Virus record (IMG/VR): IMGVR_UViG_3300020045_004580
Coordinates: 2,883 to 66,882 of that record
Direction: 5' to 3' (one strand)
Length of the DNA: 64,000 bases
Source of the DNA: a virus
Lineage: Duplodnaviria; Caudoviricetes
Shown: positions 1 to 64,000 of the stretch, piece after piece
Numbering within the stretch: the first letter of the stretch is position 1
Layout: each line of letters starts with the position of its first letter
The notes under the pieces: generated by a model
The model's input: the letters and a program-made list of their open reading frames with translations, nothing else
Database searches by the model: none
What the model was told of the DNA's origin: nothing
Made by a program: the position numbers and the translations under genes

Positions 1-8
1 TAAATAAA

Positions 9-461
9 ATGAAAACAGAATTAGAAATTAATTTAAAACAAGATAATATTGTTGAACAGTTTAATGAAGCTATTGCTTATTGTAAAGAAAAAGGTATTAT
101 AAAAGAAAATAATATATCTGACGGTTATCATACATTTGATGAATTGTACGAATTTAGAAAGTTGTATAATGCAGCTTTATTTAATGAATGGGGTGAAGAC
201 TATAATTATGCAAAAGGTATAGATACTACACAATATAATGTTCATAAATCTAAACGTCATAATGATGGTGAACTTTGTTTTGGTGGAGGATGGTTTATTG
301 TAGTTGCAGTATTACCTACAGGTCAAATTAGTAATCATTATAAACTTGAGGATTGGGATTTATTTAAAATACCTGAATATCCTAAAGCTTTATATGAATT
401 TGATGGTCATACACCAAAAGATGTAATAGAAAGACTTAAAAACATTTTAATAACTAAATAA
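9..461 (+). CDS. WDGH-like domain phage protein
   Basis: Motifs SDGYHTFDELYEFR, GWFIVVAVLPTGQISNHY, W..F and FDGHT resemble the WDGH-type phage domain as I recall it; function unknown. Confidence 0.55.
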   Translation: MKTELEINLKQDNIVEQFNEAIAYCKEKGIIKENNISDGYHTFDELYEFRKLYNAALFNEWGEDYNYAKGIDTTQYNVHKSKRHNDGELCFGGGWFIVVAVLPTGQISNHYKLEDWDLFKIPEYPKALYEFDGHTPKDVIERLKNILITK

Positions 462-467
462 ATAATT

Positions 468-1499
468 ATGGCTCATAATTTAAACATTAAGCCTAACGGA
501 CAAGCAAGTTTTGTTAGTAAAAAAGAACTACCTTGGCACGGTCTTGGTACAATAGTTGAAACTCTTCAAGCTAAAGAAGCTATGGAATTAGGGGGATTAG
601 ATTTTGAAGTAGAAAAAAGACCTCTATATATACCAGGTAAAAATATTACTTTTGAAGAAGCAAAACTAAATCCTAGAATACAAAGACATATTATAAAAAA
701 AGACGATGGATTAGTATCTAATTATAATAAACTTATTAAAGTAAAAGAAAAATTTGCAACTGTAAGAACTGATACTGATGTAGCTTTAGGATTAGTAGGA
801 AGTAAATATACAGTAGTACAAAATAAGCATGCTTTTGATTTCTTTGATGATATAGCTCAAGACGGTGTAGCAGAATATGAAACTGCTGGAGCATTAGGTA
901 ATGGAGAAATAGTATTTATTACTGCAAAAGTAACAGAAAGTATGACTATACATAAAGATCAAATTGATAAATATTTATTAATAAGTTTATCACATGATGG
1001 TTCTTCTGCTATTTCGGTTGCTTATACTCCTATAAGAGTAGTATGTAATAATACTTTAACTTTAGCATTAAGAGGTGCTGTAAATAAAGTACAAATTAGA
1101 CACACTTATTCTGCTCATGATAAATTAGATGCTGCTAAAGAAACTCTTGGTTTAATTAAACAAGGAGATAATGCTCATATGGATTACTTTAATAAATTAT
1201 TAGATATTAATGTATCAGAAGGAGAAGTAATTGATTTATTTATTAATGCCTACAAAATCGATACGAATAATCTCTCTACTAAGGGCAGGAATATCCTAGA
1301 ATCTAATTTAGATTATTATTATAAAGGACTAGGACAATCTGATTATGTAGGTACAGGTTGGGGAGCTTTTAATGCTGTAACTGGGTATCTTCAAAATGTA
1401 AAAAATTATACAAATGATGATATTAAATTTAAAGCAGTATTAATGAATAATCAACAAACTATTAGAGATACAGTTTTAACATCTTTATTACAAGATTAA
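468..1499 (+). CDS. DUF932 / TIGR03299-family phage-plasmid protein
   Basis: MAHNL start, LPWHGLG, ETAGALGNG, SHDGSSA, TPIRVVCNNTL, IRHT and GTGWGAFNAVTGY motifs. Confidence 0.85.
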   Translation: MAHNLNIKPNGQASFVSKKELPWHGLGTIVETLQAKEAMELGGLDFEVEKRPLYIPGKNITFEEAKLNPRIQRHIIKKDDGLVSNYNKLIKVKEKFATVRTDTDVALGLVGSKYTVVQNKHAFDFFDDIAQDGVAEYETAGALGNGEIVFITAKVTESMTIHKDQIDKYLLISLSHDGSSAISVAYTPIRVVCNNTLTLALRGAVNKVQIRHTYSAHDKLDAAKETLGLIKQGDNAHMDYFNKLLDINVSEGEVIDLFINAYKIDTNNLSTKGRNILESNLDYYYKGLGQSDYVGTGWGAFNAVTGYLQNVKNYTNDDIKFKAVLMNNQQTIRDTVLTSLLQD

Positions 1500-1839
1500 T
1501 GATAACTAAAATTACTGATTACTTAAATTTATATATATCAAAAGATGGGATACCTTTAAAACAGATACTCGCACCTGAAGATATTAATCAAATAGCAGTA
1601 TCATTATATCATCTTACTAAAGGTAAAGAAATAAAAGATTTTGAAGCTATTAGTAATGGATTATTTAGTAACTTAAAAGAAAAAACAAGTAATGCTGTAT
1701 TTTATCCTATAAAATCAATACCTTTTTTACCTATAAATTCAGATGAAGAAGAAATTGCTAATATAGCATTACTAGGTTACTATTGTTTTATGTATTTCAG
1801 TGTAATACATAACCTGCCCATAGAAAAGATTATATTCGT
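1263..1839. repeat. dispersed TGCCC..TCGT motif, two copies (1263-1287 minus; 1815-1839 plus)
   Basis: TGCCCTTAGTAGAGAGATTATTCGT and TGCCCATAGAAAAGATTATATTCGT. Confidence 0.85.
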
Positions 1840-2035
1840 GGTTAATTCTTTTATATCTAAACATATTATTAATGTAGAAGATATATATAAAGTTAATTGT
1901 AATAATCCTATTTCTAATCTTGTTCCTATTAATGAAGAACAATATATACGTTTTAATGGTAAAACTATAATACCACCTTTTGACGAAATAAAAGATAATT
2001 TTATAAAAGAAATAACAAATTTATTAATTAAATAA
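1499..2035 (+). CDS. hypothetical protein
   Basis: 178-aa ORF overlapping the upstream stop (TAATG coupling); no recognised motif. Confidence 0.7.
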   Translation: MITKITDYLNLYISKDGIPLKQILAPEDINQIAVSLYHLTKGKEIKDFEAISNGLFSNLKEKTSNAVFYPIKSIPFLPINSDEEEIANIALLGYYCFMYFSVIHNLPIEKIIFVVNSFISKHIINVEDIYKVNCNNPISNLVPINEEQYIRFNGKTIIPPFDEIKDNFIKEITNLLIK

Positions 2036-2047
2036 AATCATAATAAT

Positions 2048-2590
2048 ATGAATACAATATTTATAATAAGCATTATAATACTAGTAGTAATTATAATAGT
2101 ATTAATTAATTTATTTATAGCAGCTAATCAAGATAGAATAGATACTTATAAAAAATTAGATAATAATAGAGAATATGTTAAAACATTACAAGAATTAATA
2201 AAAAATAATCCAGTCTTAAAAGAAAAAGAATTACAAATAAAAGAGAAACAAGAACAACTTAATAAACTCTTTTATTTAATGACTCTTAAGTTTAAAAAAC
2301 TATTAACTGAGCATGAAGCAAATATAATAAGTAATAATTTTCCTTTTAAGTACAGTTCTAATATAGAACAGAATATAAATCCATTAAATAGTATAAGATT
2401 TAAAAAAACATCAGAAGGTGTTAATACTTATGTAAATGGAGCAGTAAAACCTACAGATGTTATAATAGAATTAGAAAATTATAATTGTTTAAGTTTAAAA
2501 AACATAAAATTTATTGAAGAATTAAATAATATAGATACTAATAATATAACTAAAGAAGAAATAGATAAATTAAGTAATCTTATAAAATAA
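2048..2590 (+). CDS. membrane-anchored hypothetical protein
   Basis: N-terminal hydrophobic helix (IFIISIIILVVIIIVLINLFIAA) followed by a coiled-coil-like segment. Confidence 0.7.
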   Translation: MNTIFIISIIILVVIIIVLINLFIAANQDRIDTYKKLDNNREYVKTLQELIKNNPVLKEKELQIKEKQEQLNKLFYLMTLKFKKLLTEHEANIISNNFPFKYSSNIEQNINPLNSIRFKKTSEGVNTYVNGAVKPTDVIIELENYNCLSLKNIKFIEELNNIDTNNITKEEIDKLSNLIK

Positions 2591-2596
2591 CTAAAA

Positions 2597-3154
2597 ATGG
2601 AAAATTTAAATATAATAGAAAATAGTTTAGTTGTTTTATTATTTGTAGCTTTAGCTTATATAGCTATTTATATAAATTATAAATATAAACAAAGTTTAAT
2701 AATTAATAATAATTATGAAAAAGAAATAAATCTATTAATATCAGAAAATAATAAACTTTCAAAATTAATAATAAAAGAAGAAGAGGAGAATCATAGACAA
2801 AGTAAAAGTATTAATGATCTATATAGTTTTTTAAATTTATTTATAAATCAAAATACATCTTTAATTGTTTATAGTTTTTCTAATTTTCATAAAAACTACA
2901 ATTTTCATAATAAAAGATACTATGCTAAAGTTAATAATAAAATTGTAAATAATAAAGCAGAAGCTATTCCATTTTTACAAATAAAAGGACAGAGTAATAC
3001 TGTATTTGATTTATATAAGTTTATAGAAATAACAAATAGAACTAGACCTCAATCATATATTGATACTTTAAATATAATAAGTTCTTGTTATATTACTAAA
3101 GAAGAAGTTATTAAAAACTTAGGTAATAAAATACTTAAAAATTATAAAGGATAG
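2597..3154 (+). CDS. membrane-anchored hypothetical protein
   Basis: N-terminal hydrophobic helix (LVVLLFVALAYIAIYI); tightly packed in the operon. Confidence 0.7.
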   Translation: MENLNIIENSLVVLLFVALAYIAIYINYKYKQSLIINNNYEKEINLLISENNKLSKLIIKEEEENHRQSKSINDLYSFLNLFINQNTSLIVYSFSNFHKNYNFHNKRYYAKVNNKIVNNKAEAIPFLQIKGQSNTVFDLYKFIEITNRTRPQSYIDTLNIISSCYITKEEVIKNLGNKILKNYKG

Positions 3155-3160
3155 GATAAT

Positions 3161-3191
3161 AAAAAAGGGGTATCAATTGATACCCCCTTTT
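3161..3191. terminator. bidirectional intrinsic terminator between convergent modules
   Basis: AAAAAA-GGGGTATC-AATT-GATACCCC-CTTTT: 8-bp stem flanked by A and T tracts, between the stops at 3154 (+) and 3237 (-). Confidence 0.85.
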
Positions 3192-3236
3192 AATAACTAA
3201 AATTCTAACTTATAAAAAATTTGACAATTGAGTTAC

Positions 3237-6200
3237 CTAATCTTCATCATTACTAACATCTATAGTTTTATCATAAATTTGAGAACCTGAATTATAAGTA
3301 GAATATAATTTAGATGCACCTGGAATAAGTTTCATAGTTGCAGTGCCTATTCTACTATTACCTTTATGTACTCCACTTTGAATTTCATCTTCTTCAAGTT
3401 TAGTTATAGCACTTAAAAATCCAACGGTATCATCCCATAAACTAACAGAAGGTATAATATCTTTTAATATATTCCTAGTTTCATTAGGATTAACATATAA
3501 AAGTAAATCAGATTTTAATCTAGTACCTTGATTTAATAATACATTATACATAGCTTTAGATTCTTCATCATCATCAGATAATCCAGCTTTTAATAAAGCT
3601 ATTAAAATATACACATCTAATAATAATACAAGTTCCATAGCTATTTTCCTCATATTTTGTTCATCTACTTTAGATAAATTAGTATCTTTAAAAGCTTCTA
3701 AATTTATTTTTCCAAATGTAAAAGCAGTAACCATTGCTTTACTAAATTCTTTTAATCCTTCTACTTTATCTAATCTACCTTCGTTTTCAAAGATAATACC
3801 TGCTAATGTACGGTATCTTCCTTTAACTACTTGTTGAATACCATCATCTATTCTTTCTTTTTCAAATCTAACTGCTACCGATTCATATAACCAAGTTCTA
3901 AATTGACTTAAAGCTCTACCGACAAATTTTTGTTTAATCATAAGAGGAGAAGCAGGGTCATAATTACCATGTAATCTTTGAATTTGTTTAGTAATAGCTA
4001 TTCTCATATCTAATAAAACCTTTTCAGGTAATACTCCATATTTATTAGTATTCCATTCCCAATTTTCATTCATACCATCCCATAAACTTATTTTACCTTC
4101 TTTAGTATCTACTATAGTTTTTTTAGCATAAATAATCATAATAGGAGCTTGATTTAAATACTCTGTTCTTTGATTAAGATTATAAGGAGAAGCAAATTTA
4201 AATTTATCTCCAAGAGTTAAAGAATCATTAGATGTATATAATTCATGAGAAGCTTCTTTTAATACATTTAATTTATCCATAGCGTTTCTAATTTTACCAG
4301 ATTCTCCAGCTTCCCATTTATTAAAAGTTAAATTTTTAGCTATACTAGCAGTAGCCATTTTATAAGCATTTCTCATTTCATCTAAATTAAAAGAACCTTC
4401 TCCACTAGCTTCAATCATATTACTAATAAAACCAAAGGCAGAGTTACTAAAGCCTCCTAATAAATTCCAACCCATTAATTTTAATTGTACCGCTTTAAGC
4501 CAATTATCTCCTACTTTAGAAGCTACAATATTACTGCCTAATTTTTCAATATTAGTTTCAATAGTATCTTTTAAATTATTATAAAAATCTTCTGTTACTT
4601 CTTGATTATCATATTTAGTTTGTAAACTTAATAAAGATTCAACATAAGAATTTTTTAATTCTTTTTCTTCAGGAGTTAAAAGTTTTTTACTACTTCTACC
4701 TTCTTCTTCTTTAATTTCTCCATATAAAGTATTATTAATAGTATAAGTAAGAGCTTTTTTCATATTAACAAAAGATTCATTAATAGGTAATACAGACTGA
4801 GCTCCTCCATTTCTAAAAGCTTTAGAACCATCTATATTAAATTCAGATTCTTGATAACTATTAATAGTATACTGAGCTATTTTAACCATATCTTCTATAG
4901 CAGCTTTATGTTTGTACCCTATAACTAATGTACTAAAAATTTTCATTAATTTACCTAAATCAAAATCTCCTTGGTCAGCTATAAAATTGACAGCTTCTTC
5001 TCTATATTGAGATATTAAATCAGAAGTAGGTAATTTACCTGTTTGAATTTCATAATCAATAGCTTTACTATTAACATAATTATTAACATAAGTAGAATTA
5101 GAAGTTATACCAGGAATGTGCATTTGTTTTGCATTTTGTTCAGTAACTAAGTCAAATTCTGTTTTTATATCATTTTTATAAGTGGATGTAATAGATTTTG
5201 TCCAAGCTTTTTGTAAAGCTTTAAAACCTACTTTCATCCCATCAGTACTATACATTTGATAAATAGATTTTTCTATTACTGGTAAACCCCCAAACATTAA
5301 ATTAGCTAGTTGAGAAGAAGGTACATATTTTTTAAGATCTTCATATATTTCTGAAAATTCATTATAAAATTCTAATAAGTCAGAATCATTAGCTATAATT
5401 TCAAAATCTTTATTAAAATGTTCTTCTTTTTTAGGTAAAACTTCATAATATTGAAAACCGTCTATACCTTCTGAACCTTCATAATATTTATAAGTGTTAG
5501 AATTAATTATTTTATTAAATTCAAAAGGACTATGTTTTTTATCCCAATTTTGTAATTTTAATAAAGCTTCTGAATTATTAGAAATATCATCAGATAATTC
5601 AATATTATAATCTGATTTAATAGAAGCTTCTATAGCTTCTTTTCTTTTATTATAAGAATTAATTTTACGATTTTGTCCATTAAACCATAAATTATAAGAA
5701 TACTCCCCTATTTCATTTTTTAATGTTTCTCTATTATTATTAAGTTCTGTTTCTGTATAAGTATCAGAATCAAAATATAAAGATAAATTAATAACTTTTG
5801 TATTTATTTTTGTCCAATTTGCATAATTATTAGCAGAAATAGATGTTTGAGATTCTTTAGCTAAATTAAAAGCTTTACTTTTATCTTTATAAAATTGAGT
5901 GCTATAAACATTAATTAAATGATTAGTTTTTAAAGCATTCTCTGATTTTTGTCTAAATATTTCATAAGGATTAGAAGAATCAATTGATTTAAGTTTAGGC
6001 ATTATATTATCTATAATATTATTAAGTTTATTTAATAATTTTTCAGATTCCTCTTCAGCTTTATAACCAGCAACTTGAATTTCTTTCCATATAGCACTAA
6101 GTAATTCATTATCATAAGTAGAAATATCTCTAACATTAGCAGTTAAACTATTAATATCTTTATAATTTTTAAATACTTCATCTAATTTAATATCACGTCC

Positions 6201-9200
6201 TAGTGATTCACTTACAAATTTATTGAGATAATTTTTTTCTATTATTTGTAATTTAGTTATAGCATTTTTAGCTTCATCTTCTATAATACTATATCTATTC
6301 ATTAATTCAACAGATTCTTTATGTTTAGCTGTAAATGTATATTCTCTAGCATCTTTCCAAAAATTAAGAATATTACGAGAATATACAATATCTTCAGAAT
6401 TCATAGGATTACTAAGGATATTATTTACAGTATCTAAATCTTCTTTGGCTTTTAAAGCAAAGTCTGTTAAATTTTTTAATTTAGGTACAGACATTAAATC
6501 TACTTTATCTTTTAATATAATTTCATTTAACTTTTCAGCTTCTAAGATATTATTCTCTGCTTTTAATCTTCTTAATTTTTTCTCTCCTTGAATAATCCTT
6601 GAACGTAAAGAAGAAGCGTATTGATAATAATTAGCTCTTATATTTTTATTACTTTCTTTATTTCCAGTTATATTTACACCTGCAAATTCTAATGAATCTA
6701 AGCTCCAATCATCAGGTGCTAGATTTGTATCAATATTAAGAGAATAATTATTAAAAGATAATGGTAAAACTTCTACATAATCTTTTTCTATAATAGTAGC
6801 TTTTACACCTGCAAAGTTTTCATTAATAAAATTAGCTATTTCACTGGCATTGCCCTTAGGAGAGAGTTCATTAGTATCTGATACTAAATTGAACTTTTCA
6901 TTTATAAAAGAAATACTTCTTTCATATTTAGGTTTAGGAAGATTAGCTAAATGATTATTTCTAATATCATCTGTTAAAGCTAAAATACCACCTATAGCAT
7001 CAGCTAATTTTGTATTTGATTTTACACCTAAAGCATTAAGTAATCCTGATAATAATTCTAATAATTTAGTCCATAAAGTTTTCTTTGCTAATTTAATTTC
7101 TTTATTATTAAGATACTCTTGAAATTTAGGTTTAGTAAGTACAGCAGCAATAAATTCATCAAGATTAAGTATACTATAAATTAAATCAGATTCCACACCT
7201 TTAATAAGAGGACGTCTTTTATTTATATCTTTAGAACTTACAGCTTCTTTCATAGAATTTATAAATTCTTGTCCATATTCTTCTATTAATAAATCTTCAA
7301 CTTCTTTTCTTAAATTTTCTAAATCTTTAGTTATAGGATTTTCGTTTTTAACTTGTTTTTTAAATAAAGCATGAATAGCTTCTTCAGCTACCACACTTGC
7401 CATATCTTCTATTGTATTAAATTTAGAAGGATTAATAGCTATATAACCATATTCACTAGTAGATTTATACATTCCTTTTGCTTTTAAATTATAATCTAAT
7501 ATAATAGGAGTAGTACTTATAATAGGTAAAATAGTAGAAGCATTAGATAAAAAATATCTTAATATAGGATTACTTTTACCATTAGTTTTTTGAATAATAT
7601 TAAAAATTAAAGCATATCTATCTTGAAGATTTAAACTTTTATCAGTTAAACCTAATTCATCTGCAAAATCTCTTGTTTCATTATTAATTTCGTCTGGAAA
7701 TACATCTTCTGATTTATCTCTAGTAATAGTCATAAAATCATTTATATTTTCTTCAATAGCTTTAATATTTATTGTTTCTACTTCTGTAGTTAATCCTAAT
7801 TCTACTAAAATGTTTAAAGGTAAAATAGATAAAGAATTAATAAGATTAATATCTCTATCAATTTTTTTATTAGATATTGCTAAGTCTTCTATTGGTACAA
7901 TAGTATTAGTAATTGGATGATATAAATTATTATAACTATTTCCTTTTTTAGTTAGATAAAATTCAGAAGTAGTTCCATTTTGTGTTAATTGAATAGGATA
8001 AGCTGGAATATCAGAATTATTTACACTTATAATAGTTCTTTCTCCTACAGTACTATCAATTTGAGCAGTAAAAGGTATATTATTTTTTACCATTAAATTT
8101 GATTCAACTTTAGTAGATTGAATATCTTTAATTTTATTTTCTTTTACATTAATTAAACTACTATTATTTCTAAAGTCTAAACTAGTAGGGTTCATTATAT
8201 CTAAATCATATTCTGTATTATCTCCCCATCCTAAAGGATTTAATCTAATAAAACCATTAGAAGTTTTATATTGTGTATGATATTTTCCATCTTCTCTAAA
8301 TACTATATAAGAAGGTAAATCTTTAATATTTTTACCTGTAAATTTTCCATTTTCAAAATAACCTTTATATCCATTATCTAATTTATAATCATAATAATCT
8401 TTCATATTATGTTGTAAATGTTGTATTTTGAATTGAGGAATTAATAAATTATTTTCCATAGTAGGATTAATAAAATCAGAAAAAGTTTTACTAGTATTAG
8501 AATAATATCCAAGTTGTTTTAAATAAGTAGTTGGAATGTATTGTATAAACTTAGTAGAAGATGGTACACCTTTACTATAAAATTGATGTAAAATAAGTAG
8601 ATTACCTAAATCTTTACTTGTTATAGCATTATTATTCCAAGTGCCTAAATAAACAGGTTCATTAATCATTTCTATTAAAGAGTTTACTATTTTATTTTCA
8701 GAATTATCTACTTTACTTACAGAAGAATATTGAATATTAATAATAGCAGGATTTATATCAGTAACTTGTATTACAGGTTTAAAATCAATATATAAACTAT
8801 TAAGTAAATCATTAGTATATTTAATATTATTTTCATTATTATCTCTTAAGTTTTGAATAAACTCTCCAAGACTTTCATGAGAAGTAGAAGAATATATAAT
8901 GGATTTATATATATCACGAGCTTCCATTCCTTTCATAAAAACAGGTACAGCTTTATCTATTTGTTTTGCACTTAAAAATGATTTTAAATCTTTTAAAACT
9001 AAAGAAGCGTAATCACTATAAGATGATAATCTAAATATATCTTTACCTGTTTTTTGTCCAATATCTGTAATTAAATTTTGAATAGTTAAATTATTAAAAG
9101 GAAAAAATTTACTCCATAAAGCAACATTAGTAGAAACTCCATAAGTTAATGCAGATTGTCCTATAGATGAATACGTTTTATCATATTCTTGTGTATCAGG

Positions 9201-12200
9201 ATTATAAGTATACCCATTAAAATAAGAACCTACATTTGCAATAGTAGTATTATTCATAGCGGAATCAGCTTGTTGAAGTTTAGCAGCGCTATATACAATA
9301 TTTTTACCAACTCCTGTACTATCAACATTTAAAGCACTACGGACTTGTGCTAATGCTTGTCCATTTTTTTCCATCATTAAAAATAAAGCAAGAGAATTTA
9401 ATTGTAAATCTAATTCAGGTTTTAATATTACACCATCTTTAACAGAATTATTAAAAATAGATATAAGTTCTTTATCTGTAATATTATCTGAAAACATATT
9501 AAAATCAGCTTGTAAAGAATCTAAAGAATAATTAGCTAAATTAGTACTAGTTTTTTTTAATCCATATACAGCAGATAATAAACTATTCTTAACAGTACTA
9601 TTAGTAACTGAATCGAGATACATTTTCACTACGGGCTGGTTTATTATACCCATAATAACTTCTTCATTATACCCACTTGCTATCATTGCTCTAATAAAAT
9701 CAAAAGTAGAATCACTAACATTAAGTTTACCTAATATCTTTTCTTTACCATTATCTAGTGCTGCAGCCATTAATCCTTCTAATACATCAGATTTATATCT
9801 ACCACTTCCGTCATTTAAAAAAGGATCATTTATATTATTATTTTTAAATCCAAAAGTATTAATATAAACAGGTTTAAAAGTATAACCATCTTTAGTACTT
9901 ATTTTATATTGAAAATATAAAGGGTCTTTACTATATTGACCTAATGAGTTTAAAATCATATCTAAAGAAAAATTCCCAACAGCAGTTTTACCTAAATTAC
10001 CGCTAATATAATTATCATCTTGTACATTTCTATCTAAAAAAGTATAATAATCTTTAGTTACTTTATTAGCAAATTTTTGAATCATTTCTTCAAGTCTACC
10101 AAAAGATAAAGGTTTAGTTCTAGCTCTTTGAACTTCTTTAGAAGGGTTATCTAATATAGATCTTTGTATATCTAATATTTCATTATCTATTACTAAAATT
10201 TCTATATTTTTAATTTTATATAAAGATTTAGATTCTTCTATTTTTTTATTTAATTTAATATCTTTTAATAATTCAACTTTAGTTTTACCTTTATAATTTT
10301 TAAGTCTTTTAACATCATTATTTAGTTTAAAAATATTATCAATAATAACTTTTCTTTCTTCTATATGTTTAGTTGTTAATTTTTCTAAACTATTTGTATC
10401 TTCATTATAAAAAGTAGCATAAGTATTAGTATAAAATTTATCAACATCAAAATCAGAACCCATTTGTTTAGTAAAATCAGCAGGTGCTATTACAACATCT
10501 CCATAAGATTCAGGAAGAAATCCAACTACTCTTATATTACTCATTAAATTTATACCCGAAGTTGGAATACGAAATCCAAATCCTTGTAATAATTCAATAG
10601 GTAGTTTTTCAGTATCTAAATTTCCATCTTTATTAATAAAATCTTTTATATTTAAAAGTTTTCCATTATTATCAAAAAATCTAAAAGGAACTAAAATATC
10701 AGCAGAAGTCATTACTCCGTTATCATTATAAGAATTTTTTAATTCCCCTTTAAATGTGTCTAAAAAAGTTATTCCATTATTTTTAGAATCTACTTCTGAG
10801 TTAAAAGATCTAATACCAGCATCAGATGCTAATATATAAGCACGTCCAAATCTTTTTCTTTTTCTAATTCTATTATCTACAATAGATGATAATAAATTTT
10901 CTATTTTAGAAGAAGATATAGATTGCCATAATGGTATATCAAAATTAAGACCTGATTCATCTAATTCAAATGAAGCAGTTTCATTAAAAGTCCAACCTTT
11001 ACTAATAGCTTCATCACTTAATATTTTTTTAAGTTTAGCAATATTACCTATATTACCATTTTTAATATCTAATTCTTTTATTAGTTTTTGATATTGTATT
11101 TTAAATCTTTCTTCATATTTATTAAGATACATATTAGATAATTCTCTACCTGATATTTCTTTTGTTTTATCAAGTGGATTTTTAAAACCTAATACATCAA
11201 GTATATTAGTAAATGAAAGTTTAGCTTGTTGAGTACCGTCATTTATTTCAGATTTATTACTTTTATCGGGATTATCTTGTTGATTTCCATGCCCTTCTCT
11301 AGGTATATTTTTTATTATATGTTTATCTATATTACCTTTTAAAGCTTCAGGTATAATATTACCTTGTTTATCAAATAATTTTACACTTTCTATTGGATTT
11401 CCAGCTTTAATACCAGATGCAAATACAGCTACTTTTACTTTATTTTTAGGGTTTTCTAAATAATCTCTTAATATATCTAATTGAGTATTATTTGTAAATT
11501 CTTTTATTAAAGGTAAACTAGAAGTTTTAATATATAAAGTTTCCATTATACCATTAGAACCCATATAGGTATTAAAATATAAAGGTTTAAAAGGAATTAA
11601 TACAGTATCTAAATCTACTTTATTAACTTTACCAGTTTCTTTATAAGTTTTTAATATATTGATTGCAGTTGATTTAGGAATCATAGCATTATAAACCATT
11701 CTATCTAAATGTTCTTCTAAAGAAGTGTATTCTTGGGCATCTCCATTTTCTATAGAAGAATAAGATTTTAATACATTTTGTAAAGAAGGGTGATCTGCCC
11801 ATAATTGAGATAGATAATCGTTACTTGTACTTTGAATATCAGTATCTTCAATAGATAATACAGAAAAAGTACTTCCACTAGGAAATTGAAAATCTTCTTT
11901 ACCACCATTTACAGCTGCATATCTTTTAGTTGCATTATCAAAAGTATTTTCTATATTTACGGATTTATCTTCATTTAATTTAGTATAAAAAGCAGGGTCA
12001 TTAAATAAAAGTTGTTGCATATTAGCATTAGCTACTAAATAATTAATAGTATAATTAAGTGCTACACCTTTACCTTCTTCCATTGTAATTCTAGGATTCT
12101 CTTTAAAAGCATCAGAATATTTTTTATCAATAAATATCATTTTATCACTATATTTATTTTCTTTTCCTTTTTTAAGTAATCCTAATTTTTCCCATTTATT

Positions 12201-15200
12201 ATAATTAGTATTTAATCCATCAGTAATGTAATCCATTATAACTTCATTAATAGCTTCAATATTATTATTTTCACTATCTTCTGTTAAGGCTTCTTCATTT
12301 ATATTACCATTTATCCATAAATCTTTAATATTATTAAACTCTGGTAACATAAGAAATTTACTAGCTCCTTTATTATAATCTTTAATATTAATACCTTTTT
12401 TATTTTGATTATTAAGTATTCTTAAAAATTCCCCTTCAAATAATTGAGAACGTAAAAATTTTAAATCTATATCAGATAATTTATTATCTGTCATATTATA
12501 TAATCTACCTTGAGCTTGTATAATAAAAGCATTAGATTTATCAGATAAAGCAGGTATAATAAATTTATGAATTGGTATACTACCGTTTAATCTATTTTTA
12601 TTATTATTAAAAAATAAACTAAGACTCATTTTAATAAATTCTTTTTTATCTAAAGTATTAACAAGTTTTGCTTTATTATTTATATTTACAGAATAACTAT
12701 CAATAGTTTCATAACCAAAATCAGAAACAAAATCTCCTGTATTAATAGATGCTGTATATTTATTATATAATTTAGATAACCAAGTAGATGTAGATGAAAA
12801 AGGATTATTATTTAAGTTTTTAAGTAATTTTACATTATTCTTTAAATCTATTAATCTTTCCATGAAATATCGATTATTAGTAACTCCCCATATAGTATCT
12901 CCATTTGAGTTTTTATATGAAGATGTAAAAGTACTTTTATCAAAATTTTTTAAAAAATTAGCAAATTGTTTAAAAACATTATCATCATAAAAAATATCAA
13001 TATCTTTATATAAAGGGTTACCATCTTTATCAGTTTCCATCATAAAATCTAATCTATTTTTTATTCCTCTAAGATAACCATCTGAATGTTCAAATTGTTG
13101 ACTAAGATTTTTTAATTTGCCATTAACAAATACACCATTACGTAACTTTTCAAAAGCAGGTAAAGATAGCTCAATACCTATAACTTTAAATAAAGTTTGA
13201 AAAGCAGGATATGTTTGTAAATCTTTATTACCAGTTAAACCATTATATAAATTAGTAAAAGCATTATAAATAACAGGAGAAAGAGAAACTTTATCATCCA
13301 TTAAATTATAACCTCCAATAGATTTTAGGTTAATATCCCATTTTCTGATAAGCTCTTTTGTAGCGTTTTGTGTGCTATTTTTAATGATTTCAAGCGACAA
13401 ACTTTCGTTGTCCTTATTTGAATACTCAATAATTTTTATATGGTCTGTATTGTTCTTATTAAAAACCTTAACAAACTGTAATTGAGTTTGTAAATCTAAC
13501 TCTTTAATCTTATTAATAACATTAGCATAATAAGGTTGAGTAGTTTTTAAAGATTCTAATATTTGAATAGCTACTTGTATTTTAGGAAGTAAAGAAGAAT
13601 TTACATCAGGAGAAAACTTATTAGTATTCATACCAGCGTTATCACTAGATTTAGAGAAAACTTTAATTAAATCTTGATAAACTACATTAGCATTAACACG
13701 TACTGGAATTTGTAATGCTGTTTTTCTAGGTATAATTTTACTTACTCTAGTAATATTATCTATTAATTTTCCATTATTATCTAAAGTAGGATTATTAACT
13801 TCTTCAAAAGACATCTGAGCATCAACTATATTATATAATAAATATTTTATTTCATTACTTAAACCTAATTTAGGGTCAATACTAAATTCATTTTGATCAT
13901 ATATTTTTTCTCTTTCTGTAGCATCATCAATATCATTACCATCAGGAGAATCTACATTTTCTTCATTAGGATTTTGATTATCATTAGTATTTTCTATTAT
14001 TACGTTTTTAGAATTAACAATAACACCAAGTTGTCTAGTTAAATCTAGTCTAACTATTTCTAATATTTTAGATTTATTAGCTTTAATAATATTAACTTGT
14101 TCATTTAATTTATCATAACCTTTATAATTTTGATTTTTAGCTTTTAAAACAACTACATCAAATAAATCAGTTTTAGCATCAAAAAATTCTTCTAATTTAA
14201 TTATAGAAGAATTAGTTTTTTTACTTTCTAAATGTAAAGCATAATAATCTTGAACAATATCAGTTACTACTGTTTCTTGCATAGCGTTAGATAAACCCTC
14301 TATTTTATGAGGAGAAGTAAGTTTTTCTTCTACATTAGGGGATAAATCTACAGCAATATTTACATTTTCAATATTAATTTCATTCCATGTATTACCATAT
14401 TCATCAGTAATAACTTTTACATTATCTTTACTATAAGTTTTATTAAGAATATTAGTTACAGTATTTTCATAAAAGTTATATATAGGTTTTAAAGCACCAA
14501 AACCTTCTGTTTCTACTCTTTCAAGTTCTTCTTTAAGTTGGTTTATTTCCTTATCTTGAGAATAAGCTCCTATTTCTCTATTTAAATAATCTGCTTCTTG
14601 TTGAGTTTCTATTTTGTTATCACCTTCAATTGGAGTAAACCCCTCTTGATATTTATTGTAATAATCTCCAATTTTATATTCTTTTTTTGTAACTTTTTCT
14701 TTCGCTTTTTCAAGTTCTTTAATCCTATCTTCTTTTTGTTTTTTAAATTCTTCTAAAGTAGTATGACCTTCAATTTTACTTGCAGTATTACCAGTAGGAA
14801 ATAATACTTTTTCATAATCTTTTTTAGCACTATTTTGTATAATAGATTTAATAAAAAATGTAACCCAATTATTATCTTTGTTTAAAAGCTGTAAAAATTG
14901 ATTATCTTTTTTACCTTTTATTATTTTATTATTATTATTATTTATTCTTTTATTATTAACATCTTCTATATTATAATCATCTTCAAGTAATTCTAAAAAA
15001 GAAGCACCATCTTGTGTTTGTAATTTTTCTAAATTATCTTCAATTAAATAGGAGTTATCTCTATTTTTCTGAAATAAATCAGATTGTACTTCTAGTATTC
15101 TACGAGTTTTAGTATCTTTTTTATTTACAAAAGGGGTAATAGGTTCGCTTTTAATATCTTCAAGCATTTGTTTATAAGATTCAGCGTGTCTATCTATTGT

Positions 15201-18200
15201 ACTATCAGGTACGTTAGCTCTATTTTCACCTCTTTCAATCTGTGCTTTTATTCTTTGTTTAGCGAGTTCAGGATTTAACTCCATTAGCTTGTATTGAATA
15301 TTAGCATTAGGAATTTCTTTTTTAATAGCTTTTATAAAAGGTAATCTTTTATCTTTAGTTAAATTAGTAGTATCAAATACAACTTGTTTACCTTGTTTAA
15401 TAGCCGTTACAGCTTTTTTAGCAGCTTCTTCATATATTTCTTTATCTTTAGATTTATCATTTATATCACCTGTAAATTCTACTCTCATAGCATCTGGTTC
15501 TATAACTACTAAATTTTCTTGTGGTAGAGATTTTATAAATGTTGATTTTCCGCTTCCACTTGTTCCAATAGGTAATATTACGTTTGGCTCTGATTTAGTT
15601 TGTTCATCACTTCTAAACCACCCAATACCATTATCAGTAGCAAATTGGGCATGCCCTTTAATAGAAGGAGTAATAGCTGGAGTAGCTATTTCATTTTCTG
15701 TGTAATTAGTACCTCCTGGAACTGTTAAATTAGAATAATATTTAGTTGGAGTTTCTACATTAGTTATTTTTACAGCTTCATTATATTCTTCTTTAGTTAT
15801 TCTTTCATCATTTTTAAAATATTTAATTTCATTATCTCCTATAACTACAGGTGGTTGTGTTCTATAAGTATTTTCATTAATAGTTACATCTTCTATACCT
15901 ACAATAGTTTGCCCTTTATTACCTTTATTTTTAGTAGTATTAATTTCAATAGTGTAACTATAATTAGCTAATAAATCTGTAATAATTTCTTCTCTATTAG
16001 TTTTATTTAAGTCTAATGTTAATTGTTTTTGTTTTTTAGGTATTTGTAATTCTGTTAAGATTTTATCTAATGACCAATTATTTTTATTACCTTTTTCAAA
16101 TACTTGTTTAGATTTATTACTATTAAGAATATTAACAACTTTTAAAGTATATTGAATTTCTGGAATATTAGATATAATATCAGGACTTAAATCTTCATCA
16201 GTAACATCACTAAATAAATCATCAGCTTCTTCTACTTCTTTTATAATAGATTCTATTTTTTTAGGTAATTTATTTTTGTTAGTTGATTTTATTAATTTAT
16301 CAGTTTTATTTTCTAATAAAGGTAAATCAAAATTAATACGTTTTTGAATGGTAGTTATTTTATTACCACTAGGTAATACAATAGAACCATAAGGAGATAC
16401 TGAAACTTGTTTGATATAATTATCATAAGTTGGGAACTCTTTATCTATTCCTTCTTGATTAATAATTAATAAAGGATTATTAGATTTTAAATTTTCTAAA
16501 GAAGCATTAGCAAAAGAATCTTCTAATATATCTTTAATATTAACTAATAAATCATTTAATTCATCTTCTTTTCCTTTATATTCAGAAGCTTTAATAGTAT
16601 AAACATCTAAACCTTGACCACGTCCTATATAAAAATCTCCTTTAATAAAATTAATATAAACTTCATCTTCGGGTCTTGTATTTAAAGCATCTTTAAAAGA
16701 GTTTAAATCTTCAGGAAAATAATTATTAATTTTAATAGAAGAAGTATTTACTAATTTAGATATATAATTTTCTAATCCTTTATTAGTTAAAGTATTTAAA
16801 TTAATTCTATTTTGTAAAGCTTTTGTACCTTCATTATGTTCACCTAATGCAAAAGCTCGTAAACTATCTACAATTGCAATTTGCATAGGTTGAAATAATC
16901 TTGTTCTACTACCATAATAAAAATAATCTTTAACTTTAATTACAACACTTCCTTCATTAAAATGTAAATATTCAGGTAATGGTATATTACCATTTGTAGT
17001 TACTAATTCTCCATTTTGTATAATACCAACAGGAAATTCCTCAAATTGAGAAAGAAATGTAGCATCTTCTTCATTAGGATTAGTAATAGGAGCTCCTTTA
17101 GATATTTCAGTTATTTTAGATGTAACTTGTTCTCCGTTAATTATACGATTACGTAAATTAATTAAATTAGCTCTATCTAATTCTATATTATCAGGAGTAT
17201 TATTTATATTTTCAGCAGTAATCCAAGATACATTATGTAAATATAATCCATTAATTAATTCTCCATTATGAATAACCCCGATAGGTTTCTCTTCTACGGG
17301 CAAGGTATTAGCTAATACTATATTACCATTGTCATCTGTATAAGATTCTAAAGGTATAAAACTAATTTCATCTCCTATATTAAAATAATTATCTTCTAAT
17401 ATTTTAAAATCTAGATTAGTATTAAGTAAATTAGATAATAAACCTTTATCTATTTCATAATATACTTGTCCTTCTTTAGTTACTTTTTTTACTTCATAAT
17501 AAACTTTGCCATCTTCTGTAGTTCTTTTTATAGCTTTAGTATTAAAAGCTTGAGATAAATAAGCTAAAACATTACTACCTGTTTCATTATAAATAGGATA
17601 AGCAATTCCATTAACTTCAGCACTTGGATTATTTAATATAATATTTTGTTTAGTATTTTGCATTGCAATTCTAGATTCTTCATCAATATCATATACAAAT
17701 ACCCCACTAGGTAAAGTAACTTTAGCTAATTTATTAGATAATACTAAATCATTATTAGTATCTTCTATTGTATCAAATAAATCTTTATAAGTTCTAGATT
17801 CATTTGTATTATTAGCTAAATTAAATAAAGCTTGTAAAGAATTATATTGTGATTTAACCAATCTACTACCTAATACAGTAACAAATTCAGTCATTACATC
17901 TTCATAATTAGTAATATCTATACCTCTATTACCCATAGTTTCTAAAATAGAACTATAAATATCATATTTTGCATCTAATACTTCTTTATTAAAAGGTAGT
18001 TTTTCTTCTGTTTCTTCATCAAATGCTGGATTTTCAAAATTATCTTCTTCTAAATCTAAAGCAAAATCAGTAATCTCAGAATCATATATATCATTAGCTT
18101 CTTTTTCTTCTGGAGATAAATTTACTTTTTCAGCTTCAAGTTCTCTTAATTTATCTTCTAATTTAGTTACAAATTTACGAGTAACTTCTTCTCCATCAGA

Positions 18201-20999
18201 AGCTAAAGCTTTACTATATTGATAATTATTATATACTTTATTTTCTATACTATCTTTTATTTTATTTATTTTAGTATCTAAAGATAATTTACTATTTAAA
18301 GTTTCATTTATATAAGCAGTATCAACATCAATAACTTGTTGCATAACACTAGATGCTTTTATATCTGATACATCAAAATTACCAAAAGATGTATTATTAT
18401 TTGAAACATTGACAGTAGTTGTCGGTTGAGCATTACCCGTAAGAGAAGTAACAGTCGTTGGAGTTGGAGTTGTATTAGGTTTTTTAAATTCTTCTTGTTT
18501 TAGCTCTAAATTATCTACTCTATCTGTAATATTTTTTTTCTTTTTAATTATATTACCTAAAGAAATACTACTTCTTTTAGTATCAGATTTTTTAGTTTTT
18601 TCTGCAATTTGTTTATTTCTATACAAATTAATATATTCAGCTAATTCTTTAGTATATTTATCAGAAGTAACTTTTTGTAACTCTAATGTATTAGCTAATG
18701 ATTTTTGTTTTGCAATAGTAATAGCTTTTTGTAAATCATCTAATTCTTCTTTAATTTTTGTATCTTGTAACTCAACTGGTACTTCTTTTGTATCTAAACC
18801 TTCAGTAGTTTTATTATTTTGAGTATAATAGTTACTAAGAAGTTCATCGAAAGTTTTTAAAGTTTTATTATATTTTTCTTCTAATTCTTTAACATCTCTT
18901 TCATTTAAGTAAGAATTATTAAGTTTATCATAAACTTCTGTACTATTTATAAAAGATCTACTAAGATTATAATTATTCTCATAAATATCTATAGTTTTTA
19001 AAATATTATTAGCTTTATTTTTATAGTATTCAGGAGAATCAGGTTTTTCATCATTTAATATACCTTTAGTTTTAGCAACTTCTTCGTCCATTTCTGCATA
19101 TTTTTTATACAGATTTTTTAACTCGGAGGTTGTACCGATACTAGACGCTTTATAGACTTGGTGGCTTAAAAGAGCACGTTCTAATAGATTATTTTTTTGC
19201 GAAGAAGATAAAGTAGGGTCACTTTTAATTTGATTCATTAAATTGGCTGAAAATTCAGCAGAAATTGTAGAATTTACAATATCATTTAATTTATCCTCTT
19301 TAGAAGATTTATCATAATCAGCCACAGCAGACTGTTGAGCAACATATAAAGAATCTAATTGTTGAGCAGTAGAAGTTGTATAACCTGCTGGATTTTTATT
19401 AGTACCTAAACCAATAGGCTTATCCTTACTAGCTTGAGCTTGTGCATAAGCAGTTGCAGCTTGAATACTAGATTCTTTATTAGTTTCTGTTATAGGATTT
19501 TCCATAAGATACTGGTTAAAGTGTCTCATGTAAGATTCATTTGTAGATGTTTGAATATATTTACCAGCTTTAGTAAGAGCAGTTTGACCTACTCCCCCTA
19601 TTACACCTAATATAGGAGATTCAAGTCCTTCTGCTGTACCTAATCTATCTATTGCTTTTTTAAATGTTAAAGGAGTATTAGTATCTAAATTTTCTCCATA
19701 TATTTGACCTAAATCATTAATATATTCTTCTGCCCCTTCTTTCCCACCTTCTATAGCTGTATTTAATAATCCTTCTTTTTTAATTAATTTACTTAAATTT
19801 GTAGGAGATTTTAAAAATAAATCAGAAGAACTAGTATTAAGTAACATATTTAATCTATTAAAATTAATAGATGCGGCAGCTCCTTTAGATGCAGATACTT
19901 GAGCTAGTTTTTTAGCCTCTTCTTCAGATTTACCAGATACTATTGCATTATTATATGTAGATTCATATACATTTTTATATACATCTGCTCCTATACCAAC
20001 ACTTTCAGCTTGATTCATTAAAAAATTTACAGATAAACTTTCAAGTCTAGCACCTACTTGATTTGCTTGTGCAGTAGATAATGCTTTTTGAAATTTAGAA
20101 GAACCTCTAATTCCATCTGCAACTTTTTTAGCAATAGAAGCAGAACGAGCCTCAGCAGCTGCATTTATAACTTTACCAGGAAGGGTAGTTAAACCCCCTA
20201 AAGCGTATCCAGCTAAAACAAAACCTCCTATAGAAGTAACTAAACTTTCTCCAGTTTCCATCCAATATGCAAAATCTCCAACATCTAAAGATTCATTAGG
20301 ATTTTCTCTATAAATAGGCATAGCATCTTTTACATTATCTTGAAATTGAGTTATAGCATCAGCTACAAAATTACCTACTTCATTATTACTATTAGACCAA
20401 TCCTCTACATCCAAAGCATTAGCTACTTGTTTAATAGCCTCAGGTACAACATTAACTAAAGTTCTACCAGTAGCATAAGCAGCTTGTTCCCAATTAGATT
20501 GATTTAATGCTCTTGATTTATCTAATTGAGTATTATTATCATAATAAAATTTATTCTTTGGTAAATAATCTTCATATTTACTATAATCAATATCTTGATT
20601 AATAGGTTTACTAATAGCAGTATCAGGTTTACTAATGGATGCCATATTCGTAAGAAAATCTCCTATAGGTTCTATAGGAGATTTAACAGCAGGAGTACGA
20701 GAATAAGTTGTAGTTTTATTTGTTTCTTTTATACTATTAGCTTCTTCAGTAGTCATTAGTTTTGGACTATTTGAATTAGAATCTAAAGTATCAAAAGATA
20801 ATTTATTTATAGCATTATCAGCTATACTTGGAATAATAGGAGGTTTTATATTATTTTTTACCTCTGTTTTATTTAATTTTTCTTTAGATTCTGGAGTATC
20901 TAAATTTGATAAATCTTTAGAGTTTTCAATTCCAGTTACATTTTCAATGTTGGTTGACTCAAGATTGTCGCCTTGATTTTTGTCATTTGCTAAAGCCAT
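3237..20999 (-). CDS. giant virion-packaged RNA polymerase polyprotein (crAss-like ejection/cargo protein), 5920 aa
   Basis: Double-psi beta-barrel RNAP catalytic motif MGSDFDVDK (nt 10440-10454, about aa 3516) preceded by RIPTSG...VVGFLP, typical of crAss-like vRNAPs (phi14:2 gp66 type); zincin-like EEAIH (about aa 4539); inserted P-loop kinase (about aa 1807-1949); lies at the end of the virion module. Confidence 0.9.
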   Translation of the reverse strand: MALANDKNQGDNLESTNIENVTGIENSKDLSNLDTPESKEKLNKTEVKNNIKPPIIPSIADNAINKLSFDTLDSNSNSPKLMTTEEANSIKETNKTTTYSRTPAVKSPIEPIGDFLTNMASISKPDTAISKPINQDIDYSKYEDYLPKNKFYYDNNTQLDKSRALNQSNWEQAAYATGRTLVNVVPEAIKQVANALDVEDWSNSNNEVGNFVADAITQFQDNVKDAMPIYRENPNESLDVGDFAYWMETGESLVTSIGGFVLAGYALGGLTTLPGKVINAAAEARSASIAKKVADGIRGSSKFQKALSTAQANQVGARLESLSVNFLMNQAESVGIGADVYKNVYESTYNNAIVSGKSEEEAKKLAQVSASKGAAASINFNRLNMLLNTSSSDLFLKSPTNLSKLIKKEGLLNTAIEGGKEGAEEYINDLGQIYGENLDTNTPLTFKKAIDRLGTAEGLESPILGVIGGVGQTALTKAGKYIQTSTNESYMRHFNQYLMENPITETNKESSIQAATAYAQAQASKDKPIGLGTNKNPAGYTTSTAQQLDSLYVAQQSAVADYDKSSKEDKLNDIVNSTISAEFSANLMNQIKSDPTLSSSQKNNLLERALLSHQVYKASSIGTTSELKNLYKKYAEMDEEVAKTKGILNDEKPDSPEYYKNKANNILKTIDIYENNYNLSRSFINSTEVYDKLNNSYLNERDVKELEEKYNKTLKTFDELLSNYYTQNNKTTEGLDTKEVPVELQDTKIKEELDDLQKAITIAKQKSLANTLELQKVTSDKYTKELAEYINLYRNKQIAEKTKKSDTKRSSISLGNIIKKKKNITDRVDNLELKQEEFKKPNTTPTPTTVTSLTGNAQPTTTVNVSNNNTSFGNFDVSDIKASSVMQQVIDVDTAYINETLNSKLSLDTKINKIKDSIENKVYNNYQYSKALASDGEEVTRKFVTKLEDKLRELEAEKVNLSPEEKEANDIYDSEITDFALDLEEDNFENPAFDEETEEKLPFNKEVLDAKYDIYSSILETMGNRGIDITNYEDVMTEFVTVLGSRLVKSQYNSLQALFNLANNTNESRTYKDLFDTIEDTNNDLVLSNKLAKVTLPSGVFVYDIDEESRIAMQNTKQNIILNNPSAEVNGIAYPIYNETGSNVLAYLSQAFNTKAIKRTTEDGKVYYEVKKVTKEGQVYYEIDKGLLSNLLNTNLDFKILEDNYFNIGDEISFIPLESYTDDNGNIVLANTLPVEEKPIGVIHNGELINGLYLHNVSWITAENINNTPDNIELDRANLINLRNRIINGEQVTSKITEISKGAPITNPNEEDATFLSQFEEFPVGIIQNGELVTTNGNIPLPEYLHFNEGSVVIKVKDYFYYGSRTRLFQPMQIAIVDSLRAFALGEHNEGTKALQNRINLNTLTNKGLENYISKLVNTSSIKINNYFPEDLNSFKDALNTRPEDEVYINFIKGDFYIGRGQGLDVYTIKASEYKGKEDELNDLLVNIKDILEDSFANASLENLKSNNPLLIINQEGIDKEFPTYDNYIKQVSVSPYGSIVLPSGNKITTIQKRINFDLPLLENKTDKLIKSTNKNKLPKKIESIIKEVEEADDLFSDVTDEDLSPDIISNIPEIQYTLKVVNILNSNKSKQVFEKGNKNNWSLDKILTELQIPKKQKQLTLDLNKTNREEIITDLLANYSYTIEINTTKNKGNKGQTIVGIEDVTINENTYRTQPPVVIGDNEIKYFKNDERITKEEYNEAVKITNVETPTKYYSNLTVPGGTNYTENEIATPAITPSIKGHAQFATDNGIGWFRSDEQTKSEPNVILPIGTSGSGKSTFIKSLPQENLVVIEPDAMRVEFTGDINDKSKDKEIYEEAAKKAVTAIKQGKQVVFDTTNLTKDKRLPFIKAIKKEIPNANIQYKLMELNPELAKQRIKAQIERGENRANVPDSTIDRHAESYKQMLEDIKSEPITPFVNKKDTKTRRILEVQSDLFQKNRDNSYLIEDNLEKLQTQDGASFLELLEDDYNIEDVNNKRINNNNNKIIKGKKDNQFLQLLNKDNNWVTFFIKSIIQNSAKKDYEKVLFPTGNTASKIEGHTTLEEFKKQKEDRIKELEKAKEKVTKKEYKIGDYYNKYQEGFTPIEGDNKIETQQEADYLNREIGAYSQDKEINQLKEELERVETEGFGALKPIYNFYENTVTNILNKTYSKDNVKVITDEYGNTWNEINIENVNIAVDLSPNVEEKLTSPHKIEGLSNAMQETVVTDIVQDYYALHLESKKTNSSIIKLEEFFDAKTDLFDVVVLKAKNQNYKGYDKLNEQVNIIKANKSKILEIVRLDLTRQLGVIVNSKNVIIENTNDNQNPNEENVDSPDGNDIDDATEREKIYDQNEFSIDPKLGLSNEIKYLLYNIVDAQMSFEEVNNPTLDNNGKLIDNITRVSKIIPRKTALQIPVRVNANVVYQDLIKVFSKSSDNAGMNTNKFSPDVNSSLLPKIQVAIQILESLKTTQPYYANVINKIKELDLQTQLQFVKVFNKNNTDHIKIIEYSNKDNESLSLEIIKNSTQNATKELIRKWDINLKSIGGYNLMDDKVSLSPVIYNAFTNLYNGLTGNKDLQTYPAFQTLFKVIGIELSLPAFEKLRNGVFVNGKLKNLSQQFEHSDGYLRGIKNRLDFMMETDKDGNPLYKDIDIFYDDNVFKQFANFLKNFDKSTFTSSYKNSNGDTIWGVTNNRYFMERLIDLKNNVKLLKNLNNNPFSSTSTWLSKLYNKYTASINTGDFVSDFGYETIDSYSVNINNKAKLVNTLDKKEFIKMSLSLFFNNNKNRLNGSIPIHKFIIPALSDKSNAFIIQAQGRLYNMTDNKLSDIDLKFLRSQLFEGEFLRILNNQNKKGINIKDYNKGASKFLMLPEFNNIKDLWINGNINEEALTEDSENNNIEAINEVIMDYITDGLNTNYNKWEKLGLLKKGKENKYSDKMIFIDKKYSDAFKENPRITMEEGKGVALNYTINYLVANANMQQLLFNDPAFYTKLNEDKSVNIENTFDNATKRYAAVNGGKEDFQFPSGSTFSVLSIEDTDIQSTSNDYLSQLWADHPSLQNVLKSYSSIENGDAQEYTSLEEHLDRMVYNAMIPKSTAINILKTYKETGKVNKVDLDTVLIPFKPLYFNTYMGSNGIMETLYIKTSSLPLIKEFTNNTQLDILRDYLENPKNKVKVAVFASGIKAGNPIESVKLFDKQGNIIPEALKGNIDKHIIKNIPREGHGNQQDNPDKSNKSEINDGTQQAKLSFTNILDVLGFKNPLDKTKEISGRELSNMYLNKYEERFKIQYQKLIKELDIKNGNIGNIAKLKKILSDEAISKGWTFNETASFELDESGLNFDIPLWQSISSSKIENLLSSIVDNRIRKRKRFGRAYILASDAGIRSFNSEVDSKNNGITFLDTFKGELKNSYNDNGVMTSADILVPFRFFDNNGKLLNIKDFINKDGNLDTEKLPIELLQGFGFRIPTSGINLMSNIRVVGFLPESYGDVVIAPADFTKQMGSDFDVDKFYTNTYATFYNEDTNSLEKLTTKHIEERKVIIDNIFKLNNDVKRLKNYKGKTKVELLKDIKLNKKIEESKSLYKIKNIEILVIDNEILDIQRSILDNPSKEVQRARTKPLSFGRLEEMIQKFANKVTKDYYTFLDRNVQDDNYISGNLGKTAVGNFSLDMILNSLGQYSKDPLYFQYKISTKDGYTFKPVYINTFGFKNNNINDPFLNDGSGRYKSDVLEGLMAAALDNGKEKILGKLNVSDSTFDFIRAMIASGYNEEVIMGIINQPVVKMYLDSVTNSTVKNSLLSAVYGLKKTSTNLANYSLDSLQADFNMFSDNITDKELISIFNNSVKDGVILKPELDLQLNSLALFLMMEKNGQALAQVRSALNVDSTGVGKNIVYSAAKLQQADSAMNNTTIANVGSYFNGYTYNPDTQEYDKTYSSIGQSALTYGVSTNVALWSKFFPFNNLTIQNLITDIGQKTGKDIFRLSSYSDYASLVLKDLKSFLSAKQIDKAVPVFMKGMEARDIYKSIIYSSTSHESLGEFIQNLRDNNENNIKYTNDLLNSLYIDFKPVIQVTDINPAIINIQYSSVSKVDNSENKIVNSLIEMINEPVYLGTWNNNAITSKDLGNLLILHQFYSKGVPSSTKFIQYIPTTYLKQLGYYSNTSKTFSDFINPTMENNLLIPQFKIQHLQHNMKDYYDYKLDNGYKGYFENGKFTGKNIKDLPSYIVFREDGKYHTQYKTSNGFIRLNPLGWGDNTEYDLDIMNPTSLDFRNNSSLINVKENKIKDIQSTKVESNLMVKNNIPFTAQIDSTVGERTIISVNNSDIPAYPIQLTQNGTTSEFYLTKKGNSYNNLYHPITNTIVPIEDLAISNKKIDRDINLINSLSILPLNILVELGLTTEVETINIKAIEENINDFMTITRDKSEDVFPDEINNETRDFADELGLTDKSLNLQDRYALIFNIIQKTNGKSNPILRYFLSNASTILPIISTTPIILDYNLKAKGMYKSTSEYGYIAINPSKFNTIEDMASVVAEEAIHALFKKQVKNENPITKDLENLRKEVEDLLIEEYGQEFINSMKEAVSSKDINKRRPLIKGVESDLIYSILNLDEFIAAVLTKPKFQEYLNNKEIKLAKKTLWTKLLELLSGLLNALGVKSNTKLADAIGGILALTDDIRNNHLANLPKPKYERSISFINEKFNLVSDTNELSPKGNASEIANFINENFAGVKATIIEKDYVEVLPLSFNNYSLNIDTNLAPDDWSLDSLEFAGVNITGNKESNKNIRANYYQYASSLRSRIIQGEKKLRRLKAENNILEAEKLNEIILKDKVDLMSVPKLKNLTDFALKAKEDLDTVNNILSNPMNSEDIVYSRNILNFWKDAREYTFTAKHKESVELMNRYSIIEDEAKNAITKLQIIEKNYLNKFVSESLGRDIKLDEVFKNYKDINSLTANVRDISTYDNELLSAIWKEIQVAGYKAEEESEKLLNKLNNIIDNIMPKLKSIDSSNPYEIFRQKSENALKTNHLINVYSTQFYKDKSKAFNLAKESQTSISANNYANWTKINTKVINLSLYFDSDTYTETELNNNRETLKNEIGEYSYNLWFNGQNRKINSYNKRKEAIEASIKSDYNIELSDDISNNSEALLKLQNWDKKHSPFEFNKIINSNTYKYYEGSEGIDGFQYYEVLPKKEEHFNKDFEIIANDSDLLEFYNEFSEIYEDLKKYVPSSQLANLMFGGLPVIEKSIYQMYSTDGMKVGFKALQKAWTKSITSTYKNDIKTEFDLVTEQNAKQMHIPGITSNSTYVNNYVNSKAIDYEIQTGKLPTSDLISQYREEAVNFIADQGDFDLGKLMKIFSTLVIGYKHKAAIEDMVKIAQYTINSYQESEFNIDGSKAFRNGGAQSVLPINESFVNMKKALTYTINNTLYGEIKEEEGRSSKKLLTPEEKELKNSYVESLLSLQTKYDNQEVTEDFYNNLKDTIETNIEKLGSNIVASKVGDNWLKAVQLKLMGWNLLGGFSNSAFGFISNMIEASGEGSFNLDEMRNAYKMATASIAKNLTFNKWEAGESGKIRNAMDKLNVLKEASHELYTSNDSLTLGDKFKFASPYNLNQRTEYLNQAPIMIIYAKKTIVDTKEGKISLWDGMNENWEWNTNKYGVLPEKVLLDMRIAITKQIQRLHGNYDPASPLMIKQKFVGRALSQFRTWLYESVAVRFEKERIDDGIQQVVKGRYRTLAGIIFENEGRLDKVEGLKEFSKAMVTAFTFGKINLEAFKDTNLSKVDEQNMRKIAMELVLLLDVYILIALLKAGLSDDDEESKAMYNVLLNQGTRLKSDLLLYVNPNETRNILKDIIPSVSLWDDTVGFLSAITKLEEDEIQSGVHKGNSRIGTATMKLIPGASKLYSTYNSGSQIYDKTIDVSNDED
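6851..11821. repeat. dispersed motif, three copies in the vRNAP gene (6851-6875 plus; 9613-9637 minus; 11796-11821 plus)
   Basis: TGCCCTTAGGAGAGAGTTCATTAGT; AGCCCGTAGTGAAAATGTATCTCGA; TGCCCATAATTGAGATAGATAATCGT. Confidence 0.75.
17278..18458. repeat. dispersed motif, two copies in the vRNAP gene (17278-17302 minus; 18434-18458 plus)
   Basis: TGCCCGTAGAAGAGAAACCTATCGG and TACCCGTAAGAGAAGTAACAGTCGT. Confidence 0.8.
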
Positions 21000-21025
21000 A
21001 ATTATTATTTTTGTTTAAATTGTTT

Positions 21026-24000
21026 TTATATGAAATCAATATGTAAATGAGGAACACCATCTACAACGTGTTTAAAAGCATAAGATATTCCTAAATTTTT
21101 AGCCATTTCAGGATTAGCTTGTAAATCAGAAAGAAGTTTTTTAGAGTCATCGTTATATTTAGCGTCTAAAGATTTACCGTAAGTATGTAAACTATCCTTA
21201 GCTGCGCCTTCTAAATTTTTATTTTTATTTTCATCTCTAAACATACTTGTAATTTTTAATTTATAATCTTTTATTATAGACTTAGCAGTAGAAGCAACAG
21301 ATTTATTCATATACGCATATACTCCATTTTCTATTTGATTTGGAAATTCAGAATAAAAAGATACAAGTTCTTTAGGATTAATTCTACTATTAATATTAAC
21401 TTCGTTACCTTTATAATCTTTAATTAAATAAGGTTTAGAAGTTACTCCATAAGTTTTTCTAGTATTAGTAATTGTTCTACTATGTTCAGTAGATCTTATT
21501 TTATCAGGGCTAACTTCATAAGATTCTCCAGTAGTTTTAACTTGTTGATTTTTTAAATTTTTATTATTAGATTGTTTAGCTTGAATATTCATAAAATTTT
21601 GTCCTATTAAAGCACCTATATCTTCAGGACTAGCAAACATTATTTTTCTATATTTTAAACCTCCTTTATCAGCTTCATATACTTCTTTAGGTATAAAAGA
21701 TTGTATACCTGTAGTTCTATTAGTAACCATAATATCTTCATTTTCTTTAGTAAGATAGAAATCGTTATCACCTAAACGTCCTGGATTAGCACTTCTTTTA
21801 ACAGCGTTGATAACTAATTTATGATTATCTGGGGTAGTGTATTTAACGCTACTTCCATCTGCCATAGTATAAAGATTTTTATCATAAAAATCTTTACTGT
21901 ATAAACTATTATCAAAAGCAATTAATCCATAAGCTTTTCTTTCTTGATCTCCACTAGGAAGTCTATTATTAAAAGATTCTTTATATGCACTGTAAACAGT
22001 ATCAACTAATTTTTTATTAAAACTTGAATTTATTCCAGCATAGTTAACAGCTGTAACATTTAAAGTACTTGATAAATCTAAAGCATGAGGGTCTTTTTTT
22101 AATAACGCTTCACGACCTTTAACAGTTAAAGGTAAAGGCATATTGATTTTTTGTCCATATTCTCTATCACTAGTTAGCATTACACTACTTTTTAATTCTT
22201 TGTAATCAATATCATCTAGTGTTAATCCTTTACTTCTTAAATATAAAGGTAAATCTTCCCATTGTCCTGAATCATTTACTACTTTATAATGATTAGCGTC
22301 TGCTTTTAAAGTTGTATCAATAGATACACCTAAACGTAGTAAATCATAAGCAGCTGTACCTTTTTTAACTTGGTCATCTACATATAAATAATCAAGAGTT
22401 TGATTTACATTAATATCTGATAATTTAATAGATTTTTTCATTTTAGTAGCAAGTTCTTTTGCTTTTTTAACAGTAGCAGGAGAAAAATTAGAAGTATCTA
22501 TATCAGGATTTGTAAAAACTTTTGAAACTAAAGTATTAAAATCTTCAACTTTGGGGTATGTTATTATATTATTACGATTAATTTTTTTTGTATCAGAAGA
22601 ATAAGGATTAGAAGAAAAATTAGATGGATTATGACTTTCTAATATTTTTTTTGTTAGTGTAGGTATAGCATTAGTCATTATAGCAGTACCTGAAGAAGCT
22701 AAACTATAATTATTTCCATCTTTTAAAATAAAGTCAGATAACTTACCTTTATGGTTATTAGCATACTCTTTTGTATATATAGGTAAAGAAGTGTCACCAA
22801 TTTTACCTGTTTTTCCATTATCAGTGACATTAATCATATTATTAATATTAACTAAGTAACCTGATTTAGTTAATTCAAGAGCATTACTATCTCTAACATC
22901 TTTACGTATTAAATTATTAGAACTTTCATACTCTTTTTCTACATCTATATCATTATCTTTAGCAACTTGTATTATAGATTTAGTTAAATTAGCTTCAGCT
23001 TGTCTAGTGTATTGTATTTGAGCGTCAGCTTTTTCTAATTTTTCTTTAGATTCTAATATTAAATCTCTTAAATGGGGTTCTTTTGCTTTATCTATAGTAA
23101 CTTCATTAATTAAAGCTTTATATTCATTTTGAGCATTTACATAAGCTTTTTGATTTTTTAATTCATTAGCTTTTAAATTTTCAAATATAACAGGACTTGC
23201 CGTAACAAAAGTAGTAGCAGGTTTAACAATAACAAGAGGATCTCCAGAAGTATCTTCAAAATCAGTAGACGCTCCTGCACTTGCTCTAGCTCTAGCTCTT
23301 GCAGCCTCTTGATATTCAATATCTTCAAAAAATGTTTTATCTTCTTTACTAAATCCATAAATATTAGCCATAGATTGAGCTACAGAATCCATTTGATTAA
23401 ATTTTGAATTTTCTTTTGCTAATGCTTTAAATATAGCAGGATTACCTTGTGTATATTTTAATATATCTTGTTCTGTTACAGGTTCTACTACTTTACCTTT
23501 TTTAATTTTATCAGGAAAAAAAGTAGAAATTGCTATAGGACTCATAGAATTTGCTAAAGAAGAAGGAGTAGGAAGTTCTTTATATAAAGAAAATTCAGCT
23601 TCATCATCTAAATATTCAGCATTAGTAGGGTCTTTAGATAAATAAAATAATGCTGTATCATATAACTCTTTTTCATCTTGAAATTCAGTTTTAGTTATAC
23701 CATACTTACCTGTAACACCTTTATCTATACTTATAGTACCATCTTTATTATGTACGTATCCACCACTACTTTTCATATCTTTTACAATATCAGCAGTTGC
23801 TTTAAATAAATCTCTAGTTTCAACAATTTTAGGAGATTTAGCAGTAGGAACTACATATTTACCATTTTCATCTACTGTTATAGGTTCTAAACTATTAACT
23901 AATTGTTTTCTTTTCCAATCTAATATCTCAGGTCTAACATTTTTTGTTTCTGATATTTGTTTATCTTTAGTAGTAAAATCTAATTGTTGATCTGCAAGTT

Positions 24001-24325
24001 CTTTTCCTCCAAAAACATATTTAGCGTCATGAATTAATTGTTCAGTATCTATAGATTTATCAGCATAATTATCAGGATTAATACTAGATAAAGTTGTATC
24101 TATTTTATTAATCATTTCATCATATATAGGTTTACTAATAGGATTGAAAGGTGTATTCTTCTGAAATTCTTTTGCTAAATTAATATTATTTTTTGTTGTT
24201 AAATAATCATTTTCTCGTGTAGCTAATAAACCTAAAATCTCCTTAGTAGGGGGAGCTACATAAGGAGTTTCAGATTTAGCATAAGATAAAGGATTTAGTC
24301 CTGTTTTGTATCTTTGTTTTGCCAT
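21026..24325 (-). CDS. virion ejection/cargo protein with C-terminal peptidase M15-like domain
   Basis: 1099 aa, next to the vRNAP gene; C-terminus ITSMFRDENKN..EGAAKDSLHTYGKSLD...HLHIDF fits the M15_3 / D-Ala-D-Ala peptidase pattern. Confidence 0.7.
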   Translation of the reverse strand: MAKQRYKTGLNPLSYAKSETPYVAPPTKEILGLLATRENDYLTTKNNINLAKEFQKNTPFNPISKPIYDEMINKIDTTLSSINPDNYADKSIDTEQLIHDAKYVFGGKELADQQLDFTTKDKQISETKNVRPEILDWKRKQLVNSLEPITVDENGKYVVPTAKSPKIVETRDLFKATADIVKDMKSSGGYVHNKDGTISIDKGVTGKYGITKTEFQDEKELYDTALFYLSKDPTNAEYLDDEAEFSLYKELPTPSSLANSMSPIAISTFFPDKIKKGKVVEPVTEQDILKYTQGNPAIFKALAKENSKFNQMDSVAQSMANIYGFSKEDKTFFEDIEYQEAARARARASAGASTDFEDTSGDPLVIVKPATTFVTASPVIFENLKANELKNQKAYVNAQNEYKALINEVTIDKAKEPHLRDLILESKEKLEKADAQIQYTRQAEANLTKSIIQVAKDNDIDVEKEYESSNNLIRKDVRDSNALELTKSGYLVNINNMINVTDNGKTGKIGDTSLPIYTKEYANNHKGKLSDFILKDGNNYSLASSGTAIMTNAIPTLTKKILESHNPSNFSSNPYSSDTKKINRNNIITYPKVEDFNTLVSKVFTNPDIDTSNFSPATVKKAKELATKMKKSIKLSDINVNQTLDYLYVDDQVKKGTAAYDLLRLGVSIDTTLKADANHYKVVNDSGQWEDLPLYLRSKGLTLDDIDYKELKSSVMLTSDREYGQKINMPLPLTVKGREALLKKDPHALDLSSTLNVTAVNYAGINSSFNKKLVDTVYSAYKESFNNRLPSGDQERKAYGLIAFDNSLYSKDFYDKNLYTMADGSSVKYTTPDNHKLVINAVKRSANPGRLGDNDFYLTKENEDIMVTNRTTGIQSFIPKEVYEADKGGLKYRKIMFASPEDIGALIGQNFMNIQAKQSNNKNLKNQQVKTTGESYEVSPDKIRSTEHSRTITNTRKTYGVTSKPYLIKDYKGNEVNINSRINPKELVSFYSEFPNQIENGVYAYMNKSVASTAKSIIKDYKLKITSMFRDENKNKNLEGAAKDSLHTYGKSLDAKYNDDSKKLLSDLQANPEMAKNLGISYAFKHVVDGVPHLHIDFI

Positions 24326-24354
24326 TATATTTAGTATAAATATTATAATTAATA

Positions 24355-25815
24355 TTATTTTCTTAATAATCTTTGTTTTCTTTTATTCATTATATTTTTT
24401 ATAGAAGCTAAATCCCTTTCTTTTTGTCTAGTAGGATCACGTAATAAATCTAAATCTATAATACTTTGCTCTCTTCTATCTGTATTAATATCTCTTTTTA
24501 CAGCTGTATAATCCTCGACAAAATTAGTAAAATTATCAGAAGTGCTATTAGCTCTATCTATTTTATTTTGATAAACATCTTGTTGATATTCATCTTGTAA
24601 ATCCATATTAGCATTAGCAGTATCAGTTAATATTTTATTTTGATTATTTTTTAATTGAATTTCTTGAGCTTCTTTATTTGCTAAAATATTACTAGAAGCT
24701 TCTAAACCTCTTAAATTATTAGCAGTTATATTAGCCCGAGCTACTGCAGAATTATTAGTATTTCCTCTTACTACTTCATTGCCTGATGCAATTGTATTTT
24801 TTATTTCAGCTAAAGCTGGGTTTACATTTACATTTGTATTTAAAATAGGAGAACGACGAGCTAAAGGTTTAGGAGGTTTAGGTGAATTAGTTGTTAAAAT
24901 AGCATTAGTAATATTATCTATTACTAAAGGAGCTAAAGAAGCATAAGACTCTAAACCTTCTTCTTCTTTTTCTGATTTAGTTACATAATCTAAATTAACT
25001 ACATCACCTTTAGCTTTATTACTTTTTATAATATCTGGATAAAAATCATTAAAATTAGTATTTCTATTTCTATTATAAAGATTTAAACCATTAGCTCCTT
25101 TTTCTACTACACCATTTTCAACTTCTATCATTTCTTGTGTATCTCCAACTGTATTTTGTTTTACTAATTCTTGCTCTTTAAAAAGATTATCATTTTTATT
25201 TTGTAATCCTTGTATAGTTCTTTTAATAGCAAAAGTTTCAGAAGGTTTTTTAGAAGATTCTAAATTAGATTCTAATTCTCCTATTTTAGTATTAACTTCT
25301 AAAGCAATATCAGCAAATGTTTTATTTCCTTTTTTAAGTTTATCACTAAAAACCATTTTATTATCTACTACTACTTCTTCATCTTCAATATTAGCAACAG
25401 GTTGACCATCTTTAGATAAAGTAACTCCATAAGAATTATCTATTTTCTTTTCAGAATGTTTATTACCTACTACTACATCAGCGTTATTAGATATAGGAAG
25501 TAAATCTCCACCCGTAGTATCAAACTTGCCCTTAGTAGAGAGGTTATTCGTTTTAGGTATGTTACCTCCTTTAGCATAAACAGGTAAATCATTTATATTA
25601 TTATTTATAAATTGATCATTATAAACATCTTGTTCTATTATTGCATTATTAAGATTATTTTGTTGTAAAATACCTTCTTGTTTTGCTTGTTCTTTTTTTA
25701 ATTTATTTTGCTGTATAATTCCCATAATACCTGATACGGCACTCATTCCTAATCCTATTCCAGCATCTAATCCTAAAGCACCTTTAGGTATTAATTTTTT
25801 ATTTGGTTTTTTCAT
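24355..25815 (-). CDS. virion cargo/ejection protein (crAss-like)
   Basis: Gly/Ala-rich N-terminus, AKGG motif, GNKHSE...NIEDEEVV...VFSDKL segment and coiled-coil C-terminus; sits between muzzle and vRNAP genes as in crAss-like phages. Confidence 0.6.
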   Translation of the reverse strand: MKKPNKKLIPKGALGLDAGIGLGMSAVSGIMGIIQQNKLKKEQAKQEGILQQNNLNNAIIEQDVYNDQFINNNINDLPVYAKGGNIPKTNNLSTKGKFDTTGGDLLPISNNADVVVGNKHSEKKIDNSYGVTLSKDGQPVANIEDEEVVVDNKMVFSDKLKKGNKTFADIALEVNTKIGELESNLESSKKPSETFAIKRTIQGLQNKNDNLFKEQELVKQNTVGDTQEMIEVENGVVEKGANGLNLYNRNRNTNFNDFYPDIIKSNKAKGDVVNLDYVTKSEKEEEGLESYASLAPLVIDNITNAILTTNSPKPPKPLARRSPILNTNVNVNPALAEIKNTIASGNEVVRGNTNNSAVARANITANNLRGLEASSNILANKEAQEIQLKNNQNKILTDTANANMDLQDEYQQDVYQNKIDRANSTSDNFTNFVEDYTAVKRDINTDRREQSIIDLDLLRDPTRQKERDLASIKNIMNKRKQRLLRK

Positions 25816-26008
25816 ATCTATAATTTTTAAATTCTATTACTAATTCTTGATTCAACATTAACATTATGTATATGTGTACGAGTATTTTCAATATTATTCA
25901 TAATTAACCTAATAATTATGAAGTTACTAATAAAATCTGATTTTTCAAACCAAACTCTATTTAAGTGTACTTTTCCTTCATCAAACGAGCCATCTTCTCT
26001 TATGGGCA
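25527..26008. repeat. dispersed motif, convergent pair (25527-25551 plus; 25985-26008 minus)
   Basis: TGCCCTTAGTAGAGAGGTTATTCGT and TGCCCATAAGAGAAGATGGCTCGT. Confidence 0.85.
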
Positions 26009-29000
26009 AGTCATTACTATCAATAACCATATCTCTAAATTCATTAAAGTTCCAAATACCTTCTGAATTTCTAACTAAATTAAACTGTTCAGTATCTAAT
26101 TCAATTCTACCTGAACATTGATAATCAGTATAAAGTAAAATAGCATTAATAGTTTTTTCATATATATTTCTTAAAGTACTATCTTTAACAGTTGTTCTCC
26201 ATAATACTGATTTATACCATTTTGTTAAATCATATCTACTATTAAATAATAAATCAGTATAAGATTCATAAGTATTAGTATCTGTATTATAAAAATATTT
26301 ACCTGTTTTAGTATTTTCTTTATTAGTAATATAAATATCTGACCTATATAAAGAAGAAGGTCCAGATATAGTAGTAGGAGATTTATTAATACCAGCATAA
26401 TTAAATTTATTAGTATTATTATAATACTGAGGGTAATAATCATGTTCACTTACCCATCTTTGCCAATCTATATTAAAAGATAAAGTTTTACTTTTATTTA
26501 TACTTACTGAATCTAATTTTATATCTAAAAGTACATCATTAGAGTCATAAGGTAAACCATTTTTAATTGTAATAGGCATTCCAACTCCTTGAGTAGGGTT
26601 TATTATATAATTATTAAAAGTAATTAGTATTCTATTATTTTTGTCATCTATTCCAATTAAAATACCGTTACCATTATAAGGATTATCTTGTATAGCATTA
26701 GTATTAAAAAGATTAGGTACTATATATTGAAGTAGTAGTTCTAATTTTTCTTTGAAATCATTTTCCATTTTTATTTTAGAAATTTCTTTAGGAGTACTAC
26801 CATTAATTATATAAACTTTACCTCTTTCAGCGTCAATAGTTATAAGTCCATTTTTACTTAATTTTTTTCCAAATTGATGTACAGACCCTATATAACCTTT
26901 ATTATCTTCATCTAAAATAGTTTGAGGTTTATAAGCAAATAAATCAGCTTCTGCAAGATAAGCTGTATTTTCATCATTATTACTAAGTTTTTCTTTTAAT
27001 TGAAAAATAGATAGAGAATACCTTTGTTGACAATACACTCCTTTATCAAATCCTACTAAATAAATAATTTCTCCTTTTATAGAAGGAATATCATAATAAG
27101 CATTAGGCAAAAAAGTTCTTACATTAGTAGTAGCTAAGTTTTCAGATTGAATAGTTAAAGACTTAACTATTCTATATGGAAAACTATTTAGATATTTTTT
27201 TTGAAAATTAAAAGCAACATTAGAAATAAGAGTATTAAGTTGTCTAGTATTTTGCTTATTTGTTATTTGTGTAGAATAATCAAAATTTAATAATTCAGGT
27301 ACATCTGTAATTCTTCCAGATTCGCCATTCATATTATAAGCATAACCTAGTATTTTATCTTTTACAAAATAAATAAGAGTATTATTATCTATAGCCAGTA
27401 AACCACTATAAACTTGTTGAAAATAGTTAATATTATTAACAATAGGTTTATCATCAATAATAGGAGAATTTGGAACATACATAACTGTTTCTATTTCATT
27501 ATATATGTTATTACTAAAAGTATCTCCAAAATCTTTAAATAATCTAACAGGATTATCAAGATTAGTAGTTCCAATAACTACAAAAGAATTAGGTTGTAAA
27601 CCTGAATGTATATTATTTTTTAAATTTAATATAGTACTAGATATATTAGCAAATGGTAAATATTTATTTGAAATAGCAGTAGAAACATAATCTTCACTTA
27701 TTTTATTATAAATACTTAAAGTTAAATCAGTAGTAAAACTACTAATAGGAAAAGTAGGAAAATAATTAATAGGATTCCAGCCAAACGGTATAGTCATACC
27801 AACAGGAAAAAATGTATTACTATTTTTAGCTTTTAATTTTACTTGTTCATGAATAAATAAATTATGCTCTTCTTTAACATTACCAGCAGTTTGTATAATA
27901 GATTGTATAGTAGCATATTTAAATAATAAACTAGGCATAATAAAATTAACACCTTTTAATCCACTTGTTTCTTTATCGTTACTTAGATTTCTATAAGTCT
28001 TTTCATATATGTTGTCTTTATCTCTAGGACCAAAAACTGGTAGATATATATCAGTATCTTGTATAGGTATAATACCATAATTTGCTTTTATAATTTTAGA
28101 ACTACTATTTCCTTTATAAACAGATAAATTAATACTTTTAAGTTTACTAAAACCGTATCTATAATAAGCAAAATTTTTATATATATTAAAATCTCCATAA
28201 GAATTATTAATATAATCCACTTCTTCTTCTTGATCTACTATAAAAGCTGCACCTTCTAATAAAGGTTTAATAAAATTAATATCTTCTACAAGTTTAGAAC
28301 TAGAATCTTTTTTAACAAAAGATAATCTATAACCTACTATATTATCTTTTGCAATTACAGTATTAAAAGCTGTTAAAAAATTATCAACAGATATAGAAAA
28401 AGCAGGTAAACGACTATGATCATCATCTACTGTAGTATCTTGTTTGTTTTTAATATCTTTTCCTATTCTCATAGGGAATTTTTTAGATAAATTATCTAAT
28501 CCAGGAACTCTATGTAATTTAACATTAGTACCTCTTAAATCTCTACCAAAAGGTAGATGAGTTACATTATCATAATCGACTGTTCCATTATAATGTTCAT
28601 TATTAGGATATAATTCATCATTTTGCCAATATCCCCAATTTAATTTAACTTGAGGTAAATCAGTGAAATCAGGAAGACCTACAGAAGGGTTATCCCAATC
28701 TCCTCTATTTATTATTCTAAAACTAGGTATATTTGTTTCTACTAAATCTACTAAACCATAGACATTTTTATCTAATATTGCTAAATCTTCTATTTCAGGA
28801 TCTCTATTAGGTATATGAAATTCTTCACTAAAAGTTCCATTATTAAATGCAAGTGCTATAGTAAAATAATATACTTCATCAGGACAAAGTAAAGGCGCTT
28901 GATGTCTATTATCTTTTCTTTCATCAAAATATAAATTTAATACAAGATTATTAGCATATTTTTGATAATTATTAGATACAGAATTACTAATACCTCCTAA

Positions 29001-29903
29001 TATTACACAATCATTACCAATAGTTAATGATTTTACTTTTTCAAATACAGATGATTCTATAATAATAGAATCTACACTTACACTATTAAGTTCTGCTACA
29101 GAATTAAAAAAGTATTCATAAGTAGAATTAGTAAATGAAATAGGGTCAGTAGTATAACCAAATAAAGCATTATCTCTATAAGCTACTATACCTATAATAA
29201 ATTGATTAAAAAAAGGATCTAAATCTTCTATTTTAAATGTAATTTCTTTTTTATATTCACTTTTAAAAGCATATAAAGGAAAAGCTTCTGAAAGAGTTTG
29301 TATAAATCTAGTAGTAGTAGTACCATCAGGTAATACATAAGCAATAGTAAAAAATAATAAATCTGCATCATGTGTAGCTTTATTTCCATATTTAATAGAA
29401 AACAAAGGGGGAATAATAGTAGAAAATAATAATGTAAAATCAGCATCTCTTTGAGATAAGAATTCTTTATTATTATTTAATTCTACTCCTATATCCATAA
29501 GGTTTATTAATCTAGGTGCTGAACTTTTTTCAAATACACCATCAGAAAACATTATTAATAATTCTTGATTATAATTATACCATCCTATTATTTCAATAGG
29601 TCTACTAGGTTCATAATTAAAATAAATAGTATCTAATACAACTGTTATTACATTAGTGGTAGTGTCTACATAAGAAATAATAGTTCTAGCTGTATTAGTA
29701 TCATAAGTTATATAAACAATATGAGTATTACTAGAATAAGTGCCTATAACAATACCTGGAATTTGATGTGAAAAATCAAACCCATCTTCTTGTGTTATAG
29801 ACCCTAATTTCTTGTTATACCTTATATTTTTATTATAAGGGCTAGTACCTACTTCGGCTTTTTCTCTAGAAGCATCTCTAGATAATCCTAAAAACTGTTC
29901 CAT
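25827..29903 (-). CDS. tail stabilization / muzzle protein (P22 gp10-like)
   Basis: 1358 aa, beta-rich; PDEVYYFTIALAFNNG and IDAERGKVY motifs and synteny with crAss-like tail genes. Confidence 0.7.
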   Translation of the reverse strand: MEQFLGLSRDASREKAEVGTSPYNKNIRYNKKLGSITQEDGFDFSHQIPGIVIGTYSSNTHIVYITYDTNTARTIISYVDTTTNVITVVLDTIYFNYEPSRPIEIIGWYNYNQELLIMFSDGVFEKSSAPRLINLMDIGVELNNNKEFLSQRDADFTLLFSTIIPPLFSIKYGNKATHDADLLFFTIAYVLPDGTTTTRFIQTLSEAFPLYAFKSEYKKEITFKIEDLDPFFNQFIIGIVAYRDNALFGYTTDPISFTNSTYEYFFNSVAELNSVSVDSIIIESSVFEKVKSLTIGNDCVILGGISNSVSNNYQKYANNLVLNLYFDERKDNRHQAPLLCPDEVYYFTIALAFNNGTFSEEFHIPNRDPEIEDLAILDKNVYGLVDLVETNIPSFRIINRGDWDNPSVGLPDFTDLPQVKLNWGYWQNDELYPNNEHYNGTVDYDNVTHLPFGRDLRGTNVKLHRVPGLDNLSKKFPMRIGKDIKNKQDTTVDDDHSRLPAFSISVDNFLTAFNTVIAKDNIVGYRLSFVKKDSSSKLVEDINFIKPLLEGAAFIVDQEEEVDYINNSYGDFNIYKNFAYYRYGFSKLKSINLSVYKGNSSSKIIKANYGIIPIQDTDIYLPVFGPRDKDNIYEKTYRNLSNDKETSGLKGVNFIMPSLLFKYATIQSIIQTAGNVKEEHNLFIHEQVKLKAKNSNTFFPVGMTIPFGWNPINYFPTFPISSFTTDLTLSIYNKISEDYVSTAISNKYLPFANISSTILNLKNNIHSGLQPNSFVVIGTTNLDNPVRLFKDFGDTFSNNIYNEIETVMYVPNSPIIDDKPIVNNINYFQQVYSGLLAIDNNTLIYFVKDKILGYAYNMNGESGRITDVPELLNFDYSTQITNKQNTRQLNTLISNVAFNFQKKYLNSFPYRIVKSLTIQSENLATTNVRTFLPNAYYDIPSIKGEIIYLVGFDKGVYCQQRYSLSIFQLKEKLSNNDENTAYLAEADLFAYKPQTILDEDNKGYIGSVHQFGKKLSKNGLITIDAERGKVYIINGSTPKEISKIKMENDFKEKLELLLQYIVPNLFNTNAIQDNPYNGNGILIGIDDKNNRILITFNNYIINPTQGVGMPITIKNGLPYDSNDVLLDIKLDSVSINKSKTLSFNIDWQRWVSEHDYYPQYYNNTNKFNYAGINKSPTTISGPSSLYRSDIYITNKENTKTGKYFYNTDTNTYESYTDLLFNSRYDLTKWYKSVLWRTTVKDSTLRNIYEKTINAILLYTDYQCSGRIELDTEQFNLVRNSEGIWNFNEFRDMVIDSNDLPIREDGSFDEGKVHLNRVWFEKSDFISNFIIIRLIMNNIENTRTHIHNVNVESRISNRI

Positions 29904-29906
29904 AGT

Positions 29907-30575
29907 TTAATGTATATAATTGTTTCTATGTAAATCTCCTAATAAAGGATTAGTCCACATTTCAGTAAAAGCTTGTAATTCTGCTTCTGTAAACCAAGAA
30001 GCATCATTACCAGCAGCTGGATATTCTTTTTCCCATAATTGTAAAGCAGTTTCCCAACTAACAACAGGATGTATATATCCAGATAAACCCATTCTATATA
30101 TAAAATAATACATTAAAGCTTTAATAACTTTAGGGTTATTAGGTATTAATGTTTTATTATTACAATCAGTTGGAATATCTTTATAAAAAACACGTACATA
30201 ACCTGTATCTTCTTTTATAGATAAAAAACCTCCTCCTATACTGGCATAAATAGAACCTGCACAAGGTATACCATTAGAACCTAAATTATTATTATTTCTA
30301 ATAAGTAATTCATAACTATTATTTATATTAAAAGGTTCTCCTTTTGTTTTATAATAATAAGCGGATACAAACATATCTGTAGTTTTACTAAGATTTGCTT
30401 TACCATTAATAACTGGTAATTCTATATCTTTTATTTGATAAAAACTAGGAATACGCATATCATATATTCCATCTCTAGCCCATACTTCTAAATCTATTAT
30501 GTAAGATAAATTTTTTATACCAAATTCTCTAATAAATCTAGCTTCTAAATGTTCTATTTCTAGTAAACTATTCAT
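29907..30575 (-). CDS. tail ring / tubular protein
   Basis: 222 aa directly upstream of the muzzle gene; GGFL...GYVRVFYKDIP.D...IPNNP pattern of crAss-like ring proteins. Confidence 0.55.
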   Translation of the reverse strand: MNSLLEIEHLEARFIREFGIKNLSYIIDLEVWARDGIYDMRIPSFYQIKDIELPVINGKANLSKTTDMFVSAYYYKTKGEPFNINNSYELLIRNNNNLGSNGIPCAGSIYASIGGGFLSIKEDTGYVRVFYKDIPTDCNNKTLIPNNPKVIKALMYYFIYRMGLSGYIHPVVSWETALQLWEKEYPAAGNDASWFTEAELQAFTEMWTNPLLGDLHRNNYIH

Positions 30576-31341
30576 ATTTTATATATTTAATTAATAAATC
30601 TTCCAATTTATTGTTATCTCTTTTTTCTTTTAAAGCGTCTATTACTCCTAATCCTCTACCAGTTTTAACTAACTTCATATTATAATCTTTAATAGTAGGT
30701 AAAGTTAAGTTAGCATAAGGAGATCTACGCCATTTTATAATAAGATTAAAAGGATCGTGTCTTTCTATCCATTCTTCTCCATTATATTCTTCATTATTAA
30801 AAGCAGCTTTCCTAGCTTCTAATTCTATTCTAGGTATTCCTCCTTTTTCTATTATTTCTTTTTTATTAGCTTTAGATTCTTTCCATTTCATTTTAGGTTT
30901 ACATATAGCATTTTCTCTACATAGTACAAAAAAAGAACCTAAAAGTTTATGCTTAAACACATAAGCTTTTTCAATTAAAGCAGTCCATAATAATCTATTA
31001 AAAGTAGTTAATATAAAAGAAAATTCAACTTGATTAACTAAAATCTTAGATGCTTCTATAGATTTTATTTTATTCTCTTTCATAGTTTTACTAGTAGTAA
31101 TATAATTAGTAATAAAAAGATGTTGACTTGGACTTATTCTTAATGTTTTAATGTTTTCAGGTGTTAAATCTAATATAGAATTATATATAGAATATTCAGG
31201 ATGAAATACTTTAATATCTTTAAATAATTCATTCATTAATTCTTCTTCTATAGAAGAGATAGTACAAGAATTAAGAATAGCTCTACCTTTATCAGATAGA
31301 GCTTCTTTATAAAAACCATACATTGTTATATTATTTATCAT
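30568..31341 (-). CDS. basic HU/IHF-like conserved virion-module protein
   Basis: LGSFFV...KMKWKESKANK...IIKWRR pattern; position matches the IHF-like gene of the crAss-like tail block. Confidence 0.45.
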   Translation of the reverse strand: MINNITMYGFYKEALSDKGRAILNSCTISSIEEELMNELFKDIKVFHPEYSIYNSILDLTPENIKTLRISPSQHLFITNYITTSKTMKENKIKSIEASKILVNQVEFSFILTTFNRLLWTALIEKAYVFKHKLLGSFFVLCRENAICKPKMKWKESKANKKEIIEKGGIPRIELEARKAAFNNEEYNGEEWIERHDPFNLIIKWRRSPYANLTLPTIKDYNMKLVKTGRGLGVIDALKEKRDNNKLEDLLIKYIKYE

Positions 31342-32068
31342 CAGTTTTATCAGGTTTTATATTAACAACTTGACCGTCTTTTGTAAATCCAGGAATAAAT
31401 TCTCCTTTCTTTACCATATTATATATAGAAGCTAATAAATCTCCAGAGATAGGAAATATTCTATCATCTATAAAAGTACTAGGGTCATCACAAATACTAT
31501 AAGCATTTCTAGGATTATCAAAAATACTAGATATAAATAATTCTTTTATATCTAAAGAATTAGTATTATCACAATTTCTTAAATTATTAATTAAATATAT
31601 ATATCCATTTATATATATATAAAAAACAGATTTTTCTCTATTAGGTAATATACTGTCATATTTAAAAGTAGGTAAAGTAGTGTAATGAAAATAAGTACTA
31701 CCTTCAAAAGAACCTATATATCTAAAAGGTTCTCGGTGCATTGTATGATTTCTATATGGAACAGGTACTTTATCTTTAGTTCTTTTTACATTATATTTAG
31801 ATTCAGTAGTAAAATTACTATTTAGAAATGATAAAGCTTCTATAGTTACTCCTGTTCCAAGTTCTTTATATAAATCTACATTTATTAATGGAACTGAAAG
31901 GTTTTGAGAAAATAAAGCCATATCATCAAAATTTCTACCATCACTATCCCTAAGCATCTTAGAACGATAAATGATAAGAGTATCTTTAATACTTTCTCTT
32001 AAAGTCATATTAAATTGATCCCCTAATTGATATGCTATATTTTCTGCTATTGAATTTAATGAATCCAT
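31331..32068 (-). CDS. tail ring protein (crAss-like)
   Basis: N-terminal helical segment (SLNSIAENIAYQL...IYRSKML) and C-terminal IFDNP...FPISGDL; synteny. Confidence 0.5.
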   Translation of the reverse strand: MDSLNSIAENIAYQLGDQFNMTLRESIKDTLIIYRSKMLRDSDGRNFDDMALFSQNLSVPLINVDLYKELGTGVTIEALSFLNSNFTTESKYNVKRTKDKVPVPYRNHTMHREPFRYIGSFEGSTYFHYTTLPTFKYDSILPNREKSVFYIYINGYIYLINNLRNCDNTNSLDIKELFISSIFDNPRNAYSICDDPSTFIDDRIFPISGDLLASIYNMVKKGEFIPGFTKDGQVVNIKPDKTDDK

Positions 32069-32069
32069 T

Positions 32070-32759
32070 TTAAAAAAGTTTTGCTATCCCTATTGTTATA
32101 CTGTTAGGATATTGATTATTAATTGATTTAGTATAACCTCCTTTATATAACCATTTTTTCTTACTTAAATATAAAATTTGAGGAGTTACTTGATTAACAG
32201 AATTAATATCTAAACCTATACCTATAAATGCTTTAGGTTTATTAGATAAAATTGTTTCTTTTGTTTCTACTATTGTAACTATTTTTTCTCTAATATATGG
32301 AATTTTAGGTTTATATTTAAAGCTTTGGGACACTATTTTACAGCTATCGAGTGATAATATTGTTTCAATATTTCCATCTAAAATAGTATCGTTTATGGCG
32401 GTTTGGTAGCGTTTTACCCCCTGTATTTGGAGGTATTCAGGTTGAACTTTGCCCGTAATTGAGAAGCTATTCGTTTTAGGTTCTTTTATATGTTTATATA
32501 CAGGAACGTATTCAACTTTAGGATTAATTACTCCTTTTGTTTCAATTTCTTTATATTTAGTATAAATATCATTATATTTTACACTTAATGTATCTCTAGT
32601 AGCTTTTATTTCTTTTTGAGTATAACCTCCTAAAGCTTTTATAATTCTAGGTTTTAACCAGTCTTTTGTTAAAGAATATAAAAATATTAATAATATAATT
32701 ATAATTATACCTATAAGTATATTTTTTATTGTTTTTGGTATTGTATTTATTGTTATCAT
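32070..32759 (-). CDS. membrane-anchored protein, possible spanin-like lysis accessory
   Basis: N-terminal TM helix then soluble domain; directly downstream of the endolysin. Confidence 0.4.
   Translation of the reverse strand: MITINTIPKTIKNILIGIIIIILLIFLYSLTKDWLKPRIIKALGGYTQKEIKATRDTLSVKYNDIYTKYKEIETKGVINPKVEYVPVYKHIKEPKTNSFSITGKVQPEYLQIQGVKRYQTAINDTILDGNIETILSLDSCKIVSQSFKYKPKIPYIREKIVTIVETKETILSNKPKAFIGIGLDINSVNQVTPQILYLSKKKWLYKGGYTKSINNQYPNSITIGIAKLF
32450..32474 (+). repeat. dispersed motif, single copy
   Basis: TGCCCGTAATTGAGAAGCTATTCGT. Confidence 0.85.
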
Positions 32760-32786
32760 TTTATTTTAGTTTAAAGATTAAATAGA

Positions 32787-32814
32787 AAAAGTAGAGTAAT
32801 TAAACTCTACTTTT
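32787..32814 (-). terminator. intrinsic terminator after the endolysin
   Basis: AAAAGTAGAG-T-AATTAA-A-CTCTACTTTT inverted repeat in the intergenic gap. Confidence 0.7.
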
Positions 32815-32822
32815 AAATTATT

Positions 32823-33425
32823 TTATTTATTTATTTTAATTATACCATCTATAGTAGCTTTAGCTAATTTATCTATATTATTTCTATTACTTAGGAATTC
32901 ATAATCTTTTCTATTATCAAAGAATCCATATTCAATTAATATAGCAGGCATAGAAGTATACTTAATTACATAAAAATTATCTTCTTTATCTTTATCTCCG
33001 TCTTTTAAATCACTTCTAATTTTTCTATCAGGATATAAAACTTTAATTTCATTTAAAATACTTTCTGCAAATAAATCTGATTTAGTATTTCCAATAGAAG
33101 TAAAAATTTCAGTACCTTCTCCACCTCCTGCATTATTATGTACTGATATAAATAAAGAATTAGAAGCATTTTTAGATTGATTAGCTATTTTAACTCTAGA
33201 AACTAAAGAAGGGTCTATAGCTCTAGCAGGATGTACAGTATACATAACTTTAAAACCTTTTAGTTGTGCATATAAACCTAAAGCTTCTACATATTTTTGA
33301 TTTTCAAAACCTTCATAAACATGAAGACCATCAGGATATTTAAATTGTTTTCCAGGTGTAATGTATTTACCATTAGAATCTAAAGTACTATGACCTCTAT
33401 CTAATATTAATGTTGTTATATTCAT
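32823..33425 (-). CDS. endolysin, N-acetylmuramoyl-L-alanine amidase (Amidase_3)
   Basis: LILDRGH, E, ISVHNNA, GTEIF and PAILIEYGFFDN zinc-amidase motifs. Confidence 0.92.
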   Translation of the reverse strand: MNITTLILDRGHSTLDSNGKYITPGKQFKYPDGLHVYEGFENQKYVEALGLYAQLKGFKVMYTVHPARAIDPSLVSRVKIANQSKNASNSLFISVHNNAGGGEGTEIFTSIGNTKSDLFAESILNEIKVLYPDRKIRSDLKDGDKDKEDNFYVIKYTSMPAILIEYGFFDNRKDYEFLSNRNNIDKLAKATIDGIIKINK

Positions 33426-33438
33426 AACTAATATTTAT

Positions 33439-33954
33439 TTAATTATTATTTTGTTTATTATTTTCTTTATAATCAATATCTATATTTAAATTCGTATTTT
33501 CTATTGTTTTATCTTTAATAAGTTGAGATAATTGAGGAAAAGCTTTCCATTTAGTTATTTTATAAGCATTATCAAAGATAGAAGCAAGTAAAACACCGGA
33601 TATAAACCAACCTATTATTTTATATGTAGAAACAACTTCATAATGATATTCTTTATCCCACATAAAAGCAAGAGTAACTAATATTAAAGATATAAGTAAT
33701 CTAGGCATTGTATGTCCCCATACAATTTTAGCTGAAAATTTTTCTTTTTTAACTACTCTAGCTGACCAATATCCAAATATAACATCTAATATAAAAAAGA
33801 GTATTAATAAATTTACACTTCCTTTTATAGGTAAAACATAAGCAATAAAAGAAGTAATAATTCCAATTGTACTTATATATATATCTTTAAAGAAATATAT
33901 TAAAGCATTTTTAATTAATATAAGTAGATTCTCTGAATGTGGTGTGTTGTTCAT
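33439..33954 (-). CDS. holin (phage holin 4-like)
   Basis: Several TM helices, LDVIFGYW motif; directly upstream of the endolysin. Confidence 0.7.
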   Translation of the reverse strand: MNNTPHSENLLILIKNALIYFFKDIYISTIGIITSFIAYVLPIKGSVNLLILFFILDVIFGYWSARVVKKEKFSAKIVWGHTMPRLLISLILVTLAFMWDKEYHYEVVSTYKIIGWFISGVLLASIFDNAYKITKWKAFPQLSQLIKDKTIENTNLNIDIDYKENNKQNNN

Positions 33955-33981
33955 ATTATTTGTATTATAATTAAAAAAAGA

Positions 33982-34019
33982 AGTAGTATAGTTATATTTA
34001 TTAATATAACTATACTACT
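33982..34019 (-). terminator. intrinsic terminator / long hairpin
   Basis: Perfect 17-bp inverted repeat AGTAGTATAGTTATATT-tatt-AATATAACTATACTACT; T-tract follows on the minus strand. Confidence 0.8.
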
Positions 34020-34028
34020 AATAACATA

Positions 34029-34289
34029 TTAATCTTTCTTTTTACCACTTGGTATTGTATATCCAAAATACAATGACCCAACAGTAGCAGCTGTGTATAT
34101 TACTGTATCCCAATTTACAAAAGTAAAAAAAGGTGTAATATCAAATGTACCTGTGTTTTGCCAATCTAGTATAACAGGATTAATACCTGACCATATTAAA
34201 CCTACTAAAGCACCTAAAAGAGATAAAGAGAAGCCTTTAATAGTTTCTCTAAAGTTTAATTTACCTTTAACTGAAATTTCTGTATTCAT
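34029..34289 (-). CDS. small two-TM membrane protein (holin-like)
   Basis: 86 aa, two hydrophobic helices, basic C-terminus, next to the lysis genes. Confidence 0.5.
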   Translation of the reverse strand: MNTEISVKGKLNFRETIKGFSLSLLGALVGLIWSGINPVILDWQNTGTFDITPFFTFVNWDTVIYTAATVGSLYFGYTIPSGKKKD

Positions 34290-34295
34290 AATTAT

Positions 34296-34592
34296 TTATT
34301 TATTAATTAATTTTTTAATAAACTCTATTAGTCTTTCAAATAGGGTTTTCTTTTTTATTATTTTTTTAGGCTCTTCAATAAGATAATCATATTTAGGAAT
34401 TGATAAAGAAACCTCTTTTTGTTTCATATCAGATTGCATAATCGGAAATGTTTCTCCAATTGTATAATCATTTGTTCCTGATGCTATGATACTTTTTTGA
34501 CTAAACATCACCGTTACTAACAGTATTGTTAACAGTGTGTAAGTACCTCGAAGTACCTGCCCTTTTCTTTTATATTTATTAGTCAAAATCAT
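34296..34592 (-). CDS. hypothetical membrane protein
   Basis: One TM helix and an amphipathic C-terminus; operon-packed. Confidence 0.55.
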   Translation of the reverse strand: MILTNKYKRKGQVLRGTYTLLTILLVTVMFSQKSIIASGTNDYTIGETFPIMQSDMKQKEVSLSIPKYDYLIEEPKKIIKKKTLFERLIEFIKKLINK

Positions 34593-34619
34593 TCTGTTTT
34601 TTTTTAAAGTTTTAAATTA

Positions 34620-35399
34620 CTAAGAATTACTATTTACAACAGACATTAATAATTTGCAACAATTTTTATAATAAAGCATTTCTGATTGTGTCATTCCGTT
34701 ACCCAAAGAAATTAACGAATAATGTTCTACTTGTGATAAGTCGTACAAGAAAGCATTCCCACCAGTAAATGTAAACGAACCACTATTGACAGCGACTTCC
34801 GAGGTATCGTTTGCAATTGAAGTGACAAGATTTGATTTGTTAGAAATCCCAAAAAAACCATTCCAAACCGTAGGATTCAAATCTATGGGATTCGGGTAAT
34901 TGTAAATTGTTTGAGCAAATCCTTTTTTCAATTCGTCGGAATAATTGCCTTCCCATTTCAAAATTGAAGTACTTTTATTATCAACACCACCATTATTTGA
35001 AAAGACAGCCATGTGGTAGTCTTGCAAGTTTAAAGTAAGGTTTATTTTATTCTCTCCCGTGCCTCCACCGTTGTACTTTAAAGAGTGGTTTATTAAAGTA
35101 ACCATATCAGCAGGATCATATCCAGGGTAGGTTGTAAATCCTACACCTCCTTTAACATCAAGTAAAGCATCAGGAATATTATATCCTATAGCAGGTAAAA
35201 TTAATACTTGAATTTTGTCCCATATACTTCCAGCTTTCAATTTAAAAATAAAGTCACGAAAAGCATAAATTATACTTTCAGATGGTTGTGAAGTCATTAA
35301 CGATAAATGAGCATCAGCAGTTACTTCAGAGGCTCTTAAAACTAATGTTTGTCCGATATTGTTTGCTGAAAAATCAGCGGTTTTTAAAACTATATTCAT
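34620..35399 (-). CDS. tail fibre-associated protein
   Basis: 259 aa, MNIVLKTADFSANNIG N-terminus, beta-rich; same raised GC as the neighbouring tail fibre gene. Confidence 0.5.
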   Translation of the reverse strand: MNIVLKTADFSANNIGQTLVLRASEVTADAHLSLMTSQPSESIIYAFRDFIFKLKAGSIWDKIQVLILPAIGYNIPDALLDVKGGVGFTTYPGYDPADMVTLINHSLKYNGGGTGENKINLTLNLQDYHMAVFSNNGGVDNKSTSILKWEGNYSDELKKGFAQTIYNYPNPIDLNPTVWNGFFGISNKSNLVTSIANDTSEVAVNSGSFTFTGGNAFLYDLSQVEHYSLISLGNGMTQSEMLYYKNCCKLLMSVVNSNS

Positions 35400-35411
35400 T
35401 TTCTTTTATTT

Positions 35412-37547
35412 TTAAAAGGTTATTTTATTAATTGGCGCAAAATTGTAAAGATTGAATCTTTGTACAGGCAGTGCTCTATTAGGTCGGTAATTATTTTCAT
35501 AAGAATCGGTTAGATTGCCACCTCCTAATTTACCATTCCAAGCGTAGGTTAAATCAAGACCTGTTGGATTAGCCAAACAAGTAATCATTACTGTATCTTT
35601 ATTAATAATACTCACCGCTGTAATTAATTCAGTTGCACCACTTTTTAAACTAAATCCATAATTTGTAATAGCAGAAGCATTAGGATTAGGAGATACAGAA
35701 GCGTAATTAGAGAATTTCAAAGGAGGGAAATCAACTTTATATTTAACAAATATCTTATAAGTTCCTCCAGTTTGAGCTACATAATAAGAAGACAAAGGAA
35801 CTATAGGCGAGATGGGATTAGTTTCTAAAACACGTTTGAATTGAACACCCATTAACGCCCCTATTTCGTCGTAACTATAAGTAGCGTCAGCGTGTAAATC
35901 ATCTGAACCGTAATTGAATTGATACATTGCACAACCAAAATGAATATTCTCATTGTTTTTTACAACTTCTAAAAAATCCAAAGCAATAATGTTTTGACCG
36001 TCGCCTGTTTGCGTGCCTACTTGTGTAGCTGGTTGATATACTATGAATTGAACATCTTTTTCTTGTCCTGTAATAGTTTTAATATCAGTGTTTAATTCTT
36101 CAAATAGTGCGGTAAGTTTTGTGACATAATTAGTTGTACTAGCATAATTACCTTCTCCCTGCATATATGTTAAAACTGGAACAGCAAAAGATTTGTTTTG
36201 ATTAGCCGCTAATTTCTTCCCGTTTTCAACAGATTTAAGAATTCTTAAATATGGATTAGCAGTTTTTACACTTAATTCATCAACACTAGCACCTGAAAGT
36301 CCACAAGTTGCACCGATAAATTCATAAGGAATGTCGGCATAAGAATTATAGTTGTTTTCCAAAACAATAAGCTTCGAAAACTCTCTCATTAATCCAGCCA
36401 AAGATCTTTGTTTAGTTGTTTTTGTGAGAGGTGTAAATGCCGTTCCAAAATAAGCATCTTCTGAAATTGGAGAACCATTAAATGTTCCTTCTACAGGATT
36501 ATATAAGTCAACTGCAATTCCGTTTTGAAACATCAAAATATTGTTAGGAATATCGTCGTCATAAGCTACACCTTCATTACCATAAACAGAAAGACTTTGC
36601 CCATAGCTAATAATCATATTAATATCAGCAGGTAAACCAGCGTCGATAACTTCTTTTTTTTCAAACACAGTCAATCCATTTTCGTCGAATTTAGCAATAA
36701 CATTTCCAACTTCATCACTAACAGTGTATCTGTCGGTATTAGATATTAATTGGTTTAGATCATTTAATCCAATAAAATTCATAAATGCCTCAACATTATC
36801 AACCGCAAATTCTTGGGCTCTTACAAACGCAGCGTGAAGACCTTCTTTTGATATTTTTACTATAACATATCCAGCACTATCAGAAATAATTAATTCATCT
36901 GAATCCACTAATATATTATTGTCATCAGTTTTTTTCTTTACTTCCTCTTTTAAAACTCTCACACTATTAGCACTACTAGGTTTTTGAATTTCATTAGAGT
37001 TAATAGAATCGATGATGTCTGTTTTTTGTACATACCCAGTCAAAACTAAAGCAGTTTGTGTAATAGAATAAGCACCTAAAGCATCACGAGCAATAACAGC
37101 GATACTATTAGAATTTACAACAACACCACCTAAATTAGTATAAGTGCCAGGTTCTAATGCAATACCAGAGGCTATACCTGTACCCGCAAAAGCGGGAGAA
37201 GAAGGTACTAAAGCTTGTCCAGTTACTCCTGTTACGGCAGCAGTAATAGCATCTTCTAAATCTTGCGCTGTACCAACATAGCCTCCTAAAGAAAGTTTAT
37301 CGGCTAAAGCGGTTGCTTGTGCTGTGGATATAGGTTTTTGTAAATCAGTAGTATCATCAAGATGAGATAGTTTAGTAATTTCAGTATCAAATACTAATGA
37401 TTTTCCTGTTGATTTTAAAACTCTTGTATCTATTTGTTGATTAACATACTCGATAATAGGAGTTGGATTTGAAACTTCTTCTAAATCATCTTCTATTATA
37501 TTTAAAAGACCTTTTCCTTTATTTATAATTCTAAGTTGTTTTTTCAT
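35412..37547 (-). CDS. tail fibre/spike with SGNH-hydrolase (carbohydrate O-acetylesterase-like) domain
   Basis: Fibre-type repeat LDDTTDLQKPISTAQATAL; SGNH blocks SYGQSLS, YMQGEGN and DDLH. Confidence 0.75.
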   Translation of the reverse strand: MKKQLRIINKGKGLLNIIEDDLEEVSNPTPIIEYVNQQIDTRVLKSTGKSLVFDTEITKLSHLDDTTDLQKPISTAQATALADKLSLGGYVGTAQDLEDAITAAVTGVTGQALVPSSPAFAGTGIASGIALEPGTYTNLGGVVVNSNSIAVIARDALGAYSITQTALVLTGYVQKTDIIDSINSNEIQKPSSANSVRVLKEEVKKKTDDNNILVDSDELIISDSAGYVIVKISKEGLHAAFVRAQEFAVDNVEAFMNFIGLNDLNQLISNTDRYTVSDEVGNVIAKFDENGLTVFEKKEVIDAGLPADINMIISYGQSLSVYGNEGVAYDDDIPNNILMFQNGIAVDLYNPVEGTFNGSPISEDAYFGTAFTPLTKTTKQRSLAGLMREFSKLIVLENNYNSYADIPYEFIGATCGLSGASVDELSVKTANPYLRILKSVENGKKLAANQNKSFAVPVLTYMQGEGNYASTTNYVTKLTALFEELNTDIKTITGQEKDVQFIVYQPATQVGTQTGDGQNIIALDFLEVVKNNENIHFGCAMYQFNYGSDDLHADATYSYDEIGALMGVQFKRVLETNPISPIVPLSSYYVAQTGGTYKIFVKYKVDFPPLKFSNYASVSPNPNASAITNYGFSLKSGATELITAVSIINKDTVMITCLANPTGLDLTYAWNGKLGGGNLTDSYENNYRPNRALPVQRFNLYNFAPINKITF

Positions 37548-37566
37548 TGTTTATAATATTAATTAA

Positions 37567-38568
37567 TTAAGGTTCTATATTTTCTTCTTCATCGTCATAC
37601 TCTATCCAAATATCAGAGTCTGTAGATTGTTTATTATAATCTAAGGAATTAATATATTCAACTAGTTGTTGAATAAGAGAACCTTCTCCTGATAAATCAG
37701 AAGCTTTTATTTTAATAGTTCTAGAAAAATTATTTTGATTCATAGTATCTGATAGATTTTCAACATTAAAAGCAAGTAATGATATTGCATTAAAATCTAC
37801 ATTTATAATATACTTTGCTAAACAAGAAGTAAGTTCATTAAACATAAAAAAATTATTAATAGTAGTATTATAAAAATTTATAATATCAGAACCCATATCT
37901 TCTGTATTTAAAAATAGAAGACTTTTATAATAATAAAATAAAGAATAATAATTACCAACTATTACTGTTTTAAATAAATTAGAATTAATATCAGTAGAAC
38001 CATTAATATAATAATTGAAATATTCTTTTCCTAATTCAGTTTTTTTATCTAATATAGTATCGTTAAAATATAATTGTATAAAATTAGATAAATAAAAATT
38101 AGTAATAAGAACTTCCCCGTAAGAGAAAGGTTTAATCGTATTAGGTAGTATAAATGTAGTGTTAAATAATTTTTGATTTTTACCAGTATAACAAGAATCA
38201 CATTCTTTTTTACAAGTACAAATAACATCTTTAATTTGTTTAATAAATTCAGTAATAAAAGTATCATTAATACTTAAATAAACTAAATAATTAGAAACAG
38301 TATTTGAATAAACCTCTAACGAATAATCCCCATCTACGGGGTAAGAAGTTAAACCAGTTTCAGAAGTAAAAGAATCAATAATAGTAGGATTACCATTATC
38401 ATCAATTTTACTTAAAATAAAATTATATATAGTAGAGTTCAAAGATCTAATCTCTTTAAGACCAAGACCTAATCGTATCTCAATATAGTTATCTTTATAA
38501 TACATAATATAAATAGGTTTTAAATTAATAAACCTACTATTAATAATAATAGTAGGTTTAACAATCAA
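37567..38568 (-). CDS. hypothetical virion-module protein
   Basis: 333-aa ORF called from a TTG start; the true start may be the ATG of MYYKDNY; Cys cluster CTCKKECDSC. Confidence 0.65.
   Translation of the reverse strand: MIVKPTIIINSRFINLKPIYIMYYKDNYIEIRLGLGLKEIRSLNSTIYNFILSKIDDNGNPTIIDSFTSETGLTSYPVDGDYSLEVYSNTVSNYLVYLSINDTFITEFIKQIKDVICTCKKECDSCYTGKNQKLFNTTFILPNTIKPFSYGEVLITNFYLSNFIQLYFNDTILDKKTELGKEYFNYYINGSTDINSNLFKTVIVGNYYSLFYYYKSLLFLNTEDMGSDIINFYNTTINNFFMFNELTSCLAKYIINVDFNAISLLAFNVENLSDTMNQNNFSRTIKIKASDLSGEGSLIQQLVEYINSLDYNKQSTDSDIWIEYDDEEENIEP
38114..38342. repeat. dispersed motif, convergent pair (38114-38139 plus; 38319-38342 minus)
   Basis: TCCCCGTAAGAGAAAGGTTTAATCGT and ACCCCGTAGATGGGGATTATTCGT. 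Confidence 0.8.
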
Positions 38569-38611
38569 TCAATTAAAAAAAAATTATTAACTTATATAAC
38601 TACTATTTATA

Positions 38612-39526
38612 TTAAGCTACATCAGGTGTAATAAATGTATCATAAAGGTCAGATAAAGTAGAATCAGCAGCAGGAACTACAAGTAGTAAATTAGGTGTAG
38701 CTGCGTGAATAGCTGTAGAAATAGAAGGATGAACTACTTTATTCCAAGTTAAAGATAAAACATTATAATTAGTACTTAAACTTGATTTTAAAGGTTCTTT
38801 ATAATATAAATCTCCATCTCCTGTATAGTTACCATTTCCTTTAAATACAGATAATTCTTTTTCTATTTCTTGAATTTGTTCTCCTGTTCCTTTTGCAATA
38901 ACTCTAGCTGTTACACTAATAGGAGTATAAGGTTCAAAAATATCAGAAGTAGCAACACCAAGTTTAATTTTAGAATTTAAAGTTGTAAGTTTAATTTGGT
39001 ATCTAGCTGTATTAGTTTCTAAAGAAGCAGTAACTAATGTTTTAGCTTTAGGGTCTGCATTAATTGTTGCTACTACTCTAGTTAAATATTGTAATACAGT
39101 TTCTGTTGTTTTTTTAGTAACAGTAATAATAGCAGGGAAATTATCAATTTGATAAGGTTCTACTAAATCTACAAGTCTAATAGTACCTTCTCCTGAACTA
39201 GGAATTACTAATTCTGTACCAGCTTGAGCATTATCTCCTAATTTATATACTCCTGCGACACCAACTACATAAGCTTGATAATTTTTATTAAAAAGTGAAG
39301 CAGTAGGAATAATTAAAGAAGATTCAAAATCTCCATCTGCTTTTTTAAGTATAAACTGAATACCTTTTGCATTAGTTAATTCAGTGTTAGTTACTTCACT
39401 ACCTCTAAGGATAGGAAGAGTTCCCGCTTCTCCGTGAAGAAACATCCCCATTTGTCCTGTTGTTAAATCAGCAGTTGTGTTACCTGTTAAATCGGTAAGT
39501 GTTGTTCCAATTAAAATACCTTCCAT
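38612..39526 (-). CDS. probable auxiliary capsid / head decoration protein
   Basis: 304 aa, Thr/Ala-rich with high-expression codon bias; position in the crAss-like head block. Confidence 0.5.
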   Translation of the reverse strand: MEGILIGTTLTDLTGNTTADLTTGQMGMFLHGEAGTLPILRGSEVTNTELTNAKGIQFILKKADGDFESSLIIPTASLFNKNYQAYVVGVAGVYKLGDNAQAGTELVIPSSGEGTIRLVDLVEPYQIDNFPAIITVTKKTTETVLQYLTRVVATINADPKAKTLVTASLETNTARYQIKLTTLNSKIKLGVATSDIFEPYTPISVTARVIAKGTGEQIQEIEKELSVFKGNGNYTGDGDLYYKEPLKSSLSTNYNVLSLTWNKVVHPSISTAIHAATPNLLLVVPAADSTLSDLYDTFITPDVA

Positions 39527-39537
39527 ATTGTTTTTAT

Positions 39538-40623
39538 TTATTCGATTAATGTATTCTCATTTACAAATTTTTCATAAGAATCTGATGCTATAATACCTTT
39601 AATAAGTTGAGCTGTATCAGCCATTATTTTATTAACTATATCAATAGGTAAATCAGAACCTATACCTAAAAAGTAATCAATTTGTCTAGGAAATCTTATA
39701 TAAGTAAGGGTAACGCTTGAAAGTTTAACTTTTTTTGGTAATTTTACCTTTAAAACATCTCTTGTTCTAACTGCTTTAAGATTTAAAGGAGAACTAGAAG
39801 ATAAAGAAGAATTATCAATAAAAGTTTCATATTCAGTATCTACTACAGATATAGGACTTTCAAGTGGAACAATTAAATCTAGTTTACTAGATAAAACTTG
39901 TTCTTTTATAATATTTAAAGATGTTAAATTACTATCTAAAATTACATCTAAAAATTCAGTACTATTAATAACTAAACGTTCTAAAATATTATCGTATTTA
40001 ATATATATTTTATTTTTACTTATAGTATTAATTTTAGATAACTTTAAATTAATTAATTTAATCATAGCATTAATAATAATAAAAGATTTTTTATAATCTT
40101 TTACATTATCTTGTGTTTTAAATTCATCAGGAAGATTTGCATAATTAAATACTTCTACTGTAGTATTTACATTTTGTTTATTTTTATAAACAATAGATAA
40201 AGTAAGAGAAGTTAAAGTAGCAAAATCTAAATCCTTTAAATCATATAAACTACAGTTTATATTAGTAAGTCCATTAGTATTTATTTTTGTAGTACCAGTA
40301 CAGTCTTGAGCTATATTAGCTTTTGCGTTAATTATTCCATAAAAATCAAAAGGAAGCGTAATAGTTGCTTCCTTTTGGTTATTAGTACTTGGATATAATT
40401 CTGTAGTTTCAAATAAATTAGCTAATGAATCTAAACTTGTTTGAGTATCAAAAAGAGATACTCTTTTTGGATTACTTGTTAAGTCTACTTTTTTATTTTT
40501 ATAGTTATTTAAAGCTAAGTTAAATAACATATCTAGTTCTTGAGGTAAAAAGTTTTTACTTTTATTAGTATTAACCTTTTGTAATAGTACCCGCAAACCT
40601 ACATGAATTTCAGATGCAAGCAT
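39538..40623 (-). CDS. head-tail connector / ring protein
   Basis: FLPQELDMLFN..Q/N N-terminal motif and LTYIRFP C-terminal motif of crAss-like connector proteins. Confidence 0.55.
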   Translation of the reverse strand: MLASEIHVGLRVLLQKVNTNKSKNFLPQELDMLFNLALNNYKNKKVDLTSNPKRVSLFDTQTSLDSLANLFETTELYPSTNNQKEATITLPFDFYGIINAKANIAQDCTGTTKINTNGLTNINCSLYDLKDLDFATLTSLTLSIVYKNKQNVNTTVEVFNYANLPDEFKTQDNVKDYKKSFIIINAMIKLINLKLSKINTISKNKIYIKYDNILERLVINSTEFLDVILDSNLTSLNIIKEQVLSSKLDLIVPLESPISVVDTEYETFIDNSSLSSSSPLNLKAVRTRDVLKVKLPKKVKLSSVTLTYIRFPRQIDYFLGIGSDLPIDIVNKIMADTAQLIKGIIASDSYEKFVNENTLIE

Positions 40624-40630
40624 AGTTTAT

Positions 40631-41668
40631 TTAATTAATATTAAGTTTGTTTTTTATGACAGCTAAAAGAGCTTCACCTTCTGGAGTTGATTTTAAATGA
40701 AAAGCGGCAGATTCAATATCATTTCCAATAATAGAATCTCCGTATTGTACAAGTTTACTATTAACAGGTTGTTTAAGAATATGTAAATTAATTCCTTGTT
40801 GTACATAATATTTATGCATCCAATTTTTATCACTAATTAATTTATTTACTTTAAGTCTTACAGCGTGAGAAGTTTTAGCAGTATTATAAATAATAATCTT
40901 TTTATCAGTAATAGTATCAAAGTCTGAAACAGTTTCATCAATAGCAAGTAGAATTGCATTAATTTGTTGTTCATCTTTTAATTCTGTAAGATTAGTAGAA
41001 AAAGAATTAAAGACTTCCATTTCACTCTCTTGTTCTTTAACATCAACAGCCTTTTCATAAATATATCCAAAAATCTTAGGAGATTTTTCTTTATCTTCTA
41101 CTCTATTAGCAATTCTAGAATGTTTTAGTGCAAAAGCTAATTTAAGAAAATCTGCATAATATTCAGGATTTAAACTAATATGTTTAATACTATTTACTTT
41201 TTCTTCTTGTTCTTCTAATAATTTATGTACTACTTCAAATTTTTCATCAATACGATTAACTTTTTCAAAATCTTTTTGAGCTTTATTACTTAATAAAGTT
41301 ACAGCTATTTTAATAATAATACCTTGTTCTGTATCTCGTTTGTTTTCAGAATCACAAGGCAATATATTACTAAAGTTAGCCCAATAATCTTTAATATGAG
41401 ATTGAAAACTATTATCATTAGTAGATACATCAATAATAGAAGGCATTAATACTCTTTCTAATGTACCAGTAACCCCTTTTAAAGGTCCACCACTAGGTGC
41501 CATTATAGATTCAAGATAATGTACAAATTCTTCAGGAGATTGATTAGGAACAGATACTAAGCCTTTTCTTAATCTAATATTACAATTTAAACTTACTTTT
41601 TTAGCTTCAATTGTAGTATTAGCAATACTTTGTTGTATATTTTCACTTGTTAGTTTATTATTTTCCAT
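40631..41668 (-). CDS. conserved protein downstream of the major capsid gene
   Basis: 345 aa; synteny with the crAss-like capsid block. Confidence 0.6.
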   Translation of the reverse strand: MENNKLTSENIQQSIANTTIEAKKVSLNCNIRLRKGLVSVPNQSPEEFVHYLESIMAPSGGPLKGVTGTLERVLMPSIIDVSTNDNSFQSHIKDYWANFSNILPCDSENKRDTEQGIIIKIAVTLLSNKAQKDFEKVNRIDEKFEVVHKLLEEQEEKVNSIKHISLNPEYYADFLKLAFALKHSRIANRVEDKEKSPKIFGYIYEKAVDVKEQESEMEVFNSFSTNLTELKDEQQINAILLAIDETVSDFDTITDKKIIIYNTAKTSHAVRLKVNKLISDKNWMHKYYVQQGINLHILKQPVNSKLVQYGDSIIGNDIESAAFHLKSTPEGEALLAVIKNKLNIN

Positions 41669-41719
41669 TTTTATTATATTATTATTATAGTTTATATTAC
41701 TTTTTTAATTTATCAAAAG

Positions 41720-41745
41720 AAACCCTCTTATTATTAAGAGGGTTT
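41720..41745 (-). terminator. intrinsic terminator after the major capsid gene
   Basis: AAACCCTCTTA-ttat-TAAGAGGGTTT perfect 11-bp stem, followed by TCTTTT on the minus strand. Confidence 0.85.
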
Positions 41746-41765
41746 TAATTTAATTTTATTGTTAA

Positions 41766-43253
41766 TTATGCATTATTAGCAGCGTCACAATATAAAGAAA
41801 AACAATGTGTATTTCTTCTAATAGCAACTCCTAAAGTTTTAAGGAAGTGAACTGCTGATTTATCTTGTGAAGTAGATACTACTAAATCTTTTCCATTACC
41901 AGAGTAATCAGAGAAGCTATTACCTTGTTTTAGTAAAGTCATACCTTGTTCAATACCTCTAATCATAGAACGTCCTTTTTGATTAACCAATTGAACGTTA
42001 TTTTCTCCATCATAAGTAGACATGTCAACAAAGTGCATTTCATAAGAAGAAAGTGGTCTTCCAGAGATAGCGTGTTTTGGAGATTTATCAGCGTAACCTG
42101 AATGATCTAAATAAGGCATTGTAACTACAGATACCATATGACCATCAATATGACGGAAATGTGTAAATGCGGCACCAAAAGTAAGATTCATTGGAGAACC
42201 AGTAATAGTACTATTAAGAGCACCTTGGTAAATAGTCCAAGATTTAGCCTCTGTCATAATAGCATTAGAGAATTCTTCTTTTCCACTAGTACCAGTATAT
42301 AAAACTACATTTACATTTTGTTTATCAGATGCACCATAGAAAATATCAGAAATAATTCTATTAATCTTTTTAAACGTTAAGATACTGTAGGTACCTCTAT
42401 GTGGAATTTGAGCTTTAAGTCCAGCACCGTATGGAATTGGTAATCCAGTATCAGGGTCAATAGTAGTAATAACTCCATTAACATCACGATTATAATTAGA
42501 TTCCCAAAGAGATTCTTCACAAGAACGTTTAAAATTCATTTCATGTTCATACTCTTCAAAAGGTTGCCAAAGTTTAGTAACTCCATTTTTAGTAGGCAAT
42601 AAATATTCTACAGTACGATTACTAATATTACCAGCAAATTCATAAGATTTTCTAATAATACCAATTTGATTTTTAGCTTTACCCGGAGTTCTTCTGTTTG
42701 ATTCATTACCAACAGAGTAACCTTCACTTACGTTAGCTGCACCAATCATAGCCCAAAGAGTCCCAGGAGCAATCTCTCCAAGAGGAAGGTTAGGTGTATT
42801 AGCATTTTTAACTAATTGTAAAGAGTAAAGATAACCATTAGCTACTTTAACAGGTCTACGTATAACACGACACCAAACATTATTAGGAGAAACAACGTTA
42901 TGTTGAAATTTAAGAAAAGCATCTTTAAATACTACTTGAATCTCTTCACCAGGTATAGCACCGACAAAAGTAACACCAGTATAAGCATGAGATACAACTT
43001 CTGAAGTATGTTTAAGTTTACCAAAAACAGCCCAATCATATTCAACATCTTCTATACCTTTCCATTGAACTCCATTTTTTTGTCCTTCTGTAAGGAACAA
43101 TAAAGGAAATAATTTTTGTTCATTTCCTTGAAGAAAAGTAATAGCAGGATTAATTGTATCACTTTTTGACATTCTAGCCTTAGCTAAACTAAGATTAGAA
43201 GTATATCCATCGTCATTATAATTTGGATGAATTAAAATTCTAGCTTTTTCCAT
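41766..43253 (-). CDS. major capsid protein (crAss-like)
   Basis: 495 aa, strong codon bias; NQIGIIRKSY, GAGLKAQI, LYTGTSGKEEF and FTHFRHIDGH..SVV.MPYLD motifs; follows portal and scaffold-like gene. Confidence 0.88.
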   Translation of the reverse strand: MEKARILIHPNYNDDGYTSNLSLAKARMSKSDTINPAITFLQGNEQKLFPLLFLTEGQKNGVQWKGIEDVEYDWAVFGKLKHTSEVVSHAYTGVTFVGAIPGEEIQVVFKDAFLKFQHNVVSPNNVWCRVIRRPVKVANGYLYSLQLVKNANTPNLPLGEIAPGTLWAMIGAANVSEGYSVGNESNRRTPGKAKNQIGIIRKSYEFAGNISNRTVEYLLPTKNGVTKLWQPFEEYEHEMNFKRSCEESLWESNYNRDVNGVITTIDPDTGLPIPYGAGLKAQIPHRGTYSILTFKKINRIISDIFYGASDKQNVNVVLYTGTSGKEEFSNAIMTEAKSWTIYQGALNSTITGSPMNLTFGAAFTHFRHIDGHMVSVVTMPYLDHSGYADKSPKHAISGRPLSSYEMHFVDMSTYDGENNVQLVNQKGRSMIRGIEQGMTLLKQGNSFSDYSGNGKDLVVSTSQDKSAVHFLKTLGVAIRRNTHCFSLYCDAANNA

Positions 43254-43302
43254 TTTAATTTGTTTGTAATTTAATTATTAATAAAGGGTTTTTGTTTATG
43301 AA

Positions 43303-44697
43303 TTAAAAATTAATTTCATTCATACTAGGAATGTAATCATTTTGTGTTTTAGTTGTTTTACCTTTATCACTACTTGTATTACGTTTATTATTTTTAGCCA
43401 TACGCTCTCTTAATCCTTCAACTTTTTGAGTTTGTGCAATATTACGAGCTAAAGCTGATATATCGTTATTTTTATAACGAAGATAAGACATTAATAAATC
43501 AGAATTTATATCTTCTTTTTCAGCATCTAACATATCTTTAGATTTACCATCAGATACTGGAGTTAAAATATAAGAAAGAAAAGCTTCACGTTCAGCAAGA
43601 GGAATATTAATATTAGATAGTTTACCATTTTTGATGGTATTAGTAACAGTATTCCAATATTTTTCTGTTTCTTGTTGTTCTTTGATTTCTTTTTCTTTTA
43701 ACTGTTTATCAATATTTATTTGTTTTTGTTTTTGTTGTTCTTTTAAAACAGAAGCATTAGTCATTACTTCTGTATTATAATCTTCTTCTGATAAAGTATC
43801 TAAATATTTAAGATAATTAGCAGTAAGTTGTTGACCTGTAGATGTATAAGCTTCTTTAATAATAGCTTGTTTAGCTTCTTTAGTTAAAGTTTTATAATCT
43901 AATTTATCATAATCTACTGTACTAGATTTGTAACCTTCTGCAGAACCATGTAATAAATAATGTTTACGGAAAGCTTCTAATTCAGGATTAGATTGCATAT
44001 AATTTTCCACAGCAGAAGAGCTTAATACTTTAGCTACTTTAGCTACTATATCTACAATAGAATCTTCTGAATCATCAGGTAAAAAATCATCTTTAAATGA
44101 TATATCAAAATTCTTAGATAAAGCATTCATTACTACACCTACTGTAGTATTTTCTCTAAATAACTCTACTTTATTTTTTACAACATTACCCTCAGCATCT
44201 ACAAAATCTCCATTTTCATTTACAGGTAAACTATTATTAGTTAAATAGTGTTTAACTTGTTCAGCAGTGTAAAGAATTTTACCATCAGCATCTACAATTT
44301 GACCTTCTGCGTTAAAAGCTTCACCTCCAAAAGTATCTACAATATTAAGTAATTCTTTAGATTCTTCTTCACTTAAATTAGCAGTATCTTTGTTTTTTAC
44401 GATATTAAGTAAATCCTCAAAAGAATTAATAATATTAATAGAATCATCATTAGAATTGTCAGAATCATTATCAGTATTATTATTATTTTCTAATTCTGTT
44501 TTTTTCTTTTCCTTTTCTTTTTCTTCTTCTTCTTTTAGTTGCTCAGCTGTTTTACCTGCATTGCCCGTAAGAGAAGAGTCATTCGTGGTTTGATTATCCT
44601 CGTTGTGTAAATTCTCAAAACTTATTTGGTCTAAGGCTTCAAGATTGTTATCAATATTAGAAGTATTATCTTCTTTGTTTTCATTTTCAGTTGCCAT
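43303..44697 (-). CDS. acidic scaffold-like protein between portal and MCP
   Basis: Very acidic, low-complexity N-terminus and coiled-coil C-terminus; conserved crAss-like position. Confidence 0.6.
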   Translation of the reverse strand: MATENENKEDNTSNIDNNLEALDQISFENLHNEDNQTTNDSSLTGNAGKTAEQLKEEEEKEKEKKKTELENNNNTDNDSDNSNDDSINIINSFEDLLNIVKNKDTANLSEEESKELLNIVDTFGGEAFNAEGQIVDADGKILYTAEQVKHYLTNNSLPVNENGDFVDAEGNVVKNKVELFRENTTVGVVMNALSKNFDISFKDDFLPDDSEDSIVDIVAKVAKVLSSSAVENYMQSNPELEAFRKHYLLHGSAEGYKSSTVDYDKLDYKTLTKEAKQAIIKEAYTSTGQQLTANYLKYLDTLSEEDYNTEVMTNASVLKEQQKQKQINIDKQLKEKEIKEQQETEKYWNTVTNTIKNGKLSNINIPLAEREAFLSYILTPVSDGKSKDMLDAEKEDINSDLLMSYLRYKNNDISALARNIAQTQKVEGLRERMAKNNKRNTSSDKGKTTKTQNDYIPSMNEINF

Positions 44698-44863
44698 AAT
44701 TTTAATTATTTATTAATACTTGTTTTTCTTTGTTTTAATGCTTTAGCTTTTAACTCTAAATCTTTATTATCTTTATTAATAGTATGATTAAGTTGTTTAT
44801 CTTTTCTATTAGAATCTCTAATTTTTAAGTCATCATCCAACGAAGTATCTTCTTCTATGGGCA
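44562..44863. repeat. dispersed motif, convergent pair (44562-44586 plus; 44840-44863 minus)
   Basis: TGCCCGTAAGAGAAGAGTCATTCGT and TGCCCATAGAAGAAGATACTTCGT. Confidence 0.85.
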
Positions 44864-47060
44864 AGTCTTGTTCAAAATCTGAAAGTAATTTACCTTCTAA
44901 CATTTTATCGGCTGTATATTTAACACCTTCTAATTTAGAATCTATTTCGTAATATTTAAGTTCATCTGCGGCTATTTGTATTTCTTTTTTTAATTCTTCA
45001 AGTTGCATAGCTCTATCATGTTCAGCAGAGGCTTTTTGTTCTTCTAGTTGTTGCATTGTTTTTTCCATCTTATCAAGAAGGGTACTAACTTTAGAAGTAC
45101 TATTAGTACTATACATTTTACTTACTGTAGCAGCACTGGCTCCATTTTGAATCATAGCTTGACCGTAACTTCTCATCGCTTCTATACCTCTAGTATTAGT
45201 GCTAGCATCTTTTACAAATACATTATAATTAGAAGATGCGTGATAATTAGCTTGGTCTATATTCATTTCAAATATACCACGAGAACTATCACTATATATA
45301 TAAGATTCTTTAATTCCATTTATCCAAGCAGCTTTTGATATATCTAGTAAACCTTGATAATCTTTTTCTAGCATCTTATCAAATTGACGTACAAGTTCAT
45401 AAGTAATTATAGCACTACGTACAATAGCTTGTTCAGTTGTAGCTTTACCCGCATATTGTTTTACATCAGCAAATCTTTGAGCATTCATACCAATAGATTC
45501 CCAATATTCATTTTTAGTAGCTATAGCTAATGTACCTAAATCATTTATAATACTATTTAAACTCATATCTATAGATTTAATCATAGATGCAGCAAAAGAA
45601 GCATTAGGAGCAGCTTCATCAATCCATAATACAGATGTAGCGTCCATATGATAAGCTTGTTTAGTTGTGCTAATACCTTTTGAACGTGGTACTAAACCAT
45701 AAGGCATTACTAGTATTTTATCTTTATTTTTATTAATTAGTTTTTCTGTACTAAATTTAATAACATTTACAATACGTTGATAAGGTATAGCTTCTTTTAC
45801 AATAGAATTAATTTCTCCTATTCTAGTTCTAGCTATAATACCATTATAACAAGATTTAAGATTACCTTTAGAATCTACATCAGAACGGTCAAAAGCAACT
45901 TCTCCACATTTAAAGAAATAATCCATTACTTTATATCCTTCTATTTTACAAGTATACCATTCTTTACTTATCTCAATATCACCAAGTTCAGGTTGTAATT
46001 CATAATCACTAGTAACTTCATTTTCTTGTTCTAATCCAAATTCATCTATATACTTTAATATGTATATATCTTTATAACTAGTATATATAACATGGAAAAC
46101 TTCTATACCATTAGTGTAAGCAGTCATTGGTATAGTAGAATTAATATAATTACTTTGATTATAATTACTCATACTACCATTTCTACCAGTTTGTTGATAT
46201 TTTTGATTGTATTCATTATAACCGTTATTAACTTCCATTTCAAAAGCTTCTATTTGAGAGTCTTTTAATTCTCCTTGTAACATTTCTAATATTTGATAAG
46301 GAGTCATAATTCTACGTCTAATATGAACTTCCGCATCTTCAACAAGAGAACTTCCAGGTTTCATATTAATAACAAAAAGTTCATTACGAGGCACTATTTC
46401 ATATATAACTTCGTTATTTATAACATCTTTATATGTAAAACAACCTCCTGTTACAACCCAGTCATAAAAAGCATCTAAAACTTTATGGTCAACATCACAA
46501 TAAAACTTAATAAAGTCTAAAGCTTCTTGTCCTTTTATTAAAGTAGCATCATTAAAGGTAGTATTAAAATTATTAACTACCGATTCTAATTCAGGCATAG
46601 GATTTTGTTCATCAATTTGTACTCCTGTAGTTTTTTGCCAATCTCTAAGAAATTTAGCTTTATGCCACTCTTTAATAATCATATTTAAAGCTTCATATCT
46701 AGCTATATCATCAGCAGGATTAAGATTTACAGTTTCATACTCATGACTTCTTGTTCCAAATTCTCCAAGCATTAATTTAACTACTCCACCTGCTATATTA
46801 TAATTAGTTAATTTGGCTTTATATAAAAAGTCAGTATTAACATTACTATCTTGATTTGTAGTTTTATATATAGCTTCGTAATCTTTAGGATTAATAATTC
46901 CCTCCGCTATAGCATATAATTGATTAATTTCTTCTAATTCAGCTTGCCATCCAGAAGTATCTATATAATGTTGTATAGTTTCTTCTATATTTGTAAGTCC
47001 GGTTTCATTATTTCTTCTTCCCTTTTCTTCTAAGGTAAGTAATTGATTTGGTAATGCCAT
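44706..47060 (-). CDS. portal protein
   Basis: 784 aa directly downstream of TerL; NYNIAGGVVKLMLGEF, PYQRIVN, IGMNAQR motifs and coiled-coil C-terminus. Confidence 0.85.
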   Translation of the reverse strand: MALPNQLLTLEEKGRRNNETGLTNIEETIQHYIDTSGWQAELEEINQLYAIAEGIINPKDYEAIYKTTNQDSNVNTDFLYKAKLTNYNIAGGVVKLMLGEFGTRSHEYETVNLNPADDIARYEALNMIIKEWHKAKFLRDWQKTTGVQIDEQNPMPELESVVNNFNTTFNDATLIKGQEALDFIKFYCDVDHKVLDAFYDWVVTGGCFTYKDVINNEVIYEIVPRNELFVINMKPGSSLVEDAEVHIRRRIMTPYQILEMLQGELKDSQIEAFEMEVNNGYNEYNQKYQQTGRNGSMSNYNQSNYINSTIPMTAYTNGIEVFHVIYTSYKDIYILKYIDEFGLEQENEVTSDYELQPELGDIEISKEWYTCKIEGYKVMDYFFKCGEVAFDRSDVDSKGNLKSCYNGIIARTRIGEINSIVKEAIPYQRIVNVIKFSTEKLINKNKDKILVMPYGLVPRSKGISTTKQAYHMDATSVLWIDEAAPNASFAASMIKSIDMSLNSIINDLGTLAIATKNEYWESIGMNAQRFADVKQYAGKATTEQAIVRSAIITYELVRQFDKMLEKDYQGLLDISKAAWINGIKESYIYSDSSRGIFEMNIDQANYHASSNYNVFVKDASTNTRGIEAMRSYGQAMIQNGASAATVSKMYSTNSTSKVSTLLDKMEKTMQQLEEQKASAEHDRAMQLEELKKEIQIAADELKYYEIDSKLEGVKYTADKMLEGKLLSDFEQDLPIEEDTSLDDDLKIRDSNRKDKQLNHTINKDNKDLELKAKALKQRKTSINK

Positions 47061-47079
47061 AATTAATTATATAATTTAA

Positions 47080-49446
47080 TTAAAAGTAGGAATCAAATTC
47101 TATTGAATTTGTATTAGAATTTAAAGTAGAATCTATATCTGAATACATATCATTAGTATCTTCCATATATCCAAATGGTTTATTAAAATAATCATCTATA
47201 TTAGCAGAAGGTCTTTCAGGTACTTCATTTTTAAAAAGAGCCTCTTTAATATCAAACATACCTATAAGTAAACAAGATACTCTATCAGCATTTTTAGAAC
47301 CGTCATATTTTAATAATTCTTTCAATATAGGTAAATCATATATTAAATGCAAATTTAAAACTGAATTTCCGTATATATCTTTACCTCTAGGAGTAATTAA
47401 CCAATTCTTTAAATACACAATTGCAGTGGACTTTCTTTGTTGATTTGATGCTATCGATATACCGTATTTTCTGCCCATTCCGCCTTTTTGTAAGTCTTTT
47501 TGATGTTGAAAGGTGGTTTCAGATTTTAGAAGGCTTAAATAGCCTAATTTTAAGGCGTTTGCATAAACATCCCCTCTATCGTTTTCATAAAGAAGTTTAC
47601 TATTATAGTATTCACAACCCATAAACATTTGATGGTCATAATCAGTAGTATCTTCAGTTCTACCTACATATATAGCAACAATTTTATCTCCTTTAGAAGG
47701 AGTCATATTATTAGAAGCTTCATAAATAATAGTACAAGCTAACGAGTCTTTAATACTAAAAGTTTCTTTAGTTTTAGATATAGCAAAAGGGTCATTCCAA
47801 GCATGATATAAATTATCAGGTATTAAACCAGTTGCAGGGTCACGATAAGGTTCATCATATATTACCCAACAACCTCTAGCATCTTCTGATTTAGATATAG
47901 GATAATTTCTAATAGCGGGAGCCGTTAATAATAATTCATCATCAGTCATTAAAGCTCTATCTTTAAATACTACTTTAGAAGTTCTAGTTGAATTTGCTGT
48001 ACTAAATACCCCTTCTCTACCAATAGAAGTTTTACTTCCCATTTTAAGAACTCTTTTATATTGAGCATCTATAAGTTGTGCATTAAAGATAGCACTTTTA
48101 GCTCTACTAAAAGCTTGTGAAGGCATTTTAGGTTCTTCCATTTCATGAGCTGTAATTTTAGCATCATCTTTACCATAACGAAGAATATCTAATCTTTCGT
48201 ATTCTAATGCTCCCTTAACATTACTATTTCCATGTATATCAATAAGTCCAGGTTTAGACATAGTACAAGGATGAAAGAAACCACAACATTCATCAGTAGA
48301 ATCTTCATCCCAGTTATTTACAAATGCAAGAAATTTTCTTTGTATAACATTATAGAATAAATCCTCAAAACCTGCCCAAGCATTTTCAACTCCACCACCA
48401 GTACCAAATACAATCATAAGCCCAGTCATTAATGCTCCATCTTCAAGAGATTTTAATGTAGCATCAAGTACATCAGTAAGATTAATACATTTACCAGCTT
48501 CTTCTATAAGTATTAAATCAGCATCTTTACCACGAATTTTACCACCATCTTTACCTAAAATAGCAGTATAGACTTTAGATAGAAACCCTTTTTTAGAAGG
48601 ATTACCACGAAGTCTATAGCCTATTTCTATATGTTCAAGTGAATTATGTAATCTACCTTTTCTCCAATCTGTATGGTCATTTAAGTTGTCAAGAAATGAT
48701 ACAACTTTATTCATTGTACCATCTTCAAATAAAGAAGCTCCATCATATGCAGCAACAACAGAAGTACTACCTCTATATAAATTAGCTTGATTAGCTACAA
48801 GCCATCCATTTTTATATGAATAACCTTTACGTCTAGCTTTACCTACAACAATATGTCTACCAACTTTTTTAGCAAGTTCTATAGCTTTAAAGAAATAGTA
48901 ATCTCCATCCCAAAAAGAAGGAAACCTAGCAGATTTATTAACAATACCTTTTTCAACTTTTTGTAAAGCTTCTCCATTAGCAGAATATAAAACACCTTTA
49001 TTAGTAGTAAACTCTTCAGAAGCTTGAATTTTAGAATAATTTAAGTATCCATAATGTTCTCCAGTGATATGTATTTTTTGTATCTCATATTCACCTTGTT
49101 CATTTTTAAAAAGCTTTCCAGGAAGAACCATTCCTTCTTTACAAAGTCTTTCTTCTTCATCCCAAAAGGCATTATATTCTCTTTTATCCCATTTAGGATG
49201 TAATTTTGTATAACAACCATGCTTAACAAAATGTTGTGCAGCTTTAGAAGCTTGAGCAGTATTAACAAAAGCTATATCTTCAAAGTCAAACATTTCTAGT
49301 TTTTCTTCTATATCACTTTCTGGTAAACTATATGGAACAGCTTTAAAAGGTGTTTCATAAATAACATTATTATTAATCTTTAAAGTTGGAAGAACTGATT
49401 CAAGTCTTTGAACTAAATCATATGCTTCTGAATTAGATCTTCTCAT
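47080..49446 (-). CDS. terL: terminase large subunit
   Basis: Walker A GKARRKGYSYK, Walker B LILIEEAG, FGTGG coupling motif, RNase H nuclease WNDPFA and DRVSCL. Confidence 0.93.
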   Translation of the reverse strand: MRRSNSEAYDLVQRLESVLPTLKINNNVIYETPFKAVPYSLPESDIEEKLEMFDFEDIAFVNTAQASKAAQHFVKHGCYTKLHPKWDKREYNAFWDEEERLCKEGMVLPGKLFKNEQGEYEIQKIHITGEHYGYLNYSKIQASEEFTTNKGVLYSANGEALQKVEKGIVNKSARFPSFWDGDYYFFKAIELAKKVGRHIVVGKARRKGYSYKNGWLVANQANLYRGSTSVVAAYDGASLFEDGTMNKVVSFLDNLNDHTDWRKGRLHNSLEHIEIGYRLRGNPSKKGFLSKVYTAILGKDGGKIRGKDADLILIEEAGKCINLTDVLDATLKSLEDGALMTGLMIVFGTGGGVENAWAGFEDLFYNVIQRKFLAFVNNWDEDSTDECCGFFHPCTMSKPGLIDIHGNSNVKGALEYERLDILRYGKDDAKITAHEMEEPKMPSQAFSRAKSAIFNAQLIDAQYKRVLKMGSKTSIGREGVFSTANSTRTSKVVFKDRALMTDDELLLTAPAIRNYPISKSEDARGCWVIYDEPYRDPATGLIPDNLYHAWNDPFAISKTKETFSIKDSLACTIIYEASNNMTPSKGDKIVAIYVGRTEDTTDYDHQMFMGCEYYNSKLLYENDRGDVYANALKLGYLSLLKSETTFQHQKDLQKGGMGRKYGISIASNQQRKSTAIVYLKNWLITPRGKDIYGNSVLNLHLIYDLPILKELLKYDGSKNADRVSCLLIGMFDIKEALFKNEVPERPSANIDDYFNKPFGYMEDTNDMYSDIDSTLNSNTNSIEFDSYF

Positions 49447-49449
49447 ATC

Positions 49450-49890
49450 TTATAGTATTACAGGTTTAACACTAGAATATTGTTGTATAAATTTACCTAA
49501 AGTTATATTAGTAACTATAAAAGAATAACCAAGTAAAATTTCATGTTCAGTTGCTAAACTATATAACATACCCGGAAGAGGTAAATAATCAAAACTTTCA
49601 ACATCTGTAGCATAATCATAATTAATACTATTAGTTTCAAGTTTAAATTCTTGTTCTATAGATTGTGCTATGTTAGTAAATAACGTTTCTATAGGATTAA
49701 TATCATTTTTTCTTATAGATATATTAGGATAATTACCAATAAGAATGACCTTATAATTAAGGTCAGTATGTTTTTTGATAATATCTTTAATAGTTTGTGG
49801 AATACTCCAATCTTCCCTATGTATAGGAAAAGATTGTTTACTTTTTGTTTTAATTATATTAGGAATATCTAAAAATAATACACTGTTCAT
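49450..49890 (-). CDS. HAD IIIA / DNA 3'-phosphatase-like protein, catalytic motifs degenerate
   Basis: VLFLD(IPN)IIKTKS..F...DW and Y-LP-LPGM..L...H.I.L..S.IV follow the HAD IIIA layout, but DxDxT and the motif III Lys are missing. Confidence 0.5.
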   Translation of the reverse strand: MNSVLFLDIPNIIKTKSKQSFPIHREDWSIPQTIKDIIKKHTDLNYKVILIGNYPNISIRKNDINPIETLFTNIAQSIEQEFKLETNSINYDYATDVESFDYLPLPGMLYSLATEHEILLGYSFIVTNITLGKFIQQYSSVKPVIL

Positions 49891-49916
49891 AATAGTAGGA
49901 ATTAATATTAATAATA

Positions 49917-49940
49917 AAAGCTCGTTATTAAACGAGCTTT
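49917..49940 (-). terminator. hairpin overlapping the nuclease stop codon
   Basis: AAAGCTCGTT-atta-AACGAGCTTT perfect 10-bp stem. Confidence 0.6.
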
Positions 49941-50893
49941 CTTTTGTGGTCAGTTAATAAAGCTATTACTTCATTTCTTAAATAAGGAACTCGGAGATAT
50001 ACAGGATCTTTGTTAAGAGGATAATGAACGATGGCAAGACCATTATCTATTAAAGTATATCCCCATTGTTCCATTATATAAGCATAAATTGATAGTTGTA
50101 GGCAATAAGTATGAAACTTGGAAGCAGGGATATGATTAATAGGATTATTAAATCTATCATCTGTTACTATCCACGTATCTGTTTTTTCCCATATACCATT
50201 TACTTTTTCTTTTAAATAATAACCAGCAGTATCATGCATATCAGTAGCATTAGATTTCCAATCTAAAATAGAAAAGTATTTTCCTTTTATAATAGGACAA
50301 TCTATTGTACCTGCCAATTGATACTTTGAAAGATATACACGTTTTTCCGAAAATATAGTAGCACCTGCATTTACAAGAGGTTTTAATATATTATATATAA
50401 AAGGATATTCAGTAGCTAAAGGAGAAGAATCTAATTCATTTAAAGTAGTAATATTTTTACCATATTTAAAAGGATTAGTTTCATAAGTAATTAAATCATT
50501 ATCTTTAGCATCGATGTCATTTCTTGATTTATTGATACCTAATTCTATTCCATTATGAATAGTATTACCTCTCATACAAGCTGTAGTAGTTTTAACTTTC
50601 CATTGAGCTTTAGTTAATTCTTGTAATTCTACGTAATATGTTTCTTTTTTTAAATCTTCTAATTTATATTTAACACTTCCTAATCTTATAGCTTGTTCCT
50701 CAGGGTAAGGTTTTAATCTAAAACCTGCATCTTTTAAACCAGTGTACATACTCCAAAACTCAATATCAAAAGGTTGTTTATATTTTTCTAATAAAGTAGT
50801 TACAGATGTATATACTACATTATTTTCATCACGATATTTATGGTCATGTTCTGTAAAGATGAGTTCTTTAGCTTGGTCAATAAGTGTTTGCAT
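49928..50893 (-). CDS. PD-(D/E)XK (Cas4/RecB-like) exonuclease
   Basis: YTSVTTLL, RGNTIH, SEKRVY...AGTIDC, ILDWKSN and Y.LQLSIYAYI motifs. Confidence 0.85.
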   Translation of the reverse strand: MQTLIDQAKELIFTEHDHKYRDENNVVYTSVTTLLEKYKQPFDIEFWSMYTGLKDAGFRLKPYPEEQAIRLGSVKYKLEDLKKETYYVELQELTKAQWKVKTTTACMRGNTIHNGIELGINKSRNDIDAKDNDLITYETNPFKYGKNITTLNELDSSPLATEYPFIYNILKPLVNAGATIFSEKRVYLSKYQLAGTIDCPIIKGKYFSILDWKSNATDMHDTAGYYLKEKVNGIWEKTDTWIVTDDRFNNPINHIPASKFHTYCLQLSIYAYIMEQWGYTLIDNGLAIVHYPLNKDPVYLRVPYLRNEVIALLTDHKRKLV

Positions 50894-50894
50894 A

Positions 50895-51563
50895 TCAATC
50901 TTCTCTATTACCTAATTCTCTATTACCTACTAAAATATTATTCTCCTTATCTTCTTGAGAATAATTAGTTTTTAATTCTTTAATAGTTTTAGCAAGTGTA
51001 GGCATTTTGTTTATAATAGCAATAATGCTATTTTGAGTATTAGTTATACTTTCTAATTTGTTTTGTAATTTAGTAGTAACTTCTAATTCATCTAAAGTAT
51101 ATTCTTTACTTCTTTTTGTTCTAGCTTTTAAAGCAGTACGAAGTTCAGTTCTCATTTCTCTAATAATATCTGAAAGTTCTCTAATATCTTCTCCCATATC
51201 AAATAAGGCAGCATCAGCAGAAAAATAAGCACTACCAGCAGAACTTAATTTTTGTAAAGTTTTATATTTTTCTATAGCTTTTTCAAATACTTTATCTGTT
51301 TTCCAATTATCAGGTAAACCACTTAATTCAATTAAGATAGAATGGCTGGCTGATAAAGGAGCATTAAAATATTCACTACGTGGATCATTATGATAATATA
51401 TATATTTCATTTCTCCACAAGCTACAAGTTGATGTTTACCTTTTAAATCTAATTTACTTCCTTTATCTCTATCAAATAAGGCTTTAAATTCAGGTATAAG
51501 ATATATCTCTTTTTTGTTTATAACTAATTCTCCTTCTTCTTCTGATATATAATGTCTAATCAT
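50895..51563 (-). CDS. conserved packaging-block protein (possible terminase small subunit)
   Basis: EF..L..RDK...YIYY..DPRS.Y N-terminus and coiled-coil C-terminus; upstream of TerL in crAss-like order; the TerS call is inference. Confidence 0.45.
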   Translation of the reverse strand: MIRHYISEEEGELVINKKEIYLIPEFKALFDRDKGSKLDLKGKHQLVACGEMKYIYYHNDPRSEYFNAPLSASHSILIELSGLPDNWKTDKVFEKAIEKYKTLQKLSSAGSAYFSADAALFDMGEDIRELSDIIREMRTELRTALKARTKRSKEYTLDELEVTTKLQNKLESITNTQNSIIAIINKMPTLAKTIKELKTNYSQEDKENNILVGNRELGNRED

Positions 51564-52000
51564 TAGTGTTTCTTTTGTAATATTGATTTAAAAACTCTAA
51601 AATGAGGAGTTTTAGTTGGAATAGCTTTAACTTCTTCAGAAGTAAGAGCTTTAGCTTTTAAACTTAAAGCTTCTAATTCTTTATAAGAGGAATGAGCTAC
51701 TACTCTAGCTAAATAATGATAATATTCTCTTTCTTTATCAGATAAATTATTATTAACATCAAGAACATTTGCAAATAACTTTTGTTTATCTTTATTTCTT
51801 TCTCTTCTATTAGTCCAAATAAACTTTAAAAATCCTTTCCAATAAACTGGTATATTACGAGCAAAACCAAAAGCAGTAGAAGTAAATTGAATATTTACTA
51901 TTTCTACTACTTGTTCAAATGTTAAATCTTTATTATATTTAGTATTAAATCTTTTTTGAATTTCTACTATAATTTCAGCAATAGTATTATCAATTTCCAT
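51563..52000 (-). CDS. HU/IHF-like DNA-binding protein
   Basis: Helix-helix then VYWKGFLKF strand, matching the HU/IHF-like gene at the head of crAss-like late operons. Confidence 0.55.
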   Translation of the reverse strand: MEIDNTIAEIIVEIQKRFNTKYNKDLTFEQVVEIVNIQFTSTAFGFARNIPVYWKGFLKFIWTNRRERNKDKQKLFANVLDVNNNLSDKEREYYHYLARVVAHSSYKELEALSLKAKALTSEEVKAIPTKTPHFRVFKSILQKKH

Positions 52001-52003
52001 ATT

Positions 52004-52525
52004 CTATTTAAGATTAGGATGTAAAGCTCTAATAACAGCTTGTTCTTGTTTTATTATTCTTTCTTTATCTTTCTTTTCAATTTCAGCTTTAATAACATCC
52101 TCTGTAATACCTTGAGCAGCTCTTTCATCAAAGATACGTTGTTGCTCTTGTTTAACTGTCATATAGTCTTCTTGTATTACATTATATAAAGCTTTAGTAG
52201 CATTAGTAAACCAATCTTGTAAAGCTCTACGTTCTAAAGCGTAAATAGTATCTGTAATATCTTTAGGATAGTAATTGTGATATAAGTAATGAATTTCTCC
52301 TATAGGGTTTCTTGATTTATCTACAGCATACATTCTAAATAAATATACAGGTTTAGCAGTAGAAAGGAATACAGTAGGCTTTTCTTGTTTAGGTACAAGA
52401 GTAAAATCAGTTTTAAAACTAATTTTATTATTATTAGCGTACATTTCATTAGTTATTTTTGCAAGTGAACTTGCGAGGATACTTCTATATATAAGAAGGT
52501 CTTGAGGTATAATATCGTTTGCCAT
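52004..52525 (-). CDS. hypothetical protein, first gene of the late/virion module
   Basis: 173-aa ORF, operon-packed with downstream genes. Confidence 0.7.
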   Translation of the reverse strand: MANDIIPQDLLIYRSILASSLAKITNEMYANNNKISFKTDFTLVPKQEKPTVFLSTAKPVYLFRMYAVDKSRNPIGEIHYLYHNYYPKDITDTIYALERRALQDWFTNATKALYNVIQEDYMTVKQEQQRIFDERAAQGITEDVIKAEIEKKDKERIIKQEQAVIRALHPNLK

Positions 52526-52738
52526 CGTTATTATTAGTTTAAATTATTTAATTAAAATTGTTATTTTTTATATCATAAAAAATGGAAGGTTTTAGGTCCT
52601 AAATAGTCTTAGAATTTATAATAGAAAAATCTATAGTACGAGTATATATAAATTCATTATTAAAATCTATAGTAATAATATCATTAAAATCTATATTAAT
52701 ATTATATCTATAATTGACAGTAATTGACAGTAGAACTT

Positions 52739-52894
52739 TGCCCGTAAGAGAGAGTTTAATCGTATTTATTCCTTCATATCGTTTAGATATGTCAAATATA
52801 ATATTTCTAACGTTCATATATACTATATAATAATGTTAAAATTATGTTAAAGTTTTATACAACAAACCACTAGTTAACATCTCTCTTATGGGCA
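52739..52894. repeat. dispersed motif, convergent pair (52739-52763 plus; 52869-52894 minus)
   Basis: TGCCCGTAAGAGAGAGTTTAATCGT and TGCCCATAAGAGAGATGTTAACTAGT. Confidence 0.88.
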
Positions 52895-52961
52895 ATTCTA
52901 ATAATATAACTGTCAATACAATTAGACCTATAATAACTAATACTTCTGTCAACTTAGGTAC

Positions 52962-53287
52962 TATAGTTTTTTATATGAGAATTAATAATAAAAAATTATA
53001 AAATTTTGAGATAAAAAATGATAATAAAAATTAAAAGGTTTATGATAATAAAAATTAAAAGGTTTTTGGATAAAATTGAAGAAGTAGATAAGAGAAGAAA
53101 TTGAGATTGAAAATTTAAAGTAATAAGAGGGAATTTTAGAGGGAATTGGGAATAGAATTAAATTTAAAATAAGAGGAATTGAGATGTAGATTATGAAAGA
53201 GATTTATATGAAATAAGAGATTGGATAGAGTGAAAAAAAAATATATAAAAAATTTTTAAAAATATATGAAGTGTATGGATATGGATA
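52962..53287. other. 326-nt C-free tract (G-free on the minus strand)
   Basis: No C on the + strand between the C at 52961 and the C at 53288, although G is frequent. Confidence 0.9.
53018..53065 (+). repeat. perfect 24-bp tandem duplication
   Basis: ATGATAATAAAAATTAAAAGGTTT x2. Confidence 0.9.
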
Positions 53288-53509
53288 CACCCATATAGTT
53301 ACCCCCACTACTCTTCGAGGAAATCAAATACCCCGTGGTGTTGTTGCCTTTGTTAATTTCTAATTGGAATTGACAGTTATAGTAGAAATAAAGTTTGATT
53401 TGTAAATTCAAATGGTTATCTTATTTCTATTCTATAACTACATCTATTAACGTGTTCATGTTTAATAGATTTTAATAACGTAATCTTTAACCCTTTAAAT
53501 ATTTCAATT

Positions 53510-54154
53510 ATGAAAACATTTAACATTATTGCCGCAGACATTATTACGAAAGCAGGAATTGAGCCTTTCGTAGGTCTAACCGTTACAGTTAACGGACAAC
53601 AACAACAGATTGCTAGAACTTGTAAACAAGCTTTGCTTGATTTACATAAATCAGCTCGTGCATCTAATATTCCTTCTGGTCTATTTGATAATGGAGTTGC
53701 AAGTGCTCTTCCAAGTCTTTATAACCAATTCCGTGAAGCTGTCATTGGATTAGTTGGTAAAGTAGGAGTAGCAGACGTGGAATTCTACGAAGCTGGTGCT
53801 GAATATGAAGCTACAGAAGTAAGTTCTGCTGTAAAAGCTGGAACTGCACAAGTAGGAGATATTCTTAAAACAGAAAAGAAAGGTTCTCGTGTAGAAGGTT
53901 TTATGGCTTTTCCATTATCCGAAGCAGAAATAATTCGTAGAGAGATTATTGCTAATGTTGACCAAACATTATTGATTAATGCTTTATTAAGTATTAATGC
54001 TGTAGCTCCTGCACCAATTGCTGTACCAGTAATAGAAGCTACTAGTTCTACTAGTAATGAAGAAATTAGTAAAGAAGCTTTTGGAAATTTTACTGCTGAA
54101 GATTTCATAGCTGAAACAGTAGAACAAAAACCAGCTAAAGTAACTAAATTGTAA
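53510..54154 (+). CDS. first rightward (early) gene, hypothetical protein
   Basis: 214 aa with high-expression codon usage (GCT, CGT, TTC, AAC) and an acidic Ala/Pro/Thr tail; A-rich leader. Confidence 0.8.
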   Translation: MKTFNIIAADIITKAGIEPFVGLTVTVNGQQQQIARTCKQALLDLHKSARASNIPSGLFDNGVASALPSLYNQFREAVIGLVGKVGVADVEFYEAGAEYEATEVSSAVKAGTAQVGDILKTEKKGSRVEGFMAFPLSEAEIIRREIIANVDQTLLINALLSINAVAPAPIAVPVIEATSSTSNEEISKEAFGNFTAEDFIAETVEQKPAKVTKL

Positions 54155-54166
54155 TATATAGTTATT

Positions 54167-54208
54167 AAAGAGCAACTATCCTGACTTTGTTAGGATAGTT
54201 ATCTCTTT
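54167..54208 (+). terminator. hairpin after the first early gene
   Basis: AAAGAG-C-AACTATCCT-GAC-TTT-GTT-AGGATAGTT-AT-CTCTTTT. Confidence 0.65.
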
Positions 54209-54273
54209 TGGTTCTAATTAAACTCACATTACAATAAACTCACAATTTTAACTCACATTTAAAAATAAAACAA

Positions 54274-54750
54274 ATGAAAACAATAACAGCATTATTAACA
54301 TCAATCGTAGCTATAGTAATCTTTATAGTATTACTAATCTATTCTTCATCAACTTTACTATTATCCAATCACTTCTATCAAAACCTAACCACTAAAGAGG
54401 TTCATTCTTTTGAAATTACATTTGTATTTAATAGTATTATATTACTAATACTTTCTTTTGTTAGTCTATCTATAGGTTTTAAATCTTTTATGATATTTAT
54501 AGCTAATTTAACTAATGACCTTGAAAAGAAAGAAGATAATAATATTAAAAAGAAGCTAAAATATATTAAGCTTTCTAAATTATATAATGATTTAAATAAT
54601 ACTAATGAAGTAGATAAAAAAGAAGAATTAGTTAAGGATTATTTTGAAGACAAAATAGTTAATGAAGCATCTACTAGTTTAAAAGAATTATTTAACCAAA
54701 TAAATAAAAAGAAACTAAATAATCTTATTCCTAAACCTTTTAACGATTAA
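54274..54750 (+). CDS. two-TM membrane protein
   Basis: Two hydrophobic helices followed by a charged coiled coil. Confidence 0.65.
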   Translation: MKTITALLTSIVAIVIFIVLLIYSSSTLLLSNHFYQNLTTKEVHSFEITFVFNSIILLILSFVSLSIGFKSFMIFIANLTNDLEKKEDNNIKKKLKYIKLSKLYNDLNNTNEVDKKEELVKDYFEDKIVNEASTSLKELFNQINKKKLNNLIPKPFND

Positions 54751-55158
54751 ATTATCTCTTTGCTCTTATACCAATATGAAAAAGAAACTGTACATTTAAA
54801 TGAACAGGTATAAGAGTGTAATGCACTACCTTAATTGGTAAAGGTCTAAAGTCCTTATTAAAGTCAGATAGCACAAAGAAAAGAGAAAGATATATTATGT
54901 GGTTATAATATGTTTGTTAGATACTGGAGAAGTAGCTGGTTTTAAAGAGAGATTGGCTACTTTGAAGGTATTGATATTATAGAAGAAGAAAGAGAGTAAT
55001 TAAAACTTATTTATTGACGTTGGTAAGTGAAGATTTAAGAGATAGTTGTTATGATTGTGGAGATTGTTTTGGTGTTGGAGCAATGGAAGATGAAATTATA
55101 ATGATTCAGAGGATGAAGAAAAGGAAGATGGAGTCAGTAAGACTATCCTATTATCTTG

Positions 55159-55477
55159 CCTCTCCTACTACCTCTCCTAATCCTCATTCTCTACTCTCTA
55201 ATTCTTCTTTATTTACAATCAATTTTTCCCTCCTTATTCCACCTATTATTACCTCTCATATTTCCCCTATTATCAACCACTTACAAATCTCTTCAAATTC
55301 CTTCAATCTTACCATTACATCTACTAACTCAAATTTTTCCAATTCCTACCCTCTTATCCTTCAATCAATTACAATTTTAGTTATCTAAACTTAATCCCAT
55401 AACCACTTATAAATCAACATTTAACACATTAAATTTTAACATTCTCAATATTACCCTTATATTTACACTTATATATT
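55159..55477. other. 319-nt C-rich, essentially G-free tract
   Basis: No G in 55159-55379, one G at 55380, none again until 55478; preceded by a G-rich, C-poor block at about 54960-55141. Confidence 0.9.
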
Positions 55478-55607
55478 GAGGTCATAATACAAATAATAAA
55501 TCTTAAAGTTGTATTTACTAATACATTTAAAGATACAAACCAAGATAAACCAAGACAAACCAAAATAAACAACTAAAACAATTTATAACCATTAATTAAA
55601 TTCACAA

Positions 55608-55823
55608 ATGATACAATTTATAACAGCTTTAGATACAAATATACTAATATTACTATATATAGTAATATACTTAATTCAACTACTTCTAACAGAATACTTA
55701 ATTAAAGTAGTTAATAGATTAGATTCTGGCTATAAACGTACAAATCTTCATTATTTTCTTCCTATTATAGCCCCTTTAGTTTATATTCTTATTATAATAG
55801 AAGAACTATACGATAGATTATAA
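55608..55823 (+). CDS. small membrane protein
   Basis: 71 aa, two hydrophobic segments, A-rich leader. Confidence 0.55.
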   Translation: MIQFITALDTNILILLYIVIYLIQLLLTEYLIKVVNRLDSGYKRTNLHYFLPIIAPLVYILIIIEELYDRL

Positions 55824-55854
55824 TATATAAATTATTAATTAAATAAATATACTT

Positions 55855-56211
55855 ATGTCAAATATAACAATACCATCAAATATTCTATTATATTCTTATA
55901 AAAGATTAATAGATATATTAAATAAAAATGGATATTCTATTACAGAAGATGAAAAATCTATAACATTAAATAAAGATAGTATTTATATTAATAGTATAAG
56001 TAAAATTGATATAGATAAATTATTAAAAAAAGAAAAACACATTACCTATTCAATTAATATTAGTTATTATAATAAATATAAAGATAGTAATAGATATAGT
56101 GATAAAGTGAAAGAAGTTAAAAGTAAAATAGATATTATAATTTATATACATGGGATTAAATATTTATGTAATGAATTAAATAAAACAAATAAAATCTTTA
56201 ACCTTACGTAA
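55855..56211 (+). CDS. hypothetical early protein
   Basis: 118-aa ORF with A-rich leader. Confidence 0.55.
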   Translation: MSNITIPSNILLYSYKRLIDILNKNGYSITEDEKSITLNKDSIYINSISKIDIDKLLKKEKHITYSINISYYNKYKDSNRYSDKVKEVKSKIDIIIYIHGIKYLCNELNKTNKIFNLT

Positions 56212-56242
56212 TTAATTTACGTTTTAATCCATAATTAATATT

Positions 56243-56425
56243 ATGACACAAACTATTACCACAGAAAGAAAAAGAAGACCTAGAATTGCTAAAGGTCTAT
56301 TAGTTACTTCAACTAATGAAGCTAGAAGAGCTTGTATTAAACAATACTTAACTGTCTATATTTTTAGACCTTTCAGCTATAAATTAGTAAGACAAGTTAT
56401 TATTGACTTACCATTAATTAACTAA
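56243..56425 (+). CDS. small basic early protein
   Basis: 60 aa, ERKRRPRI N-terminus. Confidence 0.6.
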   Translation: MTQTITTERKRRPRIAKGLLVTSTNEARRACIKQYLTVYIFRPFSYKLVRQVIIDLPLIN

Positions 56426-56437
56426 ATACTATTTAAT

Positions 56438-56545
56438 ATGGCAAGATGTGAACATTGTGGTAAACCTATTACCACTAAAGAATTTGATGATAATGACGGC
56501 TTATGTACACCTTGTACTAATACCATTATTGCAACTAAAAAATAG
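56438..56545 (+). CDS. 35-aa zinc-ribbon mini-protein (not in ORF track)
   Basis: MARCEHCGKPITTKEFDDNDGLCTPCTNTIIATKK; CxxC-x15-CxxC. Confidence 0.6.
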   Translation: MARCEHCGKPITTKEFDDNDGLCTPCTNTIIATKK

Positions 56546-56668
56546 CTAGCTTAATAACCAGTTTTACAATGCAATTTATACCACTACTACAAATGTATAG
56601 TACGCCATATAAAATAAGATAGCATATATAAACTGGTTATTATTAATTAACACTAAATTAACAATAAA

Positions 56669-56938
56669 ATGAAAAAGATTTTTAAACCTATAATAAACCT
56701 TGATGATTTATGTTTATATCTATTAATACTAACAATGTCTTTTTGGACTGTTGTATTTATATTTTGTATCTTTGAATCTATAAATAAAGTAGAAAATAAA
56801 GTAAATAATAAAACTATTATAATTTGGAATGATGATGAAGAATCTATTCCTAAAGCTAATTCATTAATAACTCTTGAGTTAATAAAAGGAGATACTATTT
56901 ATATAGGACCTTACAATAAGACTGCTAAACCTAATTAA
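56669..56938 (+). CDS. membrane-anchored early protein
   Basis: N-terminal TM helix; IIWNDDEESIP...IKGDTIYIG domain. Confidence 0.6.
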   Translation: MKKIFKPIINLDDLCLYLLILTMSFWTVVFIFCIFESINKVENKVNNKTIIIWNDDEESIPKANSLITLELIKGDTIYIGPYNKTAKPN

Positions 56939-56956
56939 TAACATAAAATTATAACC

Positions 56957-57151
56957 ATGTCAAATAAAAAAAGAATAGAACAATTAGAAGCTCAATTAAG
57001 TATAGCTATGAATATTTGTAGAAAACTAATAGGTGTTGACACTTCTGATGCTGTAGCTAAAGAATTTGATGATTTAGAACAAGAAGTTTATAGGGAAAGC
57101 ATAGTTACAAATACAGAAGAATACTTTCCTAAAGATATTATAAATATATAA
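56957..57151 (+). CDS. small hypothetical early protein
   Basis: 64 aa, coiled-coil N-terminus. Confidence 0.6.
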   Translation: MSNKKRIEQLEAQLSIAMNICRKLIGVDTSDAVAKEFDDLEQEVYRESIVTNTEEYFPKDIINI

Positions 57152-57160
57152 AATAAAAAT

Positions 57161-57420
57161 AAGGTTAAACATTGAATACCTTTGTAATATTAACTGCTCG
57201 ACACAGTGTGGTCAATGTATTACATAAAGATACTATCAGTAATGGTAGATGTATTGTTCCCTTGAGAAAGGAAGTGAGCTGAATAGTAGTAAAGTACGCT
57301 ACCAACACAAATGAGTTCTCGGCAAGTAGTTATGATGTAAATGGATTATTCCATATTAGTAACTACGTGACCCTACTCTTATGTCGCAAGACTATGGATA
57401 AGAAAGAGGGTACTAATAAA
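57161..57420 (+). ncRNA. candidate structured RNA element, copy 1
   Basis: ORF-free, raised GC, several hairpins (AAGGT/ACCTT, GTAGTTA/TAACTAC, ACCCT..TCTTAT-GTC-GCAA-GAC..ATAAGA..AGGGT); 5' end homologous to 59261. Confidence 0.5.
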
Positions 57421-57941
57421 ACTATATGTAAAGTTGAAACCTTTACCAATAATACATATAATCGTAAAGTCGATTTCAAATAGTAAAGGAGAGAAGTACG
57501 ACTCTACAAACGTTGAGATAACTATTGTTACGTTGTCAATATAAAACTTGGATTACAACAAGCGTGCTAATCTGCGAAAGATCAAAGAGGAGTAACCAAG
57601 CCTCTTATTTTAATAATAATAAAATAAGTCAATACTATATTGAAAAGAAAATAAATAAAAGAGAATTAGTACTACTCTTGCTACTTGACTTGTAGGTAAC
57701 ATTATAGATTTGGTAACAAATAAAGAACAATATGTTATATTGTATGCTAGTCCTTGTACACACTATATTGAACCTATTTAATAAAAAACTTAATAACTTC
57801 ACAAGATATTGAGTGCACCAGTTTCTTTAATAAAGTTACATTCATTAGTGAGTGTGTAATACGATGAATTAACATTTGCCACTATTATTAAAGTTTTAGG
57901 TGTAAAATACAAACAAATTATTAATCTTAAAAACAAATGTT

Positions 57942-58103
57942 ATGGAAACCCCAATGACACAAAAAGAAGTACAAAGACATTATAGTACAAATACAGGAAA
58001 CAAATATCCTACAACTTCTCAATATCCTACTAATACTGTAGCACAAGATGAAGATACTATTTGTGATTCTTGTTCTGGAAGAAGTTGTACTTGTAGTAAT
58101 TAA
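57942..58103 (+). CDS. 53-aa Cys-rich mini-protein (not in ORF track)
   Basis: METPMTQKEVQRHYS...ICDSCSGRSCTCSN; its leader AATCTTAAAAACAAATG is identical to that of the next gene. Confidence 0.5.
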   Translation: METPMTQKEVQRHYSTNTGNKYPTTSQYPTNTVAQDEDTICDSCSGRSCTCSN

Positions 58104-58133
58104 TAAATAAAAACAATCTTAAAAACAAATGAT

Positions 58134-58913
58134 ATGAATCAGTTTAAAAGAGCTCAAGTGGTAATGTTACCTACAACTAATTCTCCTTTAAAAGGAGAAT
58201 TAATATTAAGACATATTTGGAAAAATACAAAAAATGAGTGTAATACACTTTGGCAATTTAAAGAAGATGTAATTATAAGTGGTATAAGACAATTTATAAC
58301 CTTAAATGGTAGTTTTAGAGATATTTATACAGCTTTTAAATCTCAACATTTATATGTTATTTCAGATGATGAAATAAAAGAAGGGGACGTTGTATATCAT
58401 ATTAAAAATGATAATATGTTATTACTTATTAAAGATACTTTGATTATGTATGAAAAATGTACCTATAAATTAGAATATAAAAAAATCATAGCTACAACAG
58501 ATACTTCATTAGGATATAATAAATCATTTATCAACCCTATTAATAATAAAGCTGATAATAAATGGATAAGTTTACCTCAACCTTCACAACAATTTATTGA
58601 AAAATATATTGAATCTTATAATAAAGGTGAAGTTATTACTGATGTATTAGTTGAATATAATACAACTTGTAATAAACTTTATTGTTCAAGTGCATATAAA
58701 TTATCTGTAAAATGTACTAGTCCTAATAATTGTCAATTTAATACTTTAAAAATTAATTCTAAAGACAATACTATTACAATTAAGAAATTAAAAAATAGTT
58801 GGAATAGAGAAGAAGTAACTAGTTTAATAGAATTAGCTTGGGCTATTGCTTCTGCTTATGGTGAAAATACTAATTCAGAAGATTGTATAGATTGGATTAA
58901 TCATAATTTATAA
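58134..58913 (+). CDS. hypothetical early protein
   Basis: QHLYVISDDEIKEGD, KKIIATTD and LPQPSQQFIEKYIE motifs that I recall from a family in Bacteroidota phages; function unknown. Confidence 0.75.
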   Translation: MNQFKRAQVVMLPTTNSPLKGELILRHIWKNTKNECNTLWQFKEDVIISGIRQFITLNGSFRDIYTAFKSQHLYVISDDEIKEGDVVYHIKNDNMLLLIKDTLIMYEKCTYKLEYKKIIATTDTSLGYNKSFINPINNKADNKWISLPQPSQQFIEKYIESYNKGEVITDVLVEYNTTCNKLYCSSAYKLSVKCTSPNNCQFNTLKINSKDNTITIKKLKNSWNREEVTSLIELAWAIASAYGENTNSEDCIDWINHNL

Positions 58914-58916
58914 AAC

Positions 58917-59255
58917 ATGAAAAATACTCACATACCAAACTTACTTAAAGAAGTTCCTAAAGATATTAGATTAGAAGTATATAAGGAAGCTTTAGATATA
59001 ATAATTAACAATAAAATCATTAAATCAAATTCAGGTTATAATTTATGTATATTATTACCTTGTTTACTATGGGATTTAGAAGATTATTGGGATATATCAC
59101 CAAATGGTGAAACTTGGCATTATCAGGAAACTATTAAAGCTTTTCCTGAATTAACACAAAAGTTTATTAATAATATTAATAAAATTACTAATATTAATGA
59201 TAGACATAATATGAGAATAAATTTATTACAAACTAGTATTAAATTATTATCTTAA
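58917..59255 (+). CDS. hypothetical protein
   Basis: 112-aa ORF coupled to the upstream gene. Confidence 0.65.
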   Translation: MKNTHIPNLLKEVPKDIRLEVYKEALDIIINNKIIKSNSGYNLCILLPCLLWDLEDYWDISPNGETWHYQETIKAFPELTQKFINNINKITNINDRHNMRINLLQTSIKLLS

Positions 59256-59260
59256 TAATA

Positions 59261-59517
59261 AAGGTTAAACCTTGAAACCTTGTAATAATATGTAAATAGA
59301 TGTCCATATTATACTAAAGAAACTATTTCCAAATAAATAAGGAATAGAATACAACACTTGAAATGGTATTTGAGAGTGAACATAAAGACAATAATAAAGT
59401 TATGAGAAATATTGAATAAAATCAATTCTTGGGTAATATTATTATATATCTTGTTGATGTATTAGGAGTTACCAGCTAGACCATTAGATTATATAAGTGC
59501 CTACCTTTTAAGTAGGA
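59261..59517 (+). ncRNA. candidate structured RNA element, copy 2
   Basis: Begins AAGGTTAAACCTTGAAACCTTGTAATA like 57161; ATAATATG/CATATTAT and CTATT(T)CC/GGAATAG stems. Confidence 0.45.
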
Positions 59518-59844
59518 GTGACTAAAGTAATAATGGTGCTAAAATATAAACAATTAAATAATCACAAAATGTTAAAGAACAGAATTAAAGGTAAAATTTA
59601 TGAAGATTTAGTACCTACAGTAATAATTAGAAAAAGTAGAAGAAGAATAAATATTAATAAAATAGTAGAAGCTAGACTTACAAAAATGTGGAAAAGAGAA
59701 TTAGATTTACCTATTATGAAAAACAATCAAGCTACAATTTCCACTCTAAATAAAAACTATAAATATAGTAAAGGTGGATATGCTTTAGCTAAAAATGGTG
59801 TACCTTTAAATAATAATGGTATAAATGCTTTAAAAAGAATCTAA
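59518..59844 (+). CDS. basic hypothetical protein
   Basis: Called from a GTG start; true start may be the ATG of MLKNRIKG. Confidence 0.55.
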   Translation: MTKVIMVLKYKQLNNHKMLKNRIKGKIYEDLVPTVIIRKSRRRININKIVEARLTKMWKRELDLPIMKNNQATISTLNKNYKYSKGGYALAKNGVPLNNNGINALKRI

Positions 59845-59846
59845 TT

Positions 59847-60089
59847 ATGGATTTAAAATTAACTATTACATATTTAAAATCAGTAGGTTATACTATAACT
59901 GAAAATACAGAAGCACGTATAACTTGTTTTAATTTAGATACTAAATATATTATTACACAATTAAGTAATGGTTATACAATTATATCTCAAGAAAATACAA
60001 TTGATATTAGATTTAAAGGTGTAATTGAGAATCTTCAAGAACTTAAAGGAGTTATTAAACTTATAATTAGAATAAAGAAATTAAGATAA
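59847..60089 (+). CDS. hypothetical protein
   Basis: 80-aa ORF, operon-packed. Confidence 0.6.
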   Translation: MDLKLTITYLKSVGYTITENTEARITCFNLDTKYIITQLSNGYTIISQENTIDIRFKGVIENLQELKGVIKLIIRIKKLR

Positions 60090-60099
60090 TAATACTACC

Positions 60100-60156
60100 T
60101 GCCCGTAATTGAAGAGTTAACTCGACTAACTACGATTAATACTCTCTATATGGGCA
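60100..60156. repeat. dispersed motif, abutting convergent pair (60100-60125 plus; 60132-60156 minus)
   Basis: TGCCCGTAATTGAAGAGTTAACTCGA-ctaact-ACGATTAATACTCTCTATATGGGCA. Confidence 0.88.
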
Positions 60157-60495
60157 GTTATTATATTTATTCTTATATAACTATATATCTTATTATACAC
60201 TAAAGTCAATAAAAAACCGTATCCAGTCAAAAGTCTGTATATTCTAATAATATTAATATAACAAATAAAGACTAAATTAATGATACTTAACTTATAAAAA
60301 TTTTGAGTATCTAGTTTCAAAATTATTCATATTTTAGTATTAAATCGACGTGAATAGGATAAAAATTCATTTATTTGGAATCAATCCTTTGTTAGGTATT
60401 ATAATATATCTCAAAAATTTAACACTTTAAAAAGGCTAGAAATAAGCCAATTATTAAATAACACAATTATAAACACAAATAAAAACACAAATATT

Positions 60496-60888
60496 ATGTT
60501 ACATTTAGATCAAATTAATATCCTTAATTCAGATGAATTAATAGTAGAAGTCCTAGAACCTATTGTATATACAAAAGTAGGTAGTGTTGAGAAAACTGAT
60601 GCAATTATCTCAAGAGATAAAGATAATGCTTTTTATCTTATAGCTAAAGTGGTTAAGGCTTCTAAAGTTAAAGATGAAACTTCTAAAGATATTATATATA
60701 CTCCAGGGATGTATGTTATGGTAACTCAACCCTCTCTTGCTGTTATTAATTTTCCTATTGTAGGTTATGATAAACCTTCTCTTGCTGTTTTAAATTCTTC
60801 CACTATTTTTGCTATTATTGATGAAGCAGATTTAGATAAATATAATACAGAAAACCCTATAATTGATAAAACTGTATATAAAGATTAA
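60496..60888 (+). CDS. possible GroES-like co-chaperonin
   Basis: Strand pattern D.LIVEV...AKVVKAS...PGMYVMV...VL....IFAII resembles Cpn10; weak similarity only. Confidence 0.4.
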   Translation: MLHLDQINILNSDELIVEVLEPIVYTKVGSVEKTDAIISRDKDNAFYLIAKVVKASKVKDETSKDIIYTPGMYVMVTQPSLAVINFPIVGYDKPSLAVLNSSTIFAIIDEADLDKYNTENPIIDKTVYKD

Positions 60889-61237
60889 TATGTATTTATC
60901 TACTTTTAAAGAAGAAGCTATAGTACAAGAAAGTGAATTAATTATAAAATCTTTATTTATACTTACTTTTATATCTCCTAATAAATTAACTAATTATTAT
61001 ATAGAACATTCTCCTTATAAAAATGAATTAGAACAAATTAGATATAATAAAATAGTATCTAAATATTCTTTTTTATCATTAGTTAATCCACAAGGTTGGA
61101 ATCTAATATCTAAAAATCTTCCTGAACCTAATAAAAGAAATGGAATACAAGAAGATTTTTTAATGGTAGAAACTAATACTTTACATAATTATCTTCGTAT
61201 AGTAGATATAATATCAAGTACTATAGCATTAAATTAA
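60863..61237 (+). CDS. hypothetical protein
   Basis: 124-aa ORF; true start probably MYLSTF. Confidence 0.55.
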   Translation: MIKLYIKINMYLSTFKEEAIVQESELIIKSLFILTFISPNKLTNYYIEHSPYKNELEQIRYNKIVSKYSFLSLVNPQGWNLISKNLPEPNKRNGIQEDFLMVETNTLHNYLRIVDIISSTIALN

Positions 61238-61242
61238 ATTAT

Positions 61243-61461
61243 ATGTATATAAATTTAGAAGGAACAGAAATAGAAGTAAGTACAATGACTAAAGCTTTTA
61301 TAATTAATGCTATTGCTAGATATGAAGCTTTATGTACTAATAGAAATATACATTTTGAAGAACTACGTAAACTAAAAGTTACTAGAGAAGAATTAAAAAC
61401 TGAATTAGCTTTTAGATTAAAACGAAAATTTAGAGTCCTTATTGATGAAGACCCTATTTAA
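61243..61461 (+). CDS. hypothetical protein
   Basis: 72-aa ORF, operon-packed. Confidence 0.6.
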   Translation: MYINLEGTEIEVSTMTKAFIINAIARYEALCTNRNIHFEELRKLKVTREELKTELAFRLKRKFRVLIDEDPI

Positions 61462-61501
61462 TTATTAAGCTTATGCTTAAATAACTATTAATTATTAAAC
61501 T

Positions 61502-62869
61502 ATGACTTTTACTAATGGTCAAGATAATGCCATTGATGTTGTAGGTAAATTTATTGCATCTCCTTATGAAGAAAATAATAATGATATACTAACTCTTACT
61601 GGACCTGCTGGAAGTGGTAAAAGTACTATTGTTAAAGAAATTATTAAAAGAAGTACCATAAGGAGTGTTGCAGTATCTGCTCCTACTCATCAAGCTAAAA
61701 CAATTATAACCAATATGACGGGTTATCCTGGGGAAACTATTCAATCTTTATTAGGATTAAGACCTAATATGAATTTAGAAGATTTTGACCCTACCAATGT
61801 TTTATTTATGCCACAAGGTTTAGAAAGAATATCAGATTATAAGATAATAATTATTGATGAATGTTCAATGATTGGAGATTATATTGATAACCTTATTTAT
61901 AAACTTGCTAAAGAAAATAAAGTAAAAATACTTTATATAGGAGATAAATATCAATTACCACCAGTAGAAAAAGGTGTACAAACAGTTAAAATTAGCCCTA
62001 CATTTACTAAATATAAACAAGTAGAACTTACAGAAATAGTAAGACAAGATGAAAGTAATCCTGTAAATGAATTAATACATTTAGCTAGAGAAGATGTTAT
62101 AAACGGTACAGATTTTTTATTACCTAGATTAAAAAACCTTCAAGATACTTTTAATGAAAAAGGAGAAGGATTTATGTTAAGAAAAGGAGCTGATTATGTA
62201 AAAGAAATTGTAAACTTATATAAATCAGAAGATGCTCATTTAGATCCTTATAATACTAAATTATTAGCTTTTGATAATAAAACTGTTTCTACTGTTAATG
62301 GATTTTTAAGGGCACAAGTTAATCCCTCTAAAGATATTATAGCAGTAAATGATATTATTAAAGGTTATAATACAGTAGGACAAGAAACTGATACTCCTCC
62401 TTATTTTAATAGTCATATTAGAAATTCAGAAGATTATATTATTAAAAGTGTAAAAGCTAAACCATTTAAAATATTAAAAAATACTTATATTCTATATGAA
62501 TGCGAGTGTGTAGGTTCTAAACAATTACTTTATATTTTACATCCTGATAGTAAAGAAGATTTTGAAAAAGAATTAGTAGAAAAACATACTAATGGTGTAA
62601 CTTTTAGAGCTTGGAAACCTTTTTATGACTTCAAAAATAGAATACTTATTAATTATGAAGTATTTAATAATTATAATGATAAAGTAGCTAAAAAAGATTT
62701 TGATTATGGATATTGTCAAACAACTCATAAATCACAAGGAAGTACATATACTAATGTTGGTATTTATTTACCTTCTTTTAGAATGTGTAGACATGGGTTT
62801 ACTAGAAGAAGTTTATTATATGTTGCATTAACTAGAACAAGTAAAACTTTATATTTTTATGACAACTAA
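61502..62869 (+). CDS. SF1B DNA helicase (Dda/RecD2-like)
   Basis: TGPAGSGKST, APTHQA, IIIIDECSM, IGDKYQLPPV, LTEIVRQ, YGYCQTTHKSQGSTY and YVALTR motifs. Confidence 0.92.
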   Translation: MTFTNGQDNAIDVVGKFIASPYEENNNDILTLTGPAGSGKSTIVKEIIKRSTIRSVAVSAPTHQAKTIITNMTGYPGETIQSLLGLRPNMNLEDFDPTNVLFMPQGLERISDYKIIIIDECSMIGDYIDNLIYKLAKENKVKILYIGDKYQLPPVEKGVQTVKISPTFTKYKQVELTEIVRQDESNPVNELIHLAREDVINGTDFLLPRLKNLQDTFNEKGEGFMLRKGADYVKEIVNLYKSEDAHLDPYNTKLLAFDNKTVSTVNGFLRAQVNPSKDIIAVNDIIKGYNTVGQETDTPPYFNSHIRNSEDYIIKSVKAKPFKILKNTYILYECECVGSKQLLYILHPDSKEDFEKELVEKHTNGVTFRAWKPFYDFKNRILINYEVFNNYNDKVAKKDFDYGYCQTTHKSQGSTYTNVGIYLPSFRMCRHGFTRRSLLYVALTRTSKTLYFYDN

Positions 62870-63176
62870 AGAATATATAGAAACGGTAAAACAAAAATAT
62901 CCTAATACTTATATAGGATTAGATAGTTATTATAAACAGCAAAATTCTAATATTAAAGATTTTGCCAGTACATATAATGTAGTACCGTTAGATTATATTA
63001 TCACTTTAATTATAAAATATTTAGAGTATAGACAAATAGATATATTAACAGCTTTATGTAATTATGCAGTAGATAATTTAACAGATACTCATGATATAAT
63101 AAGAATGAAAGCTATAACTAATGTTATACATAGATTAGAGAAACATATTATACCTGCTGAAGGTCAACCTTTTTAA
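62859..63176 (+). CDS. hypothetical protein
   Basis: 105-aa ORF overlapping the helicase stop. Confidence 0.6.
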   Translation: MTTKEYIETVKQKYPNTYIGLDSYYKQQNSNIKDFASTYNVVPLDYIITLIIKYLEYRQIDILTALCNYAVDNLTDTHDIIRMKAITNVIHRLEKHIIPAEGQPF

Positions 63177-63185
63177 TAAAAATTT

Positions 63186-64000
63186 ATGATTTATTTTGTA
63201 ACTAATAATCCTGATTATTACAGAACTCATTTAAAAGCTTCAGTTGAAGAATTTAAAGATATATGTATTATTGATGAAAAAACAGGTAAAAATATTTATT
63301 ATAATATACTTGGTAAAACAAAACTACAATCATTAGATTTAGAAACTACAGGATTAGACCCTTATGTATCTGAAATAATGTTAACAGGTATAGGAACTTT
63401 GACTAATAAATTTATATTTGGATATGATATTAATCTTACTGATATTTATGAGCATATTGAAAAATATAATATAAATATTGTAGGAGCTAATCTTAAATTT
63501 GATATTAAATTTATACAAGTTAAATATGGTATATTATTGACTCGTTTATATGACGTTATACTAGCAGAACAAAGATTATATATGAAATATTATATGTATA
63601 ATAATCTTGGAGAATTAGTAAAACGATATTTAAAAGAATACAGAGATAAAGATACTAGATTAGAATTTGTTGATAAAAATCCTAAAACTTTTGTTATTGA
63701 ATATCATCATATTAGATATTTAGCTAATGATCTTAATGATCCTCTTAAAATAAGATTATTACAAAGACCTAGAATTAAACAATTTAAAATGGAATTTCTT
63801 ATTTATGGTATCGAGTTTCCACTTGTATCTATACTTGCTGATAGTGAAAATGAAGGAATAAATTTTGATGTTGAAAAATGGAATAAACTTATAGAAATAG
63901 TAAGACAAGATGAAAGTAATCCTGTAAATGAATTAATACATTTAGCTAGAGAAGATGTTATAAACGGTACAGATTTTTTATTACCTAGATTAAAAAACCT
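63186..64000 (+). CDS. family A DNA polymerase, N-terminal 3'-5' exonuclease domain (partial; chimeric after about 63893)
   Basis: Manual translation from ATG 63186: SLDLETTGLDP (Exo I), GANLKFD (Exo II), YDVILAEQRL, YLAND (Exo III), FPLVSILADSENEGINFDVEKW; open to the window end. Confidence 0.85.
   Translation, partial: MIYFVTNNPDYYRTHLKASVEEFKDICIIDEKTGKNIYYNILGKTKLQSLDLETTGLDPYVSEIMLTGIGTLTNKFIFGYDINLTDIYEHIEKYNINIVGANLKFDIKFIQVKYGILLTRLYDVILAEQRLYMKYYMYNNLGELVKRYLKEYRDKDTRLEFVDKNPKTFVIEYHHIRYLANDLNDPLKIRLLQRPRIKQFKMEFLIYGIEFPLVSILADSENEGINFDVEKWNKLIEIVRQDESNPVNELIHLAREDVINGTDFLLPRLKN
63893..64000 (+). repeat. 108-bp exact duplicate of helicase segment 62032-62139
   Basis: Identical sequence AGAAATAGTAAGACAAGATG...TTAAAAAACCT at both positions. 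Confidence 0.95.

Follow-up and report, generated by a model that had tools for sequence, protein, structure and literature searches.

A cis-acting DNA word held at fixed positions in a branch of the crAss-like phages

Results

The 18 copies of a short motif in the window, a 64,000-nucleotide stretch of a 66.9-kb phage contig, are the form taken in one lineage by a cis-acting DNA word that is common to a deep branch of the crAss-like phages. This branch comprises the Intestiviridae, including the prototype crAssphage, and a sister clade to which the contig belongs. Within the branch, copies are evenly spaced on both strands, every 5-8 kb or so on each, and their positions stay fixed within coding sequence too, essential genes included, at the cost of using rare codons.

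All 18 copies claimed in the initial annotation, which listed the leftmost base of each copy whichever its strand, are present (Table 1). A weight matrix for the left box, trained on the same 18 copies that it scores, assigned them 14-30 bits and everything else on the contig at most 12.4 bits, and it revealed no further strong copy across the whole contig. In a test independent of the matrix, TGCCCDTAR occurred 15 times, compared with 1.2 expected and a maximum of 4 in dinucleotide shuffles. In the enrichment check that had been proposed, against codon shuffles, coding copies averaged 1.6 and never exceeded 6 when synonymous codons were shuffled with all proteins kept, versus the 14 observed, and the motif is therefore a product of neither chance nor codon bias. 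The copies do use codons that are rare in this genome (RSCU of 0.12 for CCC, 0.09 for ACG, 0.13 for GGC, 0.08 for TCG, and 0.12 for AAG), and the sense and antisense peptides quoted for them are correct. Sense copies are all read in one frame and antisense copies are spread over three; the codon shuffles and the use of several frames bear out the proposal that the constraint acts on the DNA and not on the protein.

We agree that 14 copies lie within genes, with the correction that the other four form two intergenic inverted pairs, and that the motif does not match the Bacteroidota promoter. The right box (TCG or TAG, 18-20 nt after CCC) is real and is followed by a weak G/T-rich extension, but the two-box form described initially is limited to the contig's lineage. 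No description of the motif was found in the literature searched.

Table 1. Copies of the word in the window and their counterparts in related phages. First C is that of the CCC box, in motif orientation.
Extent (strand)	First C	Context	Counterparts
1261..1288 (-)	1285	antisense in DUF932 gene (468-1499 +)	same codon position in G001; G003 has its own lineage's version there
1814..1841 (+)	1817	sense in ORF 1499-2035	kept in G001
6850..6877 (+)	6853	antisense in gene for 5920-aa vRNAP; right box TAG	kept in G001
9611..9638 (-)	9635	sense in vRNAP gene	not kept in G001
11795..11822 (+)	11798	antisense in vRNAP gene, second antisense frame	kept in G001
17276..17303 (-)	17300	sense in vRNAP gene	kept in G001
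18433..18460 (+)	18436	antisense in vRNAP gene; left box ACCC	G001 54390-, by gene order
25526..25553 (+)	25529	antisense, N-terminal part of ORF 24355-25815; left member of inverted pair	codon position shared with G001, G003, G004
25982..26009 (-)	26006	sense, C-terminal part of 1358-aa virion protein; right member, pair with 25529+	same position in G001; G003 5644+ and G004 12847- <=4 nt from mapped position
32449..32476 (+)	32452	antisense in ORF 32070-32759	
38113..38140 (+)	38116	antisense (third antisense frame), ORF 37567-38568; left member of pair	kept in G001, G002, L001, L002
38316..38343 (-)	38340	sense, ORF 37567-38568; right member, pair with 38116+	kept in L001; absent from G001 and G002
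44561..44588 (+)	44564	antisense, N-terminal part of gene after portal; left member of pair	kept in L001
44837..44864 (-)	44861	sense, C-terminal part of portal; right member, pair with 44564+	kept in G001, G002, L001
52738..52765 (+)	52741	intergenic, divergence point of late and early blocks; left member of junction pair	kept in L001 and L002
52868..52895 (-)	52892	intergenic, right member of junction pair; right box TAG	kept in L001
60099..60126 (+)	60102	intergenic, left arm of 57-bp quasi-palindrome	equivalent 51-bp pair in G001 (14640+/14691-)
60130..60157 (-)	60154	intergenic, right arm of quasi-palindrome; weakest copy (14.2 bits)	as for left arm

Across phage lineages, the common element is the left box, which consists of a pyrimidine run, CCC(C), 1-2 nt, TAR, and a purine run. 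The TCGT right box belongs to the contig's lineage only and is replaced by other 3' extensions elsewhere; the more distant relatives G003 and G004 have their own versions of the word. There are 31 copies in crAssphage, 29 in crAss002, and 17 in cr271_1, and none was found when the genomes of crAss001 and phi14:2 were scanned. In trees of TerL, portal, and MCP, the contig's clade is sister to three Intestiviridae, and its lineage is a separate deep clade characterized by genomes of about 82 kb, PolA, and a GC content of 24-28%. The window thus extends the word to a deep sister clade and reveals that the sites stay put while the word itself changes.

Conservation in relatives, the second check that had been suggested, was found at 67-87% portal identity, where the same positions are kept. 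G001 retains 9 of 11 mappable sites and L001 retains 6 of 6, with flanking sequences that are only 68-83% identical. Three sites (1285-, 25529+, and 26006-) have mapped positions no more than 5 nt from sites in G003 and/or G004 and are fixed across versions of the word. In all lineages examined, the gene after portal contains an antisense copy within its first ~90 codons, and a pair equivalent to that at the early/late junction is found in G001, G003, G004, and crAssphage. The copies have switched word version in concert and in place, which implies a co-evolving reader encoded by the phage.

The most important features, none of which the initial annotation included, are the evenness of the copies on each strand, the alternation of strands, and the preferred geometry of inverted pairs. 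Spacing per strand in the window is far more even than random (CV of 0.16 and 0.21), and among motif-bearing genomes the CV is 0.16-0.47 in 13 of 14 strand series (P <=0.04 in 12). Copies in the window alternate between strands, often as close inverted pairs, and alternation exceeds the permutation expectation, with P<0.0001 in crAss002. Where the two copies of a pair are <=500 bp apart, the CCCC box points outward in 25 pairs and inward in 7 (P=0.002). Intergenic pairs enclose DNA of 16-21% GC (~105 bp of 19% GC for the junction pair 52741+/52892-) and, in five genomes, occupy the point where the early and late blocks diverge; those of crAssphage also lie ahead of both RepL genes. Similarity between the two members of a pair does not exceed that among copies at large.

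Across the genomes counted, about 77% of copies are coding. Orientation bears no relation to gene direction: of 117 coding copies, 49 share the strand of their gene and 68 do not, and single copies between genes are divided 7 versus 5. The word has no single-strand fold and no match in Rfam. Profile HMMs identified a late PD-(D/E)XK nuclease, RecT, an ATP-dependent ligase, an SF1 helicase, and DUF932 in all motif-bearing genomes and none of these in crAss001 or phi14:2, where the TerL and portal controls were found. This co-occurrence is confounded by phylogeny because only two clades underlie it.

Discussion

What might read the word? The reading that we favor, tentatively and with low confidence, is that the word is a strand-specific signal for the replication or recombination machinery of the phage, marking places where DNA strands start, and that inverted pairs around AT-rich DNA are origin-like. 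The phage apparatus would read the word strand-specifically, as linear and unstructured DNA, and new strands would begin there, through either priming or elongation at a nick. Inverted pairs of closely placed copies, with their purine-rich ends facing each other across AT-rich DNA, may act as bidirectional origin-like units, one of which would sit where the early and late blocks meet. Several results count against this reading. There is no step in GC or AT skew at 152 sites, and the word lacks the single-strand hairpin that known ssi priming signals need. Starts would also have to occur about 6 kb apart on both strands, which fits no textbook mode of replication. A search for a site-specific nickase yielded no candidate, and no primase was recognized in G001 with Pfam. 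The late nuclease, as modeled, appears weakly similar to the Cas4, MGME1, Exo5, and RecE exonucleases.

A rather unlikely alternative is that the copies are programmed single-strand nicks in virion DNA with a structural role, such as torsional swivels during packaging or ejection, and are not replication starts. Other phages have consensus sequences of about 9-19 nt associated with their nicks, and an asymmetric, strand-specific word of 20-27 bp that occurs on both strands, is tolerated in coding sequence, and is indifferent to transcription would be in keeping with such a role, as would the presence of an ATP-dependent ligase and a late nuclease adjoining the terminase in all motif-bearing genomes and not in the two motif-less ones. 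That nuclease, however, resembles an exonuclease of the Cas4/RecE type rather than a site-specific nickase, and at inverted pairs only 11-60 bp apart, the two strands would be nicked near enough to each other to risk breakage. The nicks of T5 are dispensable and unevenly placed, unlike the deeply conserved and evenly spaced copies described here.

We give a comparably small chance to the main idea of the initial annotation, which was that a protein binds the motif. The duplex word would be recognized by a sequence-specific protein with an architectural, partition, or packaging role, which would organize phage DNA within the capsid or the cell and bind to inverted pairs in dimeric form. The two boxes are indeed about two helical turns apart in the contig's lineage, but this arrangement is not general to the family. 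Even spacing, the preferred geometry of the inverted pairs, and lineage-specific versions that imply a co-evolving phage protein would all suit a binding site. If the duplex were read irrespective of strand, though, neither the alternation of strands at 3-4 kb, clearest in crAss002, nor the separate evenness of each strand series would be expected. The analysis brought up no candidate DNA-binding protein, and the conserved first early protein matched no family.

Slimmer still is the chance that the word is a Chi-like polar mark of self, read on single-stranded DNA by a helicase-nuclease (the phage SF1 helicase with the PD-(D/E)XK nuclease, or AddAB of the host) that it would switch from degradation to RecT-dependent recombination, sparing phage DNA. 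Evenness on each strand in both orientations is the selection expected from a polar tracking enzyme, the word has no secondary structure, and RecT, the SF1 helicase, and the Cas4-like nuclease co-occur with it; so long a word would presumably be absent from the host genome by chance, as a self-marker requires. Known Chi sites, on the other hand, are 5-8 nt long and are read by RecC or AddB, for which no counterpart was seen. A host reader is disfavored because crAssphage and crAss002, which share a host genus, use different versions of the word. Moreover, the two strand series are interdependent, and a tracking enzyme requires neither an excess of close pairs nor a preferred pair geometry.

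Readings of the word as a promoter, terminator, RNA, or mobile element fail because its orientation ignores gene direction and it has neither a fold nor an Rfam match. It is improbable, then, that the word serves transcription, whether as a promoter, pause, or terminator, and whether the polymerase is the injected virion RNAP or that of the host assisted by a phage factor; the initial suggestion of phage-RNAP start or anti-termination sites does not survive the orientation counts given above. Were transcription to run from the purine side through the CCC box, the junction pair would be aimed outward at both gene blocks; the complement (pyrimidine-rich DNA followed by a G-run) loosely recalls a T7-type initiation region, hairpin-type pairs lie 3' of stop codons, and the promoter motif of the crAss-like vRNAP is not known. 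Against this, copies are mostly deep within genes, and phi14:2 and crAss001 have the vRNAP and lack the word. We discount almost entirely the notion that each copy is one end of a miniature mobile element, which the inverted pairs superficially resemble in the manner of terminal inverted repeats, or a by-product of codon or peptide bias, as it is contradicted by the conservation of position, in frame and free of indels, in genomes whose portal identity is as low as about 43%, by the lack of extra similarity within pairs, and by the failure of codon-preserving shuffles to recreate the motif; a prokaryote-wide scan with the hairpin form of the lineage's word returned only unrelated hairpins and CRISPR-like repeats.

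Known systems each share part of this pattern. The stoperators of cluster A mycobacteriophages and the C1 operators of P1 likewise comprise tens of dispersed, asymmetric copies read by one phage protein, but they are mostly intergenic and oriented with transcription, whereas the word is largely coding and ignores gene direction. Chi, KOPS, and SRS are orientation-dependent, fairly evenly dispersed, and read by tracking enzymes; they are 5-8 nt long, read by host enzymes, and common to all host replicons, in contrast to a word of 20-27 nt that is specific to phage lineages and paired between strands. The nick motifs of T5, phiKMV-like, and tf-like phages are, as the word is, asymmetric, strand-specific, dispersed, found in genes, and presumably read by a phage enzyme, while the word differs in occupying both strands evenly, in its deep conservation, and in its very close inverted pairs. 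The ssiA and ssiB signals of RSF1010 and the G4- and phiX-type signals resemble the word in having strand-specific sites on opposite strands, with an inverted pair by AT-rich DNA, outward synthesis, and a replicon-specific enzyme as reader, but they require a hairpin and are found singly in a replicon, whereas the word is foldless and present in 18-31 copies per genome. The nearest counterpart is the word of the Intestiviridae (crAssphage, crAss002, and cr271_1), which is like that of the window in its core from pyrimidines to purine run, per-strand evenness, alternation, inverted pairs, in-gene copies, and conservation of position, and which differs in having a C-run of CCCC(C) rather than GCCC, the second conserved box, TCGT 19 +/- 1 nt downstream, being confined to the contig's lineage.

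Results

Form of the motif and constraint on the DNA

All 18 copies of the motif that the initial annotation had picked out were found in the window. When aligned on the CCC box, they share a conserved stretch from about -5 to +24 that reads A/C, C/T, T, T, G, CCC, D, TA, R and a purine run, with G at +9. The C-run of this lineage is GCCC, ACCC or CCCC, and a TCG(T) box, 18-20 nt after CCC, is followed by a weak G/T-rich tail. The copies score 14-30 bits against a weight matrix trained on them, and the rest of the contig reaches at most 12.4 bits. TGCCCDTAR occurs 15 times versus 1.2 expected, and the core common to the family (pyrimidine run, C-run, 1-2 nt, TAR, purine run) is strongly over-represented in this AT-rich genome.

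Across 300 synonymous-codon shuffles that preserved the proteins, coding copies averaged 1.6 and never exceeded 6, compared with 14 observed. The sense copies fall in a single frame and the antisense copies in three. As had been noted from the sequence, the copies draw on rare codons; CCC, ACG, GGC, TCG and AAG have an RSCU of 0.08-0.13. The excess over the shuffles, the rare codons and the several frames therefore bear out the earlier contention that the constraint acts on the nucleic acid.

The two copies at the junction of the early and late gene blocks are preceded at 10-45 nt by TTGACAG boxes, two per arm, and copy 18436+ also has TTGACAG upstream (sites are named by the first C of the CCC box in motif orientation, with the strand). 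A 55-nt segment there has 76% identity to a segment at the junction (see the table).

The phage and its contig

The window spans bases 2883-66882 of a single virus contig of 66.9 kb with 25.6% GC. Its phage is crAss-like, with portal, major head protein and large terminase recognised by PHROG profiles, a vRNAP gene encoding 5920 aa, and no tRNA genes in the window. The major capsid protein (MCP) has about 33% identity to that of the nearest annotated phages, crAss002 and cr271_1. Trees of nine genomes for TerL, portal and MCP, with Intestiviridae and Steigviridae as the only named families, place the window's genome (G000) and three relatives (G001, G003 and G004) in a clade that is sister to the three Intestiviridae, and the two Steigviridae fall outside.

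The contig ends in 115 nt that copy a stretch inside the SF1 helicase gene at 99-100%. This contig end is most likely a chimeric assembly artefact, since the PolA ORF ceases to resemble its orthologue in G001 at residue 236, which is about 7 nt into the copy. In G001, the 'direct terminal repeat' of 121 bp is inside the leftward gene block and may only reflect an overlap in the assembly of a genome that is circular or permuted.

Coordinates of genes and sequence features in the window and its relatives
Feature	Sequence	Position
DUF932 gene	window	468-1499
55-nt segment at copy 18436+	window	18392-18446
TTGACAG upstream of copy 18436+	window	18410-18425
ORF holding the 38116+/38340- pair	window	37567-38568
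Late PD-(D/E)XK nuclease gene	window	49928-50893
TTGACAG boxes at the junction	window	52697-52735, 52905-52960
Junction segment similar to the 55-nt segment	window	52697-52751
First early-block gene	window	53510-54154
SF1 helicase gene	window	61502-62869
Helicase-gene stretch copied at the contig end	window	62025-62139
Copy at the contig end	window	63886-64000
Terminal repeat, 121 bp	G001	1-121, 81728-81848
8-mer CAGGGTCA	G001	647+, 770+, 4560+, 21236-, 30528-, 37787-, 52556-, 59051-, 79047+, 81192+
NUMOD4/HNH_3 homing-type endonuclease gene	L002	6555-7115
NUMOD4/HNH_3 homing-type endonuclease gene	L003	558-1118

Conservation and change of the word

Neither a DNA-level search of annotated phages nor a single-protein locus search gave a match. 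Relatives were therefore reached through portal alignment, which returned one tier at 67-87% identity and a second at 36-47%. The strict two-box form, sought as an exact pattern in viral contigs, had no match. The motif occurs at the same places in two loci from Logan assemblies (L001 and L002) and in two IMG/VR records, G002 and the complete 81.8-kb genome G001. Where the flanks can be aligned as DNA (68-83% identity), 9 of 11 window sites are kept in G001 and 6 of 6 in L001, at the same position and in the same orientation.

Enriched k-mers revealed further versions of the word in more distant genomes. That of G003 (about 18 copies) consists of a T-run, CCCC(C), W, TAG, a purine run and GTGTTG, and that of G004 (about 17 copies, mainly as pairs every 6-7 kb) of TT, CCCC, AATAG, a purine run and GTGTTGG. 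In prototype crAssphage (BK010471) the word is about 24 bp long, is built on CCCCGTRGAGGATGGA and occurs 31 times, and other versions are present in crAss002 (29 copies) and cr271_1 (17 copies); crAssphage and crAss002 are both phages of Bacteroidaceae and have different words. No such enriched word was found in the Steigviridae crAss001 and phi14:2, and the single pattern tried on cr127_1 (Crevaviridae) had no match there.

Several sites keep their codon position from one version of the word to another. By mapped position, window site 1285- is within 5 nt of G003 28564+, site 25529+ within 4 nt of G003 7080- and G004 11643+, and site 26006- within 4 nt of G003 5644+ and G004 12847-. In every lineage, the gene that follows portal has an antisense copy within its first 45-90 codons. 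The sites have thus stayed in place while the word changed, which implies a co-evolving reader encoded by the phage.

The length of the ORF that holds the 38116+/38340- pair differs among relatives (333 aa in the window, 369 aa in L001, 504 aa in L002), and no orthologue of this ORF was detectable in G003 or G004; the motif pair is nevertheless kept in L001. A second over-represented 8-mer in G001, CAGGGTCA, is unrelated to the main motif (10 copies versus 0.5 expected), and all of its copies are apparently on the strand opposite the local genes, as judged by the orientation of the genome blocks.

Spacing, strand order and pairs

Within the window, the ten + copies are separated by gaps of 4.9-8.2 kb with a CV of 0.16, and the eight - copies have a CV of 0.21; values this low almost never arise by random placement. 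The strand switches 14 times along the window versus 8.9 times by permutation (P=0.01), and to the right of five + copies lies a - partner, at a distance of 52-477 bp. Among pairs no more than 500 bp apart, 25 have the C-run outward and the purine ends facing each other, and 7 have the reverse arrangement (P=0.002). The DNA inside intergenic pairs has 16-21% GC. The point at which the early and late blocks diverge holds an intergenic pair in G000, G001, G003, G004 and crAssphage, and in crAssphage pairs also lie ahead of both annotated RepL genes. It follows from this pair geometry that the + and - series do not behave independently.

Relation to genes, RNA and mobile elements

Of 152 sites pooled from seven genomes, 49 are coding on the strand of the gene, 68 are coding on the opposite strand and 35 are between genes. 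Coding copies thus amount to 77%, and the intergenic 23% compares with about 8% non-coding DNA. Of the single intergenic copies, 7 face the start of a downstream gene and 5 face away from one, whichever polarity is assumed. A promoter (Bacteroidota sigma-A, T7-like or N4 hairpin type) or a terminator was rejected, as the copies show no consistent orientation or position relative to genes; an IHF consensus and sigma-54 or ECF-type promoters were set aside as well, for want of a match and in view of the orientation results. A preprint on the phi14:2 vRNAP found no common motif at early promoters.

At the level of RNA or single-stranded DNA, 16 sites folded as DNA gave z-scores of -1.7 to +1.6 and no common structure, and Rfam had no matches at gathering score in the window. 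Long-range RNA pairing between pair members does not fit the uncompensated differences within pairs, nor the single consensus, without covariation, that serves all pairs. There is no step in skew in the flanks of the 152 sites, around which the skew is flat. A prokaryote-wide scan with a hairpin form of the window lineage's word returned unrelated hairpins and CRISPR-like repeats alone, and gave no clue to the host. A MITE or other mobile inverted-repeat unit is excluded because the copies lie in frame and their positions are conserved at orthologous loci.

Gene correlates and candidate readers

Profile HMMs from the motif-bearing genomes cover a late PD-(D/E)XK nuclease, RecT, an ATP-dependent ligase, an SF1 helicase and DUF932, with the RecT and ligase homologues outside the window. 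No homologues of these five were found by profile HMM in crAss001 or phi14:2, in which the TerL and portal controls were recovered; the correlation between genes and motif spans two clades only. The late nuclease, the only nuclease correlated with the lineage, has no match among Pfam or PDB sequence profiles. Its structural model (pLDDT 67) has a weak fold likeness to the Cas4, MGME1, Exo5 and RecE exonucleases (TM about 0.25), because of which the protein looks, as modelled, like a recombination exonuclease and not a site-specific nickase.

The early block opens with a gene for a protein of 214 aa with an acidic C-terminal tail, and this gene is conserved beside the junction pair in G001, G003 and G004. 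The protein has no Pfam match and BLASTP found no similarity to crAssphage RepL; its AlphaFold model has a pLDDT of 34, and the structure-atlas matches are meaningless. From the tail alone, it might be SSB-like. In the 67%-identity relatives L002 and L003, a gene for a NUMOD4/HNH_3 homing-type endonuclease is inserted upstream of the large terminase gene, two genes away; the window and L001 lack it.

Discussion

What is the word for? We are highly confident that it is a conserved, strand-ordered, cis-acting DNA word, that a phage factor reads it, and that it does not act as a signal for transcription. A word of 20-27 bp that is kept across the whole depth of the family, within essential genes, against codon preference and evenly spaced on each strand must serve an indispensable step of the phage. 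The signal is older than the split between Intestiviridae and its sister clade, single sites outlast changes in the word, and the 3' box specific to a lineage can carry as much information as the common core.

As to mechanism, the reading that we tentatively favour is that the word marks sites at which DNA strands start, with the inverted pairs serving as origin-like units. It is preferred because of the pair geometry around AT-rich DNA at the junctions and RepL genes, the evenness per strand, and the replication and recombination genes that accompany the motif. Three other readings are each plausible, at a lower probability. One is an architectural site bound as duplex, in keeping with the protein-binding site that the initial annotation had proposed. 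Another is that the word directs nicks that are a structural feature of the genome; the likeness of the late nuclease model to recombination exonucleases, and not to a site-specific nickase, would speak against it. The third is a Chi-like self signal; were it read purely by a tracking enzyme, the pair geometry that ties the two strand series together would count against it, and the same geometry argues for bidirectional units.

Phages of the crAssphage family are dominant in the human gut virome. Speculatively, a whole branch of crAss-like phages that includes the most abundant human gut virus may run a 'genome punctuation', in which one phage-encoded reader and some 20-30 dispersed, strand-specific sites, co-evolving in concert, would direct multi-site, strand-specific handling of the genome, as starts of DNA synthesis or as self-marking of phage DNA. 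The window contributes a sister clade that branches deeply, a version of the word with two boxes, the retention of sites in place across versions, and the tests of orientation, folding, skew and gene correlates. The word also provides a simple annotation marker for this branch and a defined oligonucleotide bait for finding the reader, for which crAss002 and Carjivirus communis are cultured systems.

A search of the literature found no description of the word, and we know of no phage that uses multi-site, strand-specific genome handling of this kind. The word differs from three known kinds of site. Stoperator-type repressor sites have one orientation relative to transcription and are mostly intergenic, in contrast to the 49 versus 68 split and the predominantly coding location found here. 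Sites for primosome assembly (ssi) require a stable single-strand hairpin, whereas the word is without one. Chi-type sites are 5-8 nt long, are read by host RecBCD or AddAB and are common to the phages of one host, whereas the word has 20-27 conserved positions and differs between two phages of Bacteroidaceae.
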